Shown here: piece after piece, positions 1-64,000 of the stretch
How the letters are laid out: each line of letters begins with the position of its first letter
Numbering within the stretch: position 1 is the stretch's first letter
Source of the DNA: Myxococcota bacterium
Lineage (GTDB): Bacteria > Myxococcota_A > UBA796 > CAJQPC01
Direction of reading: 5' to 3'
DNA: 64,000 bases
NCBI GenBank assembly: GCA_036229005.1
Contig: JAZAMN010000064.1
Span: forward strand, 32,001-96,000
Made by a program: the position numbers and the translations under genes
Notes under the pieces: generated by a model
Seen by the model: only the letters and a program-made list of their open reading frames with translations
The model's database searches: none
Told to the model about the DNA's origin: nothing

Positions 1-2
1 CC

Positions 3-548
3 GAGCGCGCCCTCGAGCTGCTCGACCAGTGGGGGGTGCTCGACGCCATCCACCCCGAGCTCTCCGATGTCGCCGTCAAGGTCGGGGAGGGGAGGCAGCG
101 CGTGGCCACCCTGGGCTTGCAGGCCCACCTCCCCACATCTCTGTGGCTCTCACTCGCCGCCCACCTCTCCCCCCCAGCGAGGTCATGCTTGCGCGGACTG
201 GTCCGACCATTCCGGCGCCTCCCGGGCCTCTGGGAGCACCCCGCCGTCGACGCCGCTCCGCTGGGCGCCGGGCGGGCTCAGTGGGGCCTCGCCTGCGCCC
301 GGATCCCGCCGGAGCTCTGGCACCTTCAGCAGCCCGAGGCGGTGGACTGGTGGGTGCGCGAGGGCCGTCTGATCTCCTCCCTCCCGGCCAAGCGCCTGAT
401 GGAGGCCGGCGTGCCCCGCGGACCGGAGCTGGGGGCGGCGCTCAGAGCCGCGCAGGCCTGCGCTTGGGAGGGGGGATCGGAGGCGGAGCAGCTCGCGGCG
501 GCGTTGGGGACTCTGGGGGCTCAGGTATCGGGTATCAGGTCTCAGTAG
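3..548 (+). CDS. C-terminal part of a CCA-adding enzyme / poly(A) polymerase-family tRNA nucleotidyltransferase (5'-truncated)
   Basis: Frame is open from the window edge (ERALELLDQWGVLDAIHPEL). The C-terminal LMEAGVPRGPELGAAL matches the L..G...GP.LG..L tail of class II nucleotidyltransferases. The catalytic head lies outside the window. Confidence 0.6.
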   Translation, partial: ERALELLDQWGVLDAIHPELSDVAVKVGEGRQRVATLGLQAHLPTSLWLSLAAHLSPPARSCLRGLVRPFRRLPGLWEHPAVDAAPLGAGRAQWGLACARIPPELWHLQQPEAVDWWVREGRLISSLPAKRLMEAGVPRGPELGAALRAAQACAWEGGSEAEQLAAALGTLGAQVSGIRSQ

Positions 549-1496
549 TCAGTTAGGAACACCGTTTCTTGTCCGTCTCGGCGACCGGCGACCGGCGACC
601 GGGGACCGGCATGACGTCGAGGCTCTCCTGGGTCCAGGTTGCATCTGGCGCGCCAAGAACCGTGGCCCGCACGCAGTGCCGGGCCCTCCCCGCGGCGTCC
701 CCCAAGTCGGCTGCCACCAACACCCGAGCCCGGCACCACGCCATCGCCGGTCGCCAGTCGCCGGTAGCCGGTCGCCGCGTTGGGGGTCTCAGTAGTCAGG
801 CAGGAGCGCCGGTTTCTGTCCGTCTCGCCGACCGGCGACCGGCGACCGGGGACCGGCATGACGCCGGGGCTTTCATGGGGCTGGGGTGCCGCTGGCGGGC
901 GATGATTCGTGGGCCGGGCGCGGTGCCGGGCCTTCCCCGGGGCGTCCCCCAAGTCGGCTGCCTTCAACACTTGGACCGGCAAGACGTCGAGGCTCTCGTG
1001 GGGCCGGGGTGCCGCTGGCGGGCGATGATTCGTGGGCCGGGCGCGGTGCCGGGCCTTCCCCGGGGCGTCCCCCAAGTCGGCTGCCTTCAACACTTGGACC
1101 CGGCACAACGTCATCGCCGGTCGGCAGTCGCCGGTAGCCGCGTTTGGGGTCTCAGGTATCGGGTATCGGTAGTCAGCCAGGAACACCGGCTTCCGCGTGT
1201 CTCGGCGACCGGCGACCGGCGACCGGGGACCGGCATGACGTCGAGGCTTTCGTGGGTCCAGGTCGCCTCTGGCGCGCCAAGAATCGTGCCCCGCACGCTG
1301 TGCCGGGCCTGGGTGTCGTTGGCGCGCCGAGAACCGTGGCCCGCACGCAGTGCCGGGCCCTCCCCGCGGCGTCCCCCCAAGTCGGCTGCCACCAACACCT
1401 GAACCCGGAACCACGCCATCGCCGGTCGCCAGTCGCCGGTAGCCGGTCGCCGCCACCCCCCAACCCGATACCCGATACCCGATACCCGATACCTGA
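521..1496. repeat. Composite intergenic repeat array (REPIN/BIME/MITE-like): three related units with inverted heptamer arms inside a 16-bp terminal inverted repeat
   Basis: Units at ~575-777, ~822-1140 and ~1199-1451 start with (GGCGACC)n and end with (GGTCGCC)n-like arms. TCAGGTATCGGGTATC at 521-536 (also 1152-1167) is the exact reverse complement of 1481-1496. An exact 95-bp duplicate occurs at 883-977 and 1006-1100. (CCCGATA)x4 at 1464-1491. Confidence 0.9.
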
Positions 1497-1502
1497 CACC
1501 TG

Positions 1503-3464
1503 CTAAAGCGAGCACCCCGGCACCCGCTCGCTCTCCCCCGCCACCACATTCCGCGCCTGGATCAGCTCACGCTCCCAAAAGCAGAGCTCCTCCGCCCGGA
1601 GCAGGTAGCCGTACTTGTAGAGCGTCGGGTTCTCGCCCTCGCTCAGCAGCCGCTCGGGGTCGGGGTCGGCCAGGTCGCTGTGGCGCGCGTCGACGATGGC
1701 GCGGGCCTGGTCGATGCGGCCGCTGGCGTCCTCGATGGGGCCGAGATCCATGTCCAAGACCCCTTGGGCCACGTCGGCGGCGTGGTGGGCCCGCAAGCGA
1801 TCGATGGCCAGGCCCTCCTCGACCTCCCGGACATAGCGGGACTCGGTGAGCTCCAGGGTGGCGAGCTGGGCCTCCAGGTCCTCCAGCGCGCTGGCGTAGG
1901 CGCGGAGCTGTTGGATGTCGGCTTCGATCTGGGCGCGGGCGCCCTCATCCACGGCGGCGAAGTCCTTGTAGTGGATGCGCTCGGGCTGGCTGACGATGCC
2001 CAGGCCGTACCCGAGCTCCATGACGTTGTCGACGCCGGCGATCCAGACGGCCAGGCGCTTCTCGATGAGGTATTCGCGCTGCAGCTCGGTGGTGTCCACG
2101 ACCACCTGACCCAGGCCCGCGCCCAGGGGCTCGAACATCCACAGCACGGTGTCTGCGTAGCTGCCCGGCAGCTCCCAGTTGAAGCGCAGGGTGGCCAGGT
2201 CGTTCTGCCAGTAGCCCCACTCCCAGCCGCTGGAGAAGAGCACGTGGTCGTCGATGGAGACGCCAGTGCGGGCCAGCGCCTGGTCCATGTCGTGCCAGCG
2301 GCTGTGCATGTAGAGCGGGAAGTACTGGGGGACCGGGGTGTCGAAGGCGACCCAGTAGGCGGACTCGGGGAAGTAGCCGACGGGCTCGCCGTCCGTGAGC
2401 CGCTGCTCGAGCAGGGCGCGGTGCTGGTCGAAGTCCTGGTGGTGGTAGGCGCCGCCCGGGTCCTCGTAGAGGTTGTAGAACATCACCGTGTGCACCCAGG
2501 GCGTGATCTCGGGGTCGGCGTACTGGGCGAGCAGGTAGTACACCATCGTCTCGCCGTTGTACTCGACCTGGAGGTCGTCCCCGACGTGCAGCACGGTGGT
2601 CATCTCGGCGTCGGGGGCCTGCTCCTTCATGACCTGGTGGGCCAGGTCGATGGAGGCGATGAAGGCCTCGGGCGGGAAGTCGTTGAACTCGCCGAAGCTC
2701 AGGTTGTAGACGTCAAAGGGGGTCTCTCCGATGATCTTGGCCCACATCTGCTCCATCTGCGGGCGGTAGTCGGCGTCCTCGTCGTCCACCAGATCGAAGG
2801 CGAGCTGCAGGTTGGCGCCGGCAAAGAGCTGCACACCCAGGCTGGTGGTCATGCCGCGGCTGTGGGCGTAGTCGATGATCTCGCCGGTGCGCGCCTGCCA
2901 GTCGGCCAGGGCCTGGTCCGAGTCGTTGATGTCGTCCAGAGAGACCCACTGGATGTGGTTGCCGCGGTTCTTGACCACCCAGTCCATCACGCGCTGGGGC
3001 TCCTCGATGGGCTCGTCGGGCTCCCAGAAGTCGTAGAGGCCCTCGATGGGGTGGAGGGTGTGCATGTGGATGCCGCGGCGGCTCATCTCGGGGGCCTGCA
3101 GGTCCTCGCGCAGGGACTCCGGCCAGGCCAGCTCGGCGGGCACCCAGGTGTCGTAGGGGTTGTAGAAGCGGTAGCCCAGGGCCTCCAGCGCCGCGGCCGC
3201 CCCGTACTGGGCGCCCAGGGTGTCGCCGGCGTGCACGATGACGCGGTCGCCGTCGCGCTCGAGCTGGAAGCACTCGCTGCAGTCCTGATCCAGCACGACG
3301 CCGATGTGGAGGCCGCGCCCGCGGGTGGACGCGGGGTCCTCGGAGACCTCCCAGCTCAGGCGCTCGTCGCCCACGAAGCCGGCGAAGTCCGCCATCACCG
3401 GGTCCAGGTCCTGGGGACCGGACAGGGTGAGGGAAGGGGAGCAGGCCATCAGCCAGAGCAGCAC
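1503..3464 (-). CDS. Putative lipoprotein with a GH20/GH67-type N-terminal accessory domain and probable TIM-barrel hydrolase domain
   Basis: GTG start at 3464 after GGAGG; signal MLLWLMAC. ECFQLERDGDRVIVHAGDTLGAQYGAAAALEALG resembles hexosaminidase domain 2 and is followed by RRGIHMH. Confidence 0.55.
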   Translation of the reverse strand: MLLWLMACSPSLTLSGPQDLDPVMADFAGFVGDERLSWEVSEDPASTRGRGLHIGVVLDQDCSECFQLERDGDRVIVHAGDTLGAQYGAAAALEALGYRFYNPYDTWVPAELAWPESLREDLQAPEMSRRGIHMHTLHPIEGLYDFWEPDEPIEEPQRVMDWVVKNRGNHIQWVSLDDINDSDQALADWQARTGEIIDYAHSRGMTTSLGVQLFAGANLQLAFDLVDDEDADYRPQMEQMWAKIIGETPFDVYNLSFGEFNDFPPEAFIASIDLAHQVMKEQAPDAEMTTVLHVGDDLQVEYNGETMVYYLLAQYADPEITPWVHTVMFYNLYEDPGGAYHHQDFDQHRALLEQRLTDGEPVGYFPESAYWVAFDTPVPQYFPLYMHSRWHDMDQALARTGVSIDDHVLFSSGWEWGYWQNDLATLRFNWELPGSYADTVLWMFEPLGAGLGQVVVDTTELQREYLIEKRLAVWIAGVDNVMELGYGLGIVSQPERIHYKDFAAVDEGARAQIEADIQQLRAYASALEDLEAQLATLELTESRYVREVEEGLAIDRLRAHHAADVAQGVLDMDLGPIEDASGRIDQARAIVDARHSDLADPDPERLLSEGENPTLYKYGYLLRAEELCFWERELIQARNVVAGESERVPGCSL

Positions 3465-3498
3465 GGGAACCTCCGGAGGGAGGCCCACTCTACCGCGC

Positions 3499-4383
3499 TC
3501 AGGTGATGATGACCTCGGGCACGCCGCCGCGCTTGGAGGCCTTGGAGTTGATGGCCCGGTTCACCAGGATCTGCTTGATGTCGAACTCGGCGTAGAGCTC
3601 GCGGACCTCGGGCGTGTCGTGGTTGCTCAGGATGACGGTGATGTCCCGCCGCTTGAGCTCCCAGGCCAGGTCACGCAGCTCCTCCTGGTCCTTGGGGCCG
3701 AAGCCGCCGCGGGTGTAGGAGGTGAAGTTCGAGGTCTTGTTCAAGGGGACGTAGGGCGGGTCGAAGTAGACCGTGTCGCCCGCCTCGGCCTTGAAGAAGA
3801 CGTCCTGGTAGTTGCCGTGGTTGATCTCCACCGTCTGGAGCGCCTTGGAGCAGTCCCGCAGGGTGCGGTGGTCCAGGATGGTGGGGTTGGTGTACTTGCC
3901 AAAGGGTACGTTGAACTTGCCCTTCTTGTTGACGCGGTACAGCCCGTTGAACCCGGTGCGGTTCAGGTAGATCATCCAGGCGGCGACGGCGGCGTCCTCG
4001 CGCTCGGCGTCCACATCCCAGGCGCGCACGTCGTAGTACTGCTCCTTGTTGTGGCCATCGCGTAGCACCGCGAGGCGGGCCATGACGCCGTCCAGGTCGT
4101 CCCGGATGCCGCGGTAGGTGCGGACCAGGCGATGGTTGACGTCCGTGAGCACGGCCCAGGTGTCTTCCCGCTGTCGCTGCGCGGTCTCGTCCGCGAGCGC
4201 CCAGAAGAAGGCACCGCCTCCCACGAAGGGTTCGAAGTAGCGCCCCATGGGGCGATTGACATGGCCGAGCAGGTGCGGCACCACCCGGCGCTTCCCACCC
4301 ACCCACTTCATGAAGGGGCGAAGGGGGGCGCGGGCCTCGGTGCGCTCATGCGCGTCCGCTCTTCCAGCAGCTACAGCAACCAT
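3499..4383 (-). CDS. dam: Dam-family (D12 class) DNA adenine methyltransferase, orphan
   Basis: Motifs PFMKWVGGK, YFEPFVGGG, YLNRTGFNGLYRVN..GKFNVPFG, YFDPPY, ILSN. Start placed at ATG 4383; the track ORF runs to 4452. Confidence 0.9.
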   Translation of the reverse strand: MVAVAAGRADAHERTEARAPLRPFMKWVGGKRRVVPHLLGHVNRPMGRYFEPFVGGGAFFWALADETAQRQREDTWAVLTDVNHRLVRTYRGIRDDLDGVMARLAVLRDGHNKEQYYDVRAWDVDAEREDAAVAAWMIYLNRTGFNGLYRVNKKGKFNVPFGKYTNPTILDHRTLRDCSKALQTVEINHGNYQDVFFKAEAGDTVYFDPPYVPLNKTSNFTSYTRGGFGPKDQEELRDLAWELKRRDITVILSNHDTPEVRELYAEFDIKQILVNRAINSKASKRGGVPEVIIT

Positions 4384-4547
4384 ATGTCCAGCTTCAACAG
4401 TGAAGGCACTTTCACACCCCCGCTGTTGACCTGTCAAGTGAAATGTCATCACCGCCCGAGATTGGCGTGACGATCCGACGCCGGATCCCGCGTTTTCATC
4501 CGCCAGATGGGCGTCCTGGTGTAATCTCGGGGCCCCTGGAGGCTCCC

Positions 4548-5852
4548 ATGAGCGCCCCGCTTCTCACGCTGACTTCCCTGCTCCTCTCTGGACTCTCTGG
4601 CTGCTCCAAGGACAGCGCGGGGACCGACACCTCCATCGACACCAGCCCCGTCGTGGTCGATGACACCGGCGATACCGGCGGCGAGGCCTGCCCCTGCGAT
4701 GCGACCATCACGGGCACGGTCAAGGTCGACATCTACGACTACGACGCCGACGGCAACTTCGTGGACGTGGACGAGAGCAGCCTGAGCAGCTTCCCCTTCG
4801 GCGCGGTCTGGGTCGCGGCCTCCGACTCCGAAGAGGCGATCCTTGGCAGCGACACCATCAAGGCCCCCAGCCTGAGCGGCGACAGCTACAGCCTGGACGT
4901 CAGCGTGGACGAGGCCCAGGACCTGACCCTCTACGGGCGCCTGGACTACTGGGTGGACGGCATCATCGGCAGCACCGAGCCCGTGGGCACCTACCCCCAG
5001 CCCGTCTCCATCAGCGCCACCGAGACCCAGTCCGGCCTGGACATCACCATCCTGGCCTACTGGGACGTGGACGGCTCCGATGGCGGTGGGACCGGCGGCC
5101 CCGGCTGCACCACCGTGGACATCAGCGGCGATGTGCTCATCACCCGCAGCTACGCGGGCGGCGACGTCGCCACCATGCTCCTGGGCACCGACGGCAGCGG
5201 CCCCTACTACAGCACCTGGGACACCCCCACGGCCTCCGGCTCCGGCGCGAGCGCGGCCTACACCCTCCCCGTGTGCGCGGGCGAAGGCGAGCACAAGCTG
5301 GTGGCCGCCTGGGACAGCGACGGCGACGACCTGATCACCGCCGCGGACACCTGGGGCGCCTACATCTCCGAGCCCGACACCGACGGCAACCCCATCAGCG
5401 TCGGGAGCAGCGACCTGAGCGGCCACGACATCCAGGTTCCCCTGGGCGATGAGTCCCCCTTCGGCGCCTTCCCCTTCCTGTCCATCAGCGGCAGCCTGAG
5501 CGTCCAGGACGGCAGCTTCGCGGACTACCCCGAGGGCACCACCCTCTACGTCGCCGCCCTCAAGTACCGCCCCGACGGGGACCTGGCCGTCTCCAAGCTC
5601 AAGGAGCTGGCCTACGGCATGGACTCCTGGGACTACGCCGACTTCAGCACCGAGAGCAGCCTGCCCTACAGCATGACCGTGCCCGCCGGCACCATCGTGT
5701 ACCTGTGGGCCTACGCCGACATCGACGGGGACGGCGTGGTCAACGGCCCCGGCGAGCCCGTCGCCAGCTACGGCGGCAGCACCGGCAAGCTCCCCACCGG
5801 CAGCGAGGACACCACCGCGGACCTGGAGCTGGGCGCCTACAGCGCGGAGTGA
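4548..5852 (+). CDS. Acidic secreted lipoprotein with three repeated beta-sandwich-like modules
   Basis: ATG after GGAGG; lipobox LSGC; D/T/S/G-rich; repeated motifs DYWVDGII, AWDSDGDDLI and YADIDGDGVV (possible Ca2+ sites). Confidence 0.7.
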   Translation: MSAPLLTLTSLLLSGLSGCSKDSAGTDTSIDTSPVVVDDTGDTGGEACPCDATITGTVKVDIYDYDADGNFVDVDESSLSSFPFGAVWVAASDSEEAILGSDTIKAPSLSGDSYSLDVSVDEAQDLTLYGRLDYWVDGIIGSTEPVGTYPQPVSISATETQSGLDITILAYWDVDGSDGGGTGGPGCTTVDISGDVLITRSYAGGDVATMLLGTDGSGPYYSTWDTPTASGSGASAAYTLPVCAGEGEHKLVAAWDSDGDDLITAADTWGAYISEPDTDGNPISVGSSDLSGHDIQVPLGDESPFGAFPFLSISGSLSVQDGSFADYPEGTTLYVAALKYRPDGDLAVSKLKELAYGMDSWDYADFSTESSLPYSMTVPAGTIVYLWAYADIDGDGVVNGPGEPVASYGGSTGKLPTGSEDTTADLELGAYSAE

Positions 5853-5902
5853 TGGTTGGGCTGCGGGTGACCTCGCTTGGGTCGGGGGGCTTGGGATGGA
5901 GG

Positions 5903-5908
5903 TAGACT
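5903..5908 (+). promoter_or_regulatory. -10 element (TAGACT) of a probable leaderless promoter
   Basis: TAGACT, then 6 nt, then GTG start at 5915; the same geometry recurs at four other genes. Confidence 0.55.
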
Positions 5909-5914
5909 GCGGGC

Positions 5915-6277
5915 GTGAAAGAGTTGACCCCAGAGCAGGAGCGCGAGCTCATCGCCGACCTCCGCTCCCTCCATCAGCAGCTCCTCAGCGCCCTCTCTGA
6001 CGGGGATCGCCACGAGGTCGTGGATCTGGACCTGCCCATCGGGCGGCTGTCCCGGGTGGACGCGCTCCAGCAGCAGTCCATGGCCAAGGCCGAGCGGCAG
6101 CGCACCGAGCAGCGCCTGGAGCAGGTGGAGGCCGCCCTGGAGCGGGTCGAAGACGGAGAGTACGGCTACTGCTGCCTGAGCGGCGAGCCCATCGGGTACA
6201 AGCGGCTCAAGGCCCGGCCCGAGGCGCCCTTCTCGGTGGCGAGCCAAGAGAAGCTGGAGAGGGAGGGATCCGGATGA
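5915..6277 (+). CDS. TraR/DksA-family transcription factor
   Basis: Coiled coil with IGRLSRVDALQQQSM; ALERVEDGEYGYCCLSGEPIGYKRLKARPEA signature. Confidence 0.88.
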   Translation: MKELTPEQERELIADLRSLHQQLLSALSDGDRHEVVDLDLPIGRLSRVDALQQQSMAKAERQRTEQRLEQVEAALERVEDGEYGYCCLSGEPIGYKRLKARPEAPFSVASQEKLEREGSG

Positions 6278-7104
6278 GCACCACAATCGTCCTCACCGCC
6301 TTGGGTTTGGGGTGCGGCCCTCAGCCCACGACACTCGACTACCCAAGCGAGGTCACCCTGCATGACCGCAGCCTGCAGATCCCCGAGGCCAAGGTGCTGG
6401 ACGCTGACGGCGAGCGCCTGGAGCTGCCCGTGCAGGTGCTCTCCAGCAACCGCGCGGAGGTCGTACAGCTCACCACCGGTGGGTTCTCCTGCCTGGGCAA
6501 CGGCGATGCCGAGCTGCAGCTCAAGGCCGGCTCCCTGGAGCACCGCGTCCTGGTCCACTGCGCCCTGGTCGAGCGGCTCGAGCTCAGCGCCACCCAGACC
6601 CGGCTGGTGCTCCCCAAGGAGGATGGCCAGCTCCAGCCCCAGACCCTGCAGCCCCCCACCGTGCGCGTGCTGGGCCCCGACGGCGCGCCCGCCTACATCG
6701 ACCCGGTCGCGGTCAGCTCCCGCCCCGAGGTCCTGAGCGTGCAGGAGGACGGCACCCTGCAGGCTCTGCGCCCCGGACGGGCGGTCGTGACCTACACCGC
6801 GGGCGGTCGAAAGGCTGAGTACACCGTGGACATCGGGCGGCTCATCGACGACAGGCTCACCCTGACCGTACCGCCAGGCGGGCGCAGCACCCTGCCGCTG
6901 GAGCCCGGCCCCACCTGGGTGGATCTGAGCGCCCCCGTGCGCATCGAGGCCCACCTGGAGGGCGAGCGCTGCCCCGAGCCCCAGACCGCCAGCCGCATCG
7001 AGGACCTGTACTGCGAGCTGGGCGACCGCGGCATGCTGGTCGTCCACAACCCCAGCCGCAGCACCGTCCGGGTCCGCGCCAAGCTGGTGGTCGTTCCGGG
7101 ATAG
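6274..7104 (+). CDS. Lipoprotein with bacterial Ig-like (BIG2-type) domains
   Basis: Lipobox GLGC; SSNRAEVVQL...GDAEL and SSRPEVLSVQEDGTLQALRPGRAVVT are BIG2-like; ATGA overlap with the DksA-family gene. Confidence 0.65.
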   Translation: MSTTIVLTALGLGCGPQPTTLDYPSEVTLHDRSLQIPEAKVLDADGERLELPVQVLSSNRAEVVQLTTGGFSCLGNGDAELQLKAGSLEHRVLVHCALVERLELSATQTRLVLPKEDGQLQPQTLQPPTVRVLGPDGAPAYIDPVAVSSRPEVLSVQEDGTLQALRPGRAVVTYTAGGRKAEYTVDIGRLIDDRLTLTVPPGGRSTLPLEPGPTWVDLSAPVRIEAHLEGERCPEPQTASRIEDLYCELGDRGMLVVHNPSRSTVRVRAKLVVVPG

Positions 7105-7130
7105 GGGAGGGGACCAGACCAGGAGTCCCC

Positions 7131-8243
7131 GTGAAGGAGATCGAGAGCATCGCCGGCCTGCAGGCCCACCTGGACGCCCACGGCACGCTGGACGGCGTGG
7201 TCATCCAGGGCGTCGACCTGTGCGGGCAGGATGACCTCGTGCGGGCCCTGGGGCGTCGGAGTTGTCTGCTGGGCTGCCTGCTCGATGATGGTGGGCTGGC
7301 CCGTGCCCAGCGCATCGGCGCCCTCGTCTTCCCGGTCCCGCCTCGGCTGCCCTTCCACCCCTACCGCGCGCACCTCTACACCCCGGAAGAGCTGCTCACC
7401 GGCTTTGTGCCCGGGGACCCTGACAGCTTCGCGCGCGACACGCTGGACTCGCGGATCTACGACCACTCCGAGGCTCTGCGGGGGAGCGAGGGGGCGCCGC
7501 CCGTCCTGGATGCGTTGGCCCAACGTCTCCACGATCACGCCATCGACGACGCTCTGGCTCAGCTCCTGCACGCCGGCGAGGACAAGCGTGTCGTGGCCAT
7601 CATGGGCGGTCACAGCATGCGGCGCTGCACCCCCGAGTGGATGCAGGTCCTGCGCCTGGGGCGGGAGCTCACCCGGGCCGGCTATTTCGTCGCCACCGGC
7701 GGGGGCCCTGGCGCCATGGAGGCCGGCAACCTGGGCGCCTGGCTCGCCCCGCACCCCGACCGCGCCCTGGAGGAGGTCGCCGCCCTGCTCGGCGGCGCGC
7801 CCCACTACACGGACCCCGGCTACATCGAGGCCGCCATGGCCCTCAAGGAGCGCTACCCCCGCGGCGCCCAGTCCCTGGCCATCCCCACCTGGTTCTACGG
7901 CCACGAGCCCAGCAACCTGTTCGCCAGCCACGTGGCCAAGTACTTCTCCAACTCCCTGCGCGAGGACGGCCTGCTGGCCATCGCCACCCACGGCGTCGTG
8001 TTCGCCCCCGGCTCCGCCGGCACCGTCCAGGAGGTGTTCATGGACGCCTGCCAGAACCACTACCAGACCTTTGGCGGCCACGCCCCGATGGTGTTCCTGG
8101 GGAGACAGTTCTGGACCGAGACCCTGCCCGTGCGGCCGCTGCTGGAGGCTCTGGCCAAGGGGAAGGGCTACGGCGAGCAGCTTGGGTTTGTGGACACGGT
8201 GGAGGAGGTGGTGGGGTTTGTGGTGGGGCACCCGCCGGGGTGA
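7131..8243 (+). CDS. LOG/SLOG-family Rossmann-fold nucleotide-binding protein
   Basis: VAIMGGHS, ATGGGPGAMEAGN, KYFSNSLRE and FAPGSAGTVQE (PGGxGT-like); GGAG ribosome-binding site upstream. Confidence 0.85.
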   Translation: MKEIESIAGLQAHLDAHGTLDGVVIQGVDLCGQDDLVRALGRRSCLLGCLLDDGGLARAQRIGALVFPVPPRLPFHPYRAHLYTPEELLTGFVPGDPDSFARDTLDSRIYDHSEALRGSEGAPPVLDALAQRLHDHAIDDALAQLLHAGEDKRVVAIMGGHSMRRCTPEWMQVLRLGRELTRAGYFVATGGGPGAMEAGNLGAWLAPHPDRALEEVAALLGGAPHYTDPGYIEAAMALKERYPRGAQSLAIPTWFYGHEPSNLFASHVAKYFSNSLREDGLLAIATHGVVFAPGSAGTVQEVFMDACQNHYQTFGGHAPMVFLGRQFWTETLPVRPLLEALAKGKGYGEQLGFVDTVEEVVGFVVGHPPG

Positions 8244-8244
8244 G
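8228..8244 (+). repeat. Left 17-bp direct repeat (attL-like) of the defence island
   Basis: GCACCCGCCGGGGTGAG, identical to 29306-29322; contains the LOG gene stop codon. Confidence 0.8.
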
Positions 8245-8264
8245 AACAGCCGGCCAAGTTCGCT

Positions 8265-10874
8265 TCAATAAGGAAGCTCAGCCAGCTGACTCAACACAGA
8301 CTCGAGCGTTGGGCGATCGCCCGGCTGGGGACGGGTGCAGGCCCGAAGCAGTTCGCGCCACTCCGGCAGCTGGAGTTGGTCCGGATCCGTCTGCCCGGTG
8401 AGCATGTATGTGAGGACCTTCCCAAAGGCATACACATCCATGGAGGGGTGTGGTTCTGCTTGTAGGACCTGCTCTTCGGGAGCGTAGCCAGGGGTCCAAC
8501 TGCCAGCGAGTGTCCTGCGTGACTGCAGGCGAACGAGGTTCTTTGCGAGGCCGAAGTCCCCCAGCTTCCAACGGTCTTGGACGCGGAGTACGTTCTCGGG
8601 CTTGAGGTCCCGATGTACGACGTCCAACTGGTGGAGGTTGCTAAGCGCTGCGCCAACCTCCAACCCGATTCGCTGGACTTCGGATGGGCCGAGAGTGCCA
8701 CCTTGAGAACGGACGTAGCTCTCCAGAGTACCGCCGTCAGCCAACTCTGTGACCAGGGCCATGGTGGTGTCGTCCTGGTGCACATCCAGGATCTTCAGGC
8801 TTCCCGCCACGTCAGCCCGTTCGAGCTTTGTGTAGATCTGAAGCTCTCGACGCAGCGCAACCGCGTTCAGGTCTTCCCCGACGGGAGCCTGCTTGATGAA
8901 GACCTGCTGACGGCTCTCGTTGTCGAAAGCTCGGTAGGCTCGGCTCATTCCGCCGCCAGCCAACTCCTCCAGGACGGCGTACCGGCCGTAGAGGACGAGC
9001 GTTGGTGTGTTGATGTCCCCGGGTGAGCGGGGGAGGGCAGCGCCGAAGTTCTTCCGAACACTGTCGCTGTCTCGTCCGTTGATCTCTTTTCCTGTTGCGT
9101 TCTCGATCAGGTCCAGCAGTCGTCTGGAGCGGTCGATTTTGAACTCTTCGTAGGTATCCGCCCGCATCAACTCAGGTGATGCCAAGTGGGTCCGACAGTA
9201 GGCATTCAGTTGCTTGGCATCGACGTCAGCGCGCTCGAGAAGCTCCAGGTAGTGGCTGGGGGCATGGCCTGAGATTCGTTGGTTCGTGCGGCGAGCCAGG
9301 GGGGTTCGGTTGTAGATGGCATTGTAGTCAGAGGATGGGATTCCCATACTCTTGCACCACTTCTGGGGAAACAGATGGTGGATGTCGATCGCGTCGCCTG
9401 CGCGGGAGATGTCGGAGACGGTATCCCCCCGGGCAAGGTCCCGACATCCTTGGGCAAGCAGAAGTGCTGCTATGCCTTTGTATGCCGCTGAGTTCCGGGT
9501 CCGGAGCGTAAGGAGGCGTGTAGGCTCGAAACTGCTGTCCCGTACGGTGGTCGGCTCTCGGTCATCGTCATCGACCCACTTGAGAAGGTCGGTAAGGTCG
9601 TGTGCGAATCGGGTCTCTGTACTGCTCCCATACAGCTCCCCAAACACACCACACCAGTACCAGCGCTCGAGCTTCTTGCGGGTTTTCTCGCTCTCTTCCT
9701 TTCCGCCCAGACGGGCAAGTACCGCTGCCAGAGGGACCAACTGAGTGGGATAGGGGACATTGCGCTCGTCGTAGATACACAGGCGCTCGAGCATCCTTGC
9801 TGCCCTGATGAACCCGGCTTCCAGACGGTCCGCTGTCTTCCGATACGACTCCAGCTTCAGGTTCAGCATGTCCTTTCGGGTGCAGCCCACCGCTGTGCCT
9901 TCGCCCGATTCCACTGCTTCAAATGAAGAGAGGAGCGTTACGGCCTGCATGAAATCCCTTGCACGAATCGTGCGCAGGACTGGATACCGGTGCATCCGCT
10001 GAGACCGGCCCTCTTGCTGGAGTCGTTCATTCTCGAAGACACCGTACCAGTCTGCGCGCAGTCTGAAGTCCTCGTCCTCGGCCGAGAACATCGCTGTGAG
10101 GAGCTCAAACACGGTGAGCTTCACGCCTCCAGTGTTCACGTTCTCGAACACCTGGCAGACCGCGGCATGGTCGGTGTTCTGAGCGAGTTCGATGACCGGT
10201 ACACGGTAGGTTCTAAGGTTCTGTAGAACGGTCTCTCTAAACTTGCTGAAGATTGAAAGGGTTTCCTGCGCCGTTCCATTTCCGAAGGCCCAGGTCATTT
10301 GTTCGGCGTGCCAAGTGGCTGCCCTCTCTGCGTCGAATGCAACCTCAAGTGGTATCGCCCAGTGCTTGAACTGCTGTTCGGGACTGCTGAGATCCTTCAC
10401 TACGTCACGGTTGAAGTTCGTCCGAATCACCCGGTCCGAGGGTGTGCTGAGGATTGCGTTTGTCCGTTCCGTGTCTTCGTTTAGACACGCCCTGATATCC
10501 AGGTAGAACCAGCGATCAATCGCCTTTCCCTTCTCGTCCTGTGTCTCCACGGGGCTGTTCTTCTTCAGTGCCTGGAACAGACTCGTGATTCTCTGCTGGC
10601 CATCAAGCAGCAGCAACTCTGGAGCGCGGTTGACCCTTGGTGCTCCCTCAATCGGCCGGGGATGAAATGCCGGTCTCCCGCCCGTCTTCAGCATCAAGAG
10701 TGCGCCGATTGGATAGGCAAGCGAGATGCTCGCCACCAGCGCTCGAATGCCCTCTTCCTTCCATACCCAGCCCCTCTGGAAGTCGGGCAGCTGGATCTCT
10801 CCACGATTCACCCGCTCAAGCAGGGTGGGAAGATCAGGTTGATTCAGGTCGAATGCGGAGATGCCTGCTGGCAT
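8265..10874 (-). CDS. GmrSD-like protein (DUF262 + HNH/DUF1524) fused to a C-terminal Ser/Thr protein kinase
   Basis: DUF262 motifs LPDFQRGWVW, LLDGQQR, FENVNTGG; HNH-like DIHHLFPQ...NRTPL...TNQRIS; kinase LAGGGMSRAY, VFIK, HRDLKPENV, DFG, GYAPE, DVYAFG. Visibly lower GC than its neighbours. Confidence 0.85.
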   Translation of the reverse strand: MPAGISAFDLNQPDLPTLLERVNRGEIQLPDFQRGWVWKEEGIRALVASISLAYPIGALLMLKTGGRPAFHPRPIEGAPRVNRAPELLLLDGQQRITSLFQALKKNSPVETQDEKGKAIDRWFYLDIRACLNEDTERTNAILSTPSDRVIRTNFNRDVVKDLSSPEQQFKHWAIPLEVAFDAERAATWHAEQMTWAFGNGTAQETLSIFSKFRETVLQNLRTYRVPVIELAQNTDHAAVCQVFENVNTGGVKLTVFELLTAMFSAEDEDFRLRADWYGVFENERLQQEGRSQRMHRYPVLRTIRARDFMQAVTLLSSFEAVESGEGTAVGCTRKDMLNLKLESYRKTADRLEAGFIRAARMLERLCIYDERNVPYPTQLVPLAAVLARLGGKEESEKTRKKLERWYWCGVFGELYGSSTETRFAHDLTDLLKWVDDDDREPTTVRDSSFEPTRLLTLRTRNSAAYKGIAALLLAQGCRDLARGDTVSDISRAGDAIDIHHLFPQKWCKSMGIPSSDYNAIYNRTPLARRTNQRISGHAPSHYLELLERADVDAKQLNAYCRTHLASPELMRADTYEEFKIDRSRRLLDLIENATGKEINGRDSDSVRKNFGAALPRSPGDINTPTLVLYGRYAVLEELAGGGMSRAYRAFDNESRQQVFIKQAPVGEDLNAVALRRELQIYTKLERADVAGSLKILDVHQDDTTMALVTELADGGTLESYVRSQGGTLGPSEVQRIGLEVGAALSNLHQLDVVHRDLKPENVLRVQDRWKLGDFGLAKNLVRLQSRRTLAGSWTPGYAPEEQVLQAEPHPSMDVYAFGKVLTYMLTGQTDPDQLQLPEWRELLRACTRPQPGDRPTLESVLSQLAELPY

Positions 10875-10932
10875 GACCCCTCCCAGGAGAGCTTTGGTAC
10901 GTTGGACGACTTCTTCATACCAGACTCCCGAG

Positions 10933-11742
10933 TCAGCGCGCCCGAACTAGCTCCTCCAACACCGCGCTCTCCCCCTCCGCATCCACACAATCGTCCAGCT
11001 CCCACACCACCAGCTCCCCCGATCGGCTGTAGTAGATCCCCACGCGCTCGATGGGCTCCGGGGGCCCACCGTTGAAGCCGTAGGCCCGCGCCAGGATGGC
11101 GTAGCCCACAAGCTGGCGCACATCCTTGAGCCTGAGCCGCAGGTCCTTGGTCGTCTTGATGTCGATCAGCAGGTCATCCAGCACCAGGTCGGCGTCCGCC
11201 CCGCCCACAATCAGCGAGCCTTCGCCAAAGCCTGGGTTCAGCAGGCAGCGCTCCGCGGGCACGAAGGCGTCCCAGGTGATCTCCGCGTAGAGCGCCTGCA
11301 ACTCCTCCAGCCACCCCGGGGGCGGTTCGCGACCAATCCACGTATCGGGCGCGACCGACGCGACGCCCCGCCCGATGGGCTCCAGCAGCGCGAGATCCCA
11401 GCACGCCCGAGCCTGCGCCCGAGTCAGCGCTTCGGCATCCTCCCAGGTCTGCAGGTCCTGCAGGGCCCGCTCCAGCAGCGCCTCACAAGCCCGCGCCTGC
11501 TCACGACTCCGCTGAGCGAGGGGGGCCCGCTCGGCAATCAGCGGCCCGCTCTCGCAGCGCTCCGGCCACAGGACCTCAAAGCCCGCCCGCATCGCGTAGT
11601 CGAACGCGGTCCCCATCAGCGCCGGACTGCCCCCGCAGGAAGGCACGCGCAGCGGCTCGCCGGGCCGACACTCGGGCTTCCGCATCCACTGCTTGAACAC
11701 AGCCCGGCCGCTGGGACTGTCTGCTCGGCTGGTGAGGCTCAT
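10933..11742 (-). CDS. Putative PD-(D/E)XK nuclease
   Basis: GTAFDY, LNPGFG, GADADLVLDDLLIDIKTT and QLVGY resemble the RecB/Cas4-like nuclease core (D...DxK, QxxxY). Confidence 0.65.
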   Translation of the reverse strand: MSLTSRADSPSGRAVFKQWMRKPECRPGEPLRVPSCGGSPALMGTAFDYAMRAGFEVLWPERCESGPLIAERAPLAQRSREQARACEALLERALQDLQTWEDAEALTRAQARACWDLALLEPIGRGVASVAPDTWIGREPPPGWLEELQALYAEITWDAFVPAERCLLNPGFGEGSLIVGGADADLVLDDLLIDIKTTKDLRLRLKDVRQLVGYAILARAYGFNGGPPEPIERVGIYYSRSGELVVWELDDCVDAEGESAVLEELVRAR

Positions 11743-11805
11743 GGGCTCCCCGTCCTTGGGCGCAATGCGCGTTCACCCCTGCGCCCGCAATGCGCAGAAG
11801 AAGGC

Positions 11806-12243
11806 GTGCATGCTACCCTCTGCGGCCCCAAGCAGGCCATCCGCCAAAGACCCCGGGGGGAAGCACCCTTGCGCAGCCTACGAGACCAGATCCTCCACCT
11901 CCGGCAGCAGCCTCTGCTTCACATAGACGCAATCCGGGCCCGCATCGACCAACACCTCCAAACCGCCCAAACCGCCGCCCAGACCTCCCCCTTCGTCGAC
12001 CTCCCCACGGCCGCCACGATCCACGCCGCCTGCACCGAGCTCCTCAACGACTGGGACCAGCTCACCGACGATGCGCGCCTCTGGGCCCAGGTCGCCTGCC
12101 TCTACTTCGCCGACCCCGATGACTCCGCCGGCGAGCCCGACTTCGACTCCATCGTGGGCTTCGACGACGACCTCGACGCCCTCAACCACTGCCTCGAGCG
12201 CATCGGCCGCCCGCCGGTCCCGCACCCCATGGACGCCCCATGA
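11806..12243 (+). CDS. Small YkvA/DUF1232-like protein (start may be TTG at 11869)
   Basis: ACLYFADPDD...PDFDSIVGFDDD resembles the DUF1232 motif Y..SP.D.IPD....G..DD; its stop overlaps the SNF2 start (ATGA). Confidence 0.5.
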   Translation: MHATLCGPKQAIRQRPRGEAPLRSLRDQILHLRQQPLLHIDAIRARIDQHLQTAQTAAQTSPFVDLPTAATIHAACTELLNDWDQLTDDARLWAQVACLYFADPDDSAGEPDFDSIVGFDDDLDALNHCLERIGRPPVPHPMDAP

Positions 12244-15107
12244 GCACCCTGAACACCTACCCCCCAGGCCAGCGCGTCGAGATCCGGGACGAGGAGTGGC
12301 TGGTCCGCCGCACACTCCCGGCCCAACAAGGCACGGCTGTCCAGGTCATCGGCCTCTCTGAGCTGGTGCGCGGCCACGAGGCCACCTTCCTGGACACCCT
12401 GGACCCCGTCACCGTCCTGCGGCCCGAAGACACCGAGCTCGTCCCGGACCCCAGCCCCGGCCACCGCCGCAGCCGCCTCTACCTGGAGGCCCTGCTCCGG
12501 CGCAGCCCGCCCACCGACCCCCGGCTGGTCATCGGCCACCGCGCCGCCATCCGCGAGAGCCCCTACCAGTGGGCCCCCGCCGCCCAGGCCCTCCGCCAGC
12601 CCCGCCCCCGCATCCTCATGGCCGACGGCGTGGGCCTCGGAAAGACCATCGAGGTCGGCGTCCTGCTCTCCGAGCTCATCCAGCGGGGCAGGGGACAGCG
12701 CATCCTGGTCGTCGCCCTCAAGTCCATCCTGGCCCAGTTCCAGGAGGAGCTCTGGGCCCGCTTCACCATCCCCCTGGTCCGCCTGGACTCCGTGGGCATC
12801 CAGCGCGTCCAGGGCCGCATCCCGGCCAACCAGAACCCCTTCCATTACTTCGACCGCGTCATCGTCTCCATCGACACCCTCAAGAAGGATGCGCGCTACC
12901 GCGGCTACCTGGAGAACGCCCACTGGGACGCCGTCGTCATCGACGAGTGCCAGAACGTCGCCGAGCGCGGCACCAAGGCCTCCCAGCGCGCCCGCCTGGC
13001 CCAGCTCCTCGCCCGCACCGCCGACGCCCTCATCCTGACCTCCGCCACCCCCCACGACGGCCGCCCCGAGTCCTTCGCCAGCCTCATGCACCTGCTGGAG
13101 CCCACGGCCATCGCCGACCCCAGCCAGTACACCAAGGACGAGGTCCAGGGCCTCTTCATCCGCCGCTTCCAGAAGGACGTCCGCGCCGGCGCCTCCGGCA
13201 GCTTCCACGAGCGCCAGCTCGGCACCCTGGCCCCCCGCTGCACCGACCCCGAAGAGGCCGCCCTGCTCGCCGTCCGCGGCGCCCGCTTCCACACCATCGG
13301 CCGCTCCCGCAAGACCGACGCCCTCTTCCGCGTCCTGCTCCTCAAGGCCCTGCTCTCCAGCCCCGCCGCCTGCCTCCAGACCCTCGCCGAGCGCCGCCGC
13401 AAGCTGGAGAAGCGCGAGCAGACCGACGACGTGGTCCACGACCTGCAGGTCATCGACGACCTCACACAGACCGTCTCCGCCATCTCCACCGCCCAGCAGT
13501 CCAAGCTCCAGGCCCTCTTCCAGTTCCTGGACGACCTGGGCTACCGCAAGGGCACCCCCGGCAAGCGCGTCGTCATCTTCTCCGAGCGCCGCGCCACCCT
13601 GGACATGCTGCAAGAGCAGCTCGCCGCCCGCTACGGCCTCAAGACCACCGCCGCCCGCAAGGGCGAGCTCCACAAGTGGCGCAAGGGCCAGATCGCCACC
13701 TTCCACGGCTCCCTCCCCGACCAGGAGCAGTACGCCTTGGTCCAGGACTTCTCCAACGAAAAGGGCAGCCTCCGCCTGCTCCTGGGCTCCGACGCCGCCG
13801 CCGAAGGCCTGAACCTCCACCACACCTGCCACCACCTGGTCCACTTCGACATCCCCTGGTCGCTGATCACCCTGGAGCAGCGCAACGGCCGCATCGACCG
13901 CTTCGGCCAGAGCGAGCCCCCCATCATCCGCTACCTGCTCTCCGACCCCGGCCACCCCGATCTGCAGGGCGACATGCGCATCCTCAAGCGCCTGATCGAC
14001 AAGGAGGGCGAAGCCGCCGCCAACCTGGGCGACGTGGCCTGGCTCATGAAGCTCCACGACGCCGTCCAGGAAGAGCGCCGCATCGCTCAGGCCATCGAGT
14101 CCGGCGAGTCCCCCGAGTCCGTGCTCCCCGACGCCGACGACCAGCCCCAGGACGACGACGACTGGCTCCAGGCCCTGCTCGAGGAAGAGGAGGAGGAGGA
14201 GCCGGAGACCACCCGCCCATTCCGCCTCCTACCCTCTGACCTGGAGTATGCCCGCCTGGGCTTTGGAGAGCTGCTGGCCGACGGCGAGGACAGGCTGGTC
14301 CAGTGGGAGCCCGAGCTCTCCGGCTTCGTCCTGCAGATGCCCCCGGACCTGGCCACCCGCTACCGCTACCTGCCCCCCCAGCTCCAGCGCGGAAAGGACG
14401 GCCGCCTCAAGCTCAGCACCGACCGCAAGCGCGTCATGGACGCCTACGCCCAGGCCCGCAACACCGAAGACGGCTGGCCCGAGTGGGAGCTCTTCTGGGA
14501 GCAGCACCCCGTGGCCGAGTGGCTCAACGACCGCGTCCTGGCCACCTTCCGCCGCCACGAGGCTCCCGTGCTCCCGGTGCACGCCCACCTGCAGCCTGGC
14601 CAGGCCGCCTACATCTTCCAGGGCGTGCTCGCCAACCAGCGCTCCGTCCCCGTTCGGGTGGAGTGGGGGGCCGTCGTCCTGCGCGGCCCCGGCGACCTGC
14701 AGCTCCAGCCCTTCGAGAGCCTCGCTGCCGCCGTCGGCCTGGACCAGCCTCTGCCCAACACCGGCCAGTCCCTGGACACCGCCCCCCTCAGCGCGAACCT
14801 CCCCGCCGCCGTCCGCGCCTTTGGCGACCACATGCGCCGCGTCTCCCTGGAGTACCAGCGGGACGCCGTCGCCCAGCTCCGCCCCGCCGTCCGCAAGCTC
14901 CGCGGCTGGCACGGCCGCAGCCTGGAGCAGCTCCAGGCTCAGCAGCAGCGCCTCATCGGCGCCCAGAGCGTCAAAGAGCGCCAGCTCCAGCAGCAGCGCC
15001 AGGAGCTCGACCGCGTCTACAAGAGCCGCCACGACTGGATCCAGAACTCCGTCAAGCCCGGCCCCCCCACCACGCGACTGGCCGCTGTGCTGGTCCGCCC
15101 CGCCTGA
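12240..15107 (+). CDS. SNF2-family helicase, DrmD-like
   Basis: ILMADGVGLGKT, VVIDECQ, TSATPH, VIFSE, EGLNL, LEQRNGRIDRFGQ; N-terminal GQRVEIRDEEWLV. Confidence 0.9.
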   Translation: MSTLNTYPPGQRVEIRDEEWLVRRTLPAQQGTAVQVIGLSELVRGHEATFLDTLDPVTVLRPEDTELVPDPSPGHRRSRLYLEALLRRSPPTDPRLVIGHRAAIRESPYQWAPAAQALRQPRPRILMADGVGLGKTIEVGVLLSELIQRGRGQRILVVALKSILAQFQEELWARFTIPLVRLDSVGIQRVQGRIPANQNPFHYFDRVIVSIDTLKKDARYRGYLENAHWDAVVIDECQNVAERGTKASQRARLAQLLARTADALILTSATPHDGRPESFASLMHLLEPTAIADPSQYTKDEVQGLFIRRFQKDVRAGASGSFHERQLGTLAPRCTDPEEAALLAVRGARFHTIGRSRKTDALFRVLLLKALLSSPAACLQTLAERRRKLEKREQTDDVVHDLQVIDDLTQTVSAISTAQQSKLQALFQFLDDLGYRKGTPGKRVVIFSERRATLDMLQEQLAARYGLKTTAARKGELHKWRKGQIATFHGSLPDQEQYALVQDFSNEKGSLRLLLGSDAAAEGLNLHHTCHHLVHFDIPWSLITLEQRNGRIDRFGQSEPPIIRYLLSDPGHPDLQGDMRILKRLIDKEGEAAANLGDVAWLMKLHDAVQEERRIAQAIESGESPESVLPDADDQPQDDDDWLQALLEEEEEEEPETTRPFRLLPSDLEYARLGFGELLADGEDRLVQWEPELSGFVLQMPPDLATRYRYLPPQLQRGKDGRLKLSTDRKRVMDAYAQARNTEDGWPEWELFWEQHPVAEWLNDRVLATFRRHEAPVLPVHAHLQPGQAAYIFQGVLANQRSVPVRVEWGAVVLRGPGDLQLQPFESLAAAVGLDQPLPNTGQSLDTAPLSANLPAAVRAFGDHMRRVSLEYQRDAVAQLRPAVRKLRGWHGRSLEQLQAQQQRLIGAQSVKERQLQQQRQELDRVYKSRHDWIQNSVKPGPPTTRLAAVLVRPA

Positions 15108-15116
15108 GAGCGCCCC

Positions 15117-18100
15117 ATGGCCCTGGACCTCACCGGCATCGAGAACCGCGGGGAGTTCTACTCCCACCACTACCTGGACGCCCTGCTCGAGAGCGACCTC
15201 AAGCCTCTGCTCCAGCAGTGGGCCGACGCCGAGAGCGCCACCCCGCCCGTGCGCGCCCCCTACAAGCGCCTGGGGGGGCTGGCCGGCCGCTACTTCGACG
15301 CCCGCGCCCAGGCCGCTGAGCTTGGCCCCCAGGCCCTCAGCGAGCGCTGGCAGCTCGCCCACGCCTTCCACGCCCACCTGCTGGACGCCCTGGGCTACAC
15401 CCGCAGCCCCCAGACCGTCGAGCTCCCCGGCGGCACCCAGCTCCCCTTGCTGCACGAAGAGCGCCGCGGCGGCCAGGCCGCCCTGTGGGTGATCGAAGCC
15501 CCCGCCCCCCAGCCCGACCAGGACCCCCTGGACGCCCAGCCCCTGCGCGACCAGTACCCCCAGCTGGGCCCCGACACCAAGACCCCCGAGCTCACCTGGC
15601 GCGAGCTCCTGGACCGCGAGCTCTTCCGCCACGACGACGCCCCCACCTGGGTGCTCTTCCTGGGCGGCTCCGAGATCGTGCTGACCCACCGCCACAAGTG
15701 GGGCCGCGGCCAGGCCCTGGCCTTTGACCTGGACGCCCTCTACGCCCGCCGCCAGTCCGCCGCCTTCCGCGCCATGGCCGCCCTGCTCCACCAGCAGGCC
15801 CTGGTCCCCAGCGACGGCGTCTCCCTGCACGAGCACCTGGACGAGTCCAGCCACAAGCACGCCTTCTCCGTCTCCGGCGACCTGCGACGCGGCGCCGAGC
15901 AGGCCATCGAGATCCTGGGCAATGAAACCGCCTGGTACCTGCGCACCGTGCGCCGCCGCGGCGTCTTCGGCAGCAGCGAGTCCGCCGAGTCCGTCGACCC
16001 CACCCAGCTCACCCGCGAGCTGCTGGTCTATCTGTATCGCCTCATCTTCCTGTTCTACGTCGAGTCCCGCAGCGACGCCCTGGGCGTCGTCCCCATGCGC
16101 TCCGAGTCCTACCGCCGCGGCTACAGCCTGGAGTCCCTGCGCGATCTGGAGCAGGTCCCCCTGAGCACCCCCCAGGCCCAGGAAGGCTACTTCCTGCACC
16201 ACAGCCTCCAGCAGCTCTTCAAGCTGGTCAACCAGGGCCACGGCGTCGCCGCCCAGCAGTCCCTGAACGCGGCGGGCATGGACGCCGCCGGCTTCCGCAT
16301 CCGCGGCCTGCACAGCCGCCTCTTTGACGACACCCAGCTCTCCATCCTGGCCCGGGTCCGCTTCCGCAACGCCGCCCTCCAGCGCGTCATCCAGCTCCTC
16401 TCCTTGTCAGAGGAGGGCAAGCACCGCCAGCGCGGCCGCATCTCCTACGCCAGCCTGGGCATCAACCAGCTCGGCGCCGTCTACGAGGGCCTGCTCTCCT
16501 ACACCGGCTTCTTCGCCAAGGTCGATCTGATCGAGGTCGCCAACCCAGAGAAGAAGGGCAAGCCCGACGCTCGCAGCTTCTTCGTGCCCGAGTCCCACAT
16601 CGACCGCTACGACGACGCGGAGGTCGTGCGCGATCCCAAGACCGGCGCCCGCAAGCGCTACCCTCGGGGCAGCTATCTGTATCGCCTGGCCGGCCGCGAC
16701 CGCGAGAAGTCCGCCAGCTTCTACACCCCCGAGGTCCTCACCCGCGCCCTGGTCCGCTACACCCTGCAGGAGCGCATCGGCAAGGACGGCGCCCCCGACG
16801 CACTGCCCGCCGACGCGCTGCTCACCCTGAGCATCTGCGAGCCCGCCATGGGCAGCGGCGCCTTCTTGAACGAGGTCATCGAGCAGCTCGCCCACGCCTA
16901 CCTGGACCGCAAGTCCGCCGAGCTGGGCCAGCAGATCCCGGCCGCCGACTACCCCCGCGAGCTCCAGCGGGTCAAGGCCCACATGGCCGCCACCCAGTGC
17001 TACGGCGTGGACCAGAACCCCCTCGCCACCGAGCTGGGCAAGGTCTCCCTGTGGCTGAACACCCTGCGCCCGGGCGCCCCCGCACCCTTCTTCGACCCGC
17101 GCATCGTCACCGGCAACTCCCTGGTGGGCGCCCGCCTGGCCGTCTACACCCCCAAGCACCTGCACAAGGCCGGCAAGAACAAGCCCCCCAACTGGACCGA
17201 GGCCGCCCCCGAGCCCCTGCAGGGCCCCCGCGCTCCCCAGGCCATCTACCACTTCCTGCTGCCCACCACCGGCATGGCCCCCTTCGACGGCGACAAGGTC
17301 GTCAAGGCCCTGCTCCCCGAGCGCGTGGCCGAGCTCAAGGCCTGGCACAAGACCCTCAAGGCCGCCTGGAGCCCCGCACACCGGGCCCGCCTCCAGAAGC
17401 TGTCGGAGCAGGTGGACAGTCTGTGGGAGGAGGTAGCGGCGCATCGGCGCAAGACACTGGCCGCCTGCACCCCCCCAAGCCCCGTCTGGCCGGAACCTGA
17501 CAACACCGACCCCGCAGACGAGGACACCCTGGCCGCGACCTGGCGCCAGGCCCAGGACGACGACTCCGCCGGCAAGCGCCTGCGGGCCGTCATGGACTAC
17601 TGGTGCGCCCTGTGGTTCTGGCCCCTGCAGCGCGCCGCCGAGCTGCCCAGCCGAGAGCAGTGGCTGGCCGATCTGGAGCTCTTGTTGGCGGGCCGCCGCC
17701 GGGATGCGGGCAGCGACAGCCCCACCGCCCGGCGCCTGGACCTGGCCGCCGAGCTCGCACAGACCCACCGCTTTGTGCACTGGCCCCTGGAGTTCCCGGA
17801 GGTGTTGGCGAATGGTGGCTTTGACGTGGTGGTGGGAAATCCGCCGTGGATCAAGCTGCAGTGGAACGAGGGCGGCATCCTGTCGGATCTGGACCCCCGC
17901 CTGGTCATCCGGCGCATGTCCGCCAAGAAGATGGCCGATCAGCGCGCACAGACTCTGGAGCAGCCGGAGGCCCTTGCCGCGTATCTGGGGGAGTTTGAGG
18001 GGCTGGAGGGGCAGAAGGCCTTTTTGAATGGGGTGGGGAACTATCCACTGTTGAAGGGGGTGCAGACGAATCTGTACAAGGCCTTCTTGAGCCTGGGCTG

Positions 18101-19691
18101 GCGTGTGCTGGACCGCGCTGGCATCGGCGGCATGTTCCACCAGGCAGGCATCTTTGATGACCCCAAGGGCGGGGCCCTGCGCAGCCACGCTTTCCCCCGG
18201 ATGCGGCTGGTTGGTCTCGCCAAGAACCAGCTCAGTCTCTTTGAGGGTGTCACGCACCAGCGGCCCTACTGCTTCACAGTCTGGGGAGGCCGAGAGGACG
18301 TCTCGGTAGACTTCCGCTGTGTGTCCAACCTCTTCCACCCCCGCACCCTCGACGCCTCGCTGGAACACGACGGCCTCGGCGAGGTCCCCGGAATCAAAGA
18401 CGACGAGGGCAACTGGGACCTGCGCGGCCACTGCTCCCGCATCGTCCACGTGGACCAGGCCACCCTGGGCCTCTTCGCCAAGCTCTACGACCCCCCTGGC
18501 ACGCCGGCCCTGCAGGCCCGGCTGCCGGTGGTCCACAGCCAGGAGATCCTGAGCGTGCTGCGCAAGCTGGCCCAGGCGCCGCGCACCCTGGCGGATCTGG
18601 AGGGGCAGTTCTTCGCCACGGTGTGCTTCGATGAGACCGGAGCGCAGCGCAACGGGACCATCAAGCGGGACGTCCGCTTCCCTGCCGACCCCAGCGAGTG
18701 GGTGGTCTCCGGCCCCCACTTCTACGTGGGCACCCCCTTCAACAAGACCCCCAACGAAGGCTGCCGCCACAACCAGGACTACAGCGTGGTGGACTGGATG
18801 GACATGCCGGCGGACTACCTGCCCCGCACGAACTACGTGCCGGCCTGTGATGCGGAGACCTACCGGGAGCGCACGCCGCACTGGCAGGGGCGGCCGGTGA
18901 CGGAGTCGTTTAGGCACGTCCATCGCCGAATGGCTCCGCCTACTGGAGAGCGCACGCTGGCGCTGGCGATTTTGCCCCCCGGGGCTGCCCACACTCACAC
19001 TGTGATCTCGTTTACGTATTCGTCACCGAAGGAGTTGGTCGCCAGCGCGGGGTTCTTCTCCTCCATTCCGTATGACTTCTTCGCCAAGTCCACGGGGAAG
19101 AGCGACATCTATGAGCAGACGATTGCTGCATTCGCTAGGCCAGAGGCACCCACGCAGTTGATTTCGCGCGCCCTCCGCCTGAACTGCCTCACCGCCCACT
19201 ACGCCGACCTCTGGTCGGAGCTCTACCAGCCTGACTTCGCCGGCGACACCCACACAAAGACCGACCCCCGGCTGCCCGACTGGTCCCACTTGGTGGACCA
19301 CTGGACCTGGGACACCCCCCTCCGCTCTCCCTTCTCCCGCCGGCAGGCGCTGGTGGAGCTAGACGCGCTGGCCGCCATCGCCCTGGGCCTCACAGCGGAA
19401 GAGCTCTGCCTGATCTACCGCGTACAGTTCCCGGTGCTGCGCGGCTACGAGAGCGACACCTGGTACGACCAGCGCGGGCGCATCGTGTTCACCAACAACC
19501 GCGGCCTGAACGGCGTGGGGCTCTCCCGAAAGGAGTGGAACGAGATCCGCGACGCCCAGCCCGGCGACCCCCTGCCGGAGTGGGCCCGCGACAACCTGGG
19601 TTGCTACCAGCCGCCCTTTGACCGCTGCGACCGGGAGGCCGACATGACCCAGGCCTACAACGCCTTTGTGGCCCGGGGGGTGACCCAGTGA
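15117..19691 (+). CDS. Large N6-adenine DNA methyltransferase (Eco57I/type IIG, DrmMI-like) with C-terminal target-recognition region
   Basis: LGAVYEGLL, SFYTPE, motif I CEPAMGSGAFL, YGVD, motif IV GFDVVVGNPPW, NLYKAF. Confidence 0.9.
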   Translation: MALDLTGIENRGEFYSHHYLDALLESDLKPLLQQWADAESATPPVRAPYKRLGGLAGRYFDARAQAAELGPQALSERWQLAHAFHAHLLDALGYTRSPQTVELPGGTQLPLLHEERRGGQAALWVIEAPAPQPDQDPLDAQPLRDQYPQLGPDTKTPELTWRELLDRELFRHDDAPTWVLFLGGSEIVLTHRHKWGRGQALAFDLDALYARRQSAAFRAMAALLHQQALVPSDGVSLHEHLDESSHKHAFSVSGDLRRGAEQAIEILGNETAWYLRTVRRRGVFGSSESAESVDPTQLTRELLVYLYRLIFLFYVESRSDALGVVPMRSESYRRGYSLESLRDLEQVPLSTPQAQEGYFLHHSLQQLFKLVNQGHGVAAQQSLNAAGMDAAGFRIRGLHSRLFDDTQLSILARVRFRNAALQRVIQLLSLSEEGKHRQRGRISYASLGINQLGAVYEGLLSYTGFFAKVDLIEVANPEKKGKPDARSFFVPESHIDRYDDAEVVRDPKTGARKRYPRGSYLYRLAGRDREKSASFYTPEVLTRALVRYTLQERIGKDGAPDALPADALLTLSICEPAMGSGAFLNEVIEQLAHAYLDRKSAELGQQIPAADYPRELQRVKAHMAATQCYGVDQNPLATELGKVSLWLNTLRPGAPAPFFDPRIVTGNSLVGARLAVYTPKHLHKAGKNKPPNWTEAAPEPLQGPRAPQAIYHFLLPTTGMAPFDGDKVVKALLPERVAELKAWHKTLKAAWSPAHRARLQKLSEQVDSLWEEVAAHRRKTLAACTPPSPVWPEPDNTDPADEDTLAATWRQAQDDDSAGKRLRAVMDYWCALWFWPLQRAAELPSREQWLADLELLLAGRRRDAGSDSPTARRLDLAAELAQTHRFVHWPLEFPEVLANGGFDVVVGNPPWIKLQWNEGGILSDLDPRLVIRRMSAKKMADQRAQTLEQPEALAAYLGEFEGLEGQKAFLNGVGNYPLLKGVQTNLYKAFLSLGWRVLDRAGIGGMFHQAGIFDDPKGGALRSHAFPRMRLVGLAKNQLSLFEGVTHQRPYCFTVWGGREDVSVDFRCVSNLFHPRTLDASLEHDGLGEVPGIKDDEGNWDLRGHCSRIVHVDQATLGLFAKLYDPPGTPALQARLPVVHSQEILSVLRKLAQAPRTLADLEGQFFATVCFDETGAQRNGTIKRDVRFPADPSEWVVSGPHFYVGTPFNKTPNEGCRHNQDYSVVDWMDMPADYLPRTNYVPACDAETYRERTPHWQGRPVTESFRHVHRRMAPPTGERTLALAILPPGAAHTHTVISFTYSSPKELVASAGFFSSIPYDFFAKSTGKSDIYEQTIAAFARPEAPTQLISRALRLNCLTAHYADLWSELYQPDFAGDTHTKTDPRLPDWSHLVDHWTWDTPLRSPFSRRQALVELDALAAIALGLTAEELCLIYRVQFPVLRGYESDTWYDQRGRIVFTNNRGLNGVGLSRKEWNEIRDAQPGDPLPEWARDNLGCYQPPFDRCDREADMTQAYNAFVARGVTQ

Positions 19692-22600
19692 TCCCCAGCG
19701 TCGTCGCCCGCCAGCTCCAGGACAACCTGCTGGACTACGTGGGGGCCACCCTGGCCCTCTCCGACGCCGCGGTGGACGACGCCCTGCAGGCGCACCTGGC
19801 CGGGAAAAACGGCCTCTTCGCCGGGCCCTACCTGCGCCTGGGCCTGCCCTTTGCCAGCGCGCCCGCGGACGCGCCTCCGGTGCTGGACGTCGGGCCGCCC
19901 TTTGTGCCCTACGCCCACCAGCGGCAGGCCTTCGAGCAGCTCTCCAGCGACCAGGCCCAGCCGCGCAACACGCTGATCACCACGGGCACCGGCTCGGGCA
20001 AGACCGAGTGCTTTTTGTACCCCATCCTGGACCACTGCCAGCGGCACCGGGACACGCCGGGGGTGCAGGCCATCCTGATCTACCCCATGAACGCCCTGGC
20101 CACCGACCAGGCCCGGCGCTTCGCCCAGGCCATCCACGAAGATCCGCGCCTGCACGGCCTGCGCGTGGGTCTGTATGTGGGCGGCAAGGGGGGCACCCGC
20201 AAGATGGGCCCCGAGCAGGTGATCGAAGACAAGGACGTGCTGCGCAAGCACCCCCCACAGATCCTGCTCACCAACTACAAGATGCTGGACTTCATGCTGC
20301 TGCGCCCCGACGAGCGCAAGCTGTGGTCCCACAACGGCCCCCAGACCCTGCGCTACCTGGTGATCGACGAGCTGCACACCTTCGACGGCGCCCAGGGCTC
20401 GGACGTGGCCTGCCTGATCCGGCGCCTCAAGGCCCGCCTGGGCACGCCCCCGGGGCACCTGATCTGCGCGGGGACCTCGGCGACCATCGGCGGCAGCGCG
20501 GACGGCGACTCAGTGGCCCGGCTCTCGGAGTTCGCCGGCCTGGTCTTTGACGCGGACTTCCACCCCAGCGCCGTGGTGGGGGAGCAGCGCGTGCCCCGCC
20601 GGGAGTTTCTGCGACAGGCCACCGGCCCCACGCCGCTGCCTGACCGCGCCCAGCTCGCCGCCCTGCACCCCGGACCGGACGCGGAGGCCTGGCTGAGCCA
20701 GCAGCAGCAGCTCTGGCTGGGCCAGGTCTTCGACGACCCGGTGGCCCTGGGCGACGCCCTGCGCGCGCACCCCCTGCTGGACCACCTGCTGGCGCTCTGC
20801 GCCGCGCACCCTCGGCCCCTGCCCAAGCTGGCCCAGCGCCTGCACGAGCGCATGCCGGAGCTGCGCGCCTACCGCGACGACGCCCTGGGCGCGCTGCTCG
20901 ACTCCTTCTTGGGCTTGCTGGCCCACGCCCGCCGCAAGCAGGGCTCCAAGACCCTGCCGCTGGTCACCCTGCAGATGCAGCTCTGGAGCCGGGAGCTCAC
21001 CCGCCTGCTGCGCGTGCTCCCCAACCGCCAGCGCCCCGAGCAGCAGCCCGAGATCGGTGAGTCCCCGGGCATCGACGGGCTGGTCCCGCGCTTTGTGTGG
21101 TGGACCGAGCAGCCCAACCCCGACCGCTCCAAGCCCCTGGCCGGTGTGCAGGCCCACTGCCGCGAGTGCGGCGCCGTGGGCTTGGCCTGCGCGGAGACGG
21201 AAGCCGACCAGCAGAAGGGCCAGCTCACCTGGGACCCCGGCGCGGTGGGCCAGCACTGGATGGAGAGCAGCCGGGCGGCGCGCTTTCTGTGGCTGCGCCC
21301 CCTGGACCACGAGCAGCGGGTGGGGGAGCTGATCCACTGGCTGGATCCCAGCGGCGGCGTGGTCATGGGCGTGGAGCCCGTGGACGACCAGGGGCAGGGG
21401 ACCGGCGTGCCCGTCATCGTGGAGAAGCGCCTGGGCAACGGGGGGCGCTTTCTGGCCCAGTGCCCCTGCTGCGAGAGCGAAGACGCCCTGCGCATCCTGG
21501 GCGCCCGCGCCGCCAGCCTGAGCAGCGTGGTCATCTCCCAGCTCTTCCAGTCGGACTACCACCACGACCCCAAGCTGCTGGCCTTCACCGACTCGGTGCA
21601 GGACGCCAGCCACCGGGCCGGGTTCTTTGGCGCCCGCAGCTTCCGCATTCACCTGCGCGTGGCCATGCAGGCCGTCCTGCGCGCCGCCCAGGACCGGGGG
21701 GAGACCCTGACCCTGGAGAGCGCCCCCAAGGCCTTCCTGGAGCACTGGAAGGCCGAGCAGGGCGCGGCCTGGACCATGGCCGCCTTCTTCCCGCCCGACC
21801 TGCGGGAACTGCCCGAGTTCACGACCTACGTGGAGAAGAAGGGCAAGGGCCGCCACCAGCGCCTGTGGAACATCCTGCGCGCCCGCATGGGCTGGGAGTT
21901 CACCCGGGAGTTCGGCCTGATGGCCAGCCTGGGGCGCAGCCTGGAGCGCACGGGGGCCAGCACCCTGGCCATCGATCCCCAGCGCCTGGAGCAGGCGCAG
22001 CAGCGCTTTGAGCAGTGGCTGGCCCAGGACGGGCTGGCCGGCCCCAAGGCCCTGCCCCGCGCCTTCGTGCTGGGCCTGCTCCACCGCATGCGACACCAGG
22101 GCGGCATCCACCACCCCTACCTGGAGAGCTACCGGCGCAGCCTGGGCAACGCCTTCCTGCTCAACCGCCGCAAGAACCCCCACATCAGCTACTTCGGCCG
22201 CCGCACGCGGCGCCCCCGCTATGTGAGCTCCTACGCCAAGGGAAAACGTTTTGCCTCGCCCTTCTCCCGCCGCTCGGCGGCGGGCTGGTACGGCGACTGG
22301 ATGAACCGCTGCCTGGACTGGGGCAGCCCCGGTCCCGACGACGTGGCCCGCGTCTACCGCCAGCTCCTGGCCCACCTGGTGGAGGCCGGCATCCTGGAGC
22401 AGCGGGACGCCGAGGGCGGCGCCGAGACCTGGGGCCTGCGCCCCGACGCCCTGCACCTGAGCCTGGAGCTGGGCCGCCTGCGGGACGGGCACCGCCACCA
22501 GCACCTGCACGCCGCGGAGACCCAGGTCATCGCCGGCGGCCCGGTCTGGCGCTTCCGGGCCCCGGAGCGCTTTGTGTCTCAGAAGCCCCAGCCCGGCTTC

Positions 22601-25600
22601 TACGCCCAGGTCTACGCCCGTGAGCAGAGCAGCCGCGTGCTCTCCGCCGAGCACACCGGCCTGCTGGAGCGCGAGCCCCGCACCCTGCTCGAGCAGCGCT
22701 TCCTGGCCTCGCCCGACCCCCAGGACCCTCTGGCGCCCAACCTGCTGGTGTGTACGCCCACGCTGGAGATGGGCGTGGACATCGGTGACCTCTCCGCCAC
22801 CCTGCTGTGCTCCGTGCCCCCCACGCCGGCCAACTACCTGCAGAGGGTGGGCCGCGCAGGTCGAAAGACGGGCAACGCCCTCATCTTCACCCTGGCGACC
22901 TTCAAGAACCACGACCTGTACTTCTTCGCCGAGCCCGAGCGCATGCTGGACGGTCAGGTCGCCACCCCCGGTGTGTTCCTGGGGGCGACCGCGATGCTCC
23001 AGCGCCAGCTCTCGGCCTGGTGCATGGACCGCTGGGCCCAAGACGACCCCGGCGCCGAAGCCATCCCCGCCAAGGCCAGCCTGGTGCTCAGCGAGCAGGG
23101 CGCGCAGGTCTTTCCGGGGCGCTTTCTGGACTACTTCAAGGAGCACCGGGAGCGCCTGCTGGCGGGCTTCCTGGAGCGCTTCTCCCAGACCGGCCTGCGC
23201 CCCCAGACCCAAGCGCTGCTGACGGCCTGGGTGCAGGATCAGGCCCACGGGCTGGAGCAGGCGATCCCCGGGGCGTTTGCGGAGCTGCAGGCGCAGATCA
23301 AGCAGTACGCCTACGAGCGCCAGAAGGCCAACGAGCGCATCAAGCAGATCGAGGCCGACCCCACCCTGGTGGGGGACGCCGCGCTGGAGATCAAGGAGCT
23401 CAACCGCCACCGGCTGGTGCTCTCCCAGCTCATCGGCGAGCTGCGCCGCACCTACCCCCTCAACGTGCTCGCCAACCGCTCCCTGCTTCCCAACTACGCT
23501 TTCCCAGAGGCTGGCGTGGAGCTGCACTCGCTGCTGGCCGAGAACCGTCAGGGGCCCGGCGACCAGACCGAGCGGCACTACGACAAGCGGAGCTACCAGC
23601 GGCCGGCCGCCCGCGCCCTGCGGGAGCTGGCGCCCTTCAACACCTTCTACGCCGACGGCCACAAGGTCCGCGTCACCGAGCTGGAGCTGGGCCCCAAGGC
23701 CAAGCTGGTGCGCTACCACCGCATCTGCCCCACCTGCCACCACCACAGCATCCAGCCGGTCAACCCCCAGGAGCCCTGCAAAGACCCGGGCTGCCCCAGG
23801 TGCGGAGACCCGCAGTGGGGGGACAAGGGCCAGGTGCGCGCGCTGCTCTCCCTGAGCACCGTGCGCTCGGTGGCCGACCGCGTGCTCAGCACCACGGTGG
23901 ACGACAGCGAAGAGCGGGAGCGCCAGTCCTACCACCTGATGGGTCTGTATCAGGTGCTGGAGACCGAAGGGCAGGCCCTGGTCCACCCGGAGCTGGGCTT
24001 TGGCTTCGAGTACGTGCGGGAGCTGCGCTACACCGAGCTCAACACCGGGCCGCGCACCGCCGTGGACGGGGGGCCCAAGCTGCGCTTGGCCGGCGAGGAG
24101 GTCTCGGCCCAGGGCTTCATGGTCTGCGCCGACTGCGGGGGCGTGCAGGAGCCCAGCAGCGGTGGGCGGGACCCCAAGCTGCGACACAACTTCCGCTGCC
24201 CGCAGCGGAACAAGGACAACAAGGCGCTGCTGCCCCTGTACCTGTCGCGGGAGCTGCGCTCGGAGGCCGTTCGCTTCCTGATGCCCTTCTCCCAGGTGCA
24301 GGTGGAGCAGAAGCAGCGCAGCTTCCAGGCCGCCCTGAACTTTGCCCTGCGCCGCCGCTTCCAGGGGCGCCCCATCCACCTGGGGGTGGGCACCATGTCC
24401 GAGCCCGTGCCGGGCAAGAAGGACCAGCGAAAGCACTTCTTGGTGCTGCTGGACACCGTGCCTGGGGGCACCGGCTACCTGCGCGAGTATCAGGACCGGG
24501 AGCAGGTCTTTGGGCTGCTCCAGCTCGCGCTGGACGGCCTGCGGGGCTGCGGCTGCCAGCAGCAGGGGCGGGACGGTTGCTACCTGTGCCTGTTCGCGCA
24601 CCAGGCCCAGCGGCACCTGCCCCTGCTCTCCAGCAAGGTCGCCCAGGACATGCTGCAGGAGATCCTGGACAGCAAGCACGAGTTCGACGGCGCCAGCGGG
24701 GGCCTGAGCGGCACCAACGTGTCCTCGGTCTTGGAGTCCGAGCTCGAAGAGCGCTTCGTGAGCTGGCTCCAGGCCCAGAGCGGTGTGGAGCTCACCCCCC
24801 AGGGCCAGGACTTCCGCCTCCAAATCGGGGAGTGTGTGTGGGTGATGAAGCCCCAGGTGGACCTGCACGCCGAGGCCGGTCAGCCCATGCGCGCGGACTT
24901 TGTGCTCTATGGGGCCCAGGGGCCCGCGCTGAATCAGGTGGTCGTGATCGAGTGCGACGGCTTCGAGTACCACGCCATGCCCGGCAAGCCCGACTGCAGG
25001 CTGGAGGGGGACGTGGAGAAGCGACAGTCCCTGGTCCAACGCCCGGGCTGGCAGGTGTTCTCCCTGACCTGGCAGGACCTCGTCGGCGAGGACACCCCGG
25101 CCTTTGCTCCGGAGGCGTTCATCGGGCGGCCCACCAAGACCCGGGAGAAGATGTTGGACCGGGTCGCGCCCAAGCTCCCGCACCTGAGCGTGGAGACCTT
25201 GCGCAAGCTCCCGGGGCTGGATGCAGGGGGGCTCCTGCTGGCGTGGCTGCGACAGCCCGTCCCGGACTGGTCGGGTGCGGTGAGCGGTCTGTGTCACGCT
25301 GCGCTGATCGGGGCGCTCAAGGGGCAGGGGAGCCTGGACGCCTTCTCGCTGGGCAAGCTGCAGGACCACCTGGAGGGGCAGCGGACACTGTCGCCGCTGC
25401 CGCCCCTGGGACACAACCGGAAGCCCAAGAACACCGAGCCGCTGGGGGTGTCCAGCGCGGATGCCTACTGTGCGGGGCTGGTCTGGCTCCCGGAGATGGC
25501 GCAGGCGGTGCAGCTCGGGGTCAGCAACTTGCGGCTGATCCTGCGGCTGGAGGACAGCCACCACGCCCGCCAACAGGCTGACTACCGGGAGAGCTGGCGG

Positions 25601-26071
25601 CGCTTCCTGATGGGCATGAACCTGCTTCAGTTCTTGCCTCAGACACAGGTGCTCCTGAGCTCCCAAATCGAGGAGCTCTCGGAGGACTCCATCGACATCC
25701 TGGCCGCCCTGGGCCTGGACGACGACGACGTGGTCGGCATGGCGGCCAGCGCGGAGGACCCGGGGTATCAAGCCGATCCTGCGGCGGTCTATGCGGACGC
25801 GCTGCTGCTCGAGGAGCCGGAGCAGGTTCTGATCCGCAAGCTCGCGGAGCTGGGCGTGACGCTGCCCGCGCTGGAGCCGCCGGACCTGCCCGAGGGCCTG
25901 CCCGCGGACTTGGTGTGGCCGGAGCACAAGCTGGCGCTGTGTCAGCCGGACGACCTGGAGCCCGGCGACCTGGACACGCTGCGCGCCGCAGGCTGGCAGC
26001 CATTGCTGCTGCCCCAGAGCCCTGAGACCATCAAGCGCGCCCTGGAGCGCGCCCGGAAGGAGTCGCAATGA
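19688..26071 (+). CDS. Giant DEAD/DEAH-box helicase with DUF1998 Zn domain and C-terminal Vsr/DUF559-like endonuclease
   Basis: Q motif PYAHQ, TGTGSGKT, YPMNALATDQ, DELH, TSAT, TPTLEMGVDIG, QRVGRAGR; several CxxC pairs; DUF1998 DTVPGGTG...CGC...GCYLCL; nuclease-like ESELE...RADF...IECDGFEYH...D..KR...GWQV..LTW. Confidence 0.9.
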   Translation: MIPSVVARQLQDNLLDYVGATLALSDAAVDDALQAHLAGKNGLFAGPYLRLGLPFASAPADAPPVLDVGPPFVPYAHQRQAFEQLSSDQAQPRNTLITTGTGSGKTECFLYPILDHCQRHRDTPGVQAILIYPMNALATDQARRFAQAIHEDPRLHGLRVGLYVGGKGGTRKMGPEQVIEDKDVLRKHPPQILLTNYKMLDFMLLRPDERKLWSHNGPQTLRYLVIDELHTFDGAQGSDVACLIRRLKARLGTPPGHLICAGTSATIGGSADGDSVARLSEFAGLVFDADFHPSAVVGEQRVPRREFLRQATGPTPLPDRAQLAALHPGPDAEAWLSQQQQLWLGQVFDDPVALGDALRAHPLLDHLLALCAAHPRPLPKLAQRLHERMPELRAYRDDALGALLDSFLGLLAHARRKQGSKTLPLVTLQMQLWSRELTRLLRVLPNRQRPEQQPEIGESPGIDGLVPRFVWWTEQPNPDRSKPLAGVQAHCRECGAVGLACAETEADQQKGQLTWDPGAVGQHWMESSRAARFLWLRPLDHEQRVGELIHWLDPSGGVVMGVEPVDDQGQGTGVPVIVEKRLGNGGRFLAQCPCCESEDALRILGARAASLSSVVISQLFQSDYHHDPKLLAFTDSVQDASHRAGFFGARSFRIHLRVAMQAVLRAAQDRGETLTLESAPKAFLEHWKAEQGAAWTMAAFFPPDLRELPEFTTYVEKKGKGRHQRLWNILRARMGWEFTREFGLMASLGRSLERTGASTLAIDPQRLEQAQQRFEQWLAQDGLAGPKALPRAFVLGLLHRMRHQGGIHHPYLESYRRSLGNAFLLNRRKNPHISYFGRRTRRPRYVSSYAKGKRFASPFSRRSAAGWYGDWMNRCLDWGSPGPDDVARVYRQLLAHLVEAGILEQRDAEGGAETWGLRPDALHLSLELGRLRDGHRHQHLHAAETQVIAGGPVWRFRAPERFVSQKPQPGFYAQVYAREQSSRVLSAEHTGLLEREPRTLLEQRFLASPDPQDPLAPNLLVCTPTLEMGVDIGDLSATLLCSVPPTPANYLQRVGRAGRKTGNALIFTLATFKNHDLYFFAEPERMLDGQVATPGVFLGATAMLQRQLSAWCMDRWAQDDPGAEAIPAKASLVLSEQGAQVFPGRFLDYFKEHRERLLAGFLERFSQTGLRPQTQALLTAWVQDQAHGLEQAIPGAFAELQAQIKQYAYERQKANERIKQIEADPTLVGDAALEIKELNRHRLVLSQLIGELRRTYPLNVLANRSLLPNYAFPEAGVELHSLLAENRQGPGDQTERHYDKRSYQRPAARALRELAPFNTFYADGHKVRVTELELGPKAKLVRYHRICPTCHHHSIQPVNPQEPCKDPGCPRCGDPQWGDKGQVRALLSLSTVRSVADRVLSTTVDDSEERERQSYHLMGLYQVLETEGQALVHPELGFGFEYVRELRYTELNTGPRTAVDGGPKLRLAGEEVSAQGFMVCADCGGVQEPSSGGRDPKLRHNFRCPQRNKDNKALLPLYLSRELRSEAVRFLMPFSQVQVEQKQRSFQAALNFALRRRFQGRPIHLGVGTMSEPVPGKKDQRKHFLVLLDTVPGGTGYLREYQDREQVFGLLQLALDGLRGCGCQQQGRDGCYLCLFAHQAQRHLPLLSSKVAQDMLQEILDSKHEFDGASGGLSGTNVSSVLESELEERFVSWLQAQSGVELTPQGQDFRLQIGECVWVMKPQVDLHAEAGQPMRADFVLYGAQGPALNQVVVIECDGFEYHAMPGKPDCRLEGDVEKRQSLVQRPGWQVFSLTWQDLVGEDTPAFAPEAFIGRPTKTREKMLDRVAPKLPHLSVETLRKLPGLDAGGLLLAWLRQPVPDWSGAVSGLCHAALIGALKGQGSLDAFSLGKLQDHLEGQRTLSPLPPLGHNRKPKNTEPLGVSSADAYCAGLVWLPEMAQAVQLGVSNLRLILRLEDSHHARQQADYRESWRRFLMGMNLLQFLPQTQVLLSSQIEELSEDSIDILAALGLDDDDVVGMAASAEDPGYQADPAAVYADALLLEEPEQVLIRKLAELGVTLPALEPPDLPEGLPADLVWPEHKLALCQPDDLEPGDLDTLRAAGWQPLLLPQSPETIKRALERARKESQ

Positions 26072-28695
26072 GCGACAGCAACTTTGCCCCCTTGGACCGC
26101 CCCGCGCAGGAGCTCGCCGAGCTCGGCCGCTTGGCAGAGCGAGCCTTCGCCCAGGACCCCCGCGCGGCCATGTCGCACCTGCGCCTCTTTGGGGAGCGCA
26201 TGGCGCTGGCCCTGCTGGATGTGTATCGCCTGCCCATCTACGCCGAGTCGCAGGTGGACCGGCTGCGGCGGCTGCGTCAGCAGACCAGCATGGGGCCGCG
26301 GGTGCTGGACCAGCTCCACACCCTGCGTCAGGAGGGCAACAAGGCGGTGCACGCCTACGGTCGGGTGTCGCATTCTGAGGCCATGCGCATGCTGCGCGCG
26401 GCGCACGCGCTGACCCGCTGGTACTGGAAGGAGCACACCGCCAAGCAGCCGCCCAAGCCGGGGGAGTTCATCAAGCCCACGGCCAGCGGGGACCGCCGCC
26501 AGGCGGCCATCCTCAAGGCCCAGCTGGACGCTGAGCGCGTCCAGCGCAAGCGGCAGCATGAGCAGGTGCAGGACCTGCTGCGCATGCTGGACATGCCCCA
26601 GGTGGCCTTCTTCGCGGGGGTGCGGGACTGCTTTCAGGGCCTGGACGAGGACACCCAGGCCCAGATGGAGGTCTTCCTCAAGCTCTTCCGGGAGGAGCCC
26701 CTGCACGAGGACTGGCCCCTGGAGACGCCCCAGGGCATGGCGGACCCCAAGGTGCGCTTTGTGCGACAGCACGGGCTGGTGGTCACCGTGGTGGAGTCGC
26801 CCCGCGGGGAGCTGCTGGTGGTCGCCCACTTGGGCACCCAGGAGCAGGCCACCGAGTGGGCCAACGGCCGGCGCTTTCAGGTGCACCCCATCACCGGCAC
26901 GCTGCAGGTCTTTGACGTGCAGGAGGCTGAGCAGGCTGCCCCGCAGAGCGCCAAGGGCTCGCTGCTGCAGAGCTTTGACGACACCAGCCTGACCTCGCTT
27001 GGGCTACCGGCAGCGCTGCTGCCGGCCGTTCGCAGCCTGGACACGGTCGCAGAGCTGGATGGGTTGGCCCCCCACCTTCCGCCAGAGGCATCCGACGCGC
27101 TCTACCTGCTGGCCGCTGGATACACCTTGGAGGAGACCCGCGCGGAGCTGCAGGGCGCGCCGCCTGAGGCCGAGACCGCCGAGCCCGTCGAGATCGACGA
27201 GCAGGACTTCGCCGCGGCGGTGCATCACCCGGACTCCCAGCGCAGCTTCAAGCTGCCCGAGGACAGCGGCGATCTGGAGGCGGTGCTCAGTGGGAGCGTG
27301 GAGGCCTGGCGCCTGTACCTGCACCCCGATCAGCAGAAGCTGGTGCGCATGAACGCCAACGGCCCCGTCCGGGTGCTGGGTGGCGCGGGCACCGGCAAGA
27401 CCGTGGCGCTGATGCATCGGACCAAGGTGCTGCTGGAGGAGCGCTTTGTGCGACAGGAGCGCGTGCTGGTGACCACCTACACGCGGAACCTGGCCAGCGA
27501 TCTGGAGCACCACCTGCGACAGCTGCTGGAGCCTGCGGACCTGGCGCGCCTGGAGGTCGTCAACTTCCACGCGCTGAGCGCGCGGCTCTGGGCCGAGCAC
27601 GGCAACGGCAAGTCCATCGCGCGGCAGCGGCACCAGGACCAGGCCTGGGAGACGGCCATGACCCACGAGAGCTTGGGGCTGCCCATCAGCTTCTATCAGG
27701 ACGAGTTCGCACAGATCCTGCTGGGTCAGGACATCACCCAGGAGCGCGCGTACCTCAAGGCGCGGCGCACAGGACGGGGAGTCCCCCTGGGGAGGGCGCA
27801 GCGGCGACAGGCCTGGACTGTGTTTGAAGCCTACCGGCGCGACCTGGACGACCACGCACAGATCGAGCACGGAGACGCCCTGCGCATCCTGCGCGAGCGC
27901 TACGAATCGGGTGAGATCCAGGGCCCCTTCGCGGCCGCCCTCGCGGACGAGGTGCAGGACTTCGGGGCGCCGGAGCTGCGCTTTCTGCGGGCCTTCATCC
28001 CGGCGGGGCCGGACGATGTGTTCCTGGTCGGGGACGCGCACCAGCGCATCTACGGGAGCCCGGTGCGCATGGGCAAGTGTGGCATCGAGATCCGGGGCCG
28101 CTCGCGCCGGCTCAAGGTCAACTACCGCACCACCGCGCAGGTCAAGGACTGGGCCGTCGCCGCGCTCGAGGGCCTGGAGGTGGACGACATGGACGGCGGC
28201 CAGGACACCCTGCGGGGCTACCACTCGCTGCGCACCGGGCCGGCTCCGCGGGTCCTGATGCACGGCAACCGGGAGCAGGAGCTGGCCGCCATCCGGGATC
28301 AGGTGCGCCGCTGGATTCAGCAGGACGCCCCTGAGCACGTCTGTGTCGCCGCGCGCACCAACAAGCTGGCCAAGGACATCGCGGAGGATCTGGTGGCCTC
28401 CGAGATCCCCTGTGTGGTGCTGGAGACCGACGCCAGCGCGTCGGGGGAGGGGGTGCGCATCGCGACCTTCCACCGGCTCAAGGGGCTGGAGTTCCCGCGG
28501 GTCCTGCTGGCTGGCGTCGAGAGCGGGCTGATGCCCCTCCGCATCCGAGGCTTCTCGACGATGGACCAAGACAGCAAGACCCGCTGGGACCAGCGGGAGC
28601 GCTGCCTGCTCTACGTGGCCGCTACGCGCGCTCGGGACGAGCTGGTGGTGACCGGCAGCGGCGCGACCTCCGAGTTCCTGGGGGAGGGGAGCTGA
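26068..28695 (+). CDS. UvrD/SF1 helicase with N-terminal DUF4145-like and degenerate RelE-like domains
   Basis: N-terminus SNFAPL...LAERAFAQDP...LRLFGE resembles the type I HsdR N-terminal domain; LRQEGNKAVH; SF1 motifs GGAGTGKT, DEVQD, GDAHQRIY, NYRT, TFHRLKGLEF, LLYVAATRAR. Confidence 0.88.
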   Translation: MSDSNFAPLDRPAQELAELGRLAERAFAQDPRAAMSHLRLFGERMALALLDVYRLPIYAESQVDRLRRLRQQTSMGPRVLDQLHTLRQEGNKAVHAYGRVSHSEAMRMLRAAHALTRWYWKEHTAKQPPKPGEFIKPTASGDRRQAAILKAQLDAERVQRKRQHEQVQDLLRMLDMPQVAFFAGVRDCFQGLDEDTQAQMEVFLKLFREEPLHEDWPLETPQGMADPKVRFVRQHGLVVTVVESPRGELLVVAHLGTQEQATEWANGRRFQVHPITGTLQVFDVQEAEQAAPQSAKGSLLQSFDDTSLTSLGLPAALLPAVRSLDTVAELDGLAPHLPPEASDALYLLAAGYTLEETRAELQGAPPEAETAEPVEIDEQDFAAAVHHPDSQRSFKLPEDSGDLEAVLSGSVEAWRLYLHPDQQKLVRMNANGPVRVLGGAGTGKTVALMHRTKVLLEERFVRQERVLVTTYTRNLASDLEHHLRQLLEPADLARLEVVNFHALSARLWAEHGNGKSIARQRHQDQAWETAMTHESLGLPISFYQDEFAQILLGQDITQERAYLKARRTGRGVPLGRAQRRQAWTVFEAYRRDLDDHAQIEHGDALRILRERYESGEIQGPFAAALADEVQDFGAPELRFLRAFIPAGPDDVFLVGDAHQRIYGSPVRMGKCGIEIRGRSRRLKVNYRTTAQVKDWAVAALEGLEVDDMDGGQDTLRGYHSLRTGPAPRVLMHGNREQELAAIRDQVRRWIQQDAPEHVCVAARTNKLAKDIAEDLVASEIPCVVLETDASASGEGVRIATFHRLKGLEFPRVLLAGVESGLMPLRIRGFSTMDQDSKTRWDQRERCLLYVAATRARDELVVTGSGATSEFLGEGS

Positions 28696-29321
28696 TGTGG
28701 GGACCGCTGCAGGCGCTGTCTCGGCGTCGGTCTGTGTTTCATTCCGAGGCGGACTTCCAGTTCGAGCTGGCCACCGAGCTGCGGGAGCTAGGGTGGACCG
28801 AGATCCGCCTGGAGCGCCCCGCGCCCGGGCAGTCGGGTCGCATCTACGTGGACATCGTTGCGCGGGACCCGGATGGCGTGCGCTGGGCCATCGAGCTCAA
28901 GTACTGGACCCGCAAGCTGGAGCTCACCCTGGGCGACGACGTATTCGAGCTGCGGGACCAGTCCGCTCATGACCTGAACCGGTACGCGTTCTGCAAGGAC
29001 CTGGCGCGGGTTCAGCGCTTGGTGGCAGAGGGTGTCGCGCAGCGGGGGCGGGTCATCGCGCTGACCAACGACTCGGCCTACTGGAAGCCCGGGCGCTCGG
29101 AGCAGTGCTTGGATGCGGCGTTCCGCATTCACGAGGGCCGCGAGCTGTCCGGTGTGCTGGACTGGACCCGTGAGAGCGGGACCACCAAGGGAAAGGGGCC
29201 CTTGGCGCTGTCGAGCCCGGTCGCGCTGGCTTGGGAGGACTTCTGTGAGCTGGATGGGAAGCGGGGGCGCTTCCGCTTGTTGGACGTGCGCATTCCAGAG
29301 AGTGCGCACCCGCCGGGGTGA
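28695..29321 (+). CDS. Putative PD-(D/E)XK restriction-endonuclease-fold protein
   Basis: FHSEADFQFELA...YVDI...IELKY pattern; TGATG coupling to the UvrD gene; its stop codon lies inside the right direct repeat. Confidence 0.7.
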   Translation: MWGPLQALSRRRSVFHSEADFQFELATELRELGWTEIRLERPAPGQSGRIYVDIVARDPDGVRWAIELKYWTRKLELTLGDDVFELRDQSAHDLNRYAFCKDLARVQRLVAEGVAQRGRVIALTNDSAYWKPGRSEQCLDAAFRIHEGRELSGVLDWTRESGTTKGKGPLALSSPVALAWEDFCELDGKRGRFRLLDVRIPESAHPPG

Positions 29322-29322
29322 G
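29306..29322 (+). repeat. Right 17-bp direct repeat (attR-like) of the defence island
   Basis: GCACCCGCCGGGGTGAG, identical to 8228-8244. Confidence 0.8.
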
Positions 29323-29326
29323 CGGC

Positions 29327-29332
29327 TACAAT
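29327..29332 (+). promoter_or_regulatory. -10 element (TACAAT) of a probable leaderless promoter
   Basis: TACAAT, then 6 nt, then ATG at 29339; no Shine-Dalgarno sequence in the spacer. Confidence 0.6.
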
Positions 29333-29338
29333 TCCGCC

Positions 29339-30406
29339 ATGCTCCTCCCCCTGCTTTTCGCCTGCACCGCCCCCACCGAAGACACCGCCGCCAGCGAGCA
29401 CTACGACGCGCCGGACAGCGCGGGGAGCTTCACGGCGGTGAGCTATCAGTCCACCGTGACGGCGCGTGGCGGGGAGACGCTGCCGGTGCAGGTCTGGTAC
29501 CCCTCGCGGGAGGGTGACCTCGGGGATGTGGTCGAGTACGACGGGATCTGGACGGACCAGGCGCGCTCGCAGGGTGAGGCCGCCTGTGGGGTCCCCCGGC
29601 CGGTCATCCTCTTCTCCCACGGGAACGGGGGCGTGCGCTGGCAGTCGACCTTCTTCACGGAGATGGCGGCGGCCCACGGGTACATCGTGGTGGCGCCCGA
29701 CCACGTGGGGAACACGCTGACGGACATCGGCGATGTGGACCGCGACACGGTGGCGCTGCGGCGGCCCCACGACATCCAGGACGCCTATGAGTGGCTGCTC
29801 AGTGAGTCCTCGACGGTGGGATCGCGGCTGTATGGGTGTGCGCAGGAGTCCGATGGCTATGCGGTGGTGGGACACAGCTTTGGGGGCTTCACCAGCCTCT
29901 TCCTCTCCGGAGCTCAGATCGACACGGCGGCCCTGAGCAGCGCGTGCGAGACGGACGGCGGCGGCTGGCTCTGCGGGATCCCGGAGATCGCCCAGGAGGC
30001 GGTGGTCTCCCGCAAGGACGAGCGCATCTGGGCGGCGGTGCCGATGACGCCGGTGGGGGCGCAGACCTTCGGGGCGCAGCTCAGCGCGCAGGACACGCCG
30101 ATCCTGGTGCTGGGTGGGGAGCTGGACGACCTGACGACGATGGCCCAGCAGGTCACGCCGATCTACGAGGGGGTGGGGGGCAGCCCGGCCTACCTGGCGA
30201 CGCTGGAGGGCGCGGGCCACTACTCCTTCTCGGTGATGTGCTCGCTGGTGCCGAGCTTCAACGGCTGCGGCGAGGGCTTCCTGGACCACGAGACGACGAT
30301 CCGGGTGACCAACGAGCTGACCCTGGGCTTCTTGGGCGAGCAGCGGGGCTACGAGGCCTCGGCGTTCCTGCCCACCGAGGGCCCCGTGGAGTGGACCGCG
30401 CGCTGA
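29339..30406 (+). CDS. Alpha/beta-hydrolase lipoprotein (PAF-acetylhydrolase/dienelactone-hydrolase-like)
   Basis: Signal MLLPLLFAC; VWYP, PVILFSHG, VVAPDH, nucleophile GHSFGG, GELD, GAGHYSF. Confidence 0.85.
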   Translation: MLLPLLFACTAPTEDTAASEHYDAPDSAGSFTAVSYQSTVTARGGETLPVQVWYPSREGDLGDVVEYDGIWTDQARSQGEAACGVPRPVILFSHGNGGVRWQSTFFTEMAAAHGYIVVAPDHVGNTLTDIGDVDRDTVALRRPHDIQDAYEWLLSESSTVGSRLYGCAQESDGYAVVGHSFGGFTSLFLSGAQIDTAALSSACETDGGGWLCGIPEIAQEAVVSRKDERIWAAVPMTPVGAQTFGAQLSAQDTPILVLGGELDDLTTMAQQVTPIYEGVGGSPAYLATLEGAGHYSFSVMCSLVPSFNGCGEGFLDHETTIRVTNELTLGFLGEQRGYEASAFLPTEGPVEWTAR

Positions 30407-30433
30407 ACGCACGCGGAGCCTGGGGGGCGCCCG

Positions 30434-31240
30434 TCAGTACATGAGCTTGCGCTGCTTCTGGACCTCGTTGGAGAACCAGGGGCCGGAGCTGACGGGGGCG
30501 AAGTCCTGCTGGATGGCCTCTTCGGCGGGCATGTCCTCGATGTAGCCCATGGACCGGAGTCCGTAGTCGACCGCCCAGTCCTGGCGCTCGATGGACTGCA
30601 GGACCTCCAGGGGGACGACGACCTGCTCGGGGCCCATGGACAGGGCGAGGGTCATGGAGTCGTCGGCCAGCGGGCCCTGGAGCACGGTGCCGGAGTCCAG
30701 CTCGATGCGCCAGTCGCCGGTGGGATCGCCGCTGATGGGGGTCATGGACGCGCACTCGGTCAGGAAGGGCGCGAAGGTGCCCAGAGTGCTGTCGATGCGG
30801 ATGCGGGTGGTGCGGGGGTCGACCAGGAAGTCGTCGCCGTGGGTGGTCTGGACGCGGACGACCTCGTGCTCGGGCCAGGCCTGGGGGCCCTGGGTCTGCA
30901 CGCGCATGAGCTCCTGGGTGGGGAGCTCGACGCCGACGCGCTCACCGCCGACCTCGATGTTCAGGGCGAGCTCGGGGGAGCTCCACTTGCCGCGCAGCTC
31001 GCTGCCGTTGCGCAGCCAGACGGTGACGTGGCCGCTGCTGCCCGCCAGATCCCCGCCCTCTACCGGGGCGATCTCGCCGACGTCCTCCAGGGGGATCCGC
31101 AGGGTGCCCAGGCCGCCCTCCAGCTCCAGGGTGGGGGTCTGGATTGCGCCGACGACGACCTGGCCGTCTTCGAGGGTGGTGCGCAGCGGGAAGGCCTCCT
31201 TCTGGGAGAAGCAGGCGGTCAGGGCGAGCAGTAGGGTCAT
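30434..31240 (-). CDS. Hypothetical lipoprotein with duplicated beta-rich modules
   Basis: ATG at 31240 after GGAG; signal MTLLLALTAC; two similar segments VWLRNGSELRG and IELDSGTVLQG. Confidence 0.6.
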   Translation of the reverse strand: MTLLLALTACFSQKEAFPLRTTLEDGQVVVGAIQTPTLELEGGLGTLRIPLEDVGEIAPVEGGDLAGSSGHVTVWLRNGSELRGKWSSPELALNIEVGGERVGVELPTQELMRVQTQGPQAWPEHEVVRVQTTHGDDFLVDPRTTRIRIDSTLGTFAPFLTECASMTPISGDPTGDWRIELDSGTVLQGPLADDSMTLALSMGPEQVVVPLEVLQSIERQDWAVDYGLRSMGYIEDMPAEEAIQQDFAPVSSGPWFSNEVQKQRKLMY

Positions 31241-31358
31241 GTTGGCTCCGGAGCTTCGCGGGGGGAACGTCGGAGCGGCGGGGGAGCTTACAGGTTCAAC
31301 CTTGATAGAGTTCGAGGGGCAGCGGATGGGCTGCCGGCTCGGGAATGGGGAGCGAACC

Positions 31359-34300
31359 GTGTCGTTGTTGTTGGCCCTGCAGGTGTTCGGAGGCGTCGCT
31401 GCCGGACAGTCCATGATCCAGGATCACTGGACCATGCGGCAGGGGCTCCCGCAGAACTCGGTCACGGACCTGGCGCAGGACGACCAGGGCTACGTCTGGC
31501 TCGCCACCTACGGCGGCGTGGTGCGCTTTGACGGGCGGAGCTTCTCGGCCGTGCAGGTCCCCGGGCTCACCGCGCAGCGCTTTCTGACGCTGTGGGTGGA
31601 CAGCGAGCGGGTCTGGCTGGGCTCGGAGGCCGGGGGGCTCTACCTGCTGGCCGATGGGCGGGCGCAGGCCATCGGGCCGGAGGAGGAGACCTGGGCGATC
31701 GCCCCGGGGCTGGACGGCGAGCGCTTGTGGATCGCCAGTCGCTATGAGGTTTTCTCGGTCTCTCGGTGGGGGGAGCCGGAGCTCGGCGAGCGCCTCGACG
31801 TCCAGGTGCGGGCGTTCCACCCCTGGGGCGATGGCCTCGTGGGAATCGGCGGCGCCGGGAGCGCGATCTGTGTCGAGGGGGACTGCGGGGACTTCCCGCA
31901 GGGGCCTCCGCTAGGCGGGGTGCAGCGCTGGGTGGGGGACGGCGAGCGCTTCCCGCTGGTGGCCTCGACGGCGGAGGGGGTCTACCGCTTGGAGCAGGGC
32001 CAGTGGGTGGAGCTGGTGAGCCTGGATGCCCCCAGCCGCTACCTGCCCATCCCTTGCGCCTACTGGGAGCAGGAGCTCTGGTGCTCGATCCAGGGGGCGC
32101 CCTTTCGACCGGGGGTCGACCCGGTGGAGCGGGAGCGGGTGTTCGCAGCGAGCCTGATGGTGGACCAGGAGCACGGGCTCTGGGTGGGGACCGACGGCGC
32201 CGGCGTCTACCGCCACCAGAAATCCGGGGTGGACCGACCGGGCCCCCGGGAGCCGGTGCTGGGGGTGGGGCCGGCTGGGGACGACGAGGTCTGGGCCTGG
32301 ATCGGGCTCCGGGCGCTCTCGATCTCGCTGCGTGACGGGCAGGTCAGCGGCCAGGCGGAGCTGGACGATCTGGGCAACCTGTGGACCGCCGGCGAGCGCA
32401 CGCTGGTCGCCTCGAAGGGCCGAATCGGCGTGCTGGAGCCCAGCGGCCAGGTGCGCTGGCTTCCTGGGGGGCTCAGCGACGAATACATGCAACCGGCGGC
32501 GGAGGGGCCCTGGTTCGGGCAGGGGGCGGAGCTGTTCTGGGTGGGGGAGCGGGAGCTGAAACGCGTGACCTCGCTGGCGGGCGAAGGGGTAGAGGTGGTG
32601 GTGCCTCTGCGCGGCGATGACCAGGGGGTGTGGGTGCAGGGTGACCGTCACCTGCTGCTGCTCCTCGACAGCCAGGGCAAGGTGCTGGAGCGGATCCCGA
32701 TGGAGGAGCCGGCCAAGGCGCGCGACGTCCACCCCCGGGCCGCCGGGGGCATCTGGGTGGCGACCTACGGAGGCGGCATCCTGGCGGTGGAGCAGGGCCG
32801 GGTGGTCGGTCGGGTGGGGCTGGCCGAGGGGGGCTGCGATGACATGGTCTCGCACTTCTTCACGCTGCCGGGGGACCCCTCGATCTGGGTCAACACGAAC
32901 CGTGGGCTGGGGCGGCTGGACGAGGCCACCCTGGAGGAGGCGCTGGCCGGGAGGGGGCTCGCGAACTGCCACCTGCAGGGCTCACCGGAGGGCAACGGGC
33001 CGCGGGGCTTCGTGAGCGCGCAGGGGCAGATCGTCGCCCCGTCCATCGAGGGGCTGGTGGTGCTGGATCCGGCCCAGGCCAACGAGCAGAGCCCGCCGCG
33101 CGTGCTGCTGGAGTCGCTCTACTACGGGACGCTGCCACTGGAGGAGGGCGACCACGTCCAGGGGCGGGGAAACCTGACGGTGGAGCTCTCAGGCATCTAC
33201 TTTCGGGACCCGCACATCCTGCGCTTCCGCTATCGCTTGCTGGGGCTCGATGATCAGTGGTCGGAGCTCGAGGGCGGCGACCTGCGCGTCACCGGCCTCC
33301 CGCCCGGGGAGTACACCCTCCAGATCCAGGCCCGCGCGGACGGCGCTTGGGGCCCGATGGTCCAGCGCAGCTTTGTGCGGGAGGCGAGCTGGATGGAGCG
33401 CCCGGTGTTCAGCGTCTGGCTGCCGCTGGGGCTGAGCGTCGGGGTCATGTCCGTGCTGGGCTCCGCCTTGGTCCTGGCCCGGCGCCGCACCGGAGAGCTG
33501 CAGGCCGAAGTGCAGCGGCGTGAGCGGGTGCAAGGGGAGCTCGCCGAGCAGCAGCGGGAGAACCAGGAGATCCAGGCCGCCATCGAGGCCGGCCGGCGCA
33601 TGGACTCCCTGGGCCGCCTGAGCGCGGGCATGGCCCACGACTTCAACAACCTGTTCACCGTGGTGCGTCTGCACGCCGCCATCCTGGAGGGGCACGAAGA
33701 CCCCGAGGTCCAGGAAGAGGCCCGCGGCCTGATCGAGGTGGTCGAGTCCGGCGCCGACGTGGCCAAGGGGCTGCTCACCTTCGGGCGGGGCTCCTCCGAC
33801 AGCCTCGGGAGCGCCCCCATCTGCGAGGCCGCTCGCGCGCGCATCCCTCTGCTGCGGCGCCTGATCCGGGCGAACCTCCAGATCATCGACGGCGTCTGCC
33901 TGGAGGACGATGTCCACGTGGGGATCAGCCGCGGCCAGGTGGACCAGATCCTCACCAACCTGGTCCTCAACGCCCGCGACGCCACCCCTGGCCCCGGGCG
34001 CATCTGGGTCGAGGTCAACGTCCAAGGCGACTCCGCCTGCCTGCAGGTCCGAGACGAGGGACTGGGCATGCAGCCCCACGAGCTGGGCCGCGCCCTGGAG
34101 CCCTACTTCACCACCAAGACCCTGGGCCGGGGCACCGGGCTGGGGCTGTCCACCATCCACGGCATCGTCCGCAGCGTCGGCGGCAGCTTCGAGCTGGAGT
34201 CCGAGCCCGGCAGCGGCACCACCGCCCGGGTCCTGCTGCCCATCGTCGAGCCCGGCGTTCAGGACGCCCCCCAACAGGCCCCCAAGGACATCGACCTGAG

Positions 34301-34646
34301 CGGTCTGCGCCTGCTGGTGGTCGACGACAACCTGGACCTGCTGCGCTCCATCAAGGTCTACCTGGAGGAGGCCGGCGTGCAGGTCATCGCCTTCGACCAG
34401 CCCCTCAAGGTCCTGGATCGCCTCGCCGAGCGCCCCTTGGACCTGGTGCTGCTCGACGTCGTGATGCCCGGCATCTCCGGCCCCGATCTGCGGGACGCCC
34501 TGATCCGGGAGCGCCCCGGCCTCCGCGTGGTCTTCATGAGCGGCTACACCGGCAGGGAAGCCGGCCTGCGACCCAGCGATCGCCTCCTCCAGAAGCCCTT
34601 CTCCCCCGAGCAGCTCAAGGCCGCCCTGGCGCGCGCTATCGCTTGA
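31359..34646 (+). CDS. Hybrid sensor histidine kinase/response regulator with periplasmic beta-propeller and Y_Y_Y domain
   Basis: GLPQNSVTDLAQDDQGYVWLATYGGVVRFDG; FRYRL...LPPGEYTLQI; a TM segment; H-box AHDFNN; NLVLNARDA, DEGLGM, FTTK, GTGLGL; receiver VVDD...LDVVMP...SGY...KP. Start moved to GTG 31359 after GGGGAG. Confidence 0.9.
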   Translation: MSLLLALQVFGGVAAGQSMIQDHWTMRQGLPQNSVTDLAQDDQGYVWLATYGGVVRFDGRSFSAVQVPGLTAQRFLTLWVDSERVWLGSEAGGLYLLADGRAQAIGPEEETWAIAPGLDGERLWIASRYEVFSVSRWGEPELGERLDVQVRAFHPWGDGLVGIGGAGSAICVEGDCGDFPQGPPLGGVQRWVGDGERFPLVASTAEGVYRLEQGQWVELVSLDAPSRYLPIPCAYWEQELWCSIQGAPFRPGVDPVERERVFAASLMVDQEHGLWVGTDGAGVYRHQKSGVDRPGPREPVLGVGPAGDDEVWAWIGLRALSISLRDGQVSGQAELDDLGNLWTAGERTLVASKGRIGVLEPSGQVRWLPGGLSDEYMQPAAEGPWFGQGAELFWVGERELKRVTSLAGEGVEVVVPLRGDDQGVWVQGDRHLLLLLDSQGKVLERIPMEEPAKARDVHPRAAGGIWVATYGGGILAVEQGRVVGRVGLAEGGCDDMVSHFFTLPGDPSIWVNTNRGLGRLDEATLEEALAGRGLANCHLQGSPEGNGPRGFVSAQGQIVAPSIEGLVVLDPAQANEQSPPRVLLESLYYGTLPLEEGDHVQGRGNLTVELSGIYFRDPHILRFRYRLLGLDDQWSELEGGDLRVTGLPPGEYTLQIQARADGAWGPMVQRSFVREASWMERPVFSVWLPLGLSVGVMSVLGSALVLARRRTGELQAEVQRRERVQGELAEQQRENQEIQAAIEAGRRMDSLGRLSAGMAHDFNNLFTVVRLHAAILEGHEDPEVQEEARGLIEVVESGADVAKGLLTFGRGSSDSLGSAPICEAARARIPLLRRLIRANLQIIDGVCLEDDVHVGISRGQVDQILTNLVLNARDATPGPGRIWVEVNVQGDSACLQVRDEGLGMQPHELGRALEPYFTTKTLGRGTGLGLSTIHGIVRSVGGSFELESEPGSGTTARVLLPIVEPGVQDAPQQAPKDIDLSGLRLLVVDDNLDLLRSIKVYLEEAGVQVIAFDQPLKVLDRLAERPLDLVLLDVVMPGISGPDLRDALIRERPGLRVVFMSGYTGREAGLRPSDRLLQKPFSPEQLKAALARAIA

Positions 34647-37422
34647 GCTTGCGGCCTGCCTTGGAGCGGGCCCGGTCCAGCGCGGAGCCCATGCCGTCCT
34701 GGGGCCCATCGTCGTCGCTGTCGTCTGCGGGGGGAGGTGCGGCGGGTTGGCCCTCGGACACCTTGGCCAACCGCTCGGGCGCTGCCTTGGACGCACGCTT
34801 GGCCGGGCCTCTGCCCATCAGCGAGGTCCCCTCGGCGCGCCCGCCCCGGCCACCCCTGGCGCTTGGGCGTCTGGAGATCCGCCCCCAGAGCAGCAGGCGG
34901 CGGCCCGCGATCTCCAGCAGCAGCAGCACCAGCGCCGCCGCGATCAAGGGCTTGGTCACCACCACCCCGGCGCGTCCGCTGTCGCTGGCCTCCCACAGGG
35001 CGTCCACCTGCCCCAGCGGACCGCCGCCGCTGACCCGCGCCAGAGCGTCCATCGTGTCGCGGCCGGACTCGGGGTCCTCCAGGTGGGCGAACTCGGGGGA
35101 GTGGGGGAGCGCCAGGGGCGGCAGGGTCAGGGCCATGTCGCCGTCGACCTGGACGCTGGCCAGCGCCACCCCCTGGGCGGGGAGCGCCACGCGGGCCTCG
35201 TAGCGGGTGGGGCCGACGCGCTGCAGGCGCACGCTCTGGGTCTGGCCGTCCGGCAGCAGCATCGCGGCGGGCAGGGTGCCGGGCAGCTCGGCGCGGGACT
35301 CCGCGACCTCTACGCGCATCACGCCGTGGCGGCCCTCGCCCAGGATCTCGGCGTACCAGTCCTGGGGCGGGTCCTGCAGCGCGGTCCAGCGGGTCAGGGT
35401 CACGAAGAAGCGGGAGAAGCCGCCCCAGGCCACCACCGGGCGCCCCTGCTGGCCACCCACCTGTCCGGTGTAGGCGGCCGTTCGGCCCAGCCCGGCCTGC
35501 TGCCAGGCCACGACCACCGCCGCGTTCTCGTCCAGGGTCTGCACGCCAGTGGTCGCGCCCGGCTTGGGCCAGACCAGGTTGTAGGCGGGCAGGGTGGGGA
35601 AGGACTGCGTGGGCAGGCCCAGGGTCAGCAGCGAGGGCAGCGGTTCGGCGGCTGTGGGGCTCTCCACCCAGGCGGAGCGGGCGGCCACCAGCGTGTCCAG
35701 GGCGAACAGCCGGGGCAGGTCCGCCGGGGACTGGGTGAACCACGCCTCGCCGCCGCCCTGCTTGGCGGTGCGCAGCAGGAAGGCCGCGTCGATGTCCTGC
35801 TTGGTGCCCAGGGCGATCACGGAGACCGTGACCCCGTCGGCCTCCATGGTCTTGAGCAGCCCCGGCACCCCCTCCTGCTGCTCGGAGTCGGCGGCGTCCG
35901 AGAACAGGATGACGTGCTTGTTGCGCTGGGGCGCCTTCAAGAGCTGCTCGTGGGCCGCCTCCAGCGCGACGCGGGTGTAGATGCCGCCGCCCATGGACTC
36001 GATGCGGGCCACGTCGGCCGCCATCGCGTCGGGGTCCTCCACCGGGGCCTGGGGGACGATGACGTGGGGCGCGGAGTCCACCGCGATCACCGACACGCTG
36101 TCGATGGGCGAGAGCATGCGGATCGCCGTGGCCGTGCCGTCGTTGGCCAGGTCCATCTTGGTCAGGCCCGGCTGCACCTCGGCGGCCATGGACCCGCTGC
36201 GGTCCAGCACCACGGACAGAGCCATGCCCACCTTGCGGTGCTCCTGCTTGAGCTCCATGGACACGGGCAGCACCGGCTCCAGGGTGGAGTGGTGGTAGCC
36301 GCCGACGCCGAAGCTGGCGTGCCCGCCGGTCATCAGCAGGCCGCCGCCCTGCAGCTCCACGAAGCTGCGCAGCGCGGACATCCCTTCCAGCCCCAGGCGC
36401 TGGGCGTCCACGTTCTCCAGGACCACGGCGCGGTAGCGGCTCAGGCTCAGGGCGCTCAGGGGGTGGTCTTCTGGCGTGGCGACGTGCACCTCGAGCCCAC
36501 CCTGCTCCAGGGCCTGGCTCAGGGTGGAGGCCGCGCCGCTGTCGTTGAGCACCAGGATGCTGCGGCGCCCCTCCGCCAGCACGGCGCCTGTGCCCACGTT
36601 GTTCTGGGGCTGGGGGTCGCCCTGCCCGGCGCTGACCTGGAGCTGGTACACGCCCACCCCGGCCTGGGGCAGGGCGTCGCGGAACACCAGGCGGTTCAGG
36701 CCGGGCTCGAAGACCTGGCGGCCCGAGCTGAGGACGGAGCCGTCGCGGGTGAGCACCCAGTCGGCCTCCTGCTGCGTGTCCGCGCGCACCCAGCCGGAGA
36801 ACTGGAAGGGCTCGTCCACGTCCAGAGCGGGGGGCAGGTCCAGGCGGGCCACCGACAGGTCCTCCCGGGCCAGGGGGCGGCCCAGGTGGCGCACGTGGAT
36901 GGGCACCTGTCGGGAGGCCGCACGGCGCGCTGCGGGCAGGGGGCTGCCCTCGGTGGCGCGGCCGTCGCTGAGCAGCACGATGCTCCCGGCGCGGGACTCG
37001 GGGATCAGGCTCAGAGCCAGATCCAGGCTGGCCCCGATGTCGCTGCCCTGTTCGCCCTCGCCGGCGGTGAAGCCCTCGAAGCGCCCCTCTTCGGAGAGCG
37101 GCCGCTCGATGACCGCCTGCTCCCCCACGCGCACCACGGCCACGCGGTCGCCGGGGCCCCGGCTGCCCTCCAGCAGGCCGATGATCTCCTCGGCCCGGGT
37201 CTGAGAGGCGGCGGGCATGCTCGCGCTGCGGTCCACCACCACCACCACATCCCGGCCGGTCGCCGGCCTCTGAACGATGGGCCCGGCCAGCGCGAGGACA
37301 ACCGCAGCCAGCAGCAGCGCGCGCACCGCCGCGCCCATGCGCTCGGGGGGGCGGGTCAGCCACCACAGCGCCGCCGCGGGCAGCGCCAATAGCAGCAGCT
37401 CGGGGATCAGCAGGCCGATCAC
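34636..37422 (-). CDS. Membrane protein with two vWA domains and a GATase-like domain
   Basis: MIDAS motifs VDRSASM and LDRSGSM; LLSDG and LFSD; LRSFVELQGGGLLMTGG; C-terminal TM. Confidence 0.85.
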   Translation of the reverse strand: MIGLLIPELLLLALPAAALWWLTRPPERMGAAVRALLLAAVVLALAGPIVQRPATGRDVVVVVDRSASMPAASQTRAEEIIGLLEGSRGPGDRVAVVRVGEQAVIERPLSEEGRFEGFTAGEGEQGSDIGASLDLALSLIPESRAGSIVLLSDGRATEGSPLPAARRAASRQVPIHVRHLGRPLAREDLSVARLDLPPALDVDEPFQFSGWVRADTQQEADWVLTRDGSVLSSGRQVFEPGLNRLVFRDALPQAGVGVYQLQVSAGQGDPQPQNNVGTGAVLAEGRRSILVLNDSGAASTLSQALEQGGLEVHVATPEDHPLSALSLSRYRAVVLENVDAQRLGLEGMSALRSFVELQGGGLLMTGGHASFGVGGYHHSTLEPVLPVSMELKQEHRKVGMALSVVLDRSGSMAAEVQPGLTKMDLANDGTATAIRMLSPIDSVSVIAVDSAPHVIVPQAPVEDPDAMAADVARIESMGGGIYTRVALEAAHEQLLKAPQRNKHVILFSDAADSEQQEGVPGLLKTMEADGVTVSVIALGTKQDIDAAFLLRTAKQGGGEAWFTQSPADLPRLFALDTLVAARSAWVESPTAAEPLPSLLTLGLPTQSFPTLPAYNLVWPKPGATTGVQTLDENAAVVVAWQQAGLGRTAAYTGQVGGQQGRPVVAWGGFSRFFVTLTRWTALQDPPQDWYAEILGEGRHGVMRVEVAESRAELPGTLPAAMLLPDGQTQSVRLQRVGPTRYEARVALPAQGVALASVQVDGDMALTLPPLALPHSPEFAHLEDPESGRDTMDALARVSGGGPLGQVDALWEASDSGRAGVVVTKPLIAAALVLLLLEIAGRRLLLWGRISRRPSARGGRGGRAEGTSLMGRGPAKRASKAAPERLAKVSEGQPAAPPPADDSDDDGPQDGMGSALDRARSKAGRKLKR

Positions 37423-39170
37423 AGGGCCACCCGGGGCAGGACCAGGCGGTCGTCATTGCGCAGGGCCCACCAGTCCAGGGCCAACACCAGCAGGAGCAGG
37501 ATCAGCAGGGCGCTGTCCGACAGGGACACGCTGGCCTCGGCGACGGCGCTGCCACCCTCAGCGGCGCGGGCCCCGGCGCTGCGGCCGCGCAGCTCGGACT
37601 CCAGAGGGTCCAGGGCGTTGACCGCGATCTCCGTGGGCGGCTCCTGATCCCGCTGCACGGTCCACACGCCAGGCGTGCTCAGGCCGCCGATGTCCAGGGC
37701 CTCCTGGTGGGGCAGCTTGCGGCTGCGGCCGGCGGGGTCGGTGAGCGTCCACTCGCCCAGGGGAGCGCTGCGCCAGACCAGGCTCTGCCCTACCTGGGTG
37801 GTGGTGCGCGAGAGCCCGGGCAGCGCCGCGCGGCGGGCCTCCGCCAGGTTGAGCAGCAGGATCGGCCAGTCCGGGGAGCGCGCCAGGCTGCTGCGGGCCG
37901 GGTCCAGGTTGAGGCGGTAGTGACCCTGTCCTCGCTGGAGGAGCAGAGCCTCCGAGCCGGCGGTGATCAGGGCCTGGCCAGGCGGTGGGGGCTGCGTGGG
38001 GAGCGACCAGATCACCCCCTCCAGGCTCATCCCCCGGGTGATGGGGTGGTCCTGGGCGACCAGGAATGGGCCCAGCAGCGCGGCCGACTCGCCCGGGGGC
38101 GGGAGCTCGATGCGCCAGGTGTCGGGGGCGTCCACCGCCTCGCCCAGCACGATGTGGGCGCGGTCCGCGGAGACCAGGCGGGCGTCGGGGACCAGGGTGG
38201 CCCAGCGTTCGCCGCTCGCGTCCAGGCCCAGAGCGCGCGCGCGGTCTTCGGAGAGGGCCAGGTGGAGGCCCAGGGTGCGGGGGGGGAGGGGGGCCAGCCA
38301 GGCCTCGTCGTCGAGCGGGAGCGCGTTCCGTTCGCTGGGCAGGACCAGGGCCAGGCGGAGCATCCCAGCGCTGTGGGGGACGCTGATCTGCTCCTCCAGG
38401 ACCCCATCGGGAGGCAGCGTGATCGGGCGCTCCGCCAGGCGGGTCTCGCCCTCCCAGAGCTCCAGGGTGCCGGCGGCCGGCTCGTCCGAGAAGGAGCGCA
38501 GCATCGCGAACACCAGGTCGCTGTCGGCGGGCCCCCGGACGCGCTGGGCGTGGGAGAGGCCCAGGTTGTCGGCGGGCTCCCCCAGGGCCACGAGGCCGGC
38601 CTCGGGGGGCCAGTTCTGGGGCTGGAAGTCGTCGGTGATGAAGGTGAGCTCGCCGCCGGCCGAGAGCTGCAGCGCCAGGTCGATCGCCGCCCCGGGGTCA
38701 TGGGAGGCAGCGGCGGGGCTCCAGCGGTCCAGGGCCGGGTCCACCTCTTCGCGCAGTGCTCCGGGCCCCACCAGCATGCGCGGGCTGGCCCCAGTGAGGA
38801 CAACGCTGACCCGATCCCGAGCCTTGAGGCCGCGCAGCTCCTTGTCCAGCGCCTGACGGGCCGGGCCCTCCACGGCCTGCATGGAGGCGGAGTCGTCCAG
38901 CACGATCACCCGGTGCTCCGCGCTGCCACCGCAGCCCCGTACCCCCGCGAGCGCCAGGGCCAGGAGCACGACCGCCAGCAGCTCCAGCCAGAAAGAGGGG
39001 GAGCGGTGCAGAGGCTGACGCTTGCGGCCGCTGCCCCGGGGACTGCCCATCCCCTCCCACAAGAAGAGCGCGGAGACCTTTCGCTGCTTGGCCTGCTGTC
39101 GGTACAGGTGCAGGCCGACCACCGCCGGGACGCCCAACAGGGCGAGCAGTCCCAGGGGAGTCGTGAACAC
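37419..39170 (-). CDS. BatA-type N-terminal double-TM protein with vWA domain
   Basis: MFTTPLGLLALLGVPAVVGLHLY...VSALFLW; LDDSASM; C-terminal TM ending LALDWW. Confidence 0.85.
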   Translation of the reverse strand: MFTTPLGLLALLGVPAVVGLHLYRQQAKQRKVSALFLWEGMGSPRGSGRKRQPLHRSPSFWLELLAVVLLALALAGVRGCGGSAEHRVIVLDDSASMQAVEGPARQALDKELRGLKARDRVSVVLTGASPRMLVGPGALREEVDPALDRWSPAAASHDPGAAIDLALQLSAGGELTFITDDFQPQNWPPEAGLVALGEPADNLGLSHAQRVRGPADSDLVFAMLRSFSDEPAAGTLELWEGETRLAERPITLPPDGVLEEQISVPHSAGMLRLALVLPSERNALPLDDEAWLAPLPPRTLGLHLALSEDRARALGLDASGERWATLVPDARLVSADRAHIVLGEAVDAPDTWRIELPPPGESAALLGPFLVAQDHPITRGMSLEGVIWSLPTQPPPPGQALITAGSEALLLQRGQGHYRLNLDPARSSLARSPDWPILLLNLAEARRAALPGLSRTTTQVGQSLVWRSAPLGEWTLTDPAGRSRKLPHQEALDIGGLSTPGVWTVQRDQEPPTEIAVNALDPLESELRGRSAGARAAEGGSAVAEASVSLSDSALLILLLLVLALDWWALRNDDRLVLPRVAL

Positions 39171-39232
39171 GGGGCCTCCGGAGCGTGGCTTGGCTACGGG
39201 GCAGGGCCGAGCCCTGTTTCACCCCGCGGCGG

Positions 39233-40150
39233 TCAGTGCTGCTCGATGTCGACCAGGGTCCCGCCGAAGCGGAGCTGGCGGGTGGGCTTGCGGCGCTCCA
39301 CCAGGTGCTGGGCGCCGTCGATTCCGCAGGAGGCGAGCTGCTGCCGAGCCCGGAAGATGTAGACGGACAGGGTGCCCTCGCTCACGCGCAGGGCCTTGGC
39401 GAGCTCGTCCACGTAGAGCCACCCCTGCTCGGTCTCATCGGGGTCCTTGTCCTCGGCGCGGGCGCGGGCCAGCTCCATGAGCATCCAGTGGTGGGCGCGG
39501 TTTCCCAGGTCCCAGGAGTCCCCGCCAAAGTCGACCGTGAGCTGCACGTTCTCCTGGTCGCGGGTGACGTCAAAGCGGAAGCGCACGCTGTCCAGGGTGG
39601 GGCCCTTGGCCTCCAGTGCCTCGGTGCCGACGTTGCCGCCGGGCAGGTGCAGGCGCCACTCGCGGCCGGCCGCGTGGACCACCTGCAGGTCCTCGACCAG
39701 CACCTCGGTCCCGTCCACGCCCTCGGCGACCCAGCGGTCCTGGGCGTCCTTGTAGATGTTGAGCTCGGGGCTCTCGGGGGGGGCGGGCAGCACCAACAGG
39801 CCCTCCACCCCCGCGACGGACTCGGCGTCTGCACCCAGGGGCGCCGCGGTGGGCACGGGTGGCGCCGCGCTGTCCACGATCCAGCGGCAGCCGTCGCTCC
39901 CGAAGGTCAGCACGCTCCCGCTCTTGAGGGGGTGGGCCCCGGCGGGCAGCAGGGCGCCGTCCAGCAGCGTGCCGTTGCGGCTGCCCAGGTCCCGGATCAC
40001 CCAGGTGTTCCCGGTCCAACGCAGCGTCGCGTGCTGTGAGGACACCGCCGGGCTGTCCAGGCGCAGATCGCAGCGCCGGGACCTGCCGATCAGGTGCTCC
40101 GCGTGGAGGGTGATCAGTCGTCCGCTGTCCGTTTCTCTGAGTACCGCCAT
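39233..40150 (-). CDS. FHA-domain protein with probable C-terminal winged-helix domain
   Basis: FHA motifs IGRS, VSSQHA, DLGSRNGT; C-terminal LAKALRVSEGTLSVYIFRARQQL...LVERR. Confidence 0.85.
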   Translation of the reverse strand: MAVLRETDSGRLITLHAEHLIGRSRRCDLRLDSPAVSSQHATLRWTGNTWVIRDLGSRNGTLLDGALLPAGAHPLKSGSVLTFGSDGCRWIVDSAAPPVPTAAPLGADAESVAGVEGLLVLPAPPESPELNIYKDAQDRWVAEGVDGTEVLVEDLQVVHAAGREWRLHLPGGNVGTEALEAKGPTLDSVRFRFDVTRDQENVQLTVDFGGDSWDLGNRAHHWMLMELARARAEDKDPDETEQGWLYVDELAKALRVSEGTLSVYIFRARQQLASCGIDGAQHLVERRKPTRQLRFGGTLVDIEQH

Positions 40151-40156
40151 GCTCGG

Positions 40157-40162
40157 AGCCTA
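40157..40162 (-). promoter_or_regulatory. -10 element (TAGGCT) of a probable leaderless promoter
   Basis: On the minus strand: TAGGCT, then 6 nt, then ATG at 40150. Confidence 0.55.
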
Positions 40163-40199
40163 ACCCGTATTAGGATGCAGGGGGGGCGCTTGAGGCGCT

Positions 40200-42506
40200 G
40201 TGTCCGACCCTTTCTCCACGCAATACCGCACTTTGGCCACCCAAGACGGGGTGGGCACCCTCACCGGCAGGGGAGCCAACCCCGCCCGGCCAGTGCTCCC
40301 GCAGCGCTTCCGCTTCATCCGATACCTGGGACATGGCGCCCAGGGCGAGGTCTACGAGGTCGAGGATCAACAGCTCCGCCGGCACCTGGCCCTCAAGACC
40401 TTGCGGCGGGAGCGCAGCGATCCCCAAGCGCAAGCCCGCTTCGCCCGCGAGCGCGACCTGGGTGCGGGGTTGTCCCACCCCAACATCGCCACCATCGTCG
40501 ACGCGGGGCGGCTCCCAGACGGCAGGTCCTGGTTCACCATGCCGGTCATCACCGGGCAGACGCTCTCCGAGCGCCTGGATGGCATGGACTACGTGCACAG
40601 CGCGGGGGGGTGGGGCACCGGCGAGGACGGGGAGCGCCTGCGCGGGCTGCTCTGGTCCTTCAGCCGGGTGGCCGACGCCGTGGAGTACGCCCACGACAAG
40701 GGGGTGATCCACCGGGACATCAAGCCCCACAACGTCCTGCTGGGCCACGCCGGCGAGGTCTACCTGGTCGACTGGGGCACCGCCTCCCGCCCCGGTCAGG
40801 TCGTCGAGCGCGCGGGCACGCCGGCCTACATGAGCGCCCAGCAGGGAGAGGGCGAGCCCCCCAGCGTCGGGCAGGACGTCTACAGCCTGGGCTGCACCCT
40901 GTTCCACATCCTGGCGGGCCACGCCCCCCGTCCCTGGCAGGTGGACCAGCCGCACCCCACCGAGCAGCGCCTGGATGACGTCTGGGCCTTGGCCGACTCC
41001 CGCTACGGTGGCGTCCCCGAGCAGCTCATCCAGGCCTGCGCTGCCGCCCTCCAGCCCCATGAGCGCGACCGCCCGCGCGCGGAGTATCTGGGCCGTCAGG
41101 TGCGCCGCTGGCTGGAGGGCATGCCCGCCCGGAGCGAGGCCGAAGGCCGCTTCAACGAGGCCCGGGACCGCCTCCCCCTGCTCCTGGTCGAGCGCGAGCA
41201 GCAGCGGCAGGAGGAGGAGAGGCTGCGCCAGGTGATCTGGGAGGGGGGCGCCTGCACCGAGCTCCCCGATCGGCTCCAGCGCCTCTCTGAGCTGCAGGCC
41301 ACCGGCGAGGACCTCGATCTGCGGATCAGCGAGAGCGCCACCCTGCTGCGCGCCAGCATGCGTCGCTACGAGATCCAGGGCGTCCACGCCCTGCTGGCCG
41401 GCCACTACCGGGATCGCGCCCGCGAGGCCGAGCTGCGGGGTGACCGGACCGAGCTCCTGCGCCGCCTGGGTGAGCTCGCCGAGCACGATCCCCAGGGCAG
41501 CTTCGCGCCGGTGCTCCAGGGCCAGGCCCGCTACACCCTGGAGTGCGAGCACCCCGCCGTCCTGGAGCTCTACCGCAGCGAGCCCCGGGCCACCGTCCTG
41601 GAGTGGGTGCCCGACCGCGCGATCCGCCCCCCCTTCCGCAGCGAGCCGGTCCCCGCCCGCGAATACCTGCTGCGCCTCCACGCCCCCGACTGCACACCGC
41701 TGGATCTGCCCGTCTGCTTCCGCCGCGGCGAGCACTGGCGCCACGTTGACCCCGGAGCGGTCGAACGGCCCCTGCGGCTGCTGCGCGCGGACGCCCTGGC
41801 CCCCGACGAGCGCCTGGTCCCCGCGGGATTTGCTGTCCTGGGCGGAGACCCCGCCGCCCCCGGCGCCTTCCACCGACCCGCGCGCGCCTGGGTGCCCGAC
41901 TTCATCGCCAAGGCCCGTCCCCTCAGCAATGGCGAATACCGGGCCTGGCTGCTCCAGCAGCCGGAGCTCGAGAGCGGGTGGCCGGCGAGCTGGGATCTGC
42001 GCCCCGGTGACCTCGCCGGCATGCCCGAGTCCTGGGCCCAGTGCCCGGTGGGCGGGATCCCGAGCGGTGCACGCGCGCGCTTGCTGGCGGACCTGACCCC
42101 TTGGCGCCTCCCCCACGAGTGGGAGTGGGAGAAGATGGCCCGGGGACCGGCCGGACGGAGCTGGCCCGGGGGCTGGGAGGGCACCGCGCTGGCCTACTGT
42201 GGTCGGGAGCCCGGCGCGCACCCCATCGACCGCTCGGTCTACGGCATCGAGGGGCTCGCCCTGGGCTTGATGTCCCTGTGCAGCAACACCTGGTGCCTGC
42301 AGCCGCCTGGAGAGCGCGTGGACCCCAGCTCCCAGGGGAGGGGAGGGGCCCGGGTGGCTCGAGGTGGTTGGCCCACCGCCAGCATCGAGCAGCGCCGCGC
42401 AGCCGCCAGGCACCGGCTGGGCCCAGGCGAGGACACGCTGGCGCACGTTGGGATCCACCTGGTCCGGGACGTGGACCCCGGACTCTGGGCGCCCGCTACC
42501 CGCTGA
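40200..42506 (+). CDS. Ser/Thr protein kinase with C-terminal FGE/SUMF1-like domain
   Basis: LGHGAQGEVY, LALK, HPNI, HRDIKPHNV, DWG, GTPAYM, DVYSLG; C-terminal LSNGEYRAW, RLPHEWEWEKMARG, RSWPGG, SVYGI, RGG. Confidence 0.85.
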   Translation: MSDPFSTQYRTLATQDGVGTLTGRGANPARPVLPQRFRFIRYLGHGAQGEVYEVEDQQLRRHLALKTLRRERSDPQAQARFARERDLGAGLSHPNIATIVDAGRLPDGRSWFTMPVITGQTLSERLDGMDYVHSAGGWGTGEDGERLRGLLWSFSRVADAVEYAHDKGVIHRDIKPHNVLLGHAGEVYLVDWGTASRPGQVVERAGTPAYMSAQQGEGEPPSVGQDVYSLGCTLFHILAGHAPRPWQVDQPHPTEQRLDDVWALADSRYGGVPEQLIQACAAALQPHERDRPRAEYLGRQVRRWLEGMPARSEAEGRFNEARDRLPLLLVEREQQRQEEERLRQVIWEGGACTELPDRLQRLSELQATGEDLDLRISESATLLRASMRRYEIQGVHALLAGHYRDRAREAELRGDRTELLRRLGELAEHDPQGSFAPVLQGQARYTLECEHPAVLELYRSEPRATVLEWVPDRAIRPPFRSEPVPAREYLLRLHAPDCTPLDLPVCFRRGEHWRHVDPGAVERPLRLLRADALAPDERLVPAGFAVLGGDPAAPGAFHRPARAWVPDFIAKARPLSNGEYRAWLLQQPELESGWPASWDLRPGDLAGMPESWAQCPVGGIPSGARARLLADLTPWRLPHEWEWEKMARGPAGRSWPGGWEGTALAYCGREPGAHPIDRSVYGIEGLALGLMSLCSNTWCLQPPGERVDPSSQGRGGARVARGGWPTASIEQRRAAARHRLGPGEDTLAHVGIHLVRDVDPGLWAPATR

Positions 42507-42509
42507 GGC

Positions 42510-43409
42510 TCAGAAGGTGCCGGAGTAGCCCATCACGGGGCGGCCCTCGTCGTCCACGAACACCAGCACGCCGGTCCCGGCGGCCAGGCACACGCCGCCG
42601 ATGGCGAACAGGGCCATGCTCTGGGCGCGCGCGGGGGCGATCTGGTCGTTCCACATGGTGTCGGCGCGGCTGGCGTCTTCCGGGCTGCGGATGGTGCCGT
42701 CGCCGTTGGTGTCCAGGCCCGCGTACTCCTGGTAGACGGGCAGGGTGCCCATGCGGATCACGGTGCCGGTGGCCAGCGCGCCTACACCCACGGCCGCGAT
42801 CCCGGCGCCCGCGATCTTGGCGCCGCGGCCGGGGGTGGGCTCACGCGGGGTGTCCTGCGCGGGGGGCGCGACCTCCGGAGGCTTGGTCGCCACGGGCTGC
42901 TCGACGGGGGTGGTCTCCACGGGCTCCGGGTCTTCGGCGACGACTGCGGTGGCGGCCTCGGGCTCGAGCTGCAGGTTCAGGCGGTAGGCGCCGCCCATCT
43001 CGACCACCAGGGACTGCTCGAGGGTGGCCATCCCGGGGGCGCTCGCCACGATGCTGTGGGCGCCGCAGGCCAGGGGCAGCATGGCGGGGGCGGGGACCAC
43101 GGTGTCGTCCACCTTGAGGGTGGCCTCGGGGTCGCTCACGCGGATCTCGGCGAAGCCGCCCACGGGCTGCAGCTCCAGCTCCAGGGGCAGGGTCTGGCCC
43201 GGGGAGAGCTCCACCTGCTGGCTGGCGGTCAGGCAGTCGCCGTTGACCTGGATGGTGTGCTTGCCGGGCGCCAGAGTCAGCGTGCTGGGGGCGGTCTTGC
43301 CGCTGTCCTGGCCGTCGACCAGGATCTTGCCGCCGCTGGTGTTGGCGCTGACCTGCACGGTCGCGTCCTGGGCGTAGGCGAGGCTGAGGGACAACAAGAG
43401 GTGCATCAT
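42510..43409 (-). CDS. PEGA-domain protein
   Basis: Signal peptide; GGKILVDG...GKTAP...LAPGKHTIQV and a second PEGA-like repeat; C-terminal hydrophobic helices. Confidence 0.8.
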   Translation of the reverse strand: MMHLLLSLSLAYAQDATVQVSANTSGGKILVDGQDSGKTAPSTLTLAPGKHTIQVNGDCLTASQQVELSPGQTLPLELELQPVGGFAEIRVSDPEATLKVDDTVVPAPAMLPLACGAHSIVASAPGMATLEQSLVVEMGGAYRLNLQLEPEAATAVVAEDPEPVETTPVEQPVATKPPEVAPPAQDTPREPTPGRGAKIAGAGIAAVGVGALATGTVIRMGTLPVYQEYAGLDTNGDGTIRSPEDASRADTMWNDQIAPARAQSMALFAIGGVCLAAGTGVLVFVDDEGRPVMGYSGTF

Positions 43410-43497
43410 GGCCGCAGTCTCACCCCCGGGAAGGGATTGTGCAAGGTTGATTGCCCCCGTGTGATAGAGCGCTCAGGTCCCCGGCCCTGGAGAGAGC

Positions 43498-43896
43498 ATG
43501 ACCCCCTTCAACATCCGCAAGCGCCTCAAGCGCCTGCTGGGCCTCGAGCCCGCCGAGCGCACCCCCGAGCCCACCCCGCCCCCGCGCGAGAAGGTCACCC
43601 TGGTGCTGGTCGACGCCGACGGCAACGAGCAGACCTACCAGGGCCACGAGGGCGACACCCCGCTGTTCATCAGCGGCAACATGGCCAAGCCCATCGGCTC
43701 GGGCTGCAACGACAGCTCCTGCGCCACCTGCCGGGTCGAGGTCCTGGAGGGCGCCGAGAACCTCAGCCCCCAGGCCGAGCGCGAGCGCCAGACCCTCCAG
43801 GAGAACGGACACTCCCCCGACCTGCGCCTGGCCTGCCGCACCGAGATCCTGCGCGGCACCGTCAAGGTCCGCGCCTACGAGTTCCTGGAGCTCTGA
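43498..43896 (+). CDS. 2Fe-2S ferredoxin
   Basis: CNDSSCATC...RLAC cysteine pattern. Confidence 0.9.
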   Translation: MTPFNIRKRLKRLLGLEPAERTPEPTPPPREKVTLVLVDADGNEQTYQGHEGDTPLFISGNMAKPIGSGCNDSSCATCRVEVLEGAENLSPQAERERQTLQENGHSPDLRLACRTEILRGTVKVRAYEFLEL

Positions 43897-45315
43897 GTGG
43901 CCCCGCCCGCCGGCCTGATCCAGGACCCCGAGATCCTGGAGGGGTACCTCACGGACGCCTCCAACATCCCCGGCCAGGCCAGCGGGCTGCTCCGCCCTGA
44001 CAGCGCCGAGCAGGTCGCGGAGATCTTCCGGGCTGCCCAGGCCCAGGGTCAGCCCCTCACCGTCACCGCCCAGCGCACCAGCACCACCGGCGGGCCCGTG
44101 CCCCACGGCGGGTGGCTGCTCTCCACCGAGCGCCTGCGCGGCCTCCGCTGGCTGGACGATCAGCGCATCCGCGTCGGCGCCGCCGAGCTGCTGGCCGAGG
44201 TCGAGGCGCTCGCCCAGGAGAAGGGCCGCTTCTACCCCCCCGATCCGACCTCTTGGCGGGAGTGCTCGGTGGGGGGGACCCTGGCCTGCAACGCCTCCGG
44301 GGCCCGCTCCTACCGCTACGGCGCCACCCGCCCTTGGGTCGAGTCCGCGCAGGTCGTGCTGCCCACCGGCGAGATCGTCGAGGCCGACCGCAGCACCCCC
44401 ATCCCGGCCCACTGGCCCGTGCCCGAGTGGACCCCGCCGCAGGTCAAGACCGCCGCCGGCTACCACCCCGCGGACAACCTGTTGGACCTGATCATCGGCA
44501 GCGAGGGAACGCTGGGCCTGGTCACCGCGGCCACCCTGCGCACCCTGCCGCTGCCGGAGCGGGTGTTCTCCATCCTGGCCTTCTTCCCCAGCATCCAGGC
44601 CGGCCTGGACTTCGTGGAGGCCGCTCGCCAGGCGCAGGCCGGCCCCCGGCTGCTCGAGTGGTACGACGCCGGCTGCCTTGAGCTCGTGCGCGCGCGCGTC
44701 CCCGAGGTGCCCTCGACTGCGGTCGCTGCCGTCTGGATCGAGGTGGAGACCGATGCTCAGGCGGAGGACCAGGCGCTGATGAACTGGGCCGATCTCCTCT
44801 CCCAGACCGGCGCGCTGGAGGAGCACACCCTCTTCGCCGCCGACGAGAGCGGCATGGAGCGCCTGGGGCGGATCCGGCACGCGATCCCGGCCGGCGTGAA
44901 CGAGCAGGTGGTGGCCAACGGCATGCCCAAGGTCGGGACCGACTTCGCCGTCCCGGACGCTGGCCTGGCGCGGATGATGGCCGCCTACGGCGCGGTCGAG
45001 CTGGAGAGCGTTCTCTTCGGCCACATCGGCGACAACCACCTGCACCTGAACCTGCTGCCCAAGACCCCCCAGGAGCTGGAGCAGGCCTGGGCGATCTGGG
45101 GCCGGCTCTATGACCTGGCGCTGTCCCTGGGCGGCACCCTGTCGGCCGAGCACGGCGTGGGCAAGCTCAAGCAGCCCTACCTGCGGCGCATGGTCGGGGA
45201 TCCCGGAATCGCGGCGTTCCAGGCCCTCAAGCGTGCGGCCGATCCCGCCTGGATCCTGGGGCGCGGCAGCCTGCTCGCGGACCCCGTGGCGGCGAGTTCT
45301 GCCCGATCGGTGTAA
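43897..45315 (+). CDS. FAD-linked oxidoreductase (GlcD/D-lactate dehydrogenase family)
   Basis: TSTTGGPVP, YPPDP, GGTLACNASG, IGSEGTLG, FGHIGDNHLH, SAEHGVG. Confidence 0.9.
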   Translation: MAPPAGLIQDPEILEGYLTDASNIPGQASGLLRPDSAEQVAEIFRAAQAQGQPLTVTAQRTSTTGGPVPHGGWLLSTERLRGLRWLDDQRIRVGAAELLAEVEALAQEKGRFYPPDPTSWRECSVGGTLACNASGARSYRYGATRPWVESAQVVLPTGEIVEADRSTPIPAHWPVPEWTPPQVKTAAGYHPADNLLDLIIGSEGTLGLVTAATLRTLPLPERVFSILAFFPSIQAGLDFVEAARQAQAGPRLLEWYDAGCLELVRARVPEVPSTAVAAVWIEVETDAQAEDQALMNWADLLSQTGALEEHTLFAADESGMERLGRIRHAIPAGVNEQVVANGMPKVGTDFAVPDAGLARMMAAYGAVELESVLFGHIGDNHLHLNLLPKTPQELEQAWAIWGRLYDLALSLGGTLSAEHGVGKLKQPYLRRMVGDPGIAAFQALKRAADPAWILGRGSLLADPVAASSARSV

Positions 45316-45320
45316 GTAGG

Positions 45321-45965
45321 GTGCAGTCCCCTCCGTTGTCATCACGGAGGAAAGGCAGGTGCCCCGTCTCAACAACAGCGCAGCTCTCCCGGGAGACCGG
45401 ACTCGCTCCCCTGGAGCGGGAGCGGGAAGTTGTGCAGTTGCTCAAGGCGGGGGACCGCGGCGCGCTGGCCCAGCTCTACAACTGGTACGGCGACCGCCTC
45501 TTCCGGCAGATCATCCTGCCGCGCTTGCCCATCACCGACCTGGCCGAGGACGTCCTCCGGGACACCTTCCGCATCTGCATCGAGCGGATCGGCCAGTACA
45601 CGGTGGTGGACCGCAGCATCTTCTTCTGGCTCCGGCGCATCGCCATCAACCGAGCCATCGATGTGCACCGCGCCCACCAGCGCCGCGAGCGCCTGCAGGA
45701 CGCCGTGGAGCAGGAGCCGGACCGCACGATCGGAGCCCCACCACCCGCCCCAGACCGGGGCCAGGAGGTCGACGAGACCAGACAGTTGGTCGAAGAAGCC
45801 CTGGAGCTGATCAACCCTCGCTACGCCATGGCCCTGAGGCTGCGCCTCATCGAGGACCTGGACCGCGAAGAGTGCGCCGAGCGCATGGGTGTGACCGTGG
45901 GCAACTTTGACGTCATCCTCCACCGGGCCAGCAAGGCCTTTCGCACAAAGTACCCCCCAAGATGA
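45321..45965 (+). CDS. ECF sigma factor (start uncertain)
   Basis: GDRGALAQLY, AEDVLRDTF, FWLRRIAINRAID; region 4 ECAERMGVTVGNFDVILHRA. Confidence 0.88.
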   Translation: MQSPPLSSRRKGRCPVSTTAQLSRETGLAPLEREREVVQLLKAGDRGALAQLYNWYGDRLFRQIILPRLPITDLAEDVLRDTFRICIERIGQYTVVDRSIFFWLRRIAINRAIDVHRAHQRRERLQDAVEQEPDRTIGAPPPAPDRGQEVDETRQLVEEALELINPRYAMALRLRLIEDLDREECAERMGVTVGNFDVILHRASKAFRTKYPPR

Positions 45966-47344
45966 CCGAAGAACGTCAGGCATCGCTGTTGGCCGAGTGG
46001 CTGGAGCGCCCCGGCACGCCGCCGCCCGAGGGGCTGGATCCCGACGTGATCCAGTCCACGCTGGCGCTGCGTCCGGAGATGGCGCCCGCGCCCTCGGTCT
46101 CGCTGGATGACATCCTCGCCGGGGTGAGCGAAGGTCCCTTCGCCGGGGGGGCCCAGTCCCGGAGCGCCGAGCTCCCGCTGGATGCAGGTGGAGAGGGAGC
46201 GATGGGCAGGAGCGCGGAGCTCCCGCTGGACACCGCCGCAGATCTGGAGCCCGCCAACACCCCGGAGATCCAGGGCACCAGCGAGGACACCAGCAACGTG
46301 ATCGACCTGGCCTCCAGGCGTCGCCGGCGCATCTGGGGTGGCCTGGGGCTGCTCGCGGCCGCTGCCCTGGTGCTGGTCACCGTGGGGCCGAGCCTGGACA
46401 CCTTCAACGCGCCCCCGGCCGAAGAGGCCGGCGTGCAGGCGCTCCCCGGGGCCGCCGACCAGATGGTCACCGAGCGGGGCCTGAGCGAGGACAACCCCCG
46501 CGGCGCGGGCGGGGCCATGGACGACAAGCTGCGGGCCCCCGAGCCCGCCAAGCGCAGCGCTGCGCCTGAGCCCGAGCCCGCCGCACCGAGCGACGCCGAG
46601 GCCCTCCCCAAGCAGGAGCTCGCGCCGGTCAAGCCCGCCGCCGCCTCCCTGCAGAAGAGCCAGGAAGAGGCCAGCTACGGCCCGCCGCCCACCACCGCCA
46701 CCAGCAACGATGTGCTGAGGAGTGCCCCCGCCAGCTCCGCCTCCAGCTCCTGGGGCGGCAGCTACGACACGCTGGACATCGGCAGCCGCAAGGAGGCCAC
46801 CGCCCAGGAGGACGCCGACAGCGAGCGCCGCTTCAAGCTGCGCAGCGCCAAGTCCGACGAGGCCGATGCGCCCGCCGTGGCCGACGACTTCGCCTACGAG
46901 GTCGAGCAGGCCCAGGCCGAGCCCGAGGGCCTTCCCAGTGATCTGGACGGCCTGCGCAGCGCCGCGGTCCCCCAGGACTACCGCGGGGGCTGGTACCTCA
47001 CCGGCCTGGACGGAGAGGCCTATGATCGCTTCGAGGCCGCGCTGAACCAGGCGCAGGGCCAGTCGGCGTCCGCGCAGGCGGGCATCTACGCTGGGCTCAT
47101 CGGCGACGCGGACGCCCGTGTGGGGCAGGACATGGCCTTCCGGGCGGCCAAGGCGGCCTCTCAGGCCGGCGATGACGCCGCAGCTCTGCGCTACCTGCGG
47201 CAGGGTCAGGCACGCAGCTCCCTGAACACGCCGCAGCGGGCGAACCTCTACTTCCTGGAGGGTCAGATCCGGGAGCGGCAGGGTGACCTCGCTGGCGCCC
47301 AGGAGGCCTACCGGGTGGCGGCCAACATGAACCAGGCGCGGTGA
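45962..47344 (+). CDS. Putative transmembrane anti-sigma factor with C-terminal TPR-like domain
   Basis: ATGA overlap with the sigma gene; NVIDLASRRRRRIW followed by a TM helix; low-complexity linker; LYFLEGQIRERQGDLAGAQEAY. Confidence 0.65.
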   Translation: MTEERQASLLAEWLERPGTPPPEGLDPDVIQSTLALRPEMAPAPSVSLDDILAGVSEGPFAGGAQSRSAELPLDAGGEGAMGRSAELPLDTAADLEPANTPEIQGTSEDTSNVIDLASRRRRRIWGGLGLLAAAALVLVTVGPSLDTFNAPPAEEAGVQALPGAADQMVTERGLSEDNPRGAGGAMDDKLRAPEPAKRSAAPEPEPAAPSDAEALPKQELAPVKPAAASLQKSQEEASYGPPPTTATSNDVLRSAPASSASSSWGGSYDTLDIGSRKEATAQEDADSERRFKLRSAKSDEADAPAVADDFAYEVEQAQAEPEGLPSDLDGLRSAAVPQDYRGGWYLTGLDGEAYDRFEAALNQAQGQSASAQAGIYAGLIGDADARVGQDMAFRAAKAASQAGDDAAALRYLRQGQARSSLNTPQRANLYFLEGQIRERQGDLAGAQEAYRVAANMNQAR

Positions 47345-47365
47345 CCCCCGAGCTTGGACAAGGGC

Positions 47366-47371
47366 TATAGT
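47366..47371 (+). promoter_or_regulatory. -10 element (TATAGT) of a probable leaderless promoter
   Basis: TATAGT, then 6 nt, then ATG at 47378. Confidence 0.6.
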
Positions 47372-47377
47372 CCCGCC

Positions 47378-48223
47378 ATGCCAATGCCCCCCCTGCTGGC
47401 CCGCGCCCTGATGGCCGCGACGCTGAACGACGAAGATCAGGAGATGCTGCTCCGCGTCCGCATGAACGACGCGGGGCACGGCTACGACGCCTTCGGCATG
47501 CACAAGGACTTCGTGGGCCTGGGCATGGCGATGGCCAAGCCGCTCTACGCCAAGTACTTCCGGGTCAAGAGCTTCGGCGCGGAGAAGATCCCAGACACCG
47601 GGCCGGCCATCCTGGCGGCCAACCACTCCGGCACCATCCCCGTGGACGGGATGATGCTGTGGGCGGACGTGATCAAGCACACCGGGCGGATCCCGCGGGC
47701 GATCGCGGACCACTTCGTGCCCACGCTGCCGATCGTGGGGACCTTCTTCTCCCGCGGCGGCATGGTGGGCGGCTCCCGGGGGAACGCGCGCTCGCTGCTG
47801 AACGCCGGGGAGATCCTGATGATCTTCCCGGAGGGCACCGCGGGCGTCGGCAAGCACTTCTCCCAGCGCTACCAGCTTCAGCCCTGGCGAGTGGGGCACG
47901 CGGAGCTCGCCATCCGCCACCGCGCGCCGGTGGTCCCCGTGGCCTTCATCGGCCCGGAGGAGCAGATGCCGCAGGTGCTGGCCATCAAGTCCCTGGGCAA
48001 GCTCTTTGGGCTGCCCTACCTGCCGGTCCCGGCGACCCCGGTGCCGCTCCCCGTGCGCTACCGCATCCACTACGGAGACCCCGTGGACCTGCCCAGCCTC
48101 TACAAGGCCACGGACGCCGACGACCCCGAGGCCGTCAAGGAGGCGGCCGCCAAGGTCGAGGTCAAGGTCAAGGAGCTCATCGCCCACGGCCTCCGTGAGC
48201 GCGGCGGGAGGCTGTTCACCTGA
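47378..48223 (+). CDS. Lysophospholipid acyltransferase (PlsC family)
   Basis: ANHSGTIPVD, IFPEGT, PVVPV. Confidence 0.9.
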   Translation: MPMPPLLARALMAATLNDEDQEMLLRVRMNDAGHGYDAFGMHKDFVGLGMAMAKPLYAKYFRVKSFGAEKIPDTGPAILAANHSGTIPVDGMMLWADVIKHTGRIPRAIADHFVPTLPIVGTFFSRGGMVGGSRGNARSLLNAGEILMIFPEGTAGVGKHFSQRYQLQPWRVGHAELAIRHRAPVVPVAFIGPEEQMPQVLAIKSLGKLFGLPYLPVPATPVPLPVRYRIHYGDPVDLPSLYKATDADDPEAVKEAAAKVEVKVKELIAHGLRERGGRLFT

Positions 48224-49212
48224 TGCCTGTGCCCAGCGTCCCCATCAAGGGTGTGCTCGTCACTGGAGCCACCACCCCCATCGGCGAGCGCCTGATCCGC
48301 TCCCTGCTGGCAGACCCCGAGATCGAGGCCATCCTTGCGGTGGGCCAGGAGCCCGAAGACCAGGCGCTGCCCTTCTCCCACGGCGAGCGGCTGGTGTACC
48401 GGTCGGTGGATCTGGGGCGCTCCCGGCGCGTGCGCAACCTGCTCTTCGGGCCCGCCCGCGAGATGGGCATCGAGGTGGTGATCCACACCGCGATGCACCG
48501 CGACGCCAAGGACTCCGGTGGCCGCGTCCGGCGCTCCAACGTGGACGCGCTGCGCTCGCTGCTGGATCTCTCCGACCGCCACCCCACCATCCGGCGCTTT
48601 GTGTTCAAGAGCTACGCCGAGGTCTACCAGGTGCAGCACGACCTGCCGATCCTGGTGACCGAAGACCACCCCCTGAACATGAGCCCGGGCTCGCCCCAGT
48701 GGGTGCGCGACCGGGTGGAGGCCGACCTGACCGCCTGCACGCGGATGGGCCTGACCAACCTGGAGATCGCGGTCCTGCGCTGCGCGGAGATCCTGGCCCC
48801 GGGCACGGGCTCCCAGCTCTTTGACTACCTGGACGCCAAGGTCTGCCTGCGCCCGGTGGGCTTCGACCCCATGATGAACCTGCTGTCGATCTCCGACGCG
48901 GTGCGCTCCATGGAGCTTGCGGCCAGGGCCTTTGGGGTCCAGGGTGTGTTCAACGTGCCCGGCCTGGACACCCTGCCGCTGTCGGCCTGCATCCGGCGCT
49001 GGGGCTGCCTGGGGCTGCCGCTGCCGCAGCCTGCGATCACGCCCTGGTACCGGCTGCGCCGGCGGATCCGGGGCCACGACTTCTCCTACGGGATGAACCG
49101 CAGGCGCTTCCACTACTGCTCGGTGCTGGACGGCACGCGCGCGCGGGAGACCCTGGGCTTTGAGCCCGAGAACGCCATCGACTGGCCCGCGCCGGTGGAT
49201 CCGGCTGGCTGA
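48223..49212 (+). CDS. NAD-dependent epimerase/dehydratase (extended SDR-like)
   Basis: VLVTGATTPIG, VIHTA, SYAEVY, GVFNV; TGATG coupling to the acyltransferase. Confidence 0.8.
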   Translation: MPVPSVPIKGVLVTGATTPIGERLIRSLLADPEIEAILAVGQEPEDQALPFSHGERLVYRSVDLGRSRRVRNLLFGPAREMGIEVVIHTAMHRDAKDSGGRVRRSNVDALRSLLDLSDRHPTIRRFVFKSYAEVYQVQHDLPILVTEDHPLNMSPGSPQWVRDRVEADLTACTRMGLTNLEIAVLRCAEILAPGTGSQLFDYLDAKVCLRPVGFDPMMNLLSISDAVRSMELAARAFGVQGVFNVPGLDTLPLSACIRRWGCLGLPLPQPAITPWYRLRRRIRGHDFSYGMNRRRFHYCSVLDGTRARETLGFEPENAIDWPAPVDPAG

Positions 49213-49254
49213 GTCCCCAGCGGGTTACACTGCGGGGGATCTGGAGGGTGCCCC

Positions 49255-49950
49255 ATGTCGCTGTTGTTGATCTCGTCGCTGGCATTGCTCGGTTGCAGCA
49301 AGGGCGACGCCGTGGACACCTCCCCGGTGGAGGACACCGGCCCGGGGGTCCACCCCAACGTGCCCGAAGGCTACGAGCTCTTCTGGGACACGGACGGCTG
49401 CGGCGCCTCCGGCAACGAGACCCAGGCCTACGTCCTGGGCGAGGGCAGCATCTCGGAGGACGGTGAGACCCTCACCATGACCGAGACCTGGTACTGGTTC
49501 TTCGGCGGGGACCGCTCGGAGGACTGCATCGACACCTTCGAGTTCACCACCGCGACCAATGGGCGGCTCAGCGCGGCCGACCTGTCGAGTCTCAACGCCT
49601 CGGAGGCGGAGGCCGGGTACTACGGCGTCTACACCAAGACCGAGAACAACTGCCCGGGCATGAACTACTACGCGACCTGGTCGCACCCCGGCGAGGACGG
49701 CTTCGAGTACGGCGACGACATCCAGGCCAGGATGGTCCTGATCTTCGACTACGCCAACCCCAACGGCAACCTGAACTACGAGAACAAGATGCTCGTGTTC
49801 GCCTACATCGGCGACGAGAGCGGGTTGACCTGGGGCGACACCAACTACGACTCCGCGGGCGTGTTCACCCCCACCGGGGACGACGCCGCGGGCCCCCCGG
49901 CCACTGTGACCTGGGAGCCCAGCTTCTGCTTCGACGGCGGGGAGGGATAG
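49255..49950 (+). CDS. Acidic lipoprotein of unknown function
   Basis: GGAGG ribosome-binding site; lipobox LLGC; TACACT -10-like element upstream. Confidence 0.7.
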   Translation: MSLLLISSLALLGCSKGDAVDTSPVEDTGPGVHPNVPEGYELFWDTDGCGASGNETQAYVLGEGSISEDGETLTMTETWYWFFGGDRSEDCIDTFEFTTATNGRLSAADLSSLNASEAEAGYYGVYTKTENNCPGMNYYATWSHPGEDGFEYGDDIQARMVLIFDYANPNGNLNYENKMLVFAYIGDESGLTWGDTNYDSAGVFTPTGDDAAGPPATVTWEPSFCFDGGEG

Positions 49951-49969
49951 GGCCCCGCGGGCCCGCTTC

Positions 49970-51238
49970 ATGACCACCACGCTCGCTGTTCTGATCGCCG
50001 CCGCGGTCGCCTGGATCATCGCCCACTTTGTGGCCGACTGGATCCAGGAGCGCTTCTTCGTGACCACCGGCAGCGAGTACATGCTGCTCGGCGTCCTGCT
50101 CGGGCCTGTGCCCGTGTTCGCGACGCTGATCGGCACGGACAACAGCTTCATCCTGATCAGCCAGGACACGCTGCGCCAGCTCGACCCGCTGATGTCACTG
50201 GCGGTGGGCTGGGTGGGGCTGACCTACGGCGCGAGCCTGAGCCCCACGCGCCTGGTCGCCCGGGGGCGGGGGGCGCTGACGCTGTCGCTGGTGGCCACCG
50301 TGGTCACCGGCCTGGTGGTGTTCGGCGCCAGCTATTTCCTCTTTGGGCTGGCCTGGCACGGCGAGCTCTCCCAGGCCGAGCGGCTGGGCGGGGCCTCCGG
50401 TCTGGGCATGGCCGCGGCCGTCTCGTCGCCGACCGTGCTGCGCGCCATCAAGGTCAAGTTCGAGGCGCAGGGGCCCACCACCAAGCTGCTGGGGCAGACC
50501 GGCCGCCTGGAGGAGTTCATCGGGATCCTGGGCTTCGGCGTGATCTTCTGTGTGTTCCACGAAGACAGCTCCTCGCTCGGACGCGAGATCACACCCTTTG
50601 AGTGGTTCGGGATCTCCGTCGGTCTGGGCCTGGTGCTCGGCGCCCTGTTCCGCTTCTTCCTCAAGGACGAGGACGACCGCGACAAGCAGTTCCTGTCCCT
50701 GGTCGGCATCATCGTGTTCGCGTCCGGGGCCGCCCACTTCCTGGACCTCTCGCCGCTGCTGGTCAACGCGGTGATGGGGACGGCGATGATGGCGGGCGTC
50801 AACGACGACGCCTCCGAGCGCATCCTGGCCATCCTGGAGCGCTCGCGGCGCCCCATGTACATGGTCATGCTCATCTTCGCGGGGGCCATGTGGCTCCCCA
50901 TCCCGGCGATGGGCTGGGCCTTTGTGGCCGCCTACATCGTGGTCCGGCTGGCGGCGAGGATGCTGAGCGGCTGGGTCTCCTCGGTGTTCCTCCCGGGAGA
51001 GATCCGCCGGGACGTGGGTAGGGGACTGCTGCCCCAAGGCGAGGTCGCTGTGGCCATGGCCCTGAACCTCACGCTGGTCTTTGGCGGCCGCCCGGTCATG
51101 CCCTGGGTGTTCTCGGCCATCCTGGTCAGCGTGCTGTTGAATGAGTTCTGGTCGGCGCGGCTGCTGCGCGGCCTTCTGATCGACGCGGGGGACATCCGTC
51201 ACAGCGCCCTGCAAGAGCCCGAGCTGGAGGAGAGCTGA
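49970..51238 (+). CDS. Cation:proton antiporter (CPA2/Kef-like)
   Basis: Many TM segments; YMLLGVLLGP, AAVSSP, LSPLL, GLLPQGEVAVAMA. Confidence 0.8.
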   Translation: MTTTLAVLIAAAVAWIIAHFVADWIQERFFVTTGSEYMLLGVLLGPVPVFATLIGTDNSFILISQDTLRQLDPLMSLAVGWVGLTYGASLSPTRLVARGRGALTLSLVATVVTGLVVFGASYFLFGLAWHGELSQAERLGGASGLGMAAAVSSPTVLRAIKVKFEAQGPTTKLLGQTGRLEEFIGILGFGVIFCVFHEDSSSLGREITPFEWFGISVGLGLVLGALFRFFLKDEDDRDKQFLSLVGIIVFASGAAHFLDLSPLLVNAVMGTAMMAGVNDDASERILAILERSRRPMYMVMLIFAGAMWLPIPAMGWAFVAAYIVVRLAARMLSGWVSSVFLPGEIRRDVGRGLLPQGEVAVAMALNLTLVFGGRPVMPWVFSAILVSVLLNEFWSARLLRGLLIDAGDIRHSALQEPELEES

Positions 51239-52581
51239 TGTACGTGGTCGTCATTGGCATGGGCCGAGTGGGCCAGCACGTGGTCCGGGAGCTGGAGCTG
51301 GACCAACACGACGTCGTGGCCATCGACGCGGATCCCCAGATGGTGGCCGCCGTCGAGGACAGCCAGGACGTGGGCACCATGGTCGGCTACGGCAGCTCGC
51401 CCAAGGTCCTCAAGGAGGCAGGCGCGGCCAAGGCCGATCTGGTCGTCGCGGTCACCAACGACGACGAGGTCAACCTGGTCGCGGCGCTGGCGGCGCTGCG
51501 GCAGGGGGCCAAGCGGGCGGTGGCCCGGGTCCAGGGCGACCAGTACTCGGGCTCCGACGAGGGCATCCAGTACGGCCTGCTGGGAATCGACGTCGTGATC
51601 AATCCCCGCATCCTGGTGGCCCAGGAGATGGCCAAGATCGCGCGCTCCCGTGGCGCCCTCGAGGTCCTCGGGTTGGCCGGGAACCGCGTGGAGATGGTGC
51701 AGGTCGAGATGCCGGCGTCCAGCCGGATGTTGCACAAGGCCCTGGCGAACCTGAACCTGCCCGCTCAGACCCTGGTGGCGGCGATTGTCCGCGACGGGGA
51801 GCTCTTCGTCCCTGGGGGCAGCGAGGTCCTGCTGCCTGGAGACCGCGCCTACCTCATCGGGCACGCCGGCAAGATGGACGAGATCGAGGATCTCTTCGGT
51901 GCCGGCAAGGACATCACGCGGGTCTGCATCGTCGGAGGTGGTGTGGTGGGCTCCGCCCTCGCGCGCCTGTTGGTGCAGTCCGACGTCGAGGTCATGCTGC
52001 TGGAGCGGGATCGGGACCGCGCCGAGGAGCTGGCCATCGACCTGCCAGACGTCACGGTGCTCCACGGGGACGGCACGGACAGCCACCTGCTCGAAGAGGA
52101 GCAGGTGGGCAGCTTCGACCTCTTCGCGGCGGTCACCAAGGACGACGAGGTCAACCTGATGGCCGGGCTGCTCGCCAAGCGCTCTGGTGTGGACCGGGCC
52201 GTCAGCCTCGCGCAGCGGCCGGACTACGCGGACATCTACCGGCAGCTCGGCATCGACATCGTGCTCTCGCCGCGCACCCTGGCCAGCGAGAACATCCTCC
52301 GCTACGTCCGCCAGTCCGAGGTCCAGAGCCTCACCCTGCTGGAGCACGGCCAGGCCGAGGTGCTGGAGCTGCTCGCCCGCGAAGGGAGCCGCATCCTGGG
52401 GACCCCCATCAAGCGCCTCAACATGCCGCGCGGCGCGCTGATCGCCGTGCTGGTCAGCCAGGGCCGCGTGACCATCCCCCACGGCGGCGACCAGGTCCGC
52501 GCGGGCGACACCGTCGTGCTCATCACCACCGCCTCCGCCCGTCCGGCCGTCGAGCGCCTCTTCAAGCGGCGGTCCCGTTGA
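51238..52581 (+). CDS. trkA: Trk system K+ uptake regulatory subunit
   Basis: Two RCK-N domains (IGMGRVG, VGGGVVG), AVTNDDEVN and AVTKDDEVN, two RCK-C domains. Confidence 0.93.
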   Translation: MYVVVIGMGRVGQHVVRELELDQHDVVAIDADPQMVAAVEDSQDVGTMVGYGSSPKVLKEAGAAKADLVVAVTNDDEVNLVAALAALRQGAKRAVARVQGDQYSGSDEGIQYGLLGIDVVINPRILVAQEMAKIARSRGALEVLGLAGNRVEMVQVEMPASSRMLHKALANLNLPAQTLVAAIVRDGELFVPGGSEVLLPGDRAYLIGHAGKMDEIEDLFGAGKDITRVCIVGGGVVGSALARLLVQSDVEVMLLERDRDRAEELAIDLPDVTVLHGDGTDSHLLEEEQVGSFDLFAAVTKDDEVNLMAGLLAKRSGVDRAVSLAQRPDYADIYRQLGIDIVLSPRTLASENILRYVRQSEVQSLTLLEHGQAEVLELLAREGSRILGTPIKRLNMPRGALIAVLVSQGRVTIPHGGDQVRAGDTVVLITTASARPAVERLFKRRSR

Positions 52582-54134
52582 GGAGCGTCTCCCGCCGGAA
52601 TCTCCGCAGCCAGAAGAAGGCCCGGGAGACCCACTGGCAGCGCGTTGTGGGCATGATCCCGCCCGTCGCGCGCGCTGTCGGCGGCCTGATGGTGATGGTC
52701 GCCTTGACCATGCTGGGGACCGGCGTCGTGGGCCTGCTCATGTCCTCGGTCAAGGGCGCGCTGCACATGGCGGTCTCCGCCTTCATCGTGTTGCTCTTTG
52801 CGGGCGCGAACCTGCTGCTGGGGCGCAACGCCGCCTTCACCTCCATCGACCGCCGCGAGGCCTTTGTGGTGGTCACCGTGAGCTGGATCGCCCTGTGCGT
52901 GGCCGGCGGCCTGCCCTTCATGGTGGGCGCGGACTTCACCTTCTCGGAGGCGCTGTTCGAGTCCACCTCGGGCTTCACCACCACCGGCGCCACCATCCTG
53001 CCGGAGATCCGGGACCGCCTGAACCCCGCCCTGCACTTCTGGCGTTGCCTGAGCCATTGGCTGGGCGGCATGGGCATCGTCGTGCTCTTCGTGGCGGTCT
53101 TCCCCGCGCTGGGGGTGGGCGGCAAGCACCTCTTCCGCTCCGAGGTCCCGGGCCCCAAGTCCAAGGGCCTCTCGCCCCGCGTGCGCGAGACCTCGTCGGT
53201 GCTCTGGAAGGTCTACGTCTTCATCACCTTGATCCAGGTGGGGCTGCTGATCCCGGCGATGCGGCGGGCGCTGCCGGACTCGGACTGGCGCCAGATCATC
53301 TTCGAGTCCTTCTGCCACGCGTTCAGCACCATGGGCACCGGCGGCTTCTCCACCTTCAACGGCTCGGTGGGGGAGCTGGACTCCGCGCTGGTGGACTTCA
53401 TCATCCTGGTCTTCATGATCGTGGCCGGCATGAACTTCGGCCTCTTCTACGAGGCCACCCGGCGCGGCATCTCCGTGTTCTGGAAGGACACCCAGACCCG
53501 CGTCTACATCGGCATCCTGGCCATCGTGTCGGTGGTGATCGCCGCCAGCATCCTGCCCCAGGTCGACGGCGGGCCCCTCTACGCGCTGCGCCTGTCCAGC
53601 TTCCAGGCCGCCGCCATCATGTCCACCACCGGCTTCGGCACAGCGGACTTCGAGCAGTGGCCCTCGGTCACCCGCATGCTCCTGCTCGCGCTCTACTTCA
53701 CGGGCGGCTGCTCCGGGTCCACCGCCGGTGGCATGAAGCTCCAGCGCATCATCGTGCTCTTCAAGGCCGTGCTGGTGGAGCTGCGCAAGTCCTTCCGGCC
53801 CCACCTCATCATGCCGGTGCGCGTGGACCGCAAGGCCGTCGACAACCAGTCGCTGGTCGCCCTGATGGCCTTCATGGCCCTCTACGTCACCTCGGTCGGC
53901 GTGGGCGCCATCTGGGTCGCGCTCGTGGACCGCACCGACGGCACCACCGCGCTCATGGCCTCGCTGGCCTGCGTCGCGAACGTCGGTCCCGGCTTCGGCG
54001 CCGTGGGGCCCACGGACAACTTCGGCTTCCTCTCCGGCATCACCCAGACCTTCCTCTCCGGCCTGATGATCCTCGGCCGCCTGGAGTTCCTCACCGTGCT
54101 GGCCCTGTTCACCCCTGGCTTCTGGAGGCGTTGA
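52578..54134 (+). CDS. trkH: Trk system K+ uptake membrane subunit
   Basis: Pore loops FESTSGFTTTGAT, STMGTGGFS, STTGFG, ANVGPG; WLGGMG, GSTAGGMK, MILGRLE. Confidence 0.95.
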   Translation: MRSVSRRNLRSQKKARETHWQRVVGMIPPVARAVGGLMVMVALTMLGTGVVGLLMSSVKGALHMAVSAFIVLLFAGANLLLGRNAAFTSIDRREAFVVVTVSWIALCVAGGLPFMVGADFTFSEALFESTSGFTTTGATILPEIRDRLNPALHFWRCLSHWLGGMGIVVLFVAVFPALGVGGKHLFRSEVPGPKSKGLSPRVRETSSVLWKVYVFITLIQVGLLIPAMRRALPDSDWRQIIFESFCHAFSTMGTGGFSTFNGSVGELDSALVDFIILVFMIVAGMNFGLFYEATRRGISVFWKDTQTRVYIGILAIVSVVIAASILPQVDGGPLYALRLSSFQAAAIMSTTGFGTADFEQWPSVTRMLLLALYFTGGCSGSTAGGMKLQRIIVLFKAVLVELRKSFRPHLIMPVRVDRKAVDNQSLVALMAFMALYVTSVGVGAIWVALVDRTDGTTALMASLACVANVGPGFGAVGPTDNFGFLSGITQTFLSGLMILGRLEFLTVLALFTPGFWRR

Positions 54135-54135
54135 G

Positions 54136-57100
54136 ATGAGCGGCGGACACAAGCTCAGCCCCCTGGAGGGGTTGACCAAGACCCTCATCGTGGCCCTGCT
54201 CTTTGGGTTGATGCTCTTCCTGCCGGCGATCCACACGCCCATCGGGACCATCAACCCCGAGTCCATGGTCACCCTGGGCTTCATCATCCTGGCCGCGTAC
54301 ACCGCCGGCGAGGTCCTGGGCACCATCTCCCTCCCGCACATCACCGCCTACCTGCTCATCGGCATGATCTGCGGCCCGGAGGCCCCCCACGTCCTGCACG
54401 TCCCCGAGGCCTTCAACGTCCTCAGCCACGAGGTCATCCTCGACCTCAAGCTCTTCGACAACCTCGCCGTCGCGCTCATCGCCCTGTCCGCGGGCGGGGC
54501 CCTCTCCCTGGGCGGCCTCAAGAAGAACGCCCGCCTGCTGGGCTCCGTGCTCACCACCCAGTACCTGGCCCTGCTGGGTATCCTGGCCGGGCTGGTCTTC
54601 CTGCTCTCCGGTGTGATCCCGGGCTTCAGCCTGCCCTTCTTGGAGGGAGAGAGCACCAGGGTCGTCGCCGGCGCCGCCGTCCTGCTCGCCATCATCGGGG
54701 CGGCCCAGTCCCCCGCGGCCTCCATCGCCATCATCAACGAGACGCGGGCCAAGGGGCCAGTGACGGACGCAGTGCTCGGGGTGTCTGTCCTCAACAACGT
54801 CGTCGTCGTGGTGCTCTTCGGCGTCGGCTCCGCCGTCGCCTTCGGCCTGCTCGGGGTCGAGTCCGGCGGCGAGGTCGGGCTGGCCGCTTCCCTCGGTATC
54901 GAGATGGGCCTGTCCCTGCTCCTGGGCGCCCTGGTCGCCGGCGGCCTGGCCGCCTGGATCCGCTTCGTCGGGCGCGAGCAGCTCCTCCTCATCTTGGTCG
55001 GGCTGTGCTTCGCGGTGGTGTGGGGCGCGGGTGCGTTGGGTGAGGAGCTGATCGGGAAGGCCATCGACCCCCTCCTCGCCTTCCTGTTCGCGGGCTTCCT
55101 GGTGCGCAACGTGTTCTCGGAGCAGGCCCACTCGGCGCTCTCGGCCACGGTCAGCACCCTGTCCATGCCGGTCTACGTGGTGTTCTTCTTCCTGGCCGGC
55201 GCCAACCTGCACCTGCACGCCCTGCAGGAGATGGCCGCCTTCGCCGGCGTGTTGTTCGCCGGACGCATGTTCGCCCTCTGGGCCGGCACGGCCTCAGGTG
55301 CCGTCCTGGGAAAGGGCCCCGAAGCCCTCAAGAAGAGTGGCTTTCTCGGCTTCGGCGCTCAGGCCGGCATCGCCCTGGCCATGGCCGGCAGCGTGTCCGC
55401 CGGCGCAGGGGAGATCGGGGAGTCCATCGGCACCATCGCGGTGGCTGGCATCGCCCTGAACGAGATGTTCGGCCCCGTGCTGCTCAAGGCTTCGCTGGGC
55501 TGGGCCAAGGAGCTCCCGGACGAGGAGGCCGACGGCCTGCCGCCCGAAGAGCCCACCCGCGCCGAGGACGCCACCGCCGAGCTGGACCGGCGCATGCCCG
55601 AGTTCCTGCCGGAGCCGGGGCATACCAACTTCGACCCCTGGGGGCCGCCGCCTGCGGTGAGCTGGAAGCGCCTGCTGGAGCTCTCCCGCCAGATCAAGGC
55701 CGAGCTCCAGGGCCAGGTCCGGGACCTGCGCAGCAGCACCATCGCCCCCCGTCGCCGCGACGCGTTGGGCTGGCTGGGTGGCCTGCGGCGCGAGTTCCTG
55801 CGCATGCACCGCCGCATCACCGTGCGCGCCAACGACCCCGAGCTGGACCCCGAGGCCTTCCGGGAGGAGCTGCGCTCCCACCTCAAGGCGCTGGCCCGCG
55901 AGTGGGAGGACCAGATCCTGGACCGCGCCGCCAGCGTGGACTTCCGCAAGGAGCGGCGCGCCCTGGACCAGCTCCTGCTGGACGTCGATGAGCTGGTGGC
56001 TCAGCAGCCCCAGGCCATGGAGCTCCCCCGTGAGACCGAGCTGCTGGCCGCCAGGGAAGGGGACGCGTTCCCTCTGCGCATGCAGCTCGCCATGGCCCGC
56101 CTGGGCAACAGCCCGCGGGTGATCCAGCCCCGGGTGCTCGCCCGCTTCACCCTGGGCGGCGAGGTCCCCGACCACCTCCCGGAGCTCGCCGGCCTGATGG
56201 CGCTGTCCGAGCGGCACCTGCTGGCGCGCGCCCGGAACATCTTCGAGGCCCTGCGCCAGAACCTGGACGAGGTCGCCTCCCAGAAGGACCTCAAGGCCGA
56301 GGACTACGGCCCCCTGCTCCAGCAGGTGCGCGAGGAGATGGAGGAGGAGTTCGAGCTCGCCCGCCGCGAGGTCGACCGCCTGGCCGACGAGACCGTGCGC
56401 GTGACCCAGGCCACCCTGGGGCGCCCCTACCGGCACCTGAACGAGCTGCTCCTGATCGCCGGCACCCCCCGACTCACCGATCGGGACGTGCGCTACTCCA
56501 AGGTCTTCGCGCGCCGCGAGCAGGCCGTCGCCCAGGTTCAGGACGGGCTGGAGCACAGCTTCGAGCTCACCCGCGGCGTCGCCAACGGCCTGGCCATGGA
56601 GCTCCAGCTCCTGCGGCTGCGACTCAGCGTCCGGGAGACCGTGGACACCCACGGACGGGCCCTGGAGCGGGACCTGCGTGGCCGCGTGCTGCTGCAGCTT
56701 GACCGGATCACCACCAACCTGACCGAGAGCCTGGATCGCCTCGCGGAGGCCATCCTCCAAGGGGACATGCCCGCGGACCAGCTCGCCGGCATCATCCAGG
56801 AGACCTGCAACCCCCTGGAGCACCTCATCGAGGACGCCCTGGGTGTCTGCGAGACCATGCGCTCTGGCCTCAAGACCGAGGCCGCCATCGAGCCCATGCG
56901 CGAGGGCCTGGCCCAAGGCGTCGACGCGCTCACCGACCGCTTCCAGGTGGTCGAGCGGGCCCCTGGTCTGACGGGGCGCCGCCTGCCGGAGCCCCCCACC
57001 ATCCGCGAGGTGCCCTTCCGCGAGCTGGCCACCCAGTACCTGGACGCCGAGGTCGGCCGCGACCTCTCCCTGGTGCTGGAGGAGCTGCTCTCCCAGGTCG

Positions 57101-58635
57101 AAGAGGCCGTGCGCGCCGTCGAGGAGATGCAGCGCGGCCTGCAGTTCAACGTGGAGCTGGCGGCCTCCGAGCTGTCGGTGCTGGGGAGCGAGCCCGCGTC
57201 CGCCGAGGTGCGGCGGGTGGTCGAGGAGACGCTGCTCTCCACGGCCTCGCGCATGGGCAACCGCCTGGAGACCATCCGCGAGGGGATGGAGGGCCTGGAC
57301 GTCGAGGGCCGGCGTAAGGTCCAGGAGGTCGTCCTCGGCCACATCGACGCCTTCCACGACCTGCTCGTTGGCGGGCGCTGGGACGAGGTCCGCCGCCGCC
57401 TGGCGCTCGGCCAGCTCGAGCGTCGCCGCCAGCTCATCACGGGGGGAGCCTCCAACCTGGGGGACCTGGGGCGCCACCTGGAGTCCAACCTGGAGCGCGC
57501 CCTCGGCCAGCGCGCCTACCGCCAGGCCCGTCGTCGCCTGGGGCTCCCCGACCGCCGCCGCCTCAGCACGGATCTGGGCCCGGCCCGCTTCGCGCCGATG
57601 CGCGCCAGGGCCGAACTCCCCGTGGTCTTCTCCCGCCTGTTCACCGACCCCGCGCTGGAGGCCGCGGACCTGCTCGCCGGCCAGGAGATCGAGGTCGCGG
57701 AGCTGCGCTCGCTGCTGCTGGGCCGAGGCCCGGGTCTCCGCCGGGGCGTCGCCGTGGTCGGGCACGGAGAGGGCCGGGCCGCCGCCGTCAACGCCCTGCT
57801 CCGCGGTCTGAACGAGCGCCTGCGCATCAAGCGCCACACCCTCACCCAGCCCGTCACGGACGTCGCCGAGGTCCAGCGCATCCTGGACTCCGCCCAGGGC
57901 CACGGCTGCGTGGTCATCGAGGGCCTGCACTGGCTCTTCCAGGCCGAGCCCGGGGGCTACGGTCCGCTGCGCGCCCTGGTCGAAGGGATCCTGGAGGACG
58001 AAGGCGAGAACGCCTGGGTGCTCTCCGCCGAGCCCCACGTCTGGGAGTACGCCTGCGGGGTCGTGCCCCTCACCGACCTCTTCCCGGGCACCCTGGAGCT
58101 GCGCCCCTTGAGCCCCGAGGAGCTGCGCGAGGTCCTGGTCAACCGCCACGCCATGAGCGGCTACCGCCTGCGCATCGCCCCCACCCTGGGCAACCTGGGC
58201 CAGCTCGTCCGGGACGCCTTCCGAGGCCGCGGGGGCCGCAAGGACCGCGACGAGGAGGTCTACTTCGAGCGCCTGCACGAGGCCACGGGGGGCGTGCTCC
58301 GGGACGCCCTCTTCCTCTGGATGGCGTCCGTCACCGAGGTCGATCCCGCCTCGGATCTCATCACCATCGGTGAGTTCCCGGACAGCCCGCTGCACGCTCT
58401 GCGCGAGCTCTCGGACACCGACCTGCTCAGCCTCCGTCAGCTCTGCCGCCAGGGCCGCCTCGACGCCGACAACCACGCCGCCTCCATGCACATGGACCCC
58501 CAGAACTCCGCCGGTGAGCTCGCCCGCCTGCAGCACTGGGGCATCCTCGAGCGCGGTCGCCACGGCTTCGTGGTGCGTGATCACCTGCTCGGCCCTCTGC
58601 GCCGGGTCCTGGTGGAGAAGGGGCTGGACCGATGA
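54136..58635 (+). CDS. CPA2-type antiporter fused to a long helical region and a degenerate P-loop ATPase-like/winged-helix module
   Basis: N-terminal ~460 aa are hydrophobic (LPHITAYLLIG, QSPA, FFFLAGANL, AQAGIALAMA, NEMFGP); then a long charged helical region; VAVVGHGEGRAA (Walker A-like), VVIEGLH (Walker B-like), LRPLSPEELREVLVNRH. Confidence 0.75.
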   Translation: MSGGHKLSPLEGLTKTLIVALLFGLMLFLPAIHTPIGTINPESMVTLGFIILAAYTAGEVLGTISLPHITAYLLIGMICGPEAPHVLHVPEAFNVLSHEVILDLKLFDNLAVALIALSAGGALSLGGLKKNARLLGSVLTTQYLALLGILAGLVFLLSGVIPGFSLPFLEGESTRVVAGAAVLLAIIGAAQSPAASIAIINETRAKGPVTDAVLGVSVLNNVVVVVLFGVGSAVAFGLLGVESGGEVGLAASLGIEMGLSLLLGALVAGGLAAWIRFVGREQLLLILVGLCFAVVWGAGALGEELIGKAIDPLLAFLFAGFLVRNVFSEQAHSALSATVSTLSMPVYVVFFFLAGANLHLHALQEMAAFAGVLFAGRMFALWAGTASGAVLGKGPEALKKSGFLGFGAQAGIALAMAGSVSAGAGEIGESIGTIAVAGIALNEMFGPVLLKASLGWAKELPDEEADGLPPEEPTRAEDATAELDRRMPEFLPEPGHTNFDPWGPPPAVSWKRLLELSRQIKAELQGQVRDLRSSTIAPRRRDALGWLGGLRREFLRMHRRITVRANDPELDPEAFREELRSHLKALAREWEDQILDRAASVDFRKERRALDQLLLDVDELVAQQPQAMELPRETELLAAREGDAFPLRMQLAMARLGNSPRVIQPRVLARFTLGGEVPDHLPELAGLMALSERHLLARARNIFEALRQNLDEVASQKDLKAEDYGPLLQQVREEMEEEFELARREVDRLADETVRVTQATLGRPYRHLNELLLIAGTPRLTDRDVRYSKVFARREQAVAQVQDGLEHSFELTRGVANGLAMELQLLRLRLSVRETVDTHGRALERDLRGRVLLQLDRITTNLTESLDRLAEAILQGDMPADQLAGIIQETCNPLEHLIEDALGVCETMRSGLKTEAAIEPMREGLAQGVDALTDRFQVVERAPGLTGRRLPEPPTIREVPFRELATQYLDAEVGRDLSLVLEELLSQVEEAVRAVEEMQRGLQFNVELAASELSVLGSEPASAEVRRVVEETLLSTASRMGNRLETIREGMEGLDVEGRRKVQEVVLGHIDAFHDLLVGGRWDEVRRRLALGQLERRRQLITGGASNLGDLGRHLESNLERALGQRAYRQARRRLGLPDRRRLSTDLGPARFAPMRARAELPVVFSRLFTDPALEAADLLAGQEIEVAELRSLLLGRGPGLRRGVAVVGHGEGRAAAVNALLRGLNERLRIKRHTLTQPVTDVAEVQRILDSAQGHGCVVIEGLHWLFQAEPGGYGPLRALVEGILEDEGENAWVLSAEPHVWEYACGVVPLTDLFPGTLELRPLSPEELREVLVNRHAMSGYRLRIAPTLGNLGQLVRDAFRGRGGRKDRDEEVYFERLHEATGGVLRDALFLWMASVTEVDPASDLITIGEFPDSPLHALRELSDTDLLSLRQLCRQGRLDADNHAASMHMDPQNSAGELARLQHWGILERGRHGFVVRDHLLGPLRRVLVEKGLDR

Positions 58636-59951
58636 GCTGGTTGCTGCTGTTCACCACCTTGTCCACCGCTCAGGAGCCCGTGGCCCCCCCGCCGCAGGCG
58701 GAGCCCGCGACGGACGCTCCCGCGGAGCGGGATCCCTCCACCAGCGAGGACACCCTCCCGCCGACCAACCCCCTGCTGGAGCAGACCCTGGACCTGCTCG
58801 ACCTCCAGCGGGCGGAGGAGCTCCAGCGCATCCCTGGCGTCGCCCGGCCCTGGACCCCACCCGAACAGGAGTGGCGCAGCCAGCAGCTCGGCCCCTGGCC
58901 CGACGGGTACACCCCCACCGGTGAGCGCATGGTCATGCTGCCCACCCTGGACCCCATCACCGGTCGCATCCTGGACGCCGGCATCCCCATGGAGGGCGAG
59001 TGGCAGGGCCCGGAGGTCCCCCCGGCGCTCCCAGGGATGCAGTCTGGGGAGGTCGCGGATCCGAGCACCTCGCTGGCGCCAGAGGGTGTCGGGGGGGCGA
59101 AGGACCTTGGGGAGTCCGACGCGGTGGACCCAGCCGCTCCGAGCGACCCAGATCCCGCTCCCACCCCGGTCGTGCAGCCCCCGGACATCCAGGTGCAGGC
59201 CCCTGGTGGCGCGTGGCCCTTCACCCCGGTGCGGGGCGGGCAGGACTTCGGTGACGCGTTCGCCTGGTTCATGCTCTCGGTGTTCTCGGTCCTTGTGGTC
59301 CGGGGCATCGACAAGCTCAAGCGCAAGCTGACCAAGCGCGGGCTGATCCCCGTCTCGCTGCGCACCATCGCCATCGTCCTGCGGCTGCTGGCCTTGATCG
59401 GCGTGCTCTTTGGCGCGGCCCACCTGGTCCCGGATGAGTACGGGCAGTACTTCCCGGTGGTGCTGGTGACCTCTGCGGCCGCGCTGGGGTGGAGCGCGCG
59501 GGACCTGCTCCACGACCTGTTCGCCGGCGTGCTCCTGGTGGTCGAGAACCGCGTCGTCACCGACATGCGCGTCGAGGCCGACGGCCGCGTGGGCACCGTG
59601 CTCTCCGTGGGCTTCCGCTCGGTGAGCATGGAGTCCGATGACGGGCAGATCATCCGCATCCCCAACCGGGACTTCCTGAGCACCGACACCCGCACCGACA
59701 TGGATCCCTACGCGCCCGTCGAGGTCGTGGTGGAGGCCCCTCCTGGGGCCCGACGTCGCCTGGAGGAGGTCGTCCTGGCCAGCCCGCTGGTCGCGCCCGG
59801 ACACGCCCCCGAGGTCTTCCGCGATCCCGAGCACCCGGGCCGCTGGGTCGTGCGGGCGCGCCTGGTGCATCCGCGCTGGACCCTGGCCTTCCGAGGCTCG
59901 GTGTTGGACCGGCTGGATCCCCGGGTCTGCGGCGATCCCGAGCAGGCCTGA
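58632..59951 (+). CDS. MscS-family mechanosensitive channel protein with Pro-rich N-terminal extension
   Basis: Three TMs ending AAALGWSARDLLHDLFAGV; GTVLSVGFRSV...DGQIIRIPN. Confidence 0.85.
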   Translation: MSWLLLFTTLSTAQEPVAPPPQAEPATDAPAERDPSTSEDTLPPTNPLLEQTLDLLDLQRAEELQRIPGVARPWTPPEQEWRSQQLGPWPDGYTPTGERMVMLPTLDPITGRILDAGIPMEGEWQGPEVPPALPGMQSGEVADPSTSLAPEGVGGAKDLGESDAVDPAAPSDPDPAPTPVVQPPDIQVQAPGGAWPFTPVRGGQDFGDAFAWFMLSVFSVLVVRGIDKLKRKLTKRGLIPVSLRTIAIVLRLLALIGVLFGAAHLVPDEYGQYFPVVLVTSAAALGWSARDLLHDLFAGVLLVVENRVVTDMRVEADGRVGTVLSVGFRSVSMESDDGQIIRIPNRDFLSTDTRTDMDPYAPVEVVVEAPPGARRRLEEVVLASPLVAPGHAPEVFRDPEHPGRWVVRARLVHPRWTLAFRGSVLDRLDPRVCGDPEQA

Positions 59952-59973
59952 AAGTTTCTGGCGGCTCCATCGT

Positions 59974-59979
59974 TATGCT
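59974..59979 (+). promoter_or_regulatory. -10 element (TATGCT) of a probable leaderless promoter
   Basis: TATGCT, then 6 nt, then ATG at 59986. Confidence 0.55.
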
Positions 59980-59985
59980 GACGCG

Positions 59986-61485
59986 ATGACAGCCACCCGT
60001 ACACATGTGGAGCGCGCCCGGCAGCGGGTCGTCCTGGGCGCCGCGACCGCCACCTGGCTGCGTCACGCGGCGCTGGCGCTGGGCGTGGCGGGGGCGGGCT
60101 GCCTGCTGATCCGCCTCGGGGGAGGGGAGATGCCGTGGACCCTGGCCCCCCTGGGTTTCGTCGCGATCACCCCTCTGAGCGTCGCACTCGCGCTGCGCGG
60201 CAAGCTGCCCACCCTGGACACCATGGCCGCCTGGGTGGACCGGGAGCAGGGCGGAGCGGGCAAGGTCGTGACCGCCCTGGAGCTGGGCGGGGATACGGAG
60301 ATCTTCGCGGAGCTGCCTCGGGTTCGTCTGTGGCCGTCTGCGCGGCATGCGCTGGCCGGAGCGGCATTCCTGGCGCTGGCGCTGCTGCTCCCGGTGCGCC
60401 CCATCCTGGCCGAGCCGGCCCTGGTGGATGGCCCCGGGGTGGAGCAGCTCGAGGCCCAGCGGGAGGCCCTTGAAGAGGCGCTGGCCCTCCAGGAGGACGA
60501 GCAGGAGGCGCTGGAGGAGTCCATCGACGCGCTGCGCAGCGAGCAGGCCCGCGCGAACCCGGAGGCCGCTCTGGAGGCGATGGACGCTCTGGAGAGCCGC
60601 ATGGAGGAGCTCGCTCGCTCGGCTCAGCAGGCCGCACAGAGCGCGCAGGAGGCCATGGAGCAGGCGGAGCAGTCCGCCCAGGAGGCCCAGCAGGCGGCTG
60701 AGGAGGCCGCGAGCGCTCAGGCCTCGGAGCAGGCCCGGAGGCAGGCAGAGGAGGCCAGGAAGGCGGCCCAGGAGGCTCAGCAGTCCACCGCTCAGGCTGC
60801 CGCGGAGGCTCTGGCCCAGTCGGGGCTCAAGCTCCCCGGCGAGGCCACCGAGGCGCTGAACGGCGCGGGCCTGAGCGCGGAGCAGATCCAGTCCGGCCAG
60901 ATGGACAGCCAGCAGCTCGCGGACGCCATGGCCAAGATGAGCGCGGAGCAGCTCCAGGCGATGCAGAAGGGCCTCCAACAGGGGCTGGCCCAGCAGATGG
61001 CGCAGCTCGCCCAGGCCGGTCTGGGCGAAGGACTCCCCAGCGCGGGCCAGGGGCAGGGCGAGGGTCAAGGCCAGGGTGAGGGCCAAGGCCAGGGGCAAGG
61101 CCAGGGGCAAGGCGAAGGCCAGGGCCAGGGCGAAGGTCAGGGCCAGGGTCAGGGCGAAGGTCGGGGCCAGGGCCAAGGTCAGGGGGGCCAGGCGGGTCAG
61201 GGGGGCGTGGCGCGGGGACCCGGCACCGCGGAGATCACCTTCGGAGAGGAGCGGCCCGACCAGAGCGAGCGCTTCACCCCCACGCGCCTGAGCCCCGGTG
61301 AGCTCGACCTGGCCTCGTCGGCGCTGATCGGAGAGGGCTTCACGGACGCCGAGGTGCAGGTGGTGCGCGGCGCGGATGGGGCCGTGCAGGTAGTGTCCTC
61401 GTCGGGAGAGGACACCCACCGTCGGCGCCTGGCGCCCAGTCACCAGCAGGCCGTGTCCACCTGGTTTGCTGTGGAAGAGGAGTAG
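59986..61485 (+). CDS. MoxR-associated membrane protein with coiled coil and Gly-Gln repeat
   Basis: N-terminal TMs; A/E/Q coiled coil; GQ/GE repeat; C-terminal GGVARGPG...QQAVSTWF. Confidence 0.7.
   Translation: MTATRTHVERARQRVVLGAATATWLRHAALALGVAGAGCLLIRLGGGEMPWTLAPLGFVAITPLSVALALRGKLPTLDTMAAWVDREQGGAGKVVTALELGGDTEIFAELPRVRLWPSARHALAGAAFLALALLLPVRPILAEPALVDGPGVEQLEAQREALEEALALQEDEQEALEESIDALRSEQARANPEAALEAMDALESRMEELARSAQQAAQSAQEAMEQAEQSAQEAQQAAEEAASAQASEQARRQAEEARKAAQEAQQSTAQAAAEALAQSGLKLPGEATEALNGAGLSAEQIQSGQMDSQQLADAMAKMSAEQLQAMQKGLQQGLAQQMAQLAQAGLGEGLPSAGQGQGEGQGQGEGQGQGQGQGQGEGQGQGEGQGQGQGEGRGQGQGQGGQAGQGGVARGPGTAEITFGEERPDQSERFTPTRLSPGELDLASSALIGEGFTDAEVQVVRGADGAVQVVSSSGEDTHRRRLAPSHQQAVSTWFAVEEE
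61044..61203 (+). repeat. Coding low-complexity repeat (Gly-Gln/Gly-Glu)n
   Basis: Imperfect GGCCAG/GGCGAA hexamer array encoding GQGQGEGQ... Confidence 0.8.
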
Positions 61486-61487
61486 CT

Positions 61488-62504
61488 GTGTCGGAGCTGA
61501 TGGAAGCGCAGACCCTGAGCCGGGCGCAGGCCCTGGGTCAGTCCCTGATCGACGGGCTCAACGCCCGCCTGCTCGGACAGGAGCAGCTCGTGCACATGGT
61601 GGCCGTGGCCTGCCTGGCGCGGGGGCACGTGCTGCTGGAGGGCCTGCCCGGGCTGGGCAAGACCGAGCTGGTCAAGGGCGTGGCCGGCTTCTTGGGCCTG
61701 GACTTCCGGCGGGTGCAGTTCACCCCGGACCTGCTCCCGGGCGACGTCACTGGAGGCCCCGTGCTGGAGGAGAAGGACGGCGCGCGCCGCTTCGTCTTCC
61801 ACCCAGGCCCCATCTTCGGGAACGTGGTGCTCGCGGACGAGATCAACCGCGCCAGCCCGCGCACCCAGTCTGCGATGCTGGAGGCGATGCAGGAGCGCCG
61901 GGTGACCGTGCTGGGGGAGACCCACCCTCTGCCGGACCCCTTCTGGGTCCTGGCCACCCAGAACCCCATCGAGCTGGAGGGCACCTTCCCCCTGCCCGAG
62001 GCCCAGTTGGACCGCTTCTTGTTCAAGCTCGACGTCCGCCGCGTGGGGGCCGACACCCTGACCACGCTGCTCACCGAGCGCCGCCGGGGGCGCCCCCCGG
62101 AGCCGGTCGCGGTCTCCGACAAGGCCGGCCTGGACGCGCTCTTTGACGCCGTGGACCAGGTCTTCCTGCCCAAGGCGGTGGCCGCGTACATCGCCCGGCT
62201 GGTCAACGCGACCCACCCCGAGGAGCCCAGCGCCCCCGAGCAGGTCAAGCGCTACGCGCGCTACGGCGCCTCACCCCGCGCTGCCATCGCCATCGCTGAG
62301 TCCGCGCGGGCCCACGCGCTCCTCGCTGGCAAGCCCAATGCCGGCTTCGATGATGTGCGGGCCGTGGCGCCCCATGCGTTGGGCCACCGGGTGGTGGTCG
62401 ACTACAAAGCCCGCCTCGACGGCATCAGCGGCAGGGATCTGGCCGAGTTTGTGCTGGAGCAGGTCGACGAGCTTGGCAGCGCGCTCCCTGCGGAGCTGTC
62501 GTGA
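61488..62504 (+). CDS. moxR: MoxR-family AAA+ ATPase
   Basis: GHVLLEGLPGLGKT, RVQFTPDLLPGD, LADEINRASPRTQSAMLEAMQE, ATQNPIE, PLPEAQLDRF, GASPRA. Confidence 0.93.
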   Translation: MSELMEAQTLSRAQALGQSLIDGLNARLLGQEQLVHMVAVACLARGHVLLEGLPGLGKTELVKGVAGFLGLDFRRVQFTPDLLPGDVTGGPVLEEKDGARRFVFHPGPIFGNVVLADEINRASPRTQSAMLEAMQERRVTVLGETHPLPDPFWVLATQNPIELEGTFPLPEAQLDRFLFKLDVRRVGADTLTTLLTERRRGRPPEPVAVSDKAGLDALFDAVDQVFLPKAVAAYIARLVNATHPEEPSAPEQVKRYARYGASPRAAIAIAESARAHALLAGKPNAGFDDVRAVAPHALGHRVVVDYKARLDGISGRDLAEFVLEQVDELGSALPAELS

Positions 62505-64000
62505 TCGCGCTCTTGATGGGCCTGGTGGGCGCAGCCCAGGCCGAAGAGGGGCTGTGTCTGGGCGACGAGGTCCGGGTGGTGGCGGACTACGCGTGGCCCG
62601 CTGCGGTGGGGCAGGGGTACTTCCCGATGGCCCTGCAGGTGGAGAACCTGGCGGACCGGGATCTGGAGCTGGAGCTGAGCTTCCAGTCCACCAACAACAA
62701 CGGCATCGAGGTGGAGCGCAGCCTCAGCCTGCCCCGGGGGCGAACCGAGTCCTTTGAGCAGGCGCTCCCGGCCTTCAGCCAGCACGGCGCCGCCTACTCC
62801 CTGAACGTGCGCGCCGAAGGGGAGAGCCTCTGCTACATGTCGCCTCTGGGCAGCTACCAGGGCGTGTCGGGGGATAGCTGGCTGATCTTCCGGGACGCGC
62901 CGCAGACGCCGGGGGAGCAGCAGGTCCTGGAGTCCGGGCTGGGGCTGGCGGACGACCACATGGCCATCGCCTCGCCCCAGGATCTGGCGAAGAGCTGGGT
63001 GGCCTACACCAGCGTCGACGTGGTGATGCTCGCGCTGGACGGGGAGCCGCCCAGTGAGGCCCAGCTCGATCCGCTGCTGCAGTGGGTGCGCATGGGGGGC
63101 TTCCTCAACATCCGGGGGGAGGGGGCCACGGCGCTGTCCCAGCAGAACCCCGAGCTCTCGCGCTGGGTGCAGCCGCGCCACGCGCTCCGGGCCAGCGTGG
63201 AGCGGGGCTACGTGCGGGGGCTGGACGGCTACAGCCTGGGCCTGGGGGTGGTCGTCGTGCAGGAGGAGCCCTTCACGGGCCCGGACAAGCTCCTGGACTC
63301 GGCGCGCCTGGTCTCGGACACCGTCCCCCTGCGGCGCTGGGTGAACCCGCCCAACTACGGACCGCCGCCCGCCTACCCGCAGATCCCCGGGGTGGGGAGC
63401 ATCCCCGGCGGCGCCTTCGCGCTGCTGCTCTTTGGCGTCGGCATGCTGCTGGGGCCGGTCAACCGGCTGATCCTGCGCAAGCGCCGGCCGGCGATGCGGC
63501 TGCTGTCCACGCCCCTGCTGGCTGGCCTCTCCTCGCTCGGGTTGGTGGGCTACGGGATCGCGTCCACGGGGCTGGGCGCGCAGAGCGCCAGCTACAGCGT
63601 CTCTCTGCTGGACCAGGAGGCGGCCCGGGTCTCGGTGCTGGAGGCCCGGCAGATCTACCTGGGCACCGCGATCGCGGGCGGCCTGCGCCCCGGGGCGGAC
63701 ACCTGGGACTTCCCGCTGGAGATGGACTGGGACAGCCGCTTCAAGGTGGAGCTGGATGCCGAGGGCCGGCTGGTCTCCGGTGACCTGCTCTCCAGCCGCG
63801 TGGCGACCACCTCTCTGCACCTGGGGGAGCGCAGCTCGCGCCTGGGGCTGGCCTGGGATGGGCAGCGGGTCCAGAACAACCTGGACGCCGAGCTGACCGG
63901 CCTCGTGCTCATGGACCACCAGGGCAGGACCTGGGTCCTGGACGGCGTGCTCGCCCCTGGGCAAGGCGCCGAGCTGACCCTGGTCGAGGACACCGAGCGC
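62501..64000 (+). CDS. Secreted/membrane protein of the MoxR operon (3'-truncated, absent from the ORF track)
   Basis: GTGA overlap with the moxR stop; reads MIALLMGLVGAAQAEE...GYFPMALQVEN...LAKSWVAYTSVDVVML...WVRMGG followed by TM segments; open to the window end. Confidence 0.75.
   Translation, partial: MIALLMGLVGAAQAEEGLCLGDEVRVVADYAWPAAVGQGYFPMALQVENLADRDLELELSFQSTNNNGIEVERSLSLPRGRTESFEQALPAFSQHGAAYSLNVRAEGESLCYMSPLGSYQGVSGDSWLIFRDAPQTPGEQQVLESGLGLADDHMAIASPQDLAKSWVAYTSVDVVMLALDGEPPSEAQLDPLLQWVRMGGFLNIRGEGATALSQQNPELSRWVQPRHALRASVERGYVRGLDGYSLGLGVVVVQEEPFTGPDKLLDSARLVSDTVPLRRWVNPPNYGPPPAYPQIPGVGSIPGGAFALLLFGVGMLLGPVNRLILRKRRPAMRLLSTPLLAGLSSLGLVGYGIASTGLGAQSASYSVSLLDQEAARVSVLEARQIYLGTAIAGGLRPGADTWDFPLEMDWDSRFKVELDAEGRLVSGDLLSSRVATTSLHLGERSSRLGLAWDGQRVQNNLDAELTGLVLMDHQGRTWVLDGVLAPGQGAELTLVEDTER

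Follow-up and report, generated by a model that had tools for sequence, protein, structure and literature searches.

An ARMADA type II operon in a Myxococcota bacterium with a long ArmD variant carrying a predicted HEPN domain and a degenerate RelE-like domain

This locus raises the question of whether a closely spaced set of helicase, methyltransferase, and nuclease genes in a Myxococcota bacterium represents an undescribed anti-phage system, as a sequence-only reading had proposed, or a variant of a system that already has a name. The window analyzed here is a stretch of 64,000 nucleotides (positions 32,001 to 96,000 of contig JAZAMN010000064.1), and the features relevant to the question are the following (window coordinates).

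8265-10874, minus strand: GmrSD-family protein fused to a Ser/Thr kinase, 869 aa; likely acquired separately
10933-11742, minus strand: PD-(D/E)XK-like protein of 269 aa (D185...D195-I-K, QxxxY 210); likely cargo
11806-12243, plus strand: open reading frame of 145 aa; likely start TTG at 11869
11869-12243, plus strand: small DUF1232-like protein of about 124 aa, overlapping the start of armA; candidate accessory protein
12240-15107, plus strand: armA, BrxHII/RapA-like SNF2 helicase, 955 aa (Walker A K135, Walker B D235)
15117-19691, plus strand: armB, PglX-like adenine methyltransferase, 1524 aa (GxG G579, NPPW N908)
19688-26071, plus strand: armC, YprA-family helicase with DUF1998/MZB and a Vsr-type nuclease domain, 2127 aa
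26068-28695, plus strand: armD, long variant, UvrD/GajB-like helicase, 875 aa (K444, D627)
26068-26457, plus strand: added DUF4145/HEPN domain of ArmD, approximately residues 1-125 (E24, R39, E43, R87, N91, H95)
26593-26871, plus strand: degenerate RelE-like domain of ArmD, residues 176-268, aligning with residues 5-98 of E. coli ArmD
28695-29321, plus strand: PD-(D/E)XK-like protein of 208 aa (D53...E67-L-K69); likely cargo

Much of the layout had been read correctly. The six plus-strand genes are tightly joined (ATGA at 12240, a 9-nt gap at 15108-15116, GTGA at 19688, ATGA at 26068, and a TGATG that ends in the ATG at 28695), and the two minus-strand genes run divergently. Pfam agrees with the domain calls (SNF2, N6-methyltransferase, DEAD plus MZB/DUF1998, UvrD, and GmrSD_N plus Pkinase), a single frame holds both the helicase and the MZB/DUF1998 region of the 2127-aa chain, and the open reading frames of 8265-29321 yield zero PLD matches in Pfam. 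The GmrSD gene is present as described, with its end at 8265 rather than 8245, and for the 208-aa and 269-aa proteins the assignment as nucleases is based solely on motifs and weak matches. A seventh open reading frame, encoding an alpha/beta hydrolase (29318-30406), likewise overlaps by GTGA, so that overlap alone does not prove membership in the system. Between 7000 and 31000, neither att-like nor array-like repeats were conspicuous, and the window contains no tRNA genes.

Sequence comparison identifies the four large genes between 12240 and 28695 as armABCD of the ARMADA type II anti-phage system, validated and given its name by Bell et al. in 2025 (bioRxiv 10.1101/2025.09.15.676423, PMC12458937; mBio PMC13463889). 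Their products share 39, 43, 35, and 35% identity with E. coli ArmA-D over most of each protein, their order (armA-armB-armC-armD) is the one by which Bell et al. define type II, and all eight residues mutated by these authors in E. coli ARMADA II are conserved. The architecture of SNF2 helicase, NPPW methyltransferase, YprA-DUF1998-Vsr, and RelE-like-UvrD proteins is likewise the same. The alignment to E. coli ArmA (WP_001041505.1) covers the full length of the protein (619 bits), and that to ArmB reaches 1150 bits; the reference accessions used for ArmA and ArmD (WP_000218177.1) are identical to those in Table S2 of Bell et al. The assignment of ArmC is based on pairwise scores against E. 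coli ArmC (residues 1-1798, 900 bits) and DruE (best piece 113 bits), with no BLASTP alignment to E. coli ArmC in the tail past residue 1798. The protein has the helicase residues K105 and D227 and a four-cysteine cluster at 1621-1634 within its DUF1998/MZB region (Pfam MZB). Within the stretch that aligns to E. coli ArmC, it also matches patterns that we take to be of the Vsr type (ESxLExxF 1683, RxDF 1735, ECDGxxYH 1755, DxxKRxxL 1775). The Vsr assignment itself comes from Table S2 of Bell et al.

The operon is therefore a variant of a known system, and the claim to an undescribed type falls with its match to ARMADA type II. It nevertheless differs from its E. coli counterpart in that a DUF1232-like gene overlaps armA, that no DruH or DruE gene adjoins it in 8265-29321, and that ArmD comprises 875 instead of 704 residues. 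Since the motor and methyltransferase motifs are intact, and gene order and orthology are evident from the sequence, the operon likely restricts phage DNA as its E. coli orthologues do. The E. coli system has been shown to require all four genes as well as its Walker A and NPPW residues, and to provide broad, non-abortive defense without cell death or metabolic shutdown; hypermodified Straboviridae are not stopped by it.

The sequence-only reading had also placed the operon near DISARM but in a methyltransferase-containing type distinct from both DISARM and Druantia, which agrees with the present results. An SNF2 helicase, an adenine methyltransferase, and a YprA-type helicase with DUF1998 are shared with DISARM class 1, whose DrmA and DrmB are separate proteins and whose nuclease DrmC belongs to the PLD family. 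Here, helicase and DUF1998 are fused in one frame, the nuclease is of the Vsr type, and there are no matches to DrmB or DrmC; ArmA scores 315 bits against the NCBIfam DrmD model, below its cut-off of 610. Membership in DISARM was rejected on these grounds. Druantia type III also has a large single-chain YprA helicase with DUF1998, but the similarity to DruE is only local, no PLD domain is present, and E. coli DruH has no BLASTP match among the eight island proteins; Druantia was likewise rejected.

Could ArmB instead work by itself as a type IIG restriction-modification enzyme, with the helicase genes being loosely associated or decaying modules in this lineage? ArmB matches Pfam Eco57I and N6_Mtase, and the PADLOC profile REase_MTase_IIG spans it end to end (858 bits); PADLOC-DB 2.0.0 (2023), which was applied as profile scans, is older than ARMADA and gives only partial matches. 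Moreover, armA, armB, and armC-D are dispersed among unrelated neighbors in two relatives (G048 and G065). However, both genomes have kept all four arm genes, the reading frames at the present locus are intact and coupled, and the necessity of every gene in E. coli speaks against a solitary ArmB, which makes this explanation highly improbable. The neighborhood survey that had been suggested as a check shows that the four core genes co-occur widely. Among the metagenome ArmD loci with at least 3 kb upstream, ArmC is present there in 54 of 58; at two loci (L003 and L017), ArmC lacks an ArmB upstream.

Of the 208-aa protein, a single homologue occurs among 400 further genomes of the phylum, and it does not adjoin ARMADA. 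The protein has no match in 80 metagenome ArmD loci (61 with at least 1 kb downstream), and its single-sequence model is unusable (pLDDT 41.6). The 269-aa protein matches PADLOC RTasPDDEXK (E=3e-8); of 153 other genomes in the order, 13 encode a homologue, and only one of these (G087) has it near armA. Both genes are mostly found without ARMADA and are likely island cargo rather than parts of the core; the earlier view of the downstream nuclease as a core component is not supported. The DUF1232-like gene is located directly upstream of armA in all five close-clade armA loci; among 98 other loci, it adjoins armD in two. Its product has no Pfam match, and the DUF1232 label is no more than a lead.

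The GmrSD-kinase had been regarded as an arm paired with the operon. Its motifs are intact (DGQQR 91, DxHHxxP 497; kinase K661, HRDLKPEN 754, DFG 773), and its DUF262 DGQQR and C-terminal DxHHxxP motifs are those of the type IV enzymes GmrSD and BrxU (HEC-05) (PMC4619093; bioRxiv 10.1101/2024.01.29.577857). Pfam recognizes GmrSD_N (100.8 bits) and finds no GmrSD_C match; the predicted role, transferred from the GmrSD family, is modification-dependent DNA cleavage. It differs from the described enzymes in its C-terminal Ser/Thr kinase, a fusion present in 16 of the best 120 clusters and missing from the additional domains that the consulted passages list for the family. The composition of the gene is foreign (GC 0.59, GC3 0.69, and CAI 0.42, compared with a GC3 of 0.92-0.96 and a CAI of 0.72-0.86 in armA-D). 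None of the five ARMADA-bearing relatives has an orthologue when the GmrSD part is used as query, apart from one weak match of 113 aa. The single full-length relative found in the order belongs to a genome without an ArmB or ArmD match, although the full-length search scored only six candidates in each genome, where kinases are numerous, so that some matches may have escaped it. In the other genomes searched, the gene shows no linkage to ARMADA, and its separate acquisition is likely.

These results bear on the possibility that the locus is a distinct system of six genes, as yet undescribed, in which the downstream nuclease is obligate and to which a GmrSD-kinase arm has become paired by co-evolution, cutting modified DNA. 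The gene overlaps are real, the GmrSD and kinase motifs are intact, and DUF262-like genes are weakly matched in 6 of 80 ArmD loci. With the failure of ARMADA II against hypermodified Straboviridae and the precedent of BREX plus BrxU, the neighbors could complement each other in this one host. Yet the core is ARMADA II, none of the other loci searched has the 208-aa gene beside ARMADA, and the composition and distribution of the GmrSD-kinase gene argue against co-evolution, leaving very little room for such a system.

The most distinctive feature of the operon is the head of ArmD, where a DUF4145/HEPN domain at the N-terminus precedes a degenerate RelE-like domain; neither had been recognized in the sequence-only reading. 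Residues 177-871, including the RelE-like region, align with residues 6-701 of E. coli ArmD (35% identity), and the extra N-terminal stretch comprises about 170 residues, with a long helix (142-174) behind the HEPN domain. The AlphaFold model (mean pLDDT 89.7) resembles UvrD/Rep; the hit lists of fold searches with the full model were taken up by UvrD-type helicases, and these searches therefore bear on the motor part only. DUF4145 scores 27.9 bits with the whole protein and 32.5 bits with the domain alone (cut-off 23.1), and is matched at E<=1 in all nine aligned members. PDB sequence searches returned no credible solved structure for the HEPN region.

The HEPN motif (R87-x2-G-N91-x3-H95) is located on one predicted helix (77-95). 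Among the 46 long forms, R87 and N91 are each conserved in 45, H95 in all, and R and H together in 45, whereas E24, R39, and E43 are invariant; this conservation extends to sequences with about 40% overall identity. Seven residues separate R and H (N at H-4), a spacing outside the Rx4-6H consensus of HEPN RNases (PMC3710099). The family motif also includes an upstream acidic residue of the Ex3[KR] type; here the invariant acids are E24 and E43, the latter in the arrangement R39-x3-E43.

In the RelE-like domain, L237, V238, and Q258 stand where Y, R, and H are near-invariant: in 46 long versus 73 short forms, Y237 is present in 0 versus 72, R238 in 1 versus 73, and H258 in 2 versus 73. Of the RelE columns conserved in short forms, 13 of 34 are lost in long forms, compared with 7 of 168 in the helicase. 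A profile of the short head aligns weakly with YoeB (E=0.019), and in this alignment the Y-R pair that the long forms have lost coincides with H-R of YoeB; Ceg14, which tops the PDB hits of this profile (E=0.018), is level with YoeB and was treated as a chance match. The RNase activity of the RelE-like domain is itself a prediction in the available text of Bell et al., where the domain is not among the mutated sites; the substitutions argue that this predicted activity has been lost in the long forms. An RNase activity of the HEPN domain is likewise predicted only.

In a tree calculated without both head domains, the 46 long forms fall into one clade (support 0.947), and the gain of HEPN and the loss of the RelE residues map to one branch, indicating a single event rather than repeated co-variation. 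To judge by the source names of close homologues, this lineage belongs to Myxococcota; none of the 80 ArmD loci retrieved in a metagenome scan with generic helicase patterns has a HEPN head. No published description of the long variant was found. Long ArmD directly follows ArmC at 7 of 11 placeable genomic loci and does not at the other four. In a genome with a genuine DISARM locus (G396), a distant long ArmD directly follows drmB.

It is conceivable that the operon is an ordinary ARMADA II whose DUF4145 region serves as an HsdR-type dimerization or regulatory module and whose ArmD has lost its RNase function. The domain does resemble the N-terminal part of type I HsdR (NF008521, residues 2-169), its R-x7-H spacing is non-canonical, and the E. 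coli system protects without cell death, so that an RNase is perhaps dispensable. By contrast, the near-complete conservation of R87, N91, and H95, four residues apart on a predicted helix, and the invariance of E24, R39, and E43 seem to fit an active site better than a scaffold, and we consider the HsdR-type explanation unlikely.

The evidence as a whole makes it probable that the locus encodes an intact ARMADA II that restricts phage DNA, that its ArmD gained a HEPN domain and lost its RelE residues in what was likely a swap of RNase heads, and that the flanking genes are independent. In the proposed mechanism, ArmB would mark host DNA with N6-methyladenine, which suggests a methylation-based discrimination of self and non-self; the available text of Bell et al. 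yielded no methylated motif for E. coli ARMADA II. The best mechanistic guide for ArmC is its relative DruE, which, according to the accessible part of its description, loads on single-stranded DNA and unwinds in 3'-5' direction (bioRxiv 10.64898/2026.05.13.724758). By analogy, ArmC would load on single-stranded or forked phage DNA, unwind it 3'-5', and cut it with its Vsr domain, while ArmA and ArmD would act as accessory motors. The HEPN domain would take over the RNase role, coupled to the UvrD motor, with the RelE fold remaining as a spacer; the GmrSD-kinase and both PD-(D/E)XK-like genes would be independent neighbors in a defense island.

For a validated system that acts non-abortively, a RelE-like domain on ArmD is a puzzling component. 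Nature has provided an experiment in the clade where the RelE residues disappeared and a second predicted RNase fold was acquired: it suggests that an RNase at the head position of ArmD matters, and it names candidate residues in both forms. More tentatively, Myxococcota may harbor a lineage of ARMADA II in which a HEPN RNase wired to UvrD replaces the RelE-like RNase as a portable effector and a DUF1232-like protein forms a fifth subunit with a regulatory role. If so, HEPN-UvrD would provide a dormancy or suicide back-up for a non-abortive DNA-restriction system. The gene for HEPN, inactive RelE, and UvrD would also be able to join DISARM class 1, right behind drmB, which would tie the two systems by a shared effector.

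Every open reading frame, length and junction that the sequence-only reading had claimed for this island is present in the DNA. Scans with Pfam, PADLOC and NCBIfam assigned the following domains:

12240-15107, + strand, SNF2 (armA)
15117-19691, + strand, N6-methyltransferase (armB)
19688-26071, + strand, DEAD and MZB/DUF1998 (armC)
26068-28695, + strand, DUF4145 and UvrD (armD)
8265-10874, - strand, GmrSD_N and kinase

No Pfam family matched the neighbouring 145-, 208- and 269-aa proteins in the Pfam scan, and no named-system profile of PADLOC (2023 library) or NCBIfam reached its curated cut-off; the DrmD profile of NCBIfam scored 315 against a cut-off of 610. The four core genes are orthologous to armA-D of Escherichia coli and almost certainly represent ARMADA type II. 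BLASTP identities to the E. coli proteins are 39.0% for ArmA (619 bits), 42.7% for ArmB (1150 bits), 35.2% for ArmC (900 bits) and 34.7% for ArmD (394 bits), with the reference island carrying the ArmA and ArmD accessions of Bell et al. Table S2 but other alleles of ArmB and ArmC; the best score of DruE was 113 bits, and DruH had no match. All eight residues mutated by Bell et al. are identical here (ArmA K135 and D235, ArmB G579 and N908, ArmC K105 and D227, ArmD K444 and D627). Bell et al. (bioRxiv 10.1101/2025.09.15.676423) report for E. coli that none of the four genes is dispensable, that the motors and NPPW are required and that defence is non-abortive, without cell death; the need for all four genes is reported as confirmed in a second strain (PMC13463889). 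The orthology and the retention of all eight mutated residues refute the earlier proposal of an undescribed system, leaving a new variant of one already described.

The core genes also occur together elsewhere: ArmC is located upstream of ArmD relatives in 54 of the 58 metagenome loci with at least 3 kb of upstream sequence (80 loci in total). Among 17 genome loci with ArmC, four encode all arm genes in order (L001, L011, L012 and L014), most of the rest are truncated at contig ends or contain insertions, and two (L003 and L017) have ArmC without ArmB upstream. ArmB has a full match in only 7 of the 154 genomes of the order to which the window belongs, so the system is patchy. The relatives' genomes G048 and G065 have retained armA, armB and armC-D, but scattered over different contigs among unrelated genes (loci L209, L042 and L163 in G048; L210, L043 and L172 in G065); there, armA is accompanied by the small upstream gene, and in G065 genes resembling McrB and McrC come after it.

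The variant resides in ArmD, which is 171 aa longer than its E. coli homolog. In an alignment of the best 120 homologous clusters and E. coli ArmD, from which two partial proteins were dropped, 46 forms (including that of the window) are long and 73 are short, a ratio that does not reflect prevalence because the clusters were ranked by similarity to a long query; when the phylum was sampled evenly, long forms accounted for 7 of 29 ArmD matches. Source names of close homologs suggest Myxococcota as the host lineage. Common to the long forms is a domain of the DUF4145 family, classed as HEPN (PMC3710099), in which E24, R39, E43 and H95 are present in 46/46 and R87, G90 and N91 in 45/46 sequences. 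R87, N91 and H95 fall on a single helix of the structure model, with an R87-to-H95 spacer of 7 as against the published Rx4-6H (PMC3710099). The same source lists fusions of DUF4145 to a UvrD helicase annotated as "endoV alpha subunit", and its available text gives no link to an ARMADA gene context. The words HEPN and DUF4145 have no occurrence in the available text and supplements of Bell et al. (bioRxiv 10.1101/2025.09.15.676423), and no published account of a HEPN-RelE-UvrD fusion in ArmD was found in the literature outside subscription journals and later preprint versions.

The RelE-like domain that follows HEPN can still be aligned but has lost its signature: Y237 (short 72/73, long 0/46), R238 (73/73, 1/46), H258 (73/73, 2/46), D256 (69/73, 2/46) and N217 (68/73, 0/46). 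Of the columns conserved in at least 85% of short forms, the long forms lost 13/34 in the RelE-like domain, 3/40 in the linker and 7/168 in the helicase. A profile of 28 short heads aligned weakly with YoeB (E=0.019), placing the Y-R pair on the H-R of YoeB, whose arginine is catalytic; 17 of the 28 heads matched Pfam ParE_like at E<=1. In a tree built from residues 269-870 with E. coli as the root, all 46 long forms fall into a single clade (FastTree support 0.947), so the gain of HEPN and the loss of RelE-like residues were one event. A change in ArmD architecture is very likely.

Of the 11 loci in which long ArmD could be placed, seven have it directly after ArmC (the window and the genomes G036, G458, G048, G065, G067:C104 and G087; an unplaceable fragment in G002 was excluded), with 50-57% identity to that of the window. 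The four remoter forms (38-42%) do not directly follow ArmC. In G396, long ArmD is immediately 3' of drmD-methyltransferase-drmA-drmB, with DrmD, DrmA and DrmB above NCBIfam cut-offs; in G384, it follows drmD and a short methyltransferase gene; in G455, BREX genes are more than 10 kb away; and near that of G067:C38, there is no core-gene match. The G396 locus (contig C53; L165:2820-19072) is a DISARM class 1 system in which the long HEPN-type ArmD homolog occupies the place expected for drmC. In G458 (L162:243-2941), long armD is closely followed by genes resembling zorA and zorB, which score below the NCBIfam cut-offs; the arrangement recalls the ARMADA II/Zorya pairing of E. coli.

The small gene that overlaps armA is directly upstream of it in all five loci of the close clade (window, G036, G087, G065 and G048); its likeness to DUF1232 is a lead only. 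A profile of the five sequences matched 2 of 98 other loci, in both cases no more than about 100 nt from where armD ends; these homologs (L012:18474-18734 and L014:18408-18683) directly follow armD in ARMADA II loci whose sources are named as actinobacterial genera. Of 29 non-self matches in the order, only 4 lie within 1.5 kb of armA, indicating that the family also stands alone. The 269-aa gene has homologs in 13 of 153 other genomes, near armA in one; in G087 (L041:8823-9962), a gene for a NucS-domain endonuclease separates the 269-aa homolog from the small gene. The 208-aa gene has one homolog in 400 other genomes, away from ARMADA; the 80 metagenome loci with ArmD relatives contain none.

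The divergent GmrSD-kinase gene, which had been read as a paired arm, has a GC of 0.59, a GC3 of 0.69 and a CAI of 0.42; armA-D have a GC3 of 0.92-0.96 and a CAI of 0.72-0.86. Its sole full-length relative in the order is in G080 (92% complete, fragmented), where the neighbours differ and neither ArmB nor ArmD has a match, and five ARMADA-bearing genomes yielded no ortholog. Because ARMADA II did not stop hypermodified phages in E. coli, as reported in PMC13463889, the GmrSD-kinase could complement ARMADA in this host, but any complementarity would be the benefit of a neighbour and not of a conserved arm. The fusion itself is real and recurrent: 16 of the top 120 clusters carry it, DGQQR is intact in 16/16 and an HRD-type motif in 15/16, and a GmrSD-only tree separates these fusions into two groups. 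No description of it was found in the passages available from PMC4619093 and bioRxiv 10.1101/2024.01.29.577857, and this fusion of GmrSD with a Ser/Thr kinase may deserve separate study.

Elsewhere in the window, a SLOG/LOG-family gene (7131-8243, +; LDcluster4, PpnN-like) with host-like codon usage is convergent with the GmrSD-kinase gene. A Dam-family adenine methyltransferase (3499-4452, -; TIGR00571 above cut-off) is encoded about 4 kb off the island, with no recognised restriction partner beside it. Translated blocks of ~30-40 residues recur at 542-1549, which suggests a cluster of DNA repeats and not a gene.

In a working model, ArmB would mark host adenine, ArmC may load on single-stranded or forked DNA and unwind it 3'-5', as described for DruE (bioRxiv 10.64898/2026.05.13.724758), and the Vsr domain would do the cutting, with HEPN putatively replacing the RelE-like domain as RNase. 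The balance tips slightly towards the predicted HEPN domain being an active RNase, and an abortive outcome of this variant seems unlikely. Taken together, the island is probably an ARMADA II system whose ArmD has gained HEPN and lost the RelE-like signature, with the RNase swap only a likely part of this reading, and the ArmD variant offers a clear test.

Follow-up and report, generated by a model that had tools for sequence, protein, structure and literature searches.

The 64,000-nucleotide stretch of Myxococcota DNA analysed here (the window) carries on its minus strand, at 8265..10874, a gene for an 869-residue protein (P0001) that begins with ATG, with a Shine-Dalgarno-like GGAGG (10879..10883, minus strand) in the upstream sequence 4 nt before the start codon. 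On the same strand, the gene encodes a GmrS/DUF262 (ParB-like NTPase) domain (10086..10823, aa 18-263), a GmrD-like HNH-type nuclease region (9039..9554, about aa 441-612), a short low-confidence linker (9003..9038, pLDDT <50 at aa 619-624) and a compact Hanks-type RD Ser/Thr kinase (8268..9002, aa 625-869). The first-pass annotation had described a GmrSD-like core joined to an intact-looking kinase, and this description is borne out by Pfam matches, motifs and a collection of 28 full-length GmrSD-kinase fusions, the window protein included. The C-termini of unfused GmrSD relatives fall at about the position of the linker. An assembly chimera, which that annotation had flagged for checking, is ruled out by the 27 other full-length fusions together with public contigs that bridge the linker and cross the junction near 9030 (two of four runs, zero differences; all from one study, possibly the source of the assembly). 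No description of a GmrSD-kinase fusion was found in the papers searched, in line with the earlier statement that it is not known as a characterised system.

To the left of the fusion gene lies a conserved SLOG/PpnN-like gene (7131..8243, plus strand), which forms the left flank of the insertion and is not part of the system. On the other side lie a PD-(D/E)xK-like ORF (10933..11742, minus strand) and a divergent, separately acquired four-gene operon resembling ARMADA type II (12240..28695, plus strand), which starts about 1.4 kb from the fusion gene. The order of the operon genes (SNF2 helicase, IIG/PglX-like MTase, YprA-DUF1998 helicase, UvrD) is that of ARMADA type II as given in PMC12458937, and the N-terminus of its UvrD matches DUF4145 (E 2.5e-6) where ARMADA type II has a RelE-like domain. 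The fusion gene is poorer in GC than its surroundings, as the first-pass annotation had noticed, at 59.1% vs 70.0% for the genome, with a GC3 of 0.70 vs 0.86-0.96 in neighbouring genes (0.92-0.96 in the operon); genome-wide, 24% of 2119 ORFs in a crude set that includes shadow frames have a GC3 of 0.70 or less. The suspected separate acquisition is supported by an empty insertion site in the same-genus genomes G001 and G002. A functional tie to the PD-(D/E)xK ORF was considered and rejected: the ORF is absent upstream of the fusion in G101, and a homologue (49% identity) is present near the same slot in G002, which has no fusion.

The N-terminal part matches the GmrS/DUF262 family above the Pfam cut-off (GmrSD_N, E 1.4e-28), and all of the DUF262 motifs listed previously are found: QR (33-34), DGQQR (91-95; 10590-10604, minus strand) and the FxxxN motif, here FENVN (243-247). 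BrxU is the only PDB sequence match of this part and the best structural match within the GmrSD family, and structure prediction, proposed earlier as a check, agrees, with the AlphaFold model of the whole protein (pLDDT 84.8, pTM 0.61) matching BrxU 7P9K across 676 columns (E 1.9e-11). The reported HNH-like motif also has a counterpart, as DIHHLFP (497-503; 9366-9386), N522 and N531 align in a family-profile alignment with the BrxU nuclease motif DHIYP, the stretch alone being weak (i-E 5). With BrxU/GmrSD (7P9K; PADLOC HEC-05; PMC8565348, PMC4619093) the fusion shares a DUF262 NTPase with QR, DGQQR, FxxxN and the RLFDS-equivalent Ser (S49, aligned with BrxU S42), a helical middle and an HNH-type C-terminal motif, and one fusion homologue sits, like BrxU, in a BREX operon. 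Unlike BrxU, however, the window protein bears a 245-aa kinase, a domain not among the add-ons in section 12 of PMC4619093, and its nuclease motif has HH where BrxU has DH. The subfamily is distant from BrxU/GmrSD: Pfam GmrSD_C (DUF1524) has no match in the fusion protein and weak matches in 4/36 family members (best E 0.0098), while the best HEC-05 match is partial (aa 17-302, E 1.5e-18) rather than the full-length match of a BrxU orthologue. The sensing of modified DNA proposed in the annotation is carried over from BrxU alone, and cutting of modified phage DNA by the core is a prediction. A modified-DNA substrate is an assumption because, beyond the GmrS domain, the protein has little in common with BrxU (structural identity 15%).

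The kinase domain (Pfam Pkinase, aa 632-829, E 7.4e-32) has every residue expected of a Hanks-type enzyme: the catalytic Lys (K661), the alphaC Glu (E677), HRDxKxxN (HRD 754-756, at 8607-8615; K758; N761), DFG (773-775), the subdomain VIII Glu (E801), the alphaF Asp (D813) and the subdomain XI Arg (R854). The Lys, HRD and DFG of the first-pass annotation therefore stand, but its 'APE' Glu is E801 rather than E800 (the family sequence is APPEQ), and its Gly loop lacks the first Gly, replaced by A639. The kinase model (pLDDT 92) is closest to PknB (Z 27.0, rmsd 2.2, 228 aligned), with a C-lobe shorter by about 22 aa and the alphaG helix missing. With a C-lobe reduced in this way and an activation-loop Thr that does not vary (T788, 8511-8513), the kinase is a member of a rare, distinct clade (placed with a quick tree), in which HRD, K758, N761, the D and G of DFG, T788, E801, D813 and R854 are invariant in 70/70 members. 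This invariance points to purifying selection on the catalytic residues and suggests that the kinase is active in phosphotransfer. Mean identity between the window protein and the 27 other fusions is 0.49 for the kinase and 0.48 for the GmrSD parts. A likeness between the activation-loop sequence RLxTQxT and RLLTLRT of the nuclease segment was dropped, since the segment is about equally conserved in unfused proteins and the same loop occurs on other kinase partners. Wider searches returned ordinary kinases: the ESM Atlas search gave generic kinase clusters only, the matches of the whole-protein VIA search were all taken up by kinases, a phage search gave generic matches with at most 34% identity among the best 15 of 34, and a search for related loci with the kinase alignment, whose patterns were generic, gave at least 79 and at least 78 loci on contigs from genomes and metagenomes, all of them ordinary kinases at 26-37% identity that offered no context. 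A complex prediction for the GmrSD part and the kinase scored 0.00 and was counted neither way.

The fusions (42-66% identity for 16 of them) fall in two GmrSD lineages that are distinct from each other (AU p=0.024). DGQQR is kept in all 28, and the HNH motif is intact in 22/28, compared with 183/193 unfused relatives. The other six combine a decayed HNH motif with intact DGQQR and kinase, so loss of the nuclease need not entail loss of the kinase. This decay is confined to a single 7-member fusion clade and therefore reflects one or two events, and it is also seen in 10/193 unfused relatives. The kinase clade itself is uncommon, occurring in 5/182, 3/401 and 0/401 genomes of three samples, the last a Planctomycete-centred phylum sample in which 5 candidates were scored per genome. 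The GmrSD part matches 70 plasmid records, and its unfused relatives number in the thousands, by comparison with which the fusion is rare and the kinase thus dispensable for the GmrSD family.

What the earlier annotation missed is that the kinase is a portable module carried by many defence proteins and not tailored to GmrSD. It is C-terminal in 57/73 clade proteins, and the 29 non-GmrSD N-terminal parts form 14 BLAST clusters, with BrxL, PglZ, PLD, UvrD, FtsK, DndE/PbeD-like, YprA and HNH proteins among the partners. Because the kinase is grafted on so many unrelated folds, a role as regulator of one specific nuclease is unlikely. The kinase occupies a slot held by Schlafen, TOPRIM or Lon domains in other GmrSD and BrxL proteins: among 23 longer non-kinase relatives of the same GmrSD subfamily, six have Schlafen/AlbA_2 and two a weak OLD-TOPRIM match, and in P0133 and P0134 BrxL_N and an ATPase are followed by the kinase, with the Lon C-terminal domain not among the matches listed. 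Each of the seven clade loci inspected either falls within or next to a set of defence genes or bears the GmrSD fusion itself. The four readable GmrSD-kinase loci are found beside the divergent ARMADA-II-like operon, within BREX-2 between pglX and pglY (G788, which also has a PglW-like gene), upstream of drmA(3' part)-drmB-drmC (G063) and amid unassigned genes. Elsewhere, the kinase is attached to a small protein that follows PbeC together with an MTaX1/helicase pair (G033), to an FtsK ATPase flanked by a C5-methylase and Vsr (G098), to an HNH protein adjoining a dpdA/dpdB/que cluster (G818) and to a DUF1998 helicase end (G741).

Known systems offer partial parallels. The DUF262-Schlafen fusion EcoSlfn7 restricts phages and protects E. 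coli (PMC13056530); it likewise adds an effector-type domain to a DUF262 protein, and within the same GmrSD subfamily Schlafen takes the slot filled here by the kinase. The add-on in the window is, by contrast, a protein kinase and not an RNase, from a clade that also moves to other systems. Hanks kinases within DNA-modification defence systems, namely PglW (BREX-2), MAD6 (MADS) and DndF, are proposed as suicidal back-up effectors (PMC12839542, PMC10853773); they are dedicated genes with an N-terminal NERD and a tandem of inactive and active kinases, whereas the window kinase is single, compact and C-terminal on many partners. The PglW model NF033442, which stands for a protein of about 1400 aa with NERD, pseudokinase, kinase and wHTH, scores 39.2 bits over the kinase only (cut-off at least 990), and the MAD6 model NF047741 scores 95.2 bits (cut-off 460). 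The Ser/Thr kinases Stk2, KKP (PfkA/B-PfpC), PD-T4-6 and TerY-P also act in phage defence, Stk2 and KKP by toxic phosphorylation (PMC11341870, PMC11090510). These kinases are stand-alone or phosphatase-paired, while no phosphatase was seen with the fusion among the ORFs scanned, and PADLOC matches to defence kinases, including Stk2 (model 167-319 of 500) and PD-T4-6, cover the generic kinase core only.

The reading we favour, at a probability of roughly 0.45, is an anti-phage protein with two effectors, in which a GmrSD core like that of BrxU is backed up by a portable kinase. Directly observed are the domain order, the intact catalytic motifs in both halves, the two lineages with their 28 fusions, and the presence of the kinase clade on about 14 other partner families. 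In BrxU, an interlocked dimer comes apart when NTP binds, and the HNH domain cuts only after hydrolysis (PMC8565348). In the fusion, engagement of target DNA by the core would shift its oligomeric state and bring kinase domains together, and the clustered kinases could then trans-phosphorylate T788. Once active, a kinase without the alphaG docking helix may phosphorylate host proteins with low selectivity, stalling growth or phage replication as with the Stk2 and KKP kinases. Of the two outcomes that the annotation had proposed, control of the neighbouring operon or abortive infection, putative abortive infection is the likeliest. The slot logic, portability, defence contexts, apparent purifying selection and persistence of the kinase beyond HNH argue for this reading. 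Against it stand the few events of HNH decay, seen also in unfused relatives, the rarity of the fusion and dispensability of its kinase, and the lack of a cognate phosphatase or antitoxin among the ORFs scanned. The trigger is also not obvious, because BrxU hydrolyses NTP without DNA (PMC8565348), and the T7 kinase shows that phosphorylation can also turn defence proteins off (PMC13645617).

The same kinase might instead act as a guard, watching the fused defence protein and firing only once that protein is bound or disabled by an inhibitor from a phage, as T4 IPI acts on GmrSD, in which case an HNH-dead GmrSD would be pure bait. PrrC is a precedent for the guarding of a restriction enzyme. 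The occurrence of one kinase clade on a range of unrelated components from modification-based systems, known targets of inhibitors, fits such a role, as does the retention of kinase and DGQQR in the HNH-decayed clade, and inhibition of GmrSD by IPI is established (PMC12707154). The nuclease motif is nevertheless intact in 22 fusions, and a single mode of allosteric coupling would be needed for a multitude of unrelated folds with short, flexible linkers; we consider a guard role unlikely. In a broader and doubtful form, the minimal alphaG-less kinase would be a hitherto unrecognised plug-in guard module of bacterial immunity, grafted time and again on the ends of proteins from the BREX, DISARM/ARMADA, Pbe/Dnd, Dpd and GmrSD systems. 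Like PKR and other antiviral kinases that are activated by proximity, it would read the assembly state of its partner, or the partner's capture by a phage inhibitor, and arrest the cell, with the HNH-dead GmrSD clade serving as a kinase receptor.

Slightly less plausible is a safety catch, in which the kinase phosphorylates its own partner, for example at S49, holding the nuclease off or resetting it. Fusion would give a high local concentration, S49 is Ser in 27/28 fusions (with one gap), and S42D in BrxU blocks ATP-driven dissociation and abolishes resistance (PMC8565348); DNA-binding defences can be disarmed by phosphorylation (PMC13645617). Unfused relatives, however, conserve S49 just as well (S or T in 190/193), thousands of unfused proteins manage without such a catch, and the kinase is retained after HNH loss. 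A comparison of the 28 fusions with the 193 unfused relatives gave no convincing fusion-specific phosphoacceptor in the GmrSD part: not one Ser/Thr is shared by every fusion while missing from unfused proteins, and the best enriched (S418, T419, T442 and T594) are present in 50-86% of fusions and 9-40% of unfused proteins.

Control of the neighbouring operon is very improbable. The operon is close, and both BREX-2 and MADS have kinases among their core components, but it is divergent and differs in GC3, the PglW and MAD6 models score far under their cut-offs, and the four readable GmrSD-kinase loci are four different neighbourhoods; as the fusion gene was inserted separately and its neighbours differ between loci, such control is unlikely. 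A neutral passenger or artefact, arising by function-less read-through or an assembly join, accords with the rarity of the clade and the whole-protein pTM, but is largely refuted already by full-length fusions in two lineages, invariant catalytic residues and junction-bridging contigs, and is highly improbable.

The main new point is the kinase clade, which is shared with about 14 further partner families. Its profile serves as a marker, as it led to defence loci, and a number of the partners lack a family name. If the favoured reading is true, one small kinase would be a common back-up output for many unrelated DNA-modification defences, and the suicidal back-up proposal for the PglW and DndF kinases could be tested directly in a construct of one gene whose nuclease, NTPase and kinase can be mutated separately. 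The natural HNH-dead members would then provide a ready control and illustrate how a restriction enzyme can become a sensor.

The gene at 8265-10874 (−) is a single ORF of 869 aa that joins a GmrSD_N domain (aa 18-263, Pfam E 1.4e-28) to a Pkinase domain (aa 632-829, Pfam E 7.4e-32), in keeping with the GmrSD-like core and attached kinase of the first-pass annotation. Pfam GmrSD_C gave no match to this protein. The HNH-like motif read there was placed by a 36-sequence profile search, in which DIHHLFP...N522...N531 lines up with the DHIYP region of BrxU (PDB 7P9K), a characterised GmrSD-type type IV restriction enzyme, with H499 at the position of D474 and H500 at that of H475, though the match is weak over that stretch alone. 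The structure prediction called for at the same time, an AlphaFold model (pLDDT 84.8, pTM 0.61), has BrxU as its second-ranked structural match (E 1.9e-11 over 676 columns, 15% identity), the rest being kinases. A homologue search found 6016 matches among 8000 scored, and the best 120 comprised 16 full-length GmrSD-kinase fusions (42-66% identity) and 104 unfused proteins of ~600 aa; a kinase-region search added nine fusions and a profile search of 1.84 billion representatives two more (the whole profile being matched by 5 of the 150 matches listed), for a total of 28, window protein included. An assembly chimera at the domain junction, which that annotation had wanted checked, is rejected on these 27 other fusions and on contigs from two of four seawater-metagenome runs that span the junction near 9030 and match it exactly, the latter being weak evidence from one study, possibly the source. 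Mean identity to the 27 fusions is 0.48 in GmrS, 0.48 in the middle, 0.48 in the HNH part and 0.49 in the kinase. The fusion is real, recurrent, under selection and rare, and as an architecture it varies the GmrSD-plus-add-on design in a new way.

The fusion gene is a separate insertion, as had been suspected. It is indeed poorer in GC than its surroundings (59.1% versus 70.0% for the genome; GC3 0.70 versus 0.86-0.96 in neighbour genes), and none of 60 relatives examined carries it. In one same-genus genome (G001) the conserved flanking SLOG gene (7131-8243, + in the window) directly adjoins a histidine kinase gene. Another (G002) has SLOG followed by a histidine kinase and a homologue of the 10933-11742 (−) ORF, and lacks the fusion gene. 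This PD-(D/E)xK-like ORF of no named family (PADLOC RTasPDDEXK, E 3e-8) is 49% identical to that homologue near the same slot. An orphan Dam-family adenine methyltransferase (3499-4452, −) is conserved in G001. The 28 fusions split into groups of 25 and 3 in a GmrSD tree of 161 rows, of which 112 are unfused (drawn from 193) and 21 carry other extensions. A single fusion clade is rejected (p-AU 0.024, with 18 of the 28 fused and 18 unfused rows picked after the larger tree was known), which argues that GmrSD genes acquired the kinase twice, or that it shifted among them by recombination.

The window kinase belongs to a clade of its own. Two kinase searches each showed a gap after 31 rows (E 9.5e-49 or better, next 3.1e-31; and 1.2e-29 or better, next 2.6e-20), a clade profile scored 73 of 497 stored proteins at 180 bits or more with the next at 138 (circular for the 25 members that built it), and a quick tree separated 64 members from six generic kinases with SH-aLRT 100. 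HRD, K758, N761, the D and G of DFG, T788, E801, D813 and R854 are invariant in 70/70 members; by sequence the window kinase appears intact. Over the adenine, Ala, Gly or Cys mostly replaces the usual beta2 Val, and Phe the usual beta3 Ala, an unusual pocket. Because a kinase model (pLDDT 92) contains no helix between alphaF and the final two helices, alphaG is predicted to be absent. The distance from the alphaF Asp to the subdomain-XI Arg, a rough regex-based measure, has a median of 41 residues in the clade (61/71 measurable) and 63.5 in generic kinases (136/178). The top structural match, PknB (Z 27.0, rmsd 2.2, 228 aligned), is tied with many others.

This kinase is also portable. Among the 73 proteins it is C-terminal in 57, N-terminal in one, internal in one, and alone or fragmentary in 14, and it is joined to 29 non-GmrSD N-terminal parts in 14 BLAST clusters. 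Pfam identifies BrxL (N-domain and ATPase, the listing showing no Lon domain), PglZ, PLD, UvrD, FtsK, DUF1998 and HNH partners. Less certain assignments are a HerA/TrwB-like ATPase (E 0.005-0.06), a GTPase resembling dynamins (below cut-off), a DndE/PbeD-like protein (a label taken from its position after PbeC), another GmrSD-like HNH piece recognised by its motif (P0131) and small domains without a family name. Nine clade kinases (P0233, P0237, P0238, P0244, P0249, P0252, P0254, P0255, P0257) share an unnamed N-terminal domain of ~75 aa, at which several proteins begin exactly and which may be the tail of a longer, mis-called gene. A quick kinase tree makes the kinases fused to GmrSD paraphyletic: several other fusions branch from within them. 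With 5-11 candidates scored per genome, the clade proved rare, turning up in 5/182 genomes of the window's class, 4/401 of its phylum (overlapping surveys), 3/401 of the class around a Polyangium genome and 0/401 of a planctomycete-centred sample; source labels of clade or fusion matches include Polyangiales, Deltaproteobacteria and Planctomycetota.

Everything beyond the fusion's anatomy we infer. BrxU forms interlocked dimers that come apart once nucleotide is bound, hydrolysis being needed before cleavage of 5mC, 5hmC or glc-5hmC DNA, and S42D locks the enzyme off (PMC8565348). Among 23 longer non-kinase GmrSD relatives scanned, the slot of the kinase holds Schlafen in six and TOPRIM in two (weak), and a DUF262-Schlafen fusion is reported, in the part available, to protect E. 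coli (PMC13056530). We therefore read the kinase, at slightly less than even odds (roughly 0.45), as a second effector that would be switched by its partner's assembly state through trans-autophosphorylation at T788. PKR activation offers a comparison for antiviral kinases activated by proximity. That the kinase instead watches for phage inhibitors of its partner, as PrrC acts as a guard, we regard as rather unlikely. That it restrains its own nuclease as a safety catch is unlikely. The HNH motif is intact in 22/28 fusions, the window protein among them, in 183/193 unfused proteins and in 21/21 with other extensions. In the remaining six fusions, where it has decayed, DGQQR and the kinase are still present. 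All six belong to a single clade of seven, whose other member is intact, so decay among fusions amounts to one or two events. Ten of the 193 unfused relatives (P0379, P0404, P0438, P0443, P0452, P0475 and four others) also have a decayed motif, and their neighbours may hold separate effectors. At L198:1593-7477 (G089), an unfused GmrSD of the subfamily lies near two ORFs whose opening residues, judged by eye, suggest a nucleotidyltransferase of CBASS type and an HNH-SAVED effector.

Control of the neighbouring operon, as the first-pass annotation had suggested, did not hold up and is very improbable: across the window and seven other loci, three GmrSD-kinase and four with other partners, the clade kinase has no fixed partner operon. 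In the window, the divergent operon (12240-28695, +) has four genes in ARMADA type II order as described in the part seen of PMC12458937, with a DUF4145-like UvrD N-terminus where RelE is described; the matching slot of G001 lacks the operon. A 208-aa ORF (28695-29321, +), which shares one base with the UvrD stop codon and has no Pfam match, may by eye be a PD-(D/E)xK nuclease and the operon's fifth gene. The fusion is flanked by pglX and pglY in a BREX-2 operon, in which a PglW-like gene is present too (G788), lies at a contig end upstream of the drmA 3′ part, drmB and drmC (G063), and sits between an unassigned and an Hsp70-like ORF (G101). This 3′ part (L183:12098-14287), directly behind the fusion gene, is all that G063 shows of drmA, and a short duplication marks the break; it may be an insertion into drmA or an assembly fault. 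On other partners, the kinase follows a PbeC-like SMC ATPase and an MTaX1/helicase pair (G033), sits on a DUF1998 helicase end in a 2.2-kb contig (G741), is carried by an FtsK protein flanked by a C5-methylase and Vsr (G098), or by an HNH protein beside que/dpdA/dpdB genes (G818). The G098 gene (L181:935-6709), a 1924-aa FtsK-ATPase-kinase fusion, shares its operon with two further genes that are unassigned, and the whole recalls a DndFGH-like arrangement, a putative label. At L205:5-13527 (G818), queC-queE-queD-folE2, dpdA and two DGQHR dpdB genes face an HNH-kinase, UvrD and PD-(D/E)xK operon, possibly a Dpd variant with different restriction genes. No PP2C-type phosphatase was found among the ORFs scanned at these loci, a part of all ORFs. 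That the kinase is a mere passenger is hardly credible.

Kinases described in the literature include the NERD-pseudokinase-kinase modules of PglW and DndF (PMC12839542, PMC10853773) and TerY-P kinases, which adjoin McrBC-type systems. Neither the fusion nor the clade is described in the accessible portions of PMC4619093 (including section 12), PMC8565348, PMC11090510, PMC12458937, PMC13056530, PMC11341870, PMC5512222, PMC12707154, PMC13645617 and bioRxiv 10.1101/2024.01.29.577857, or in the main texts, as available, of PMC12839542 and PMC10853773, whose supplements may list such architectures; the supplement files of PMC12458937 hold no match. Within this open literature, the fusion remains the uncharacterised system it was first taken for. 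The kinase marks a wider module that extends beyond GmrSD and is apparently undescribed.
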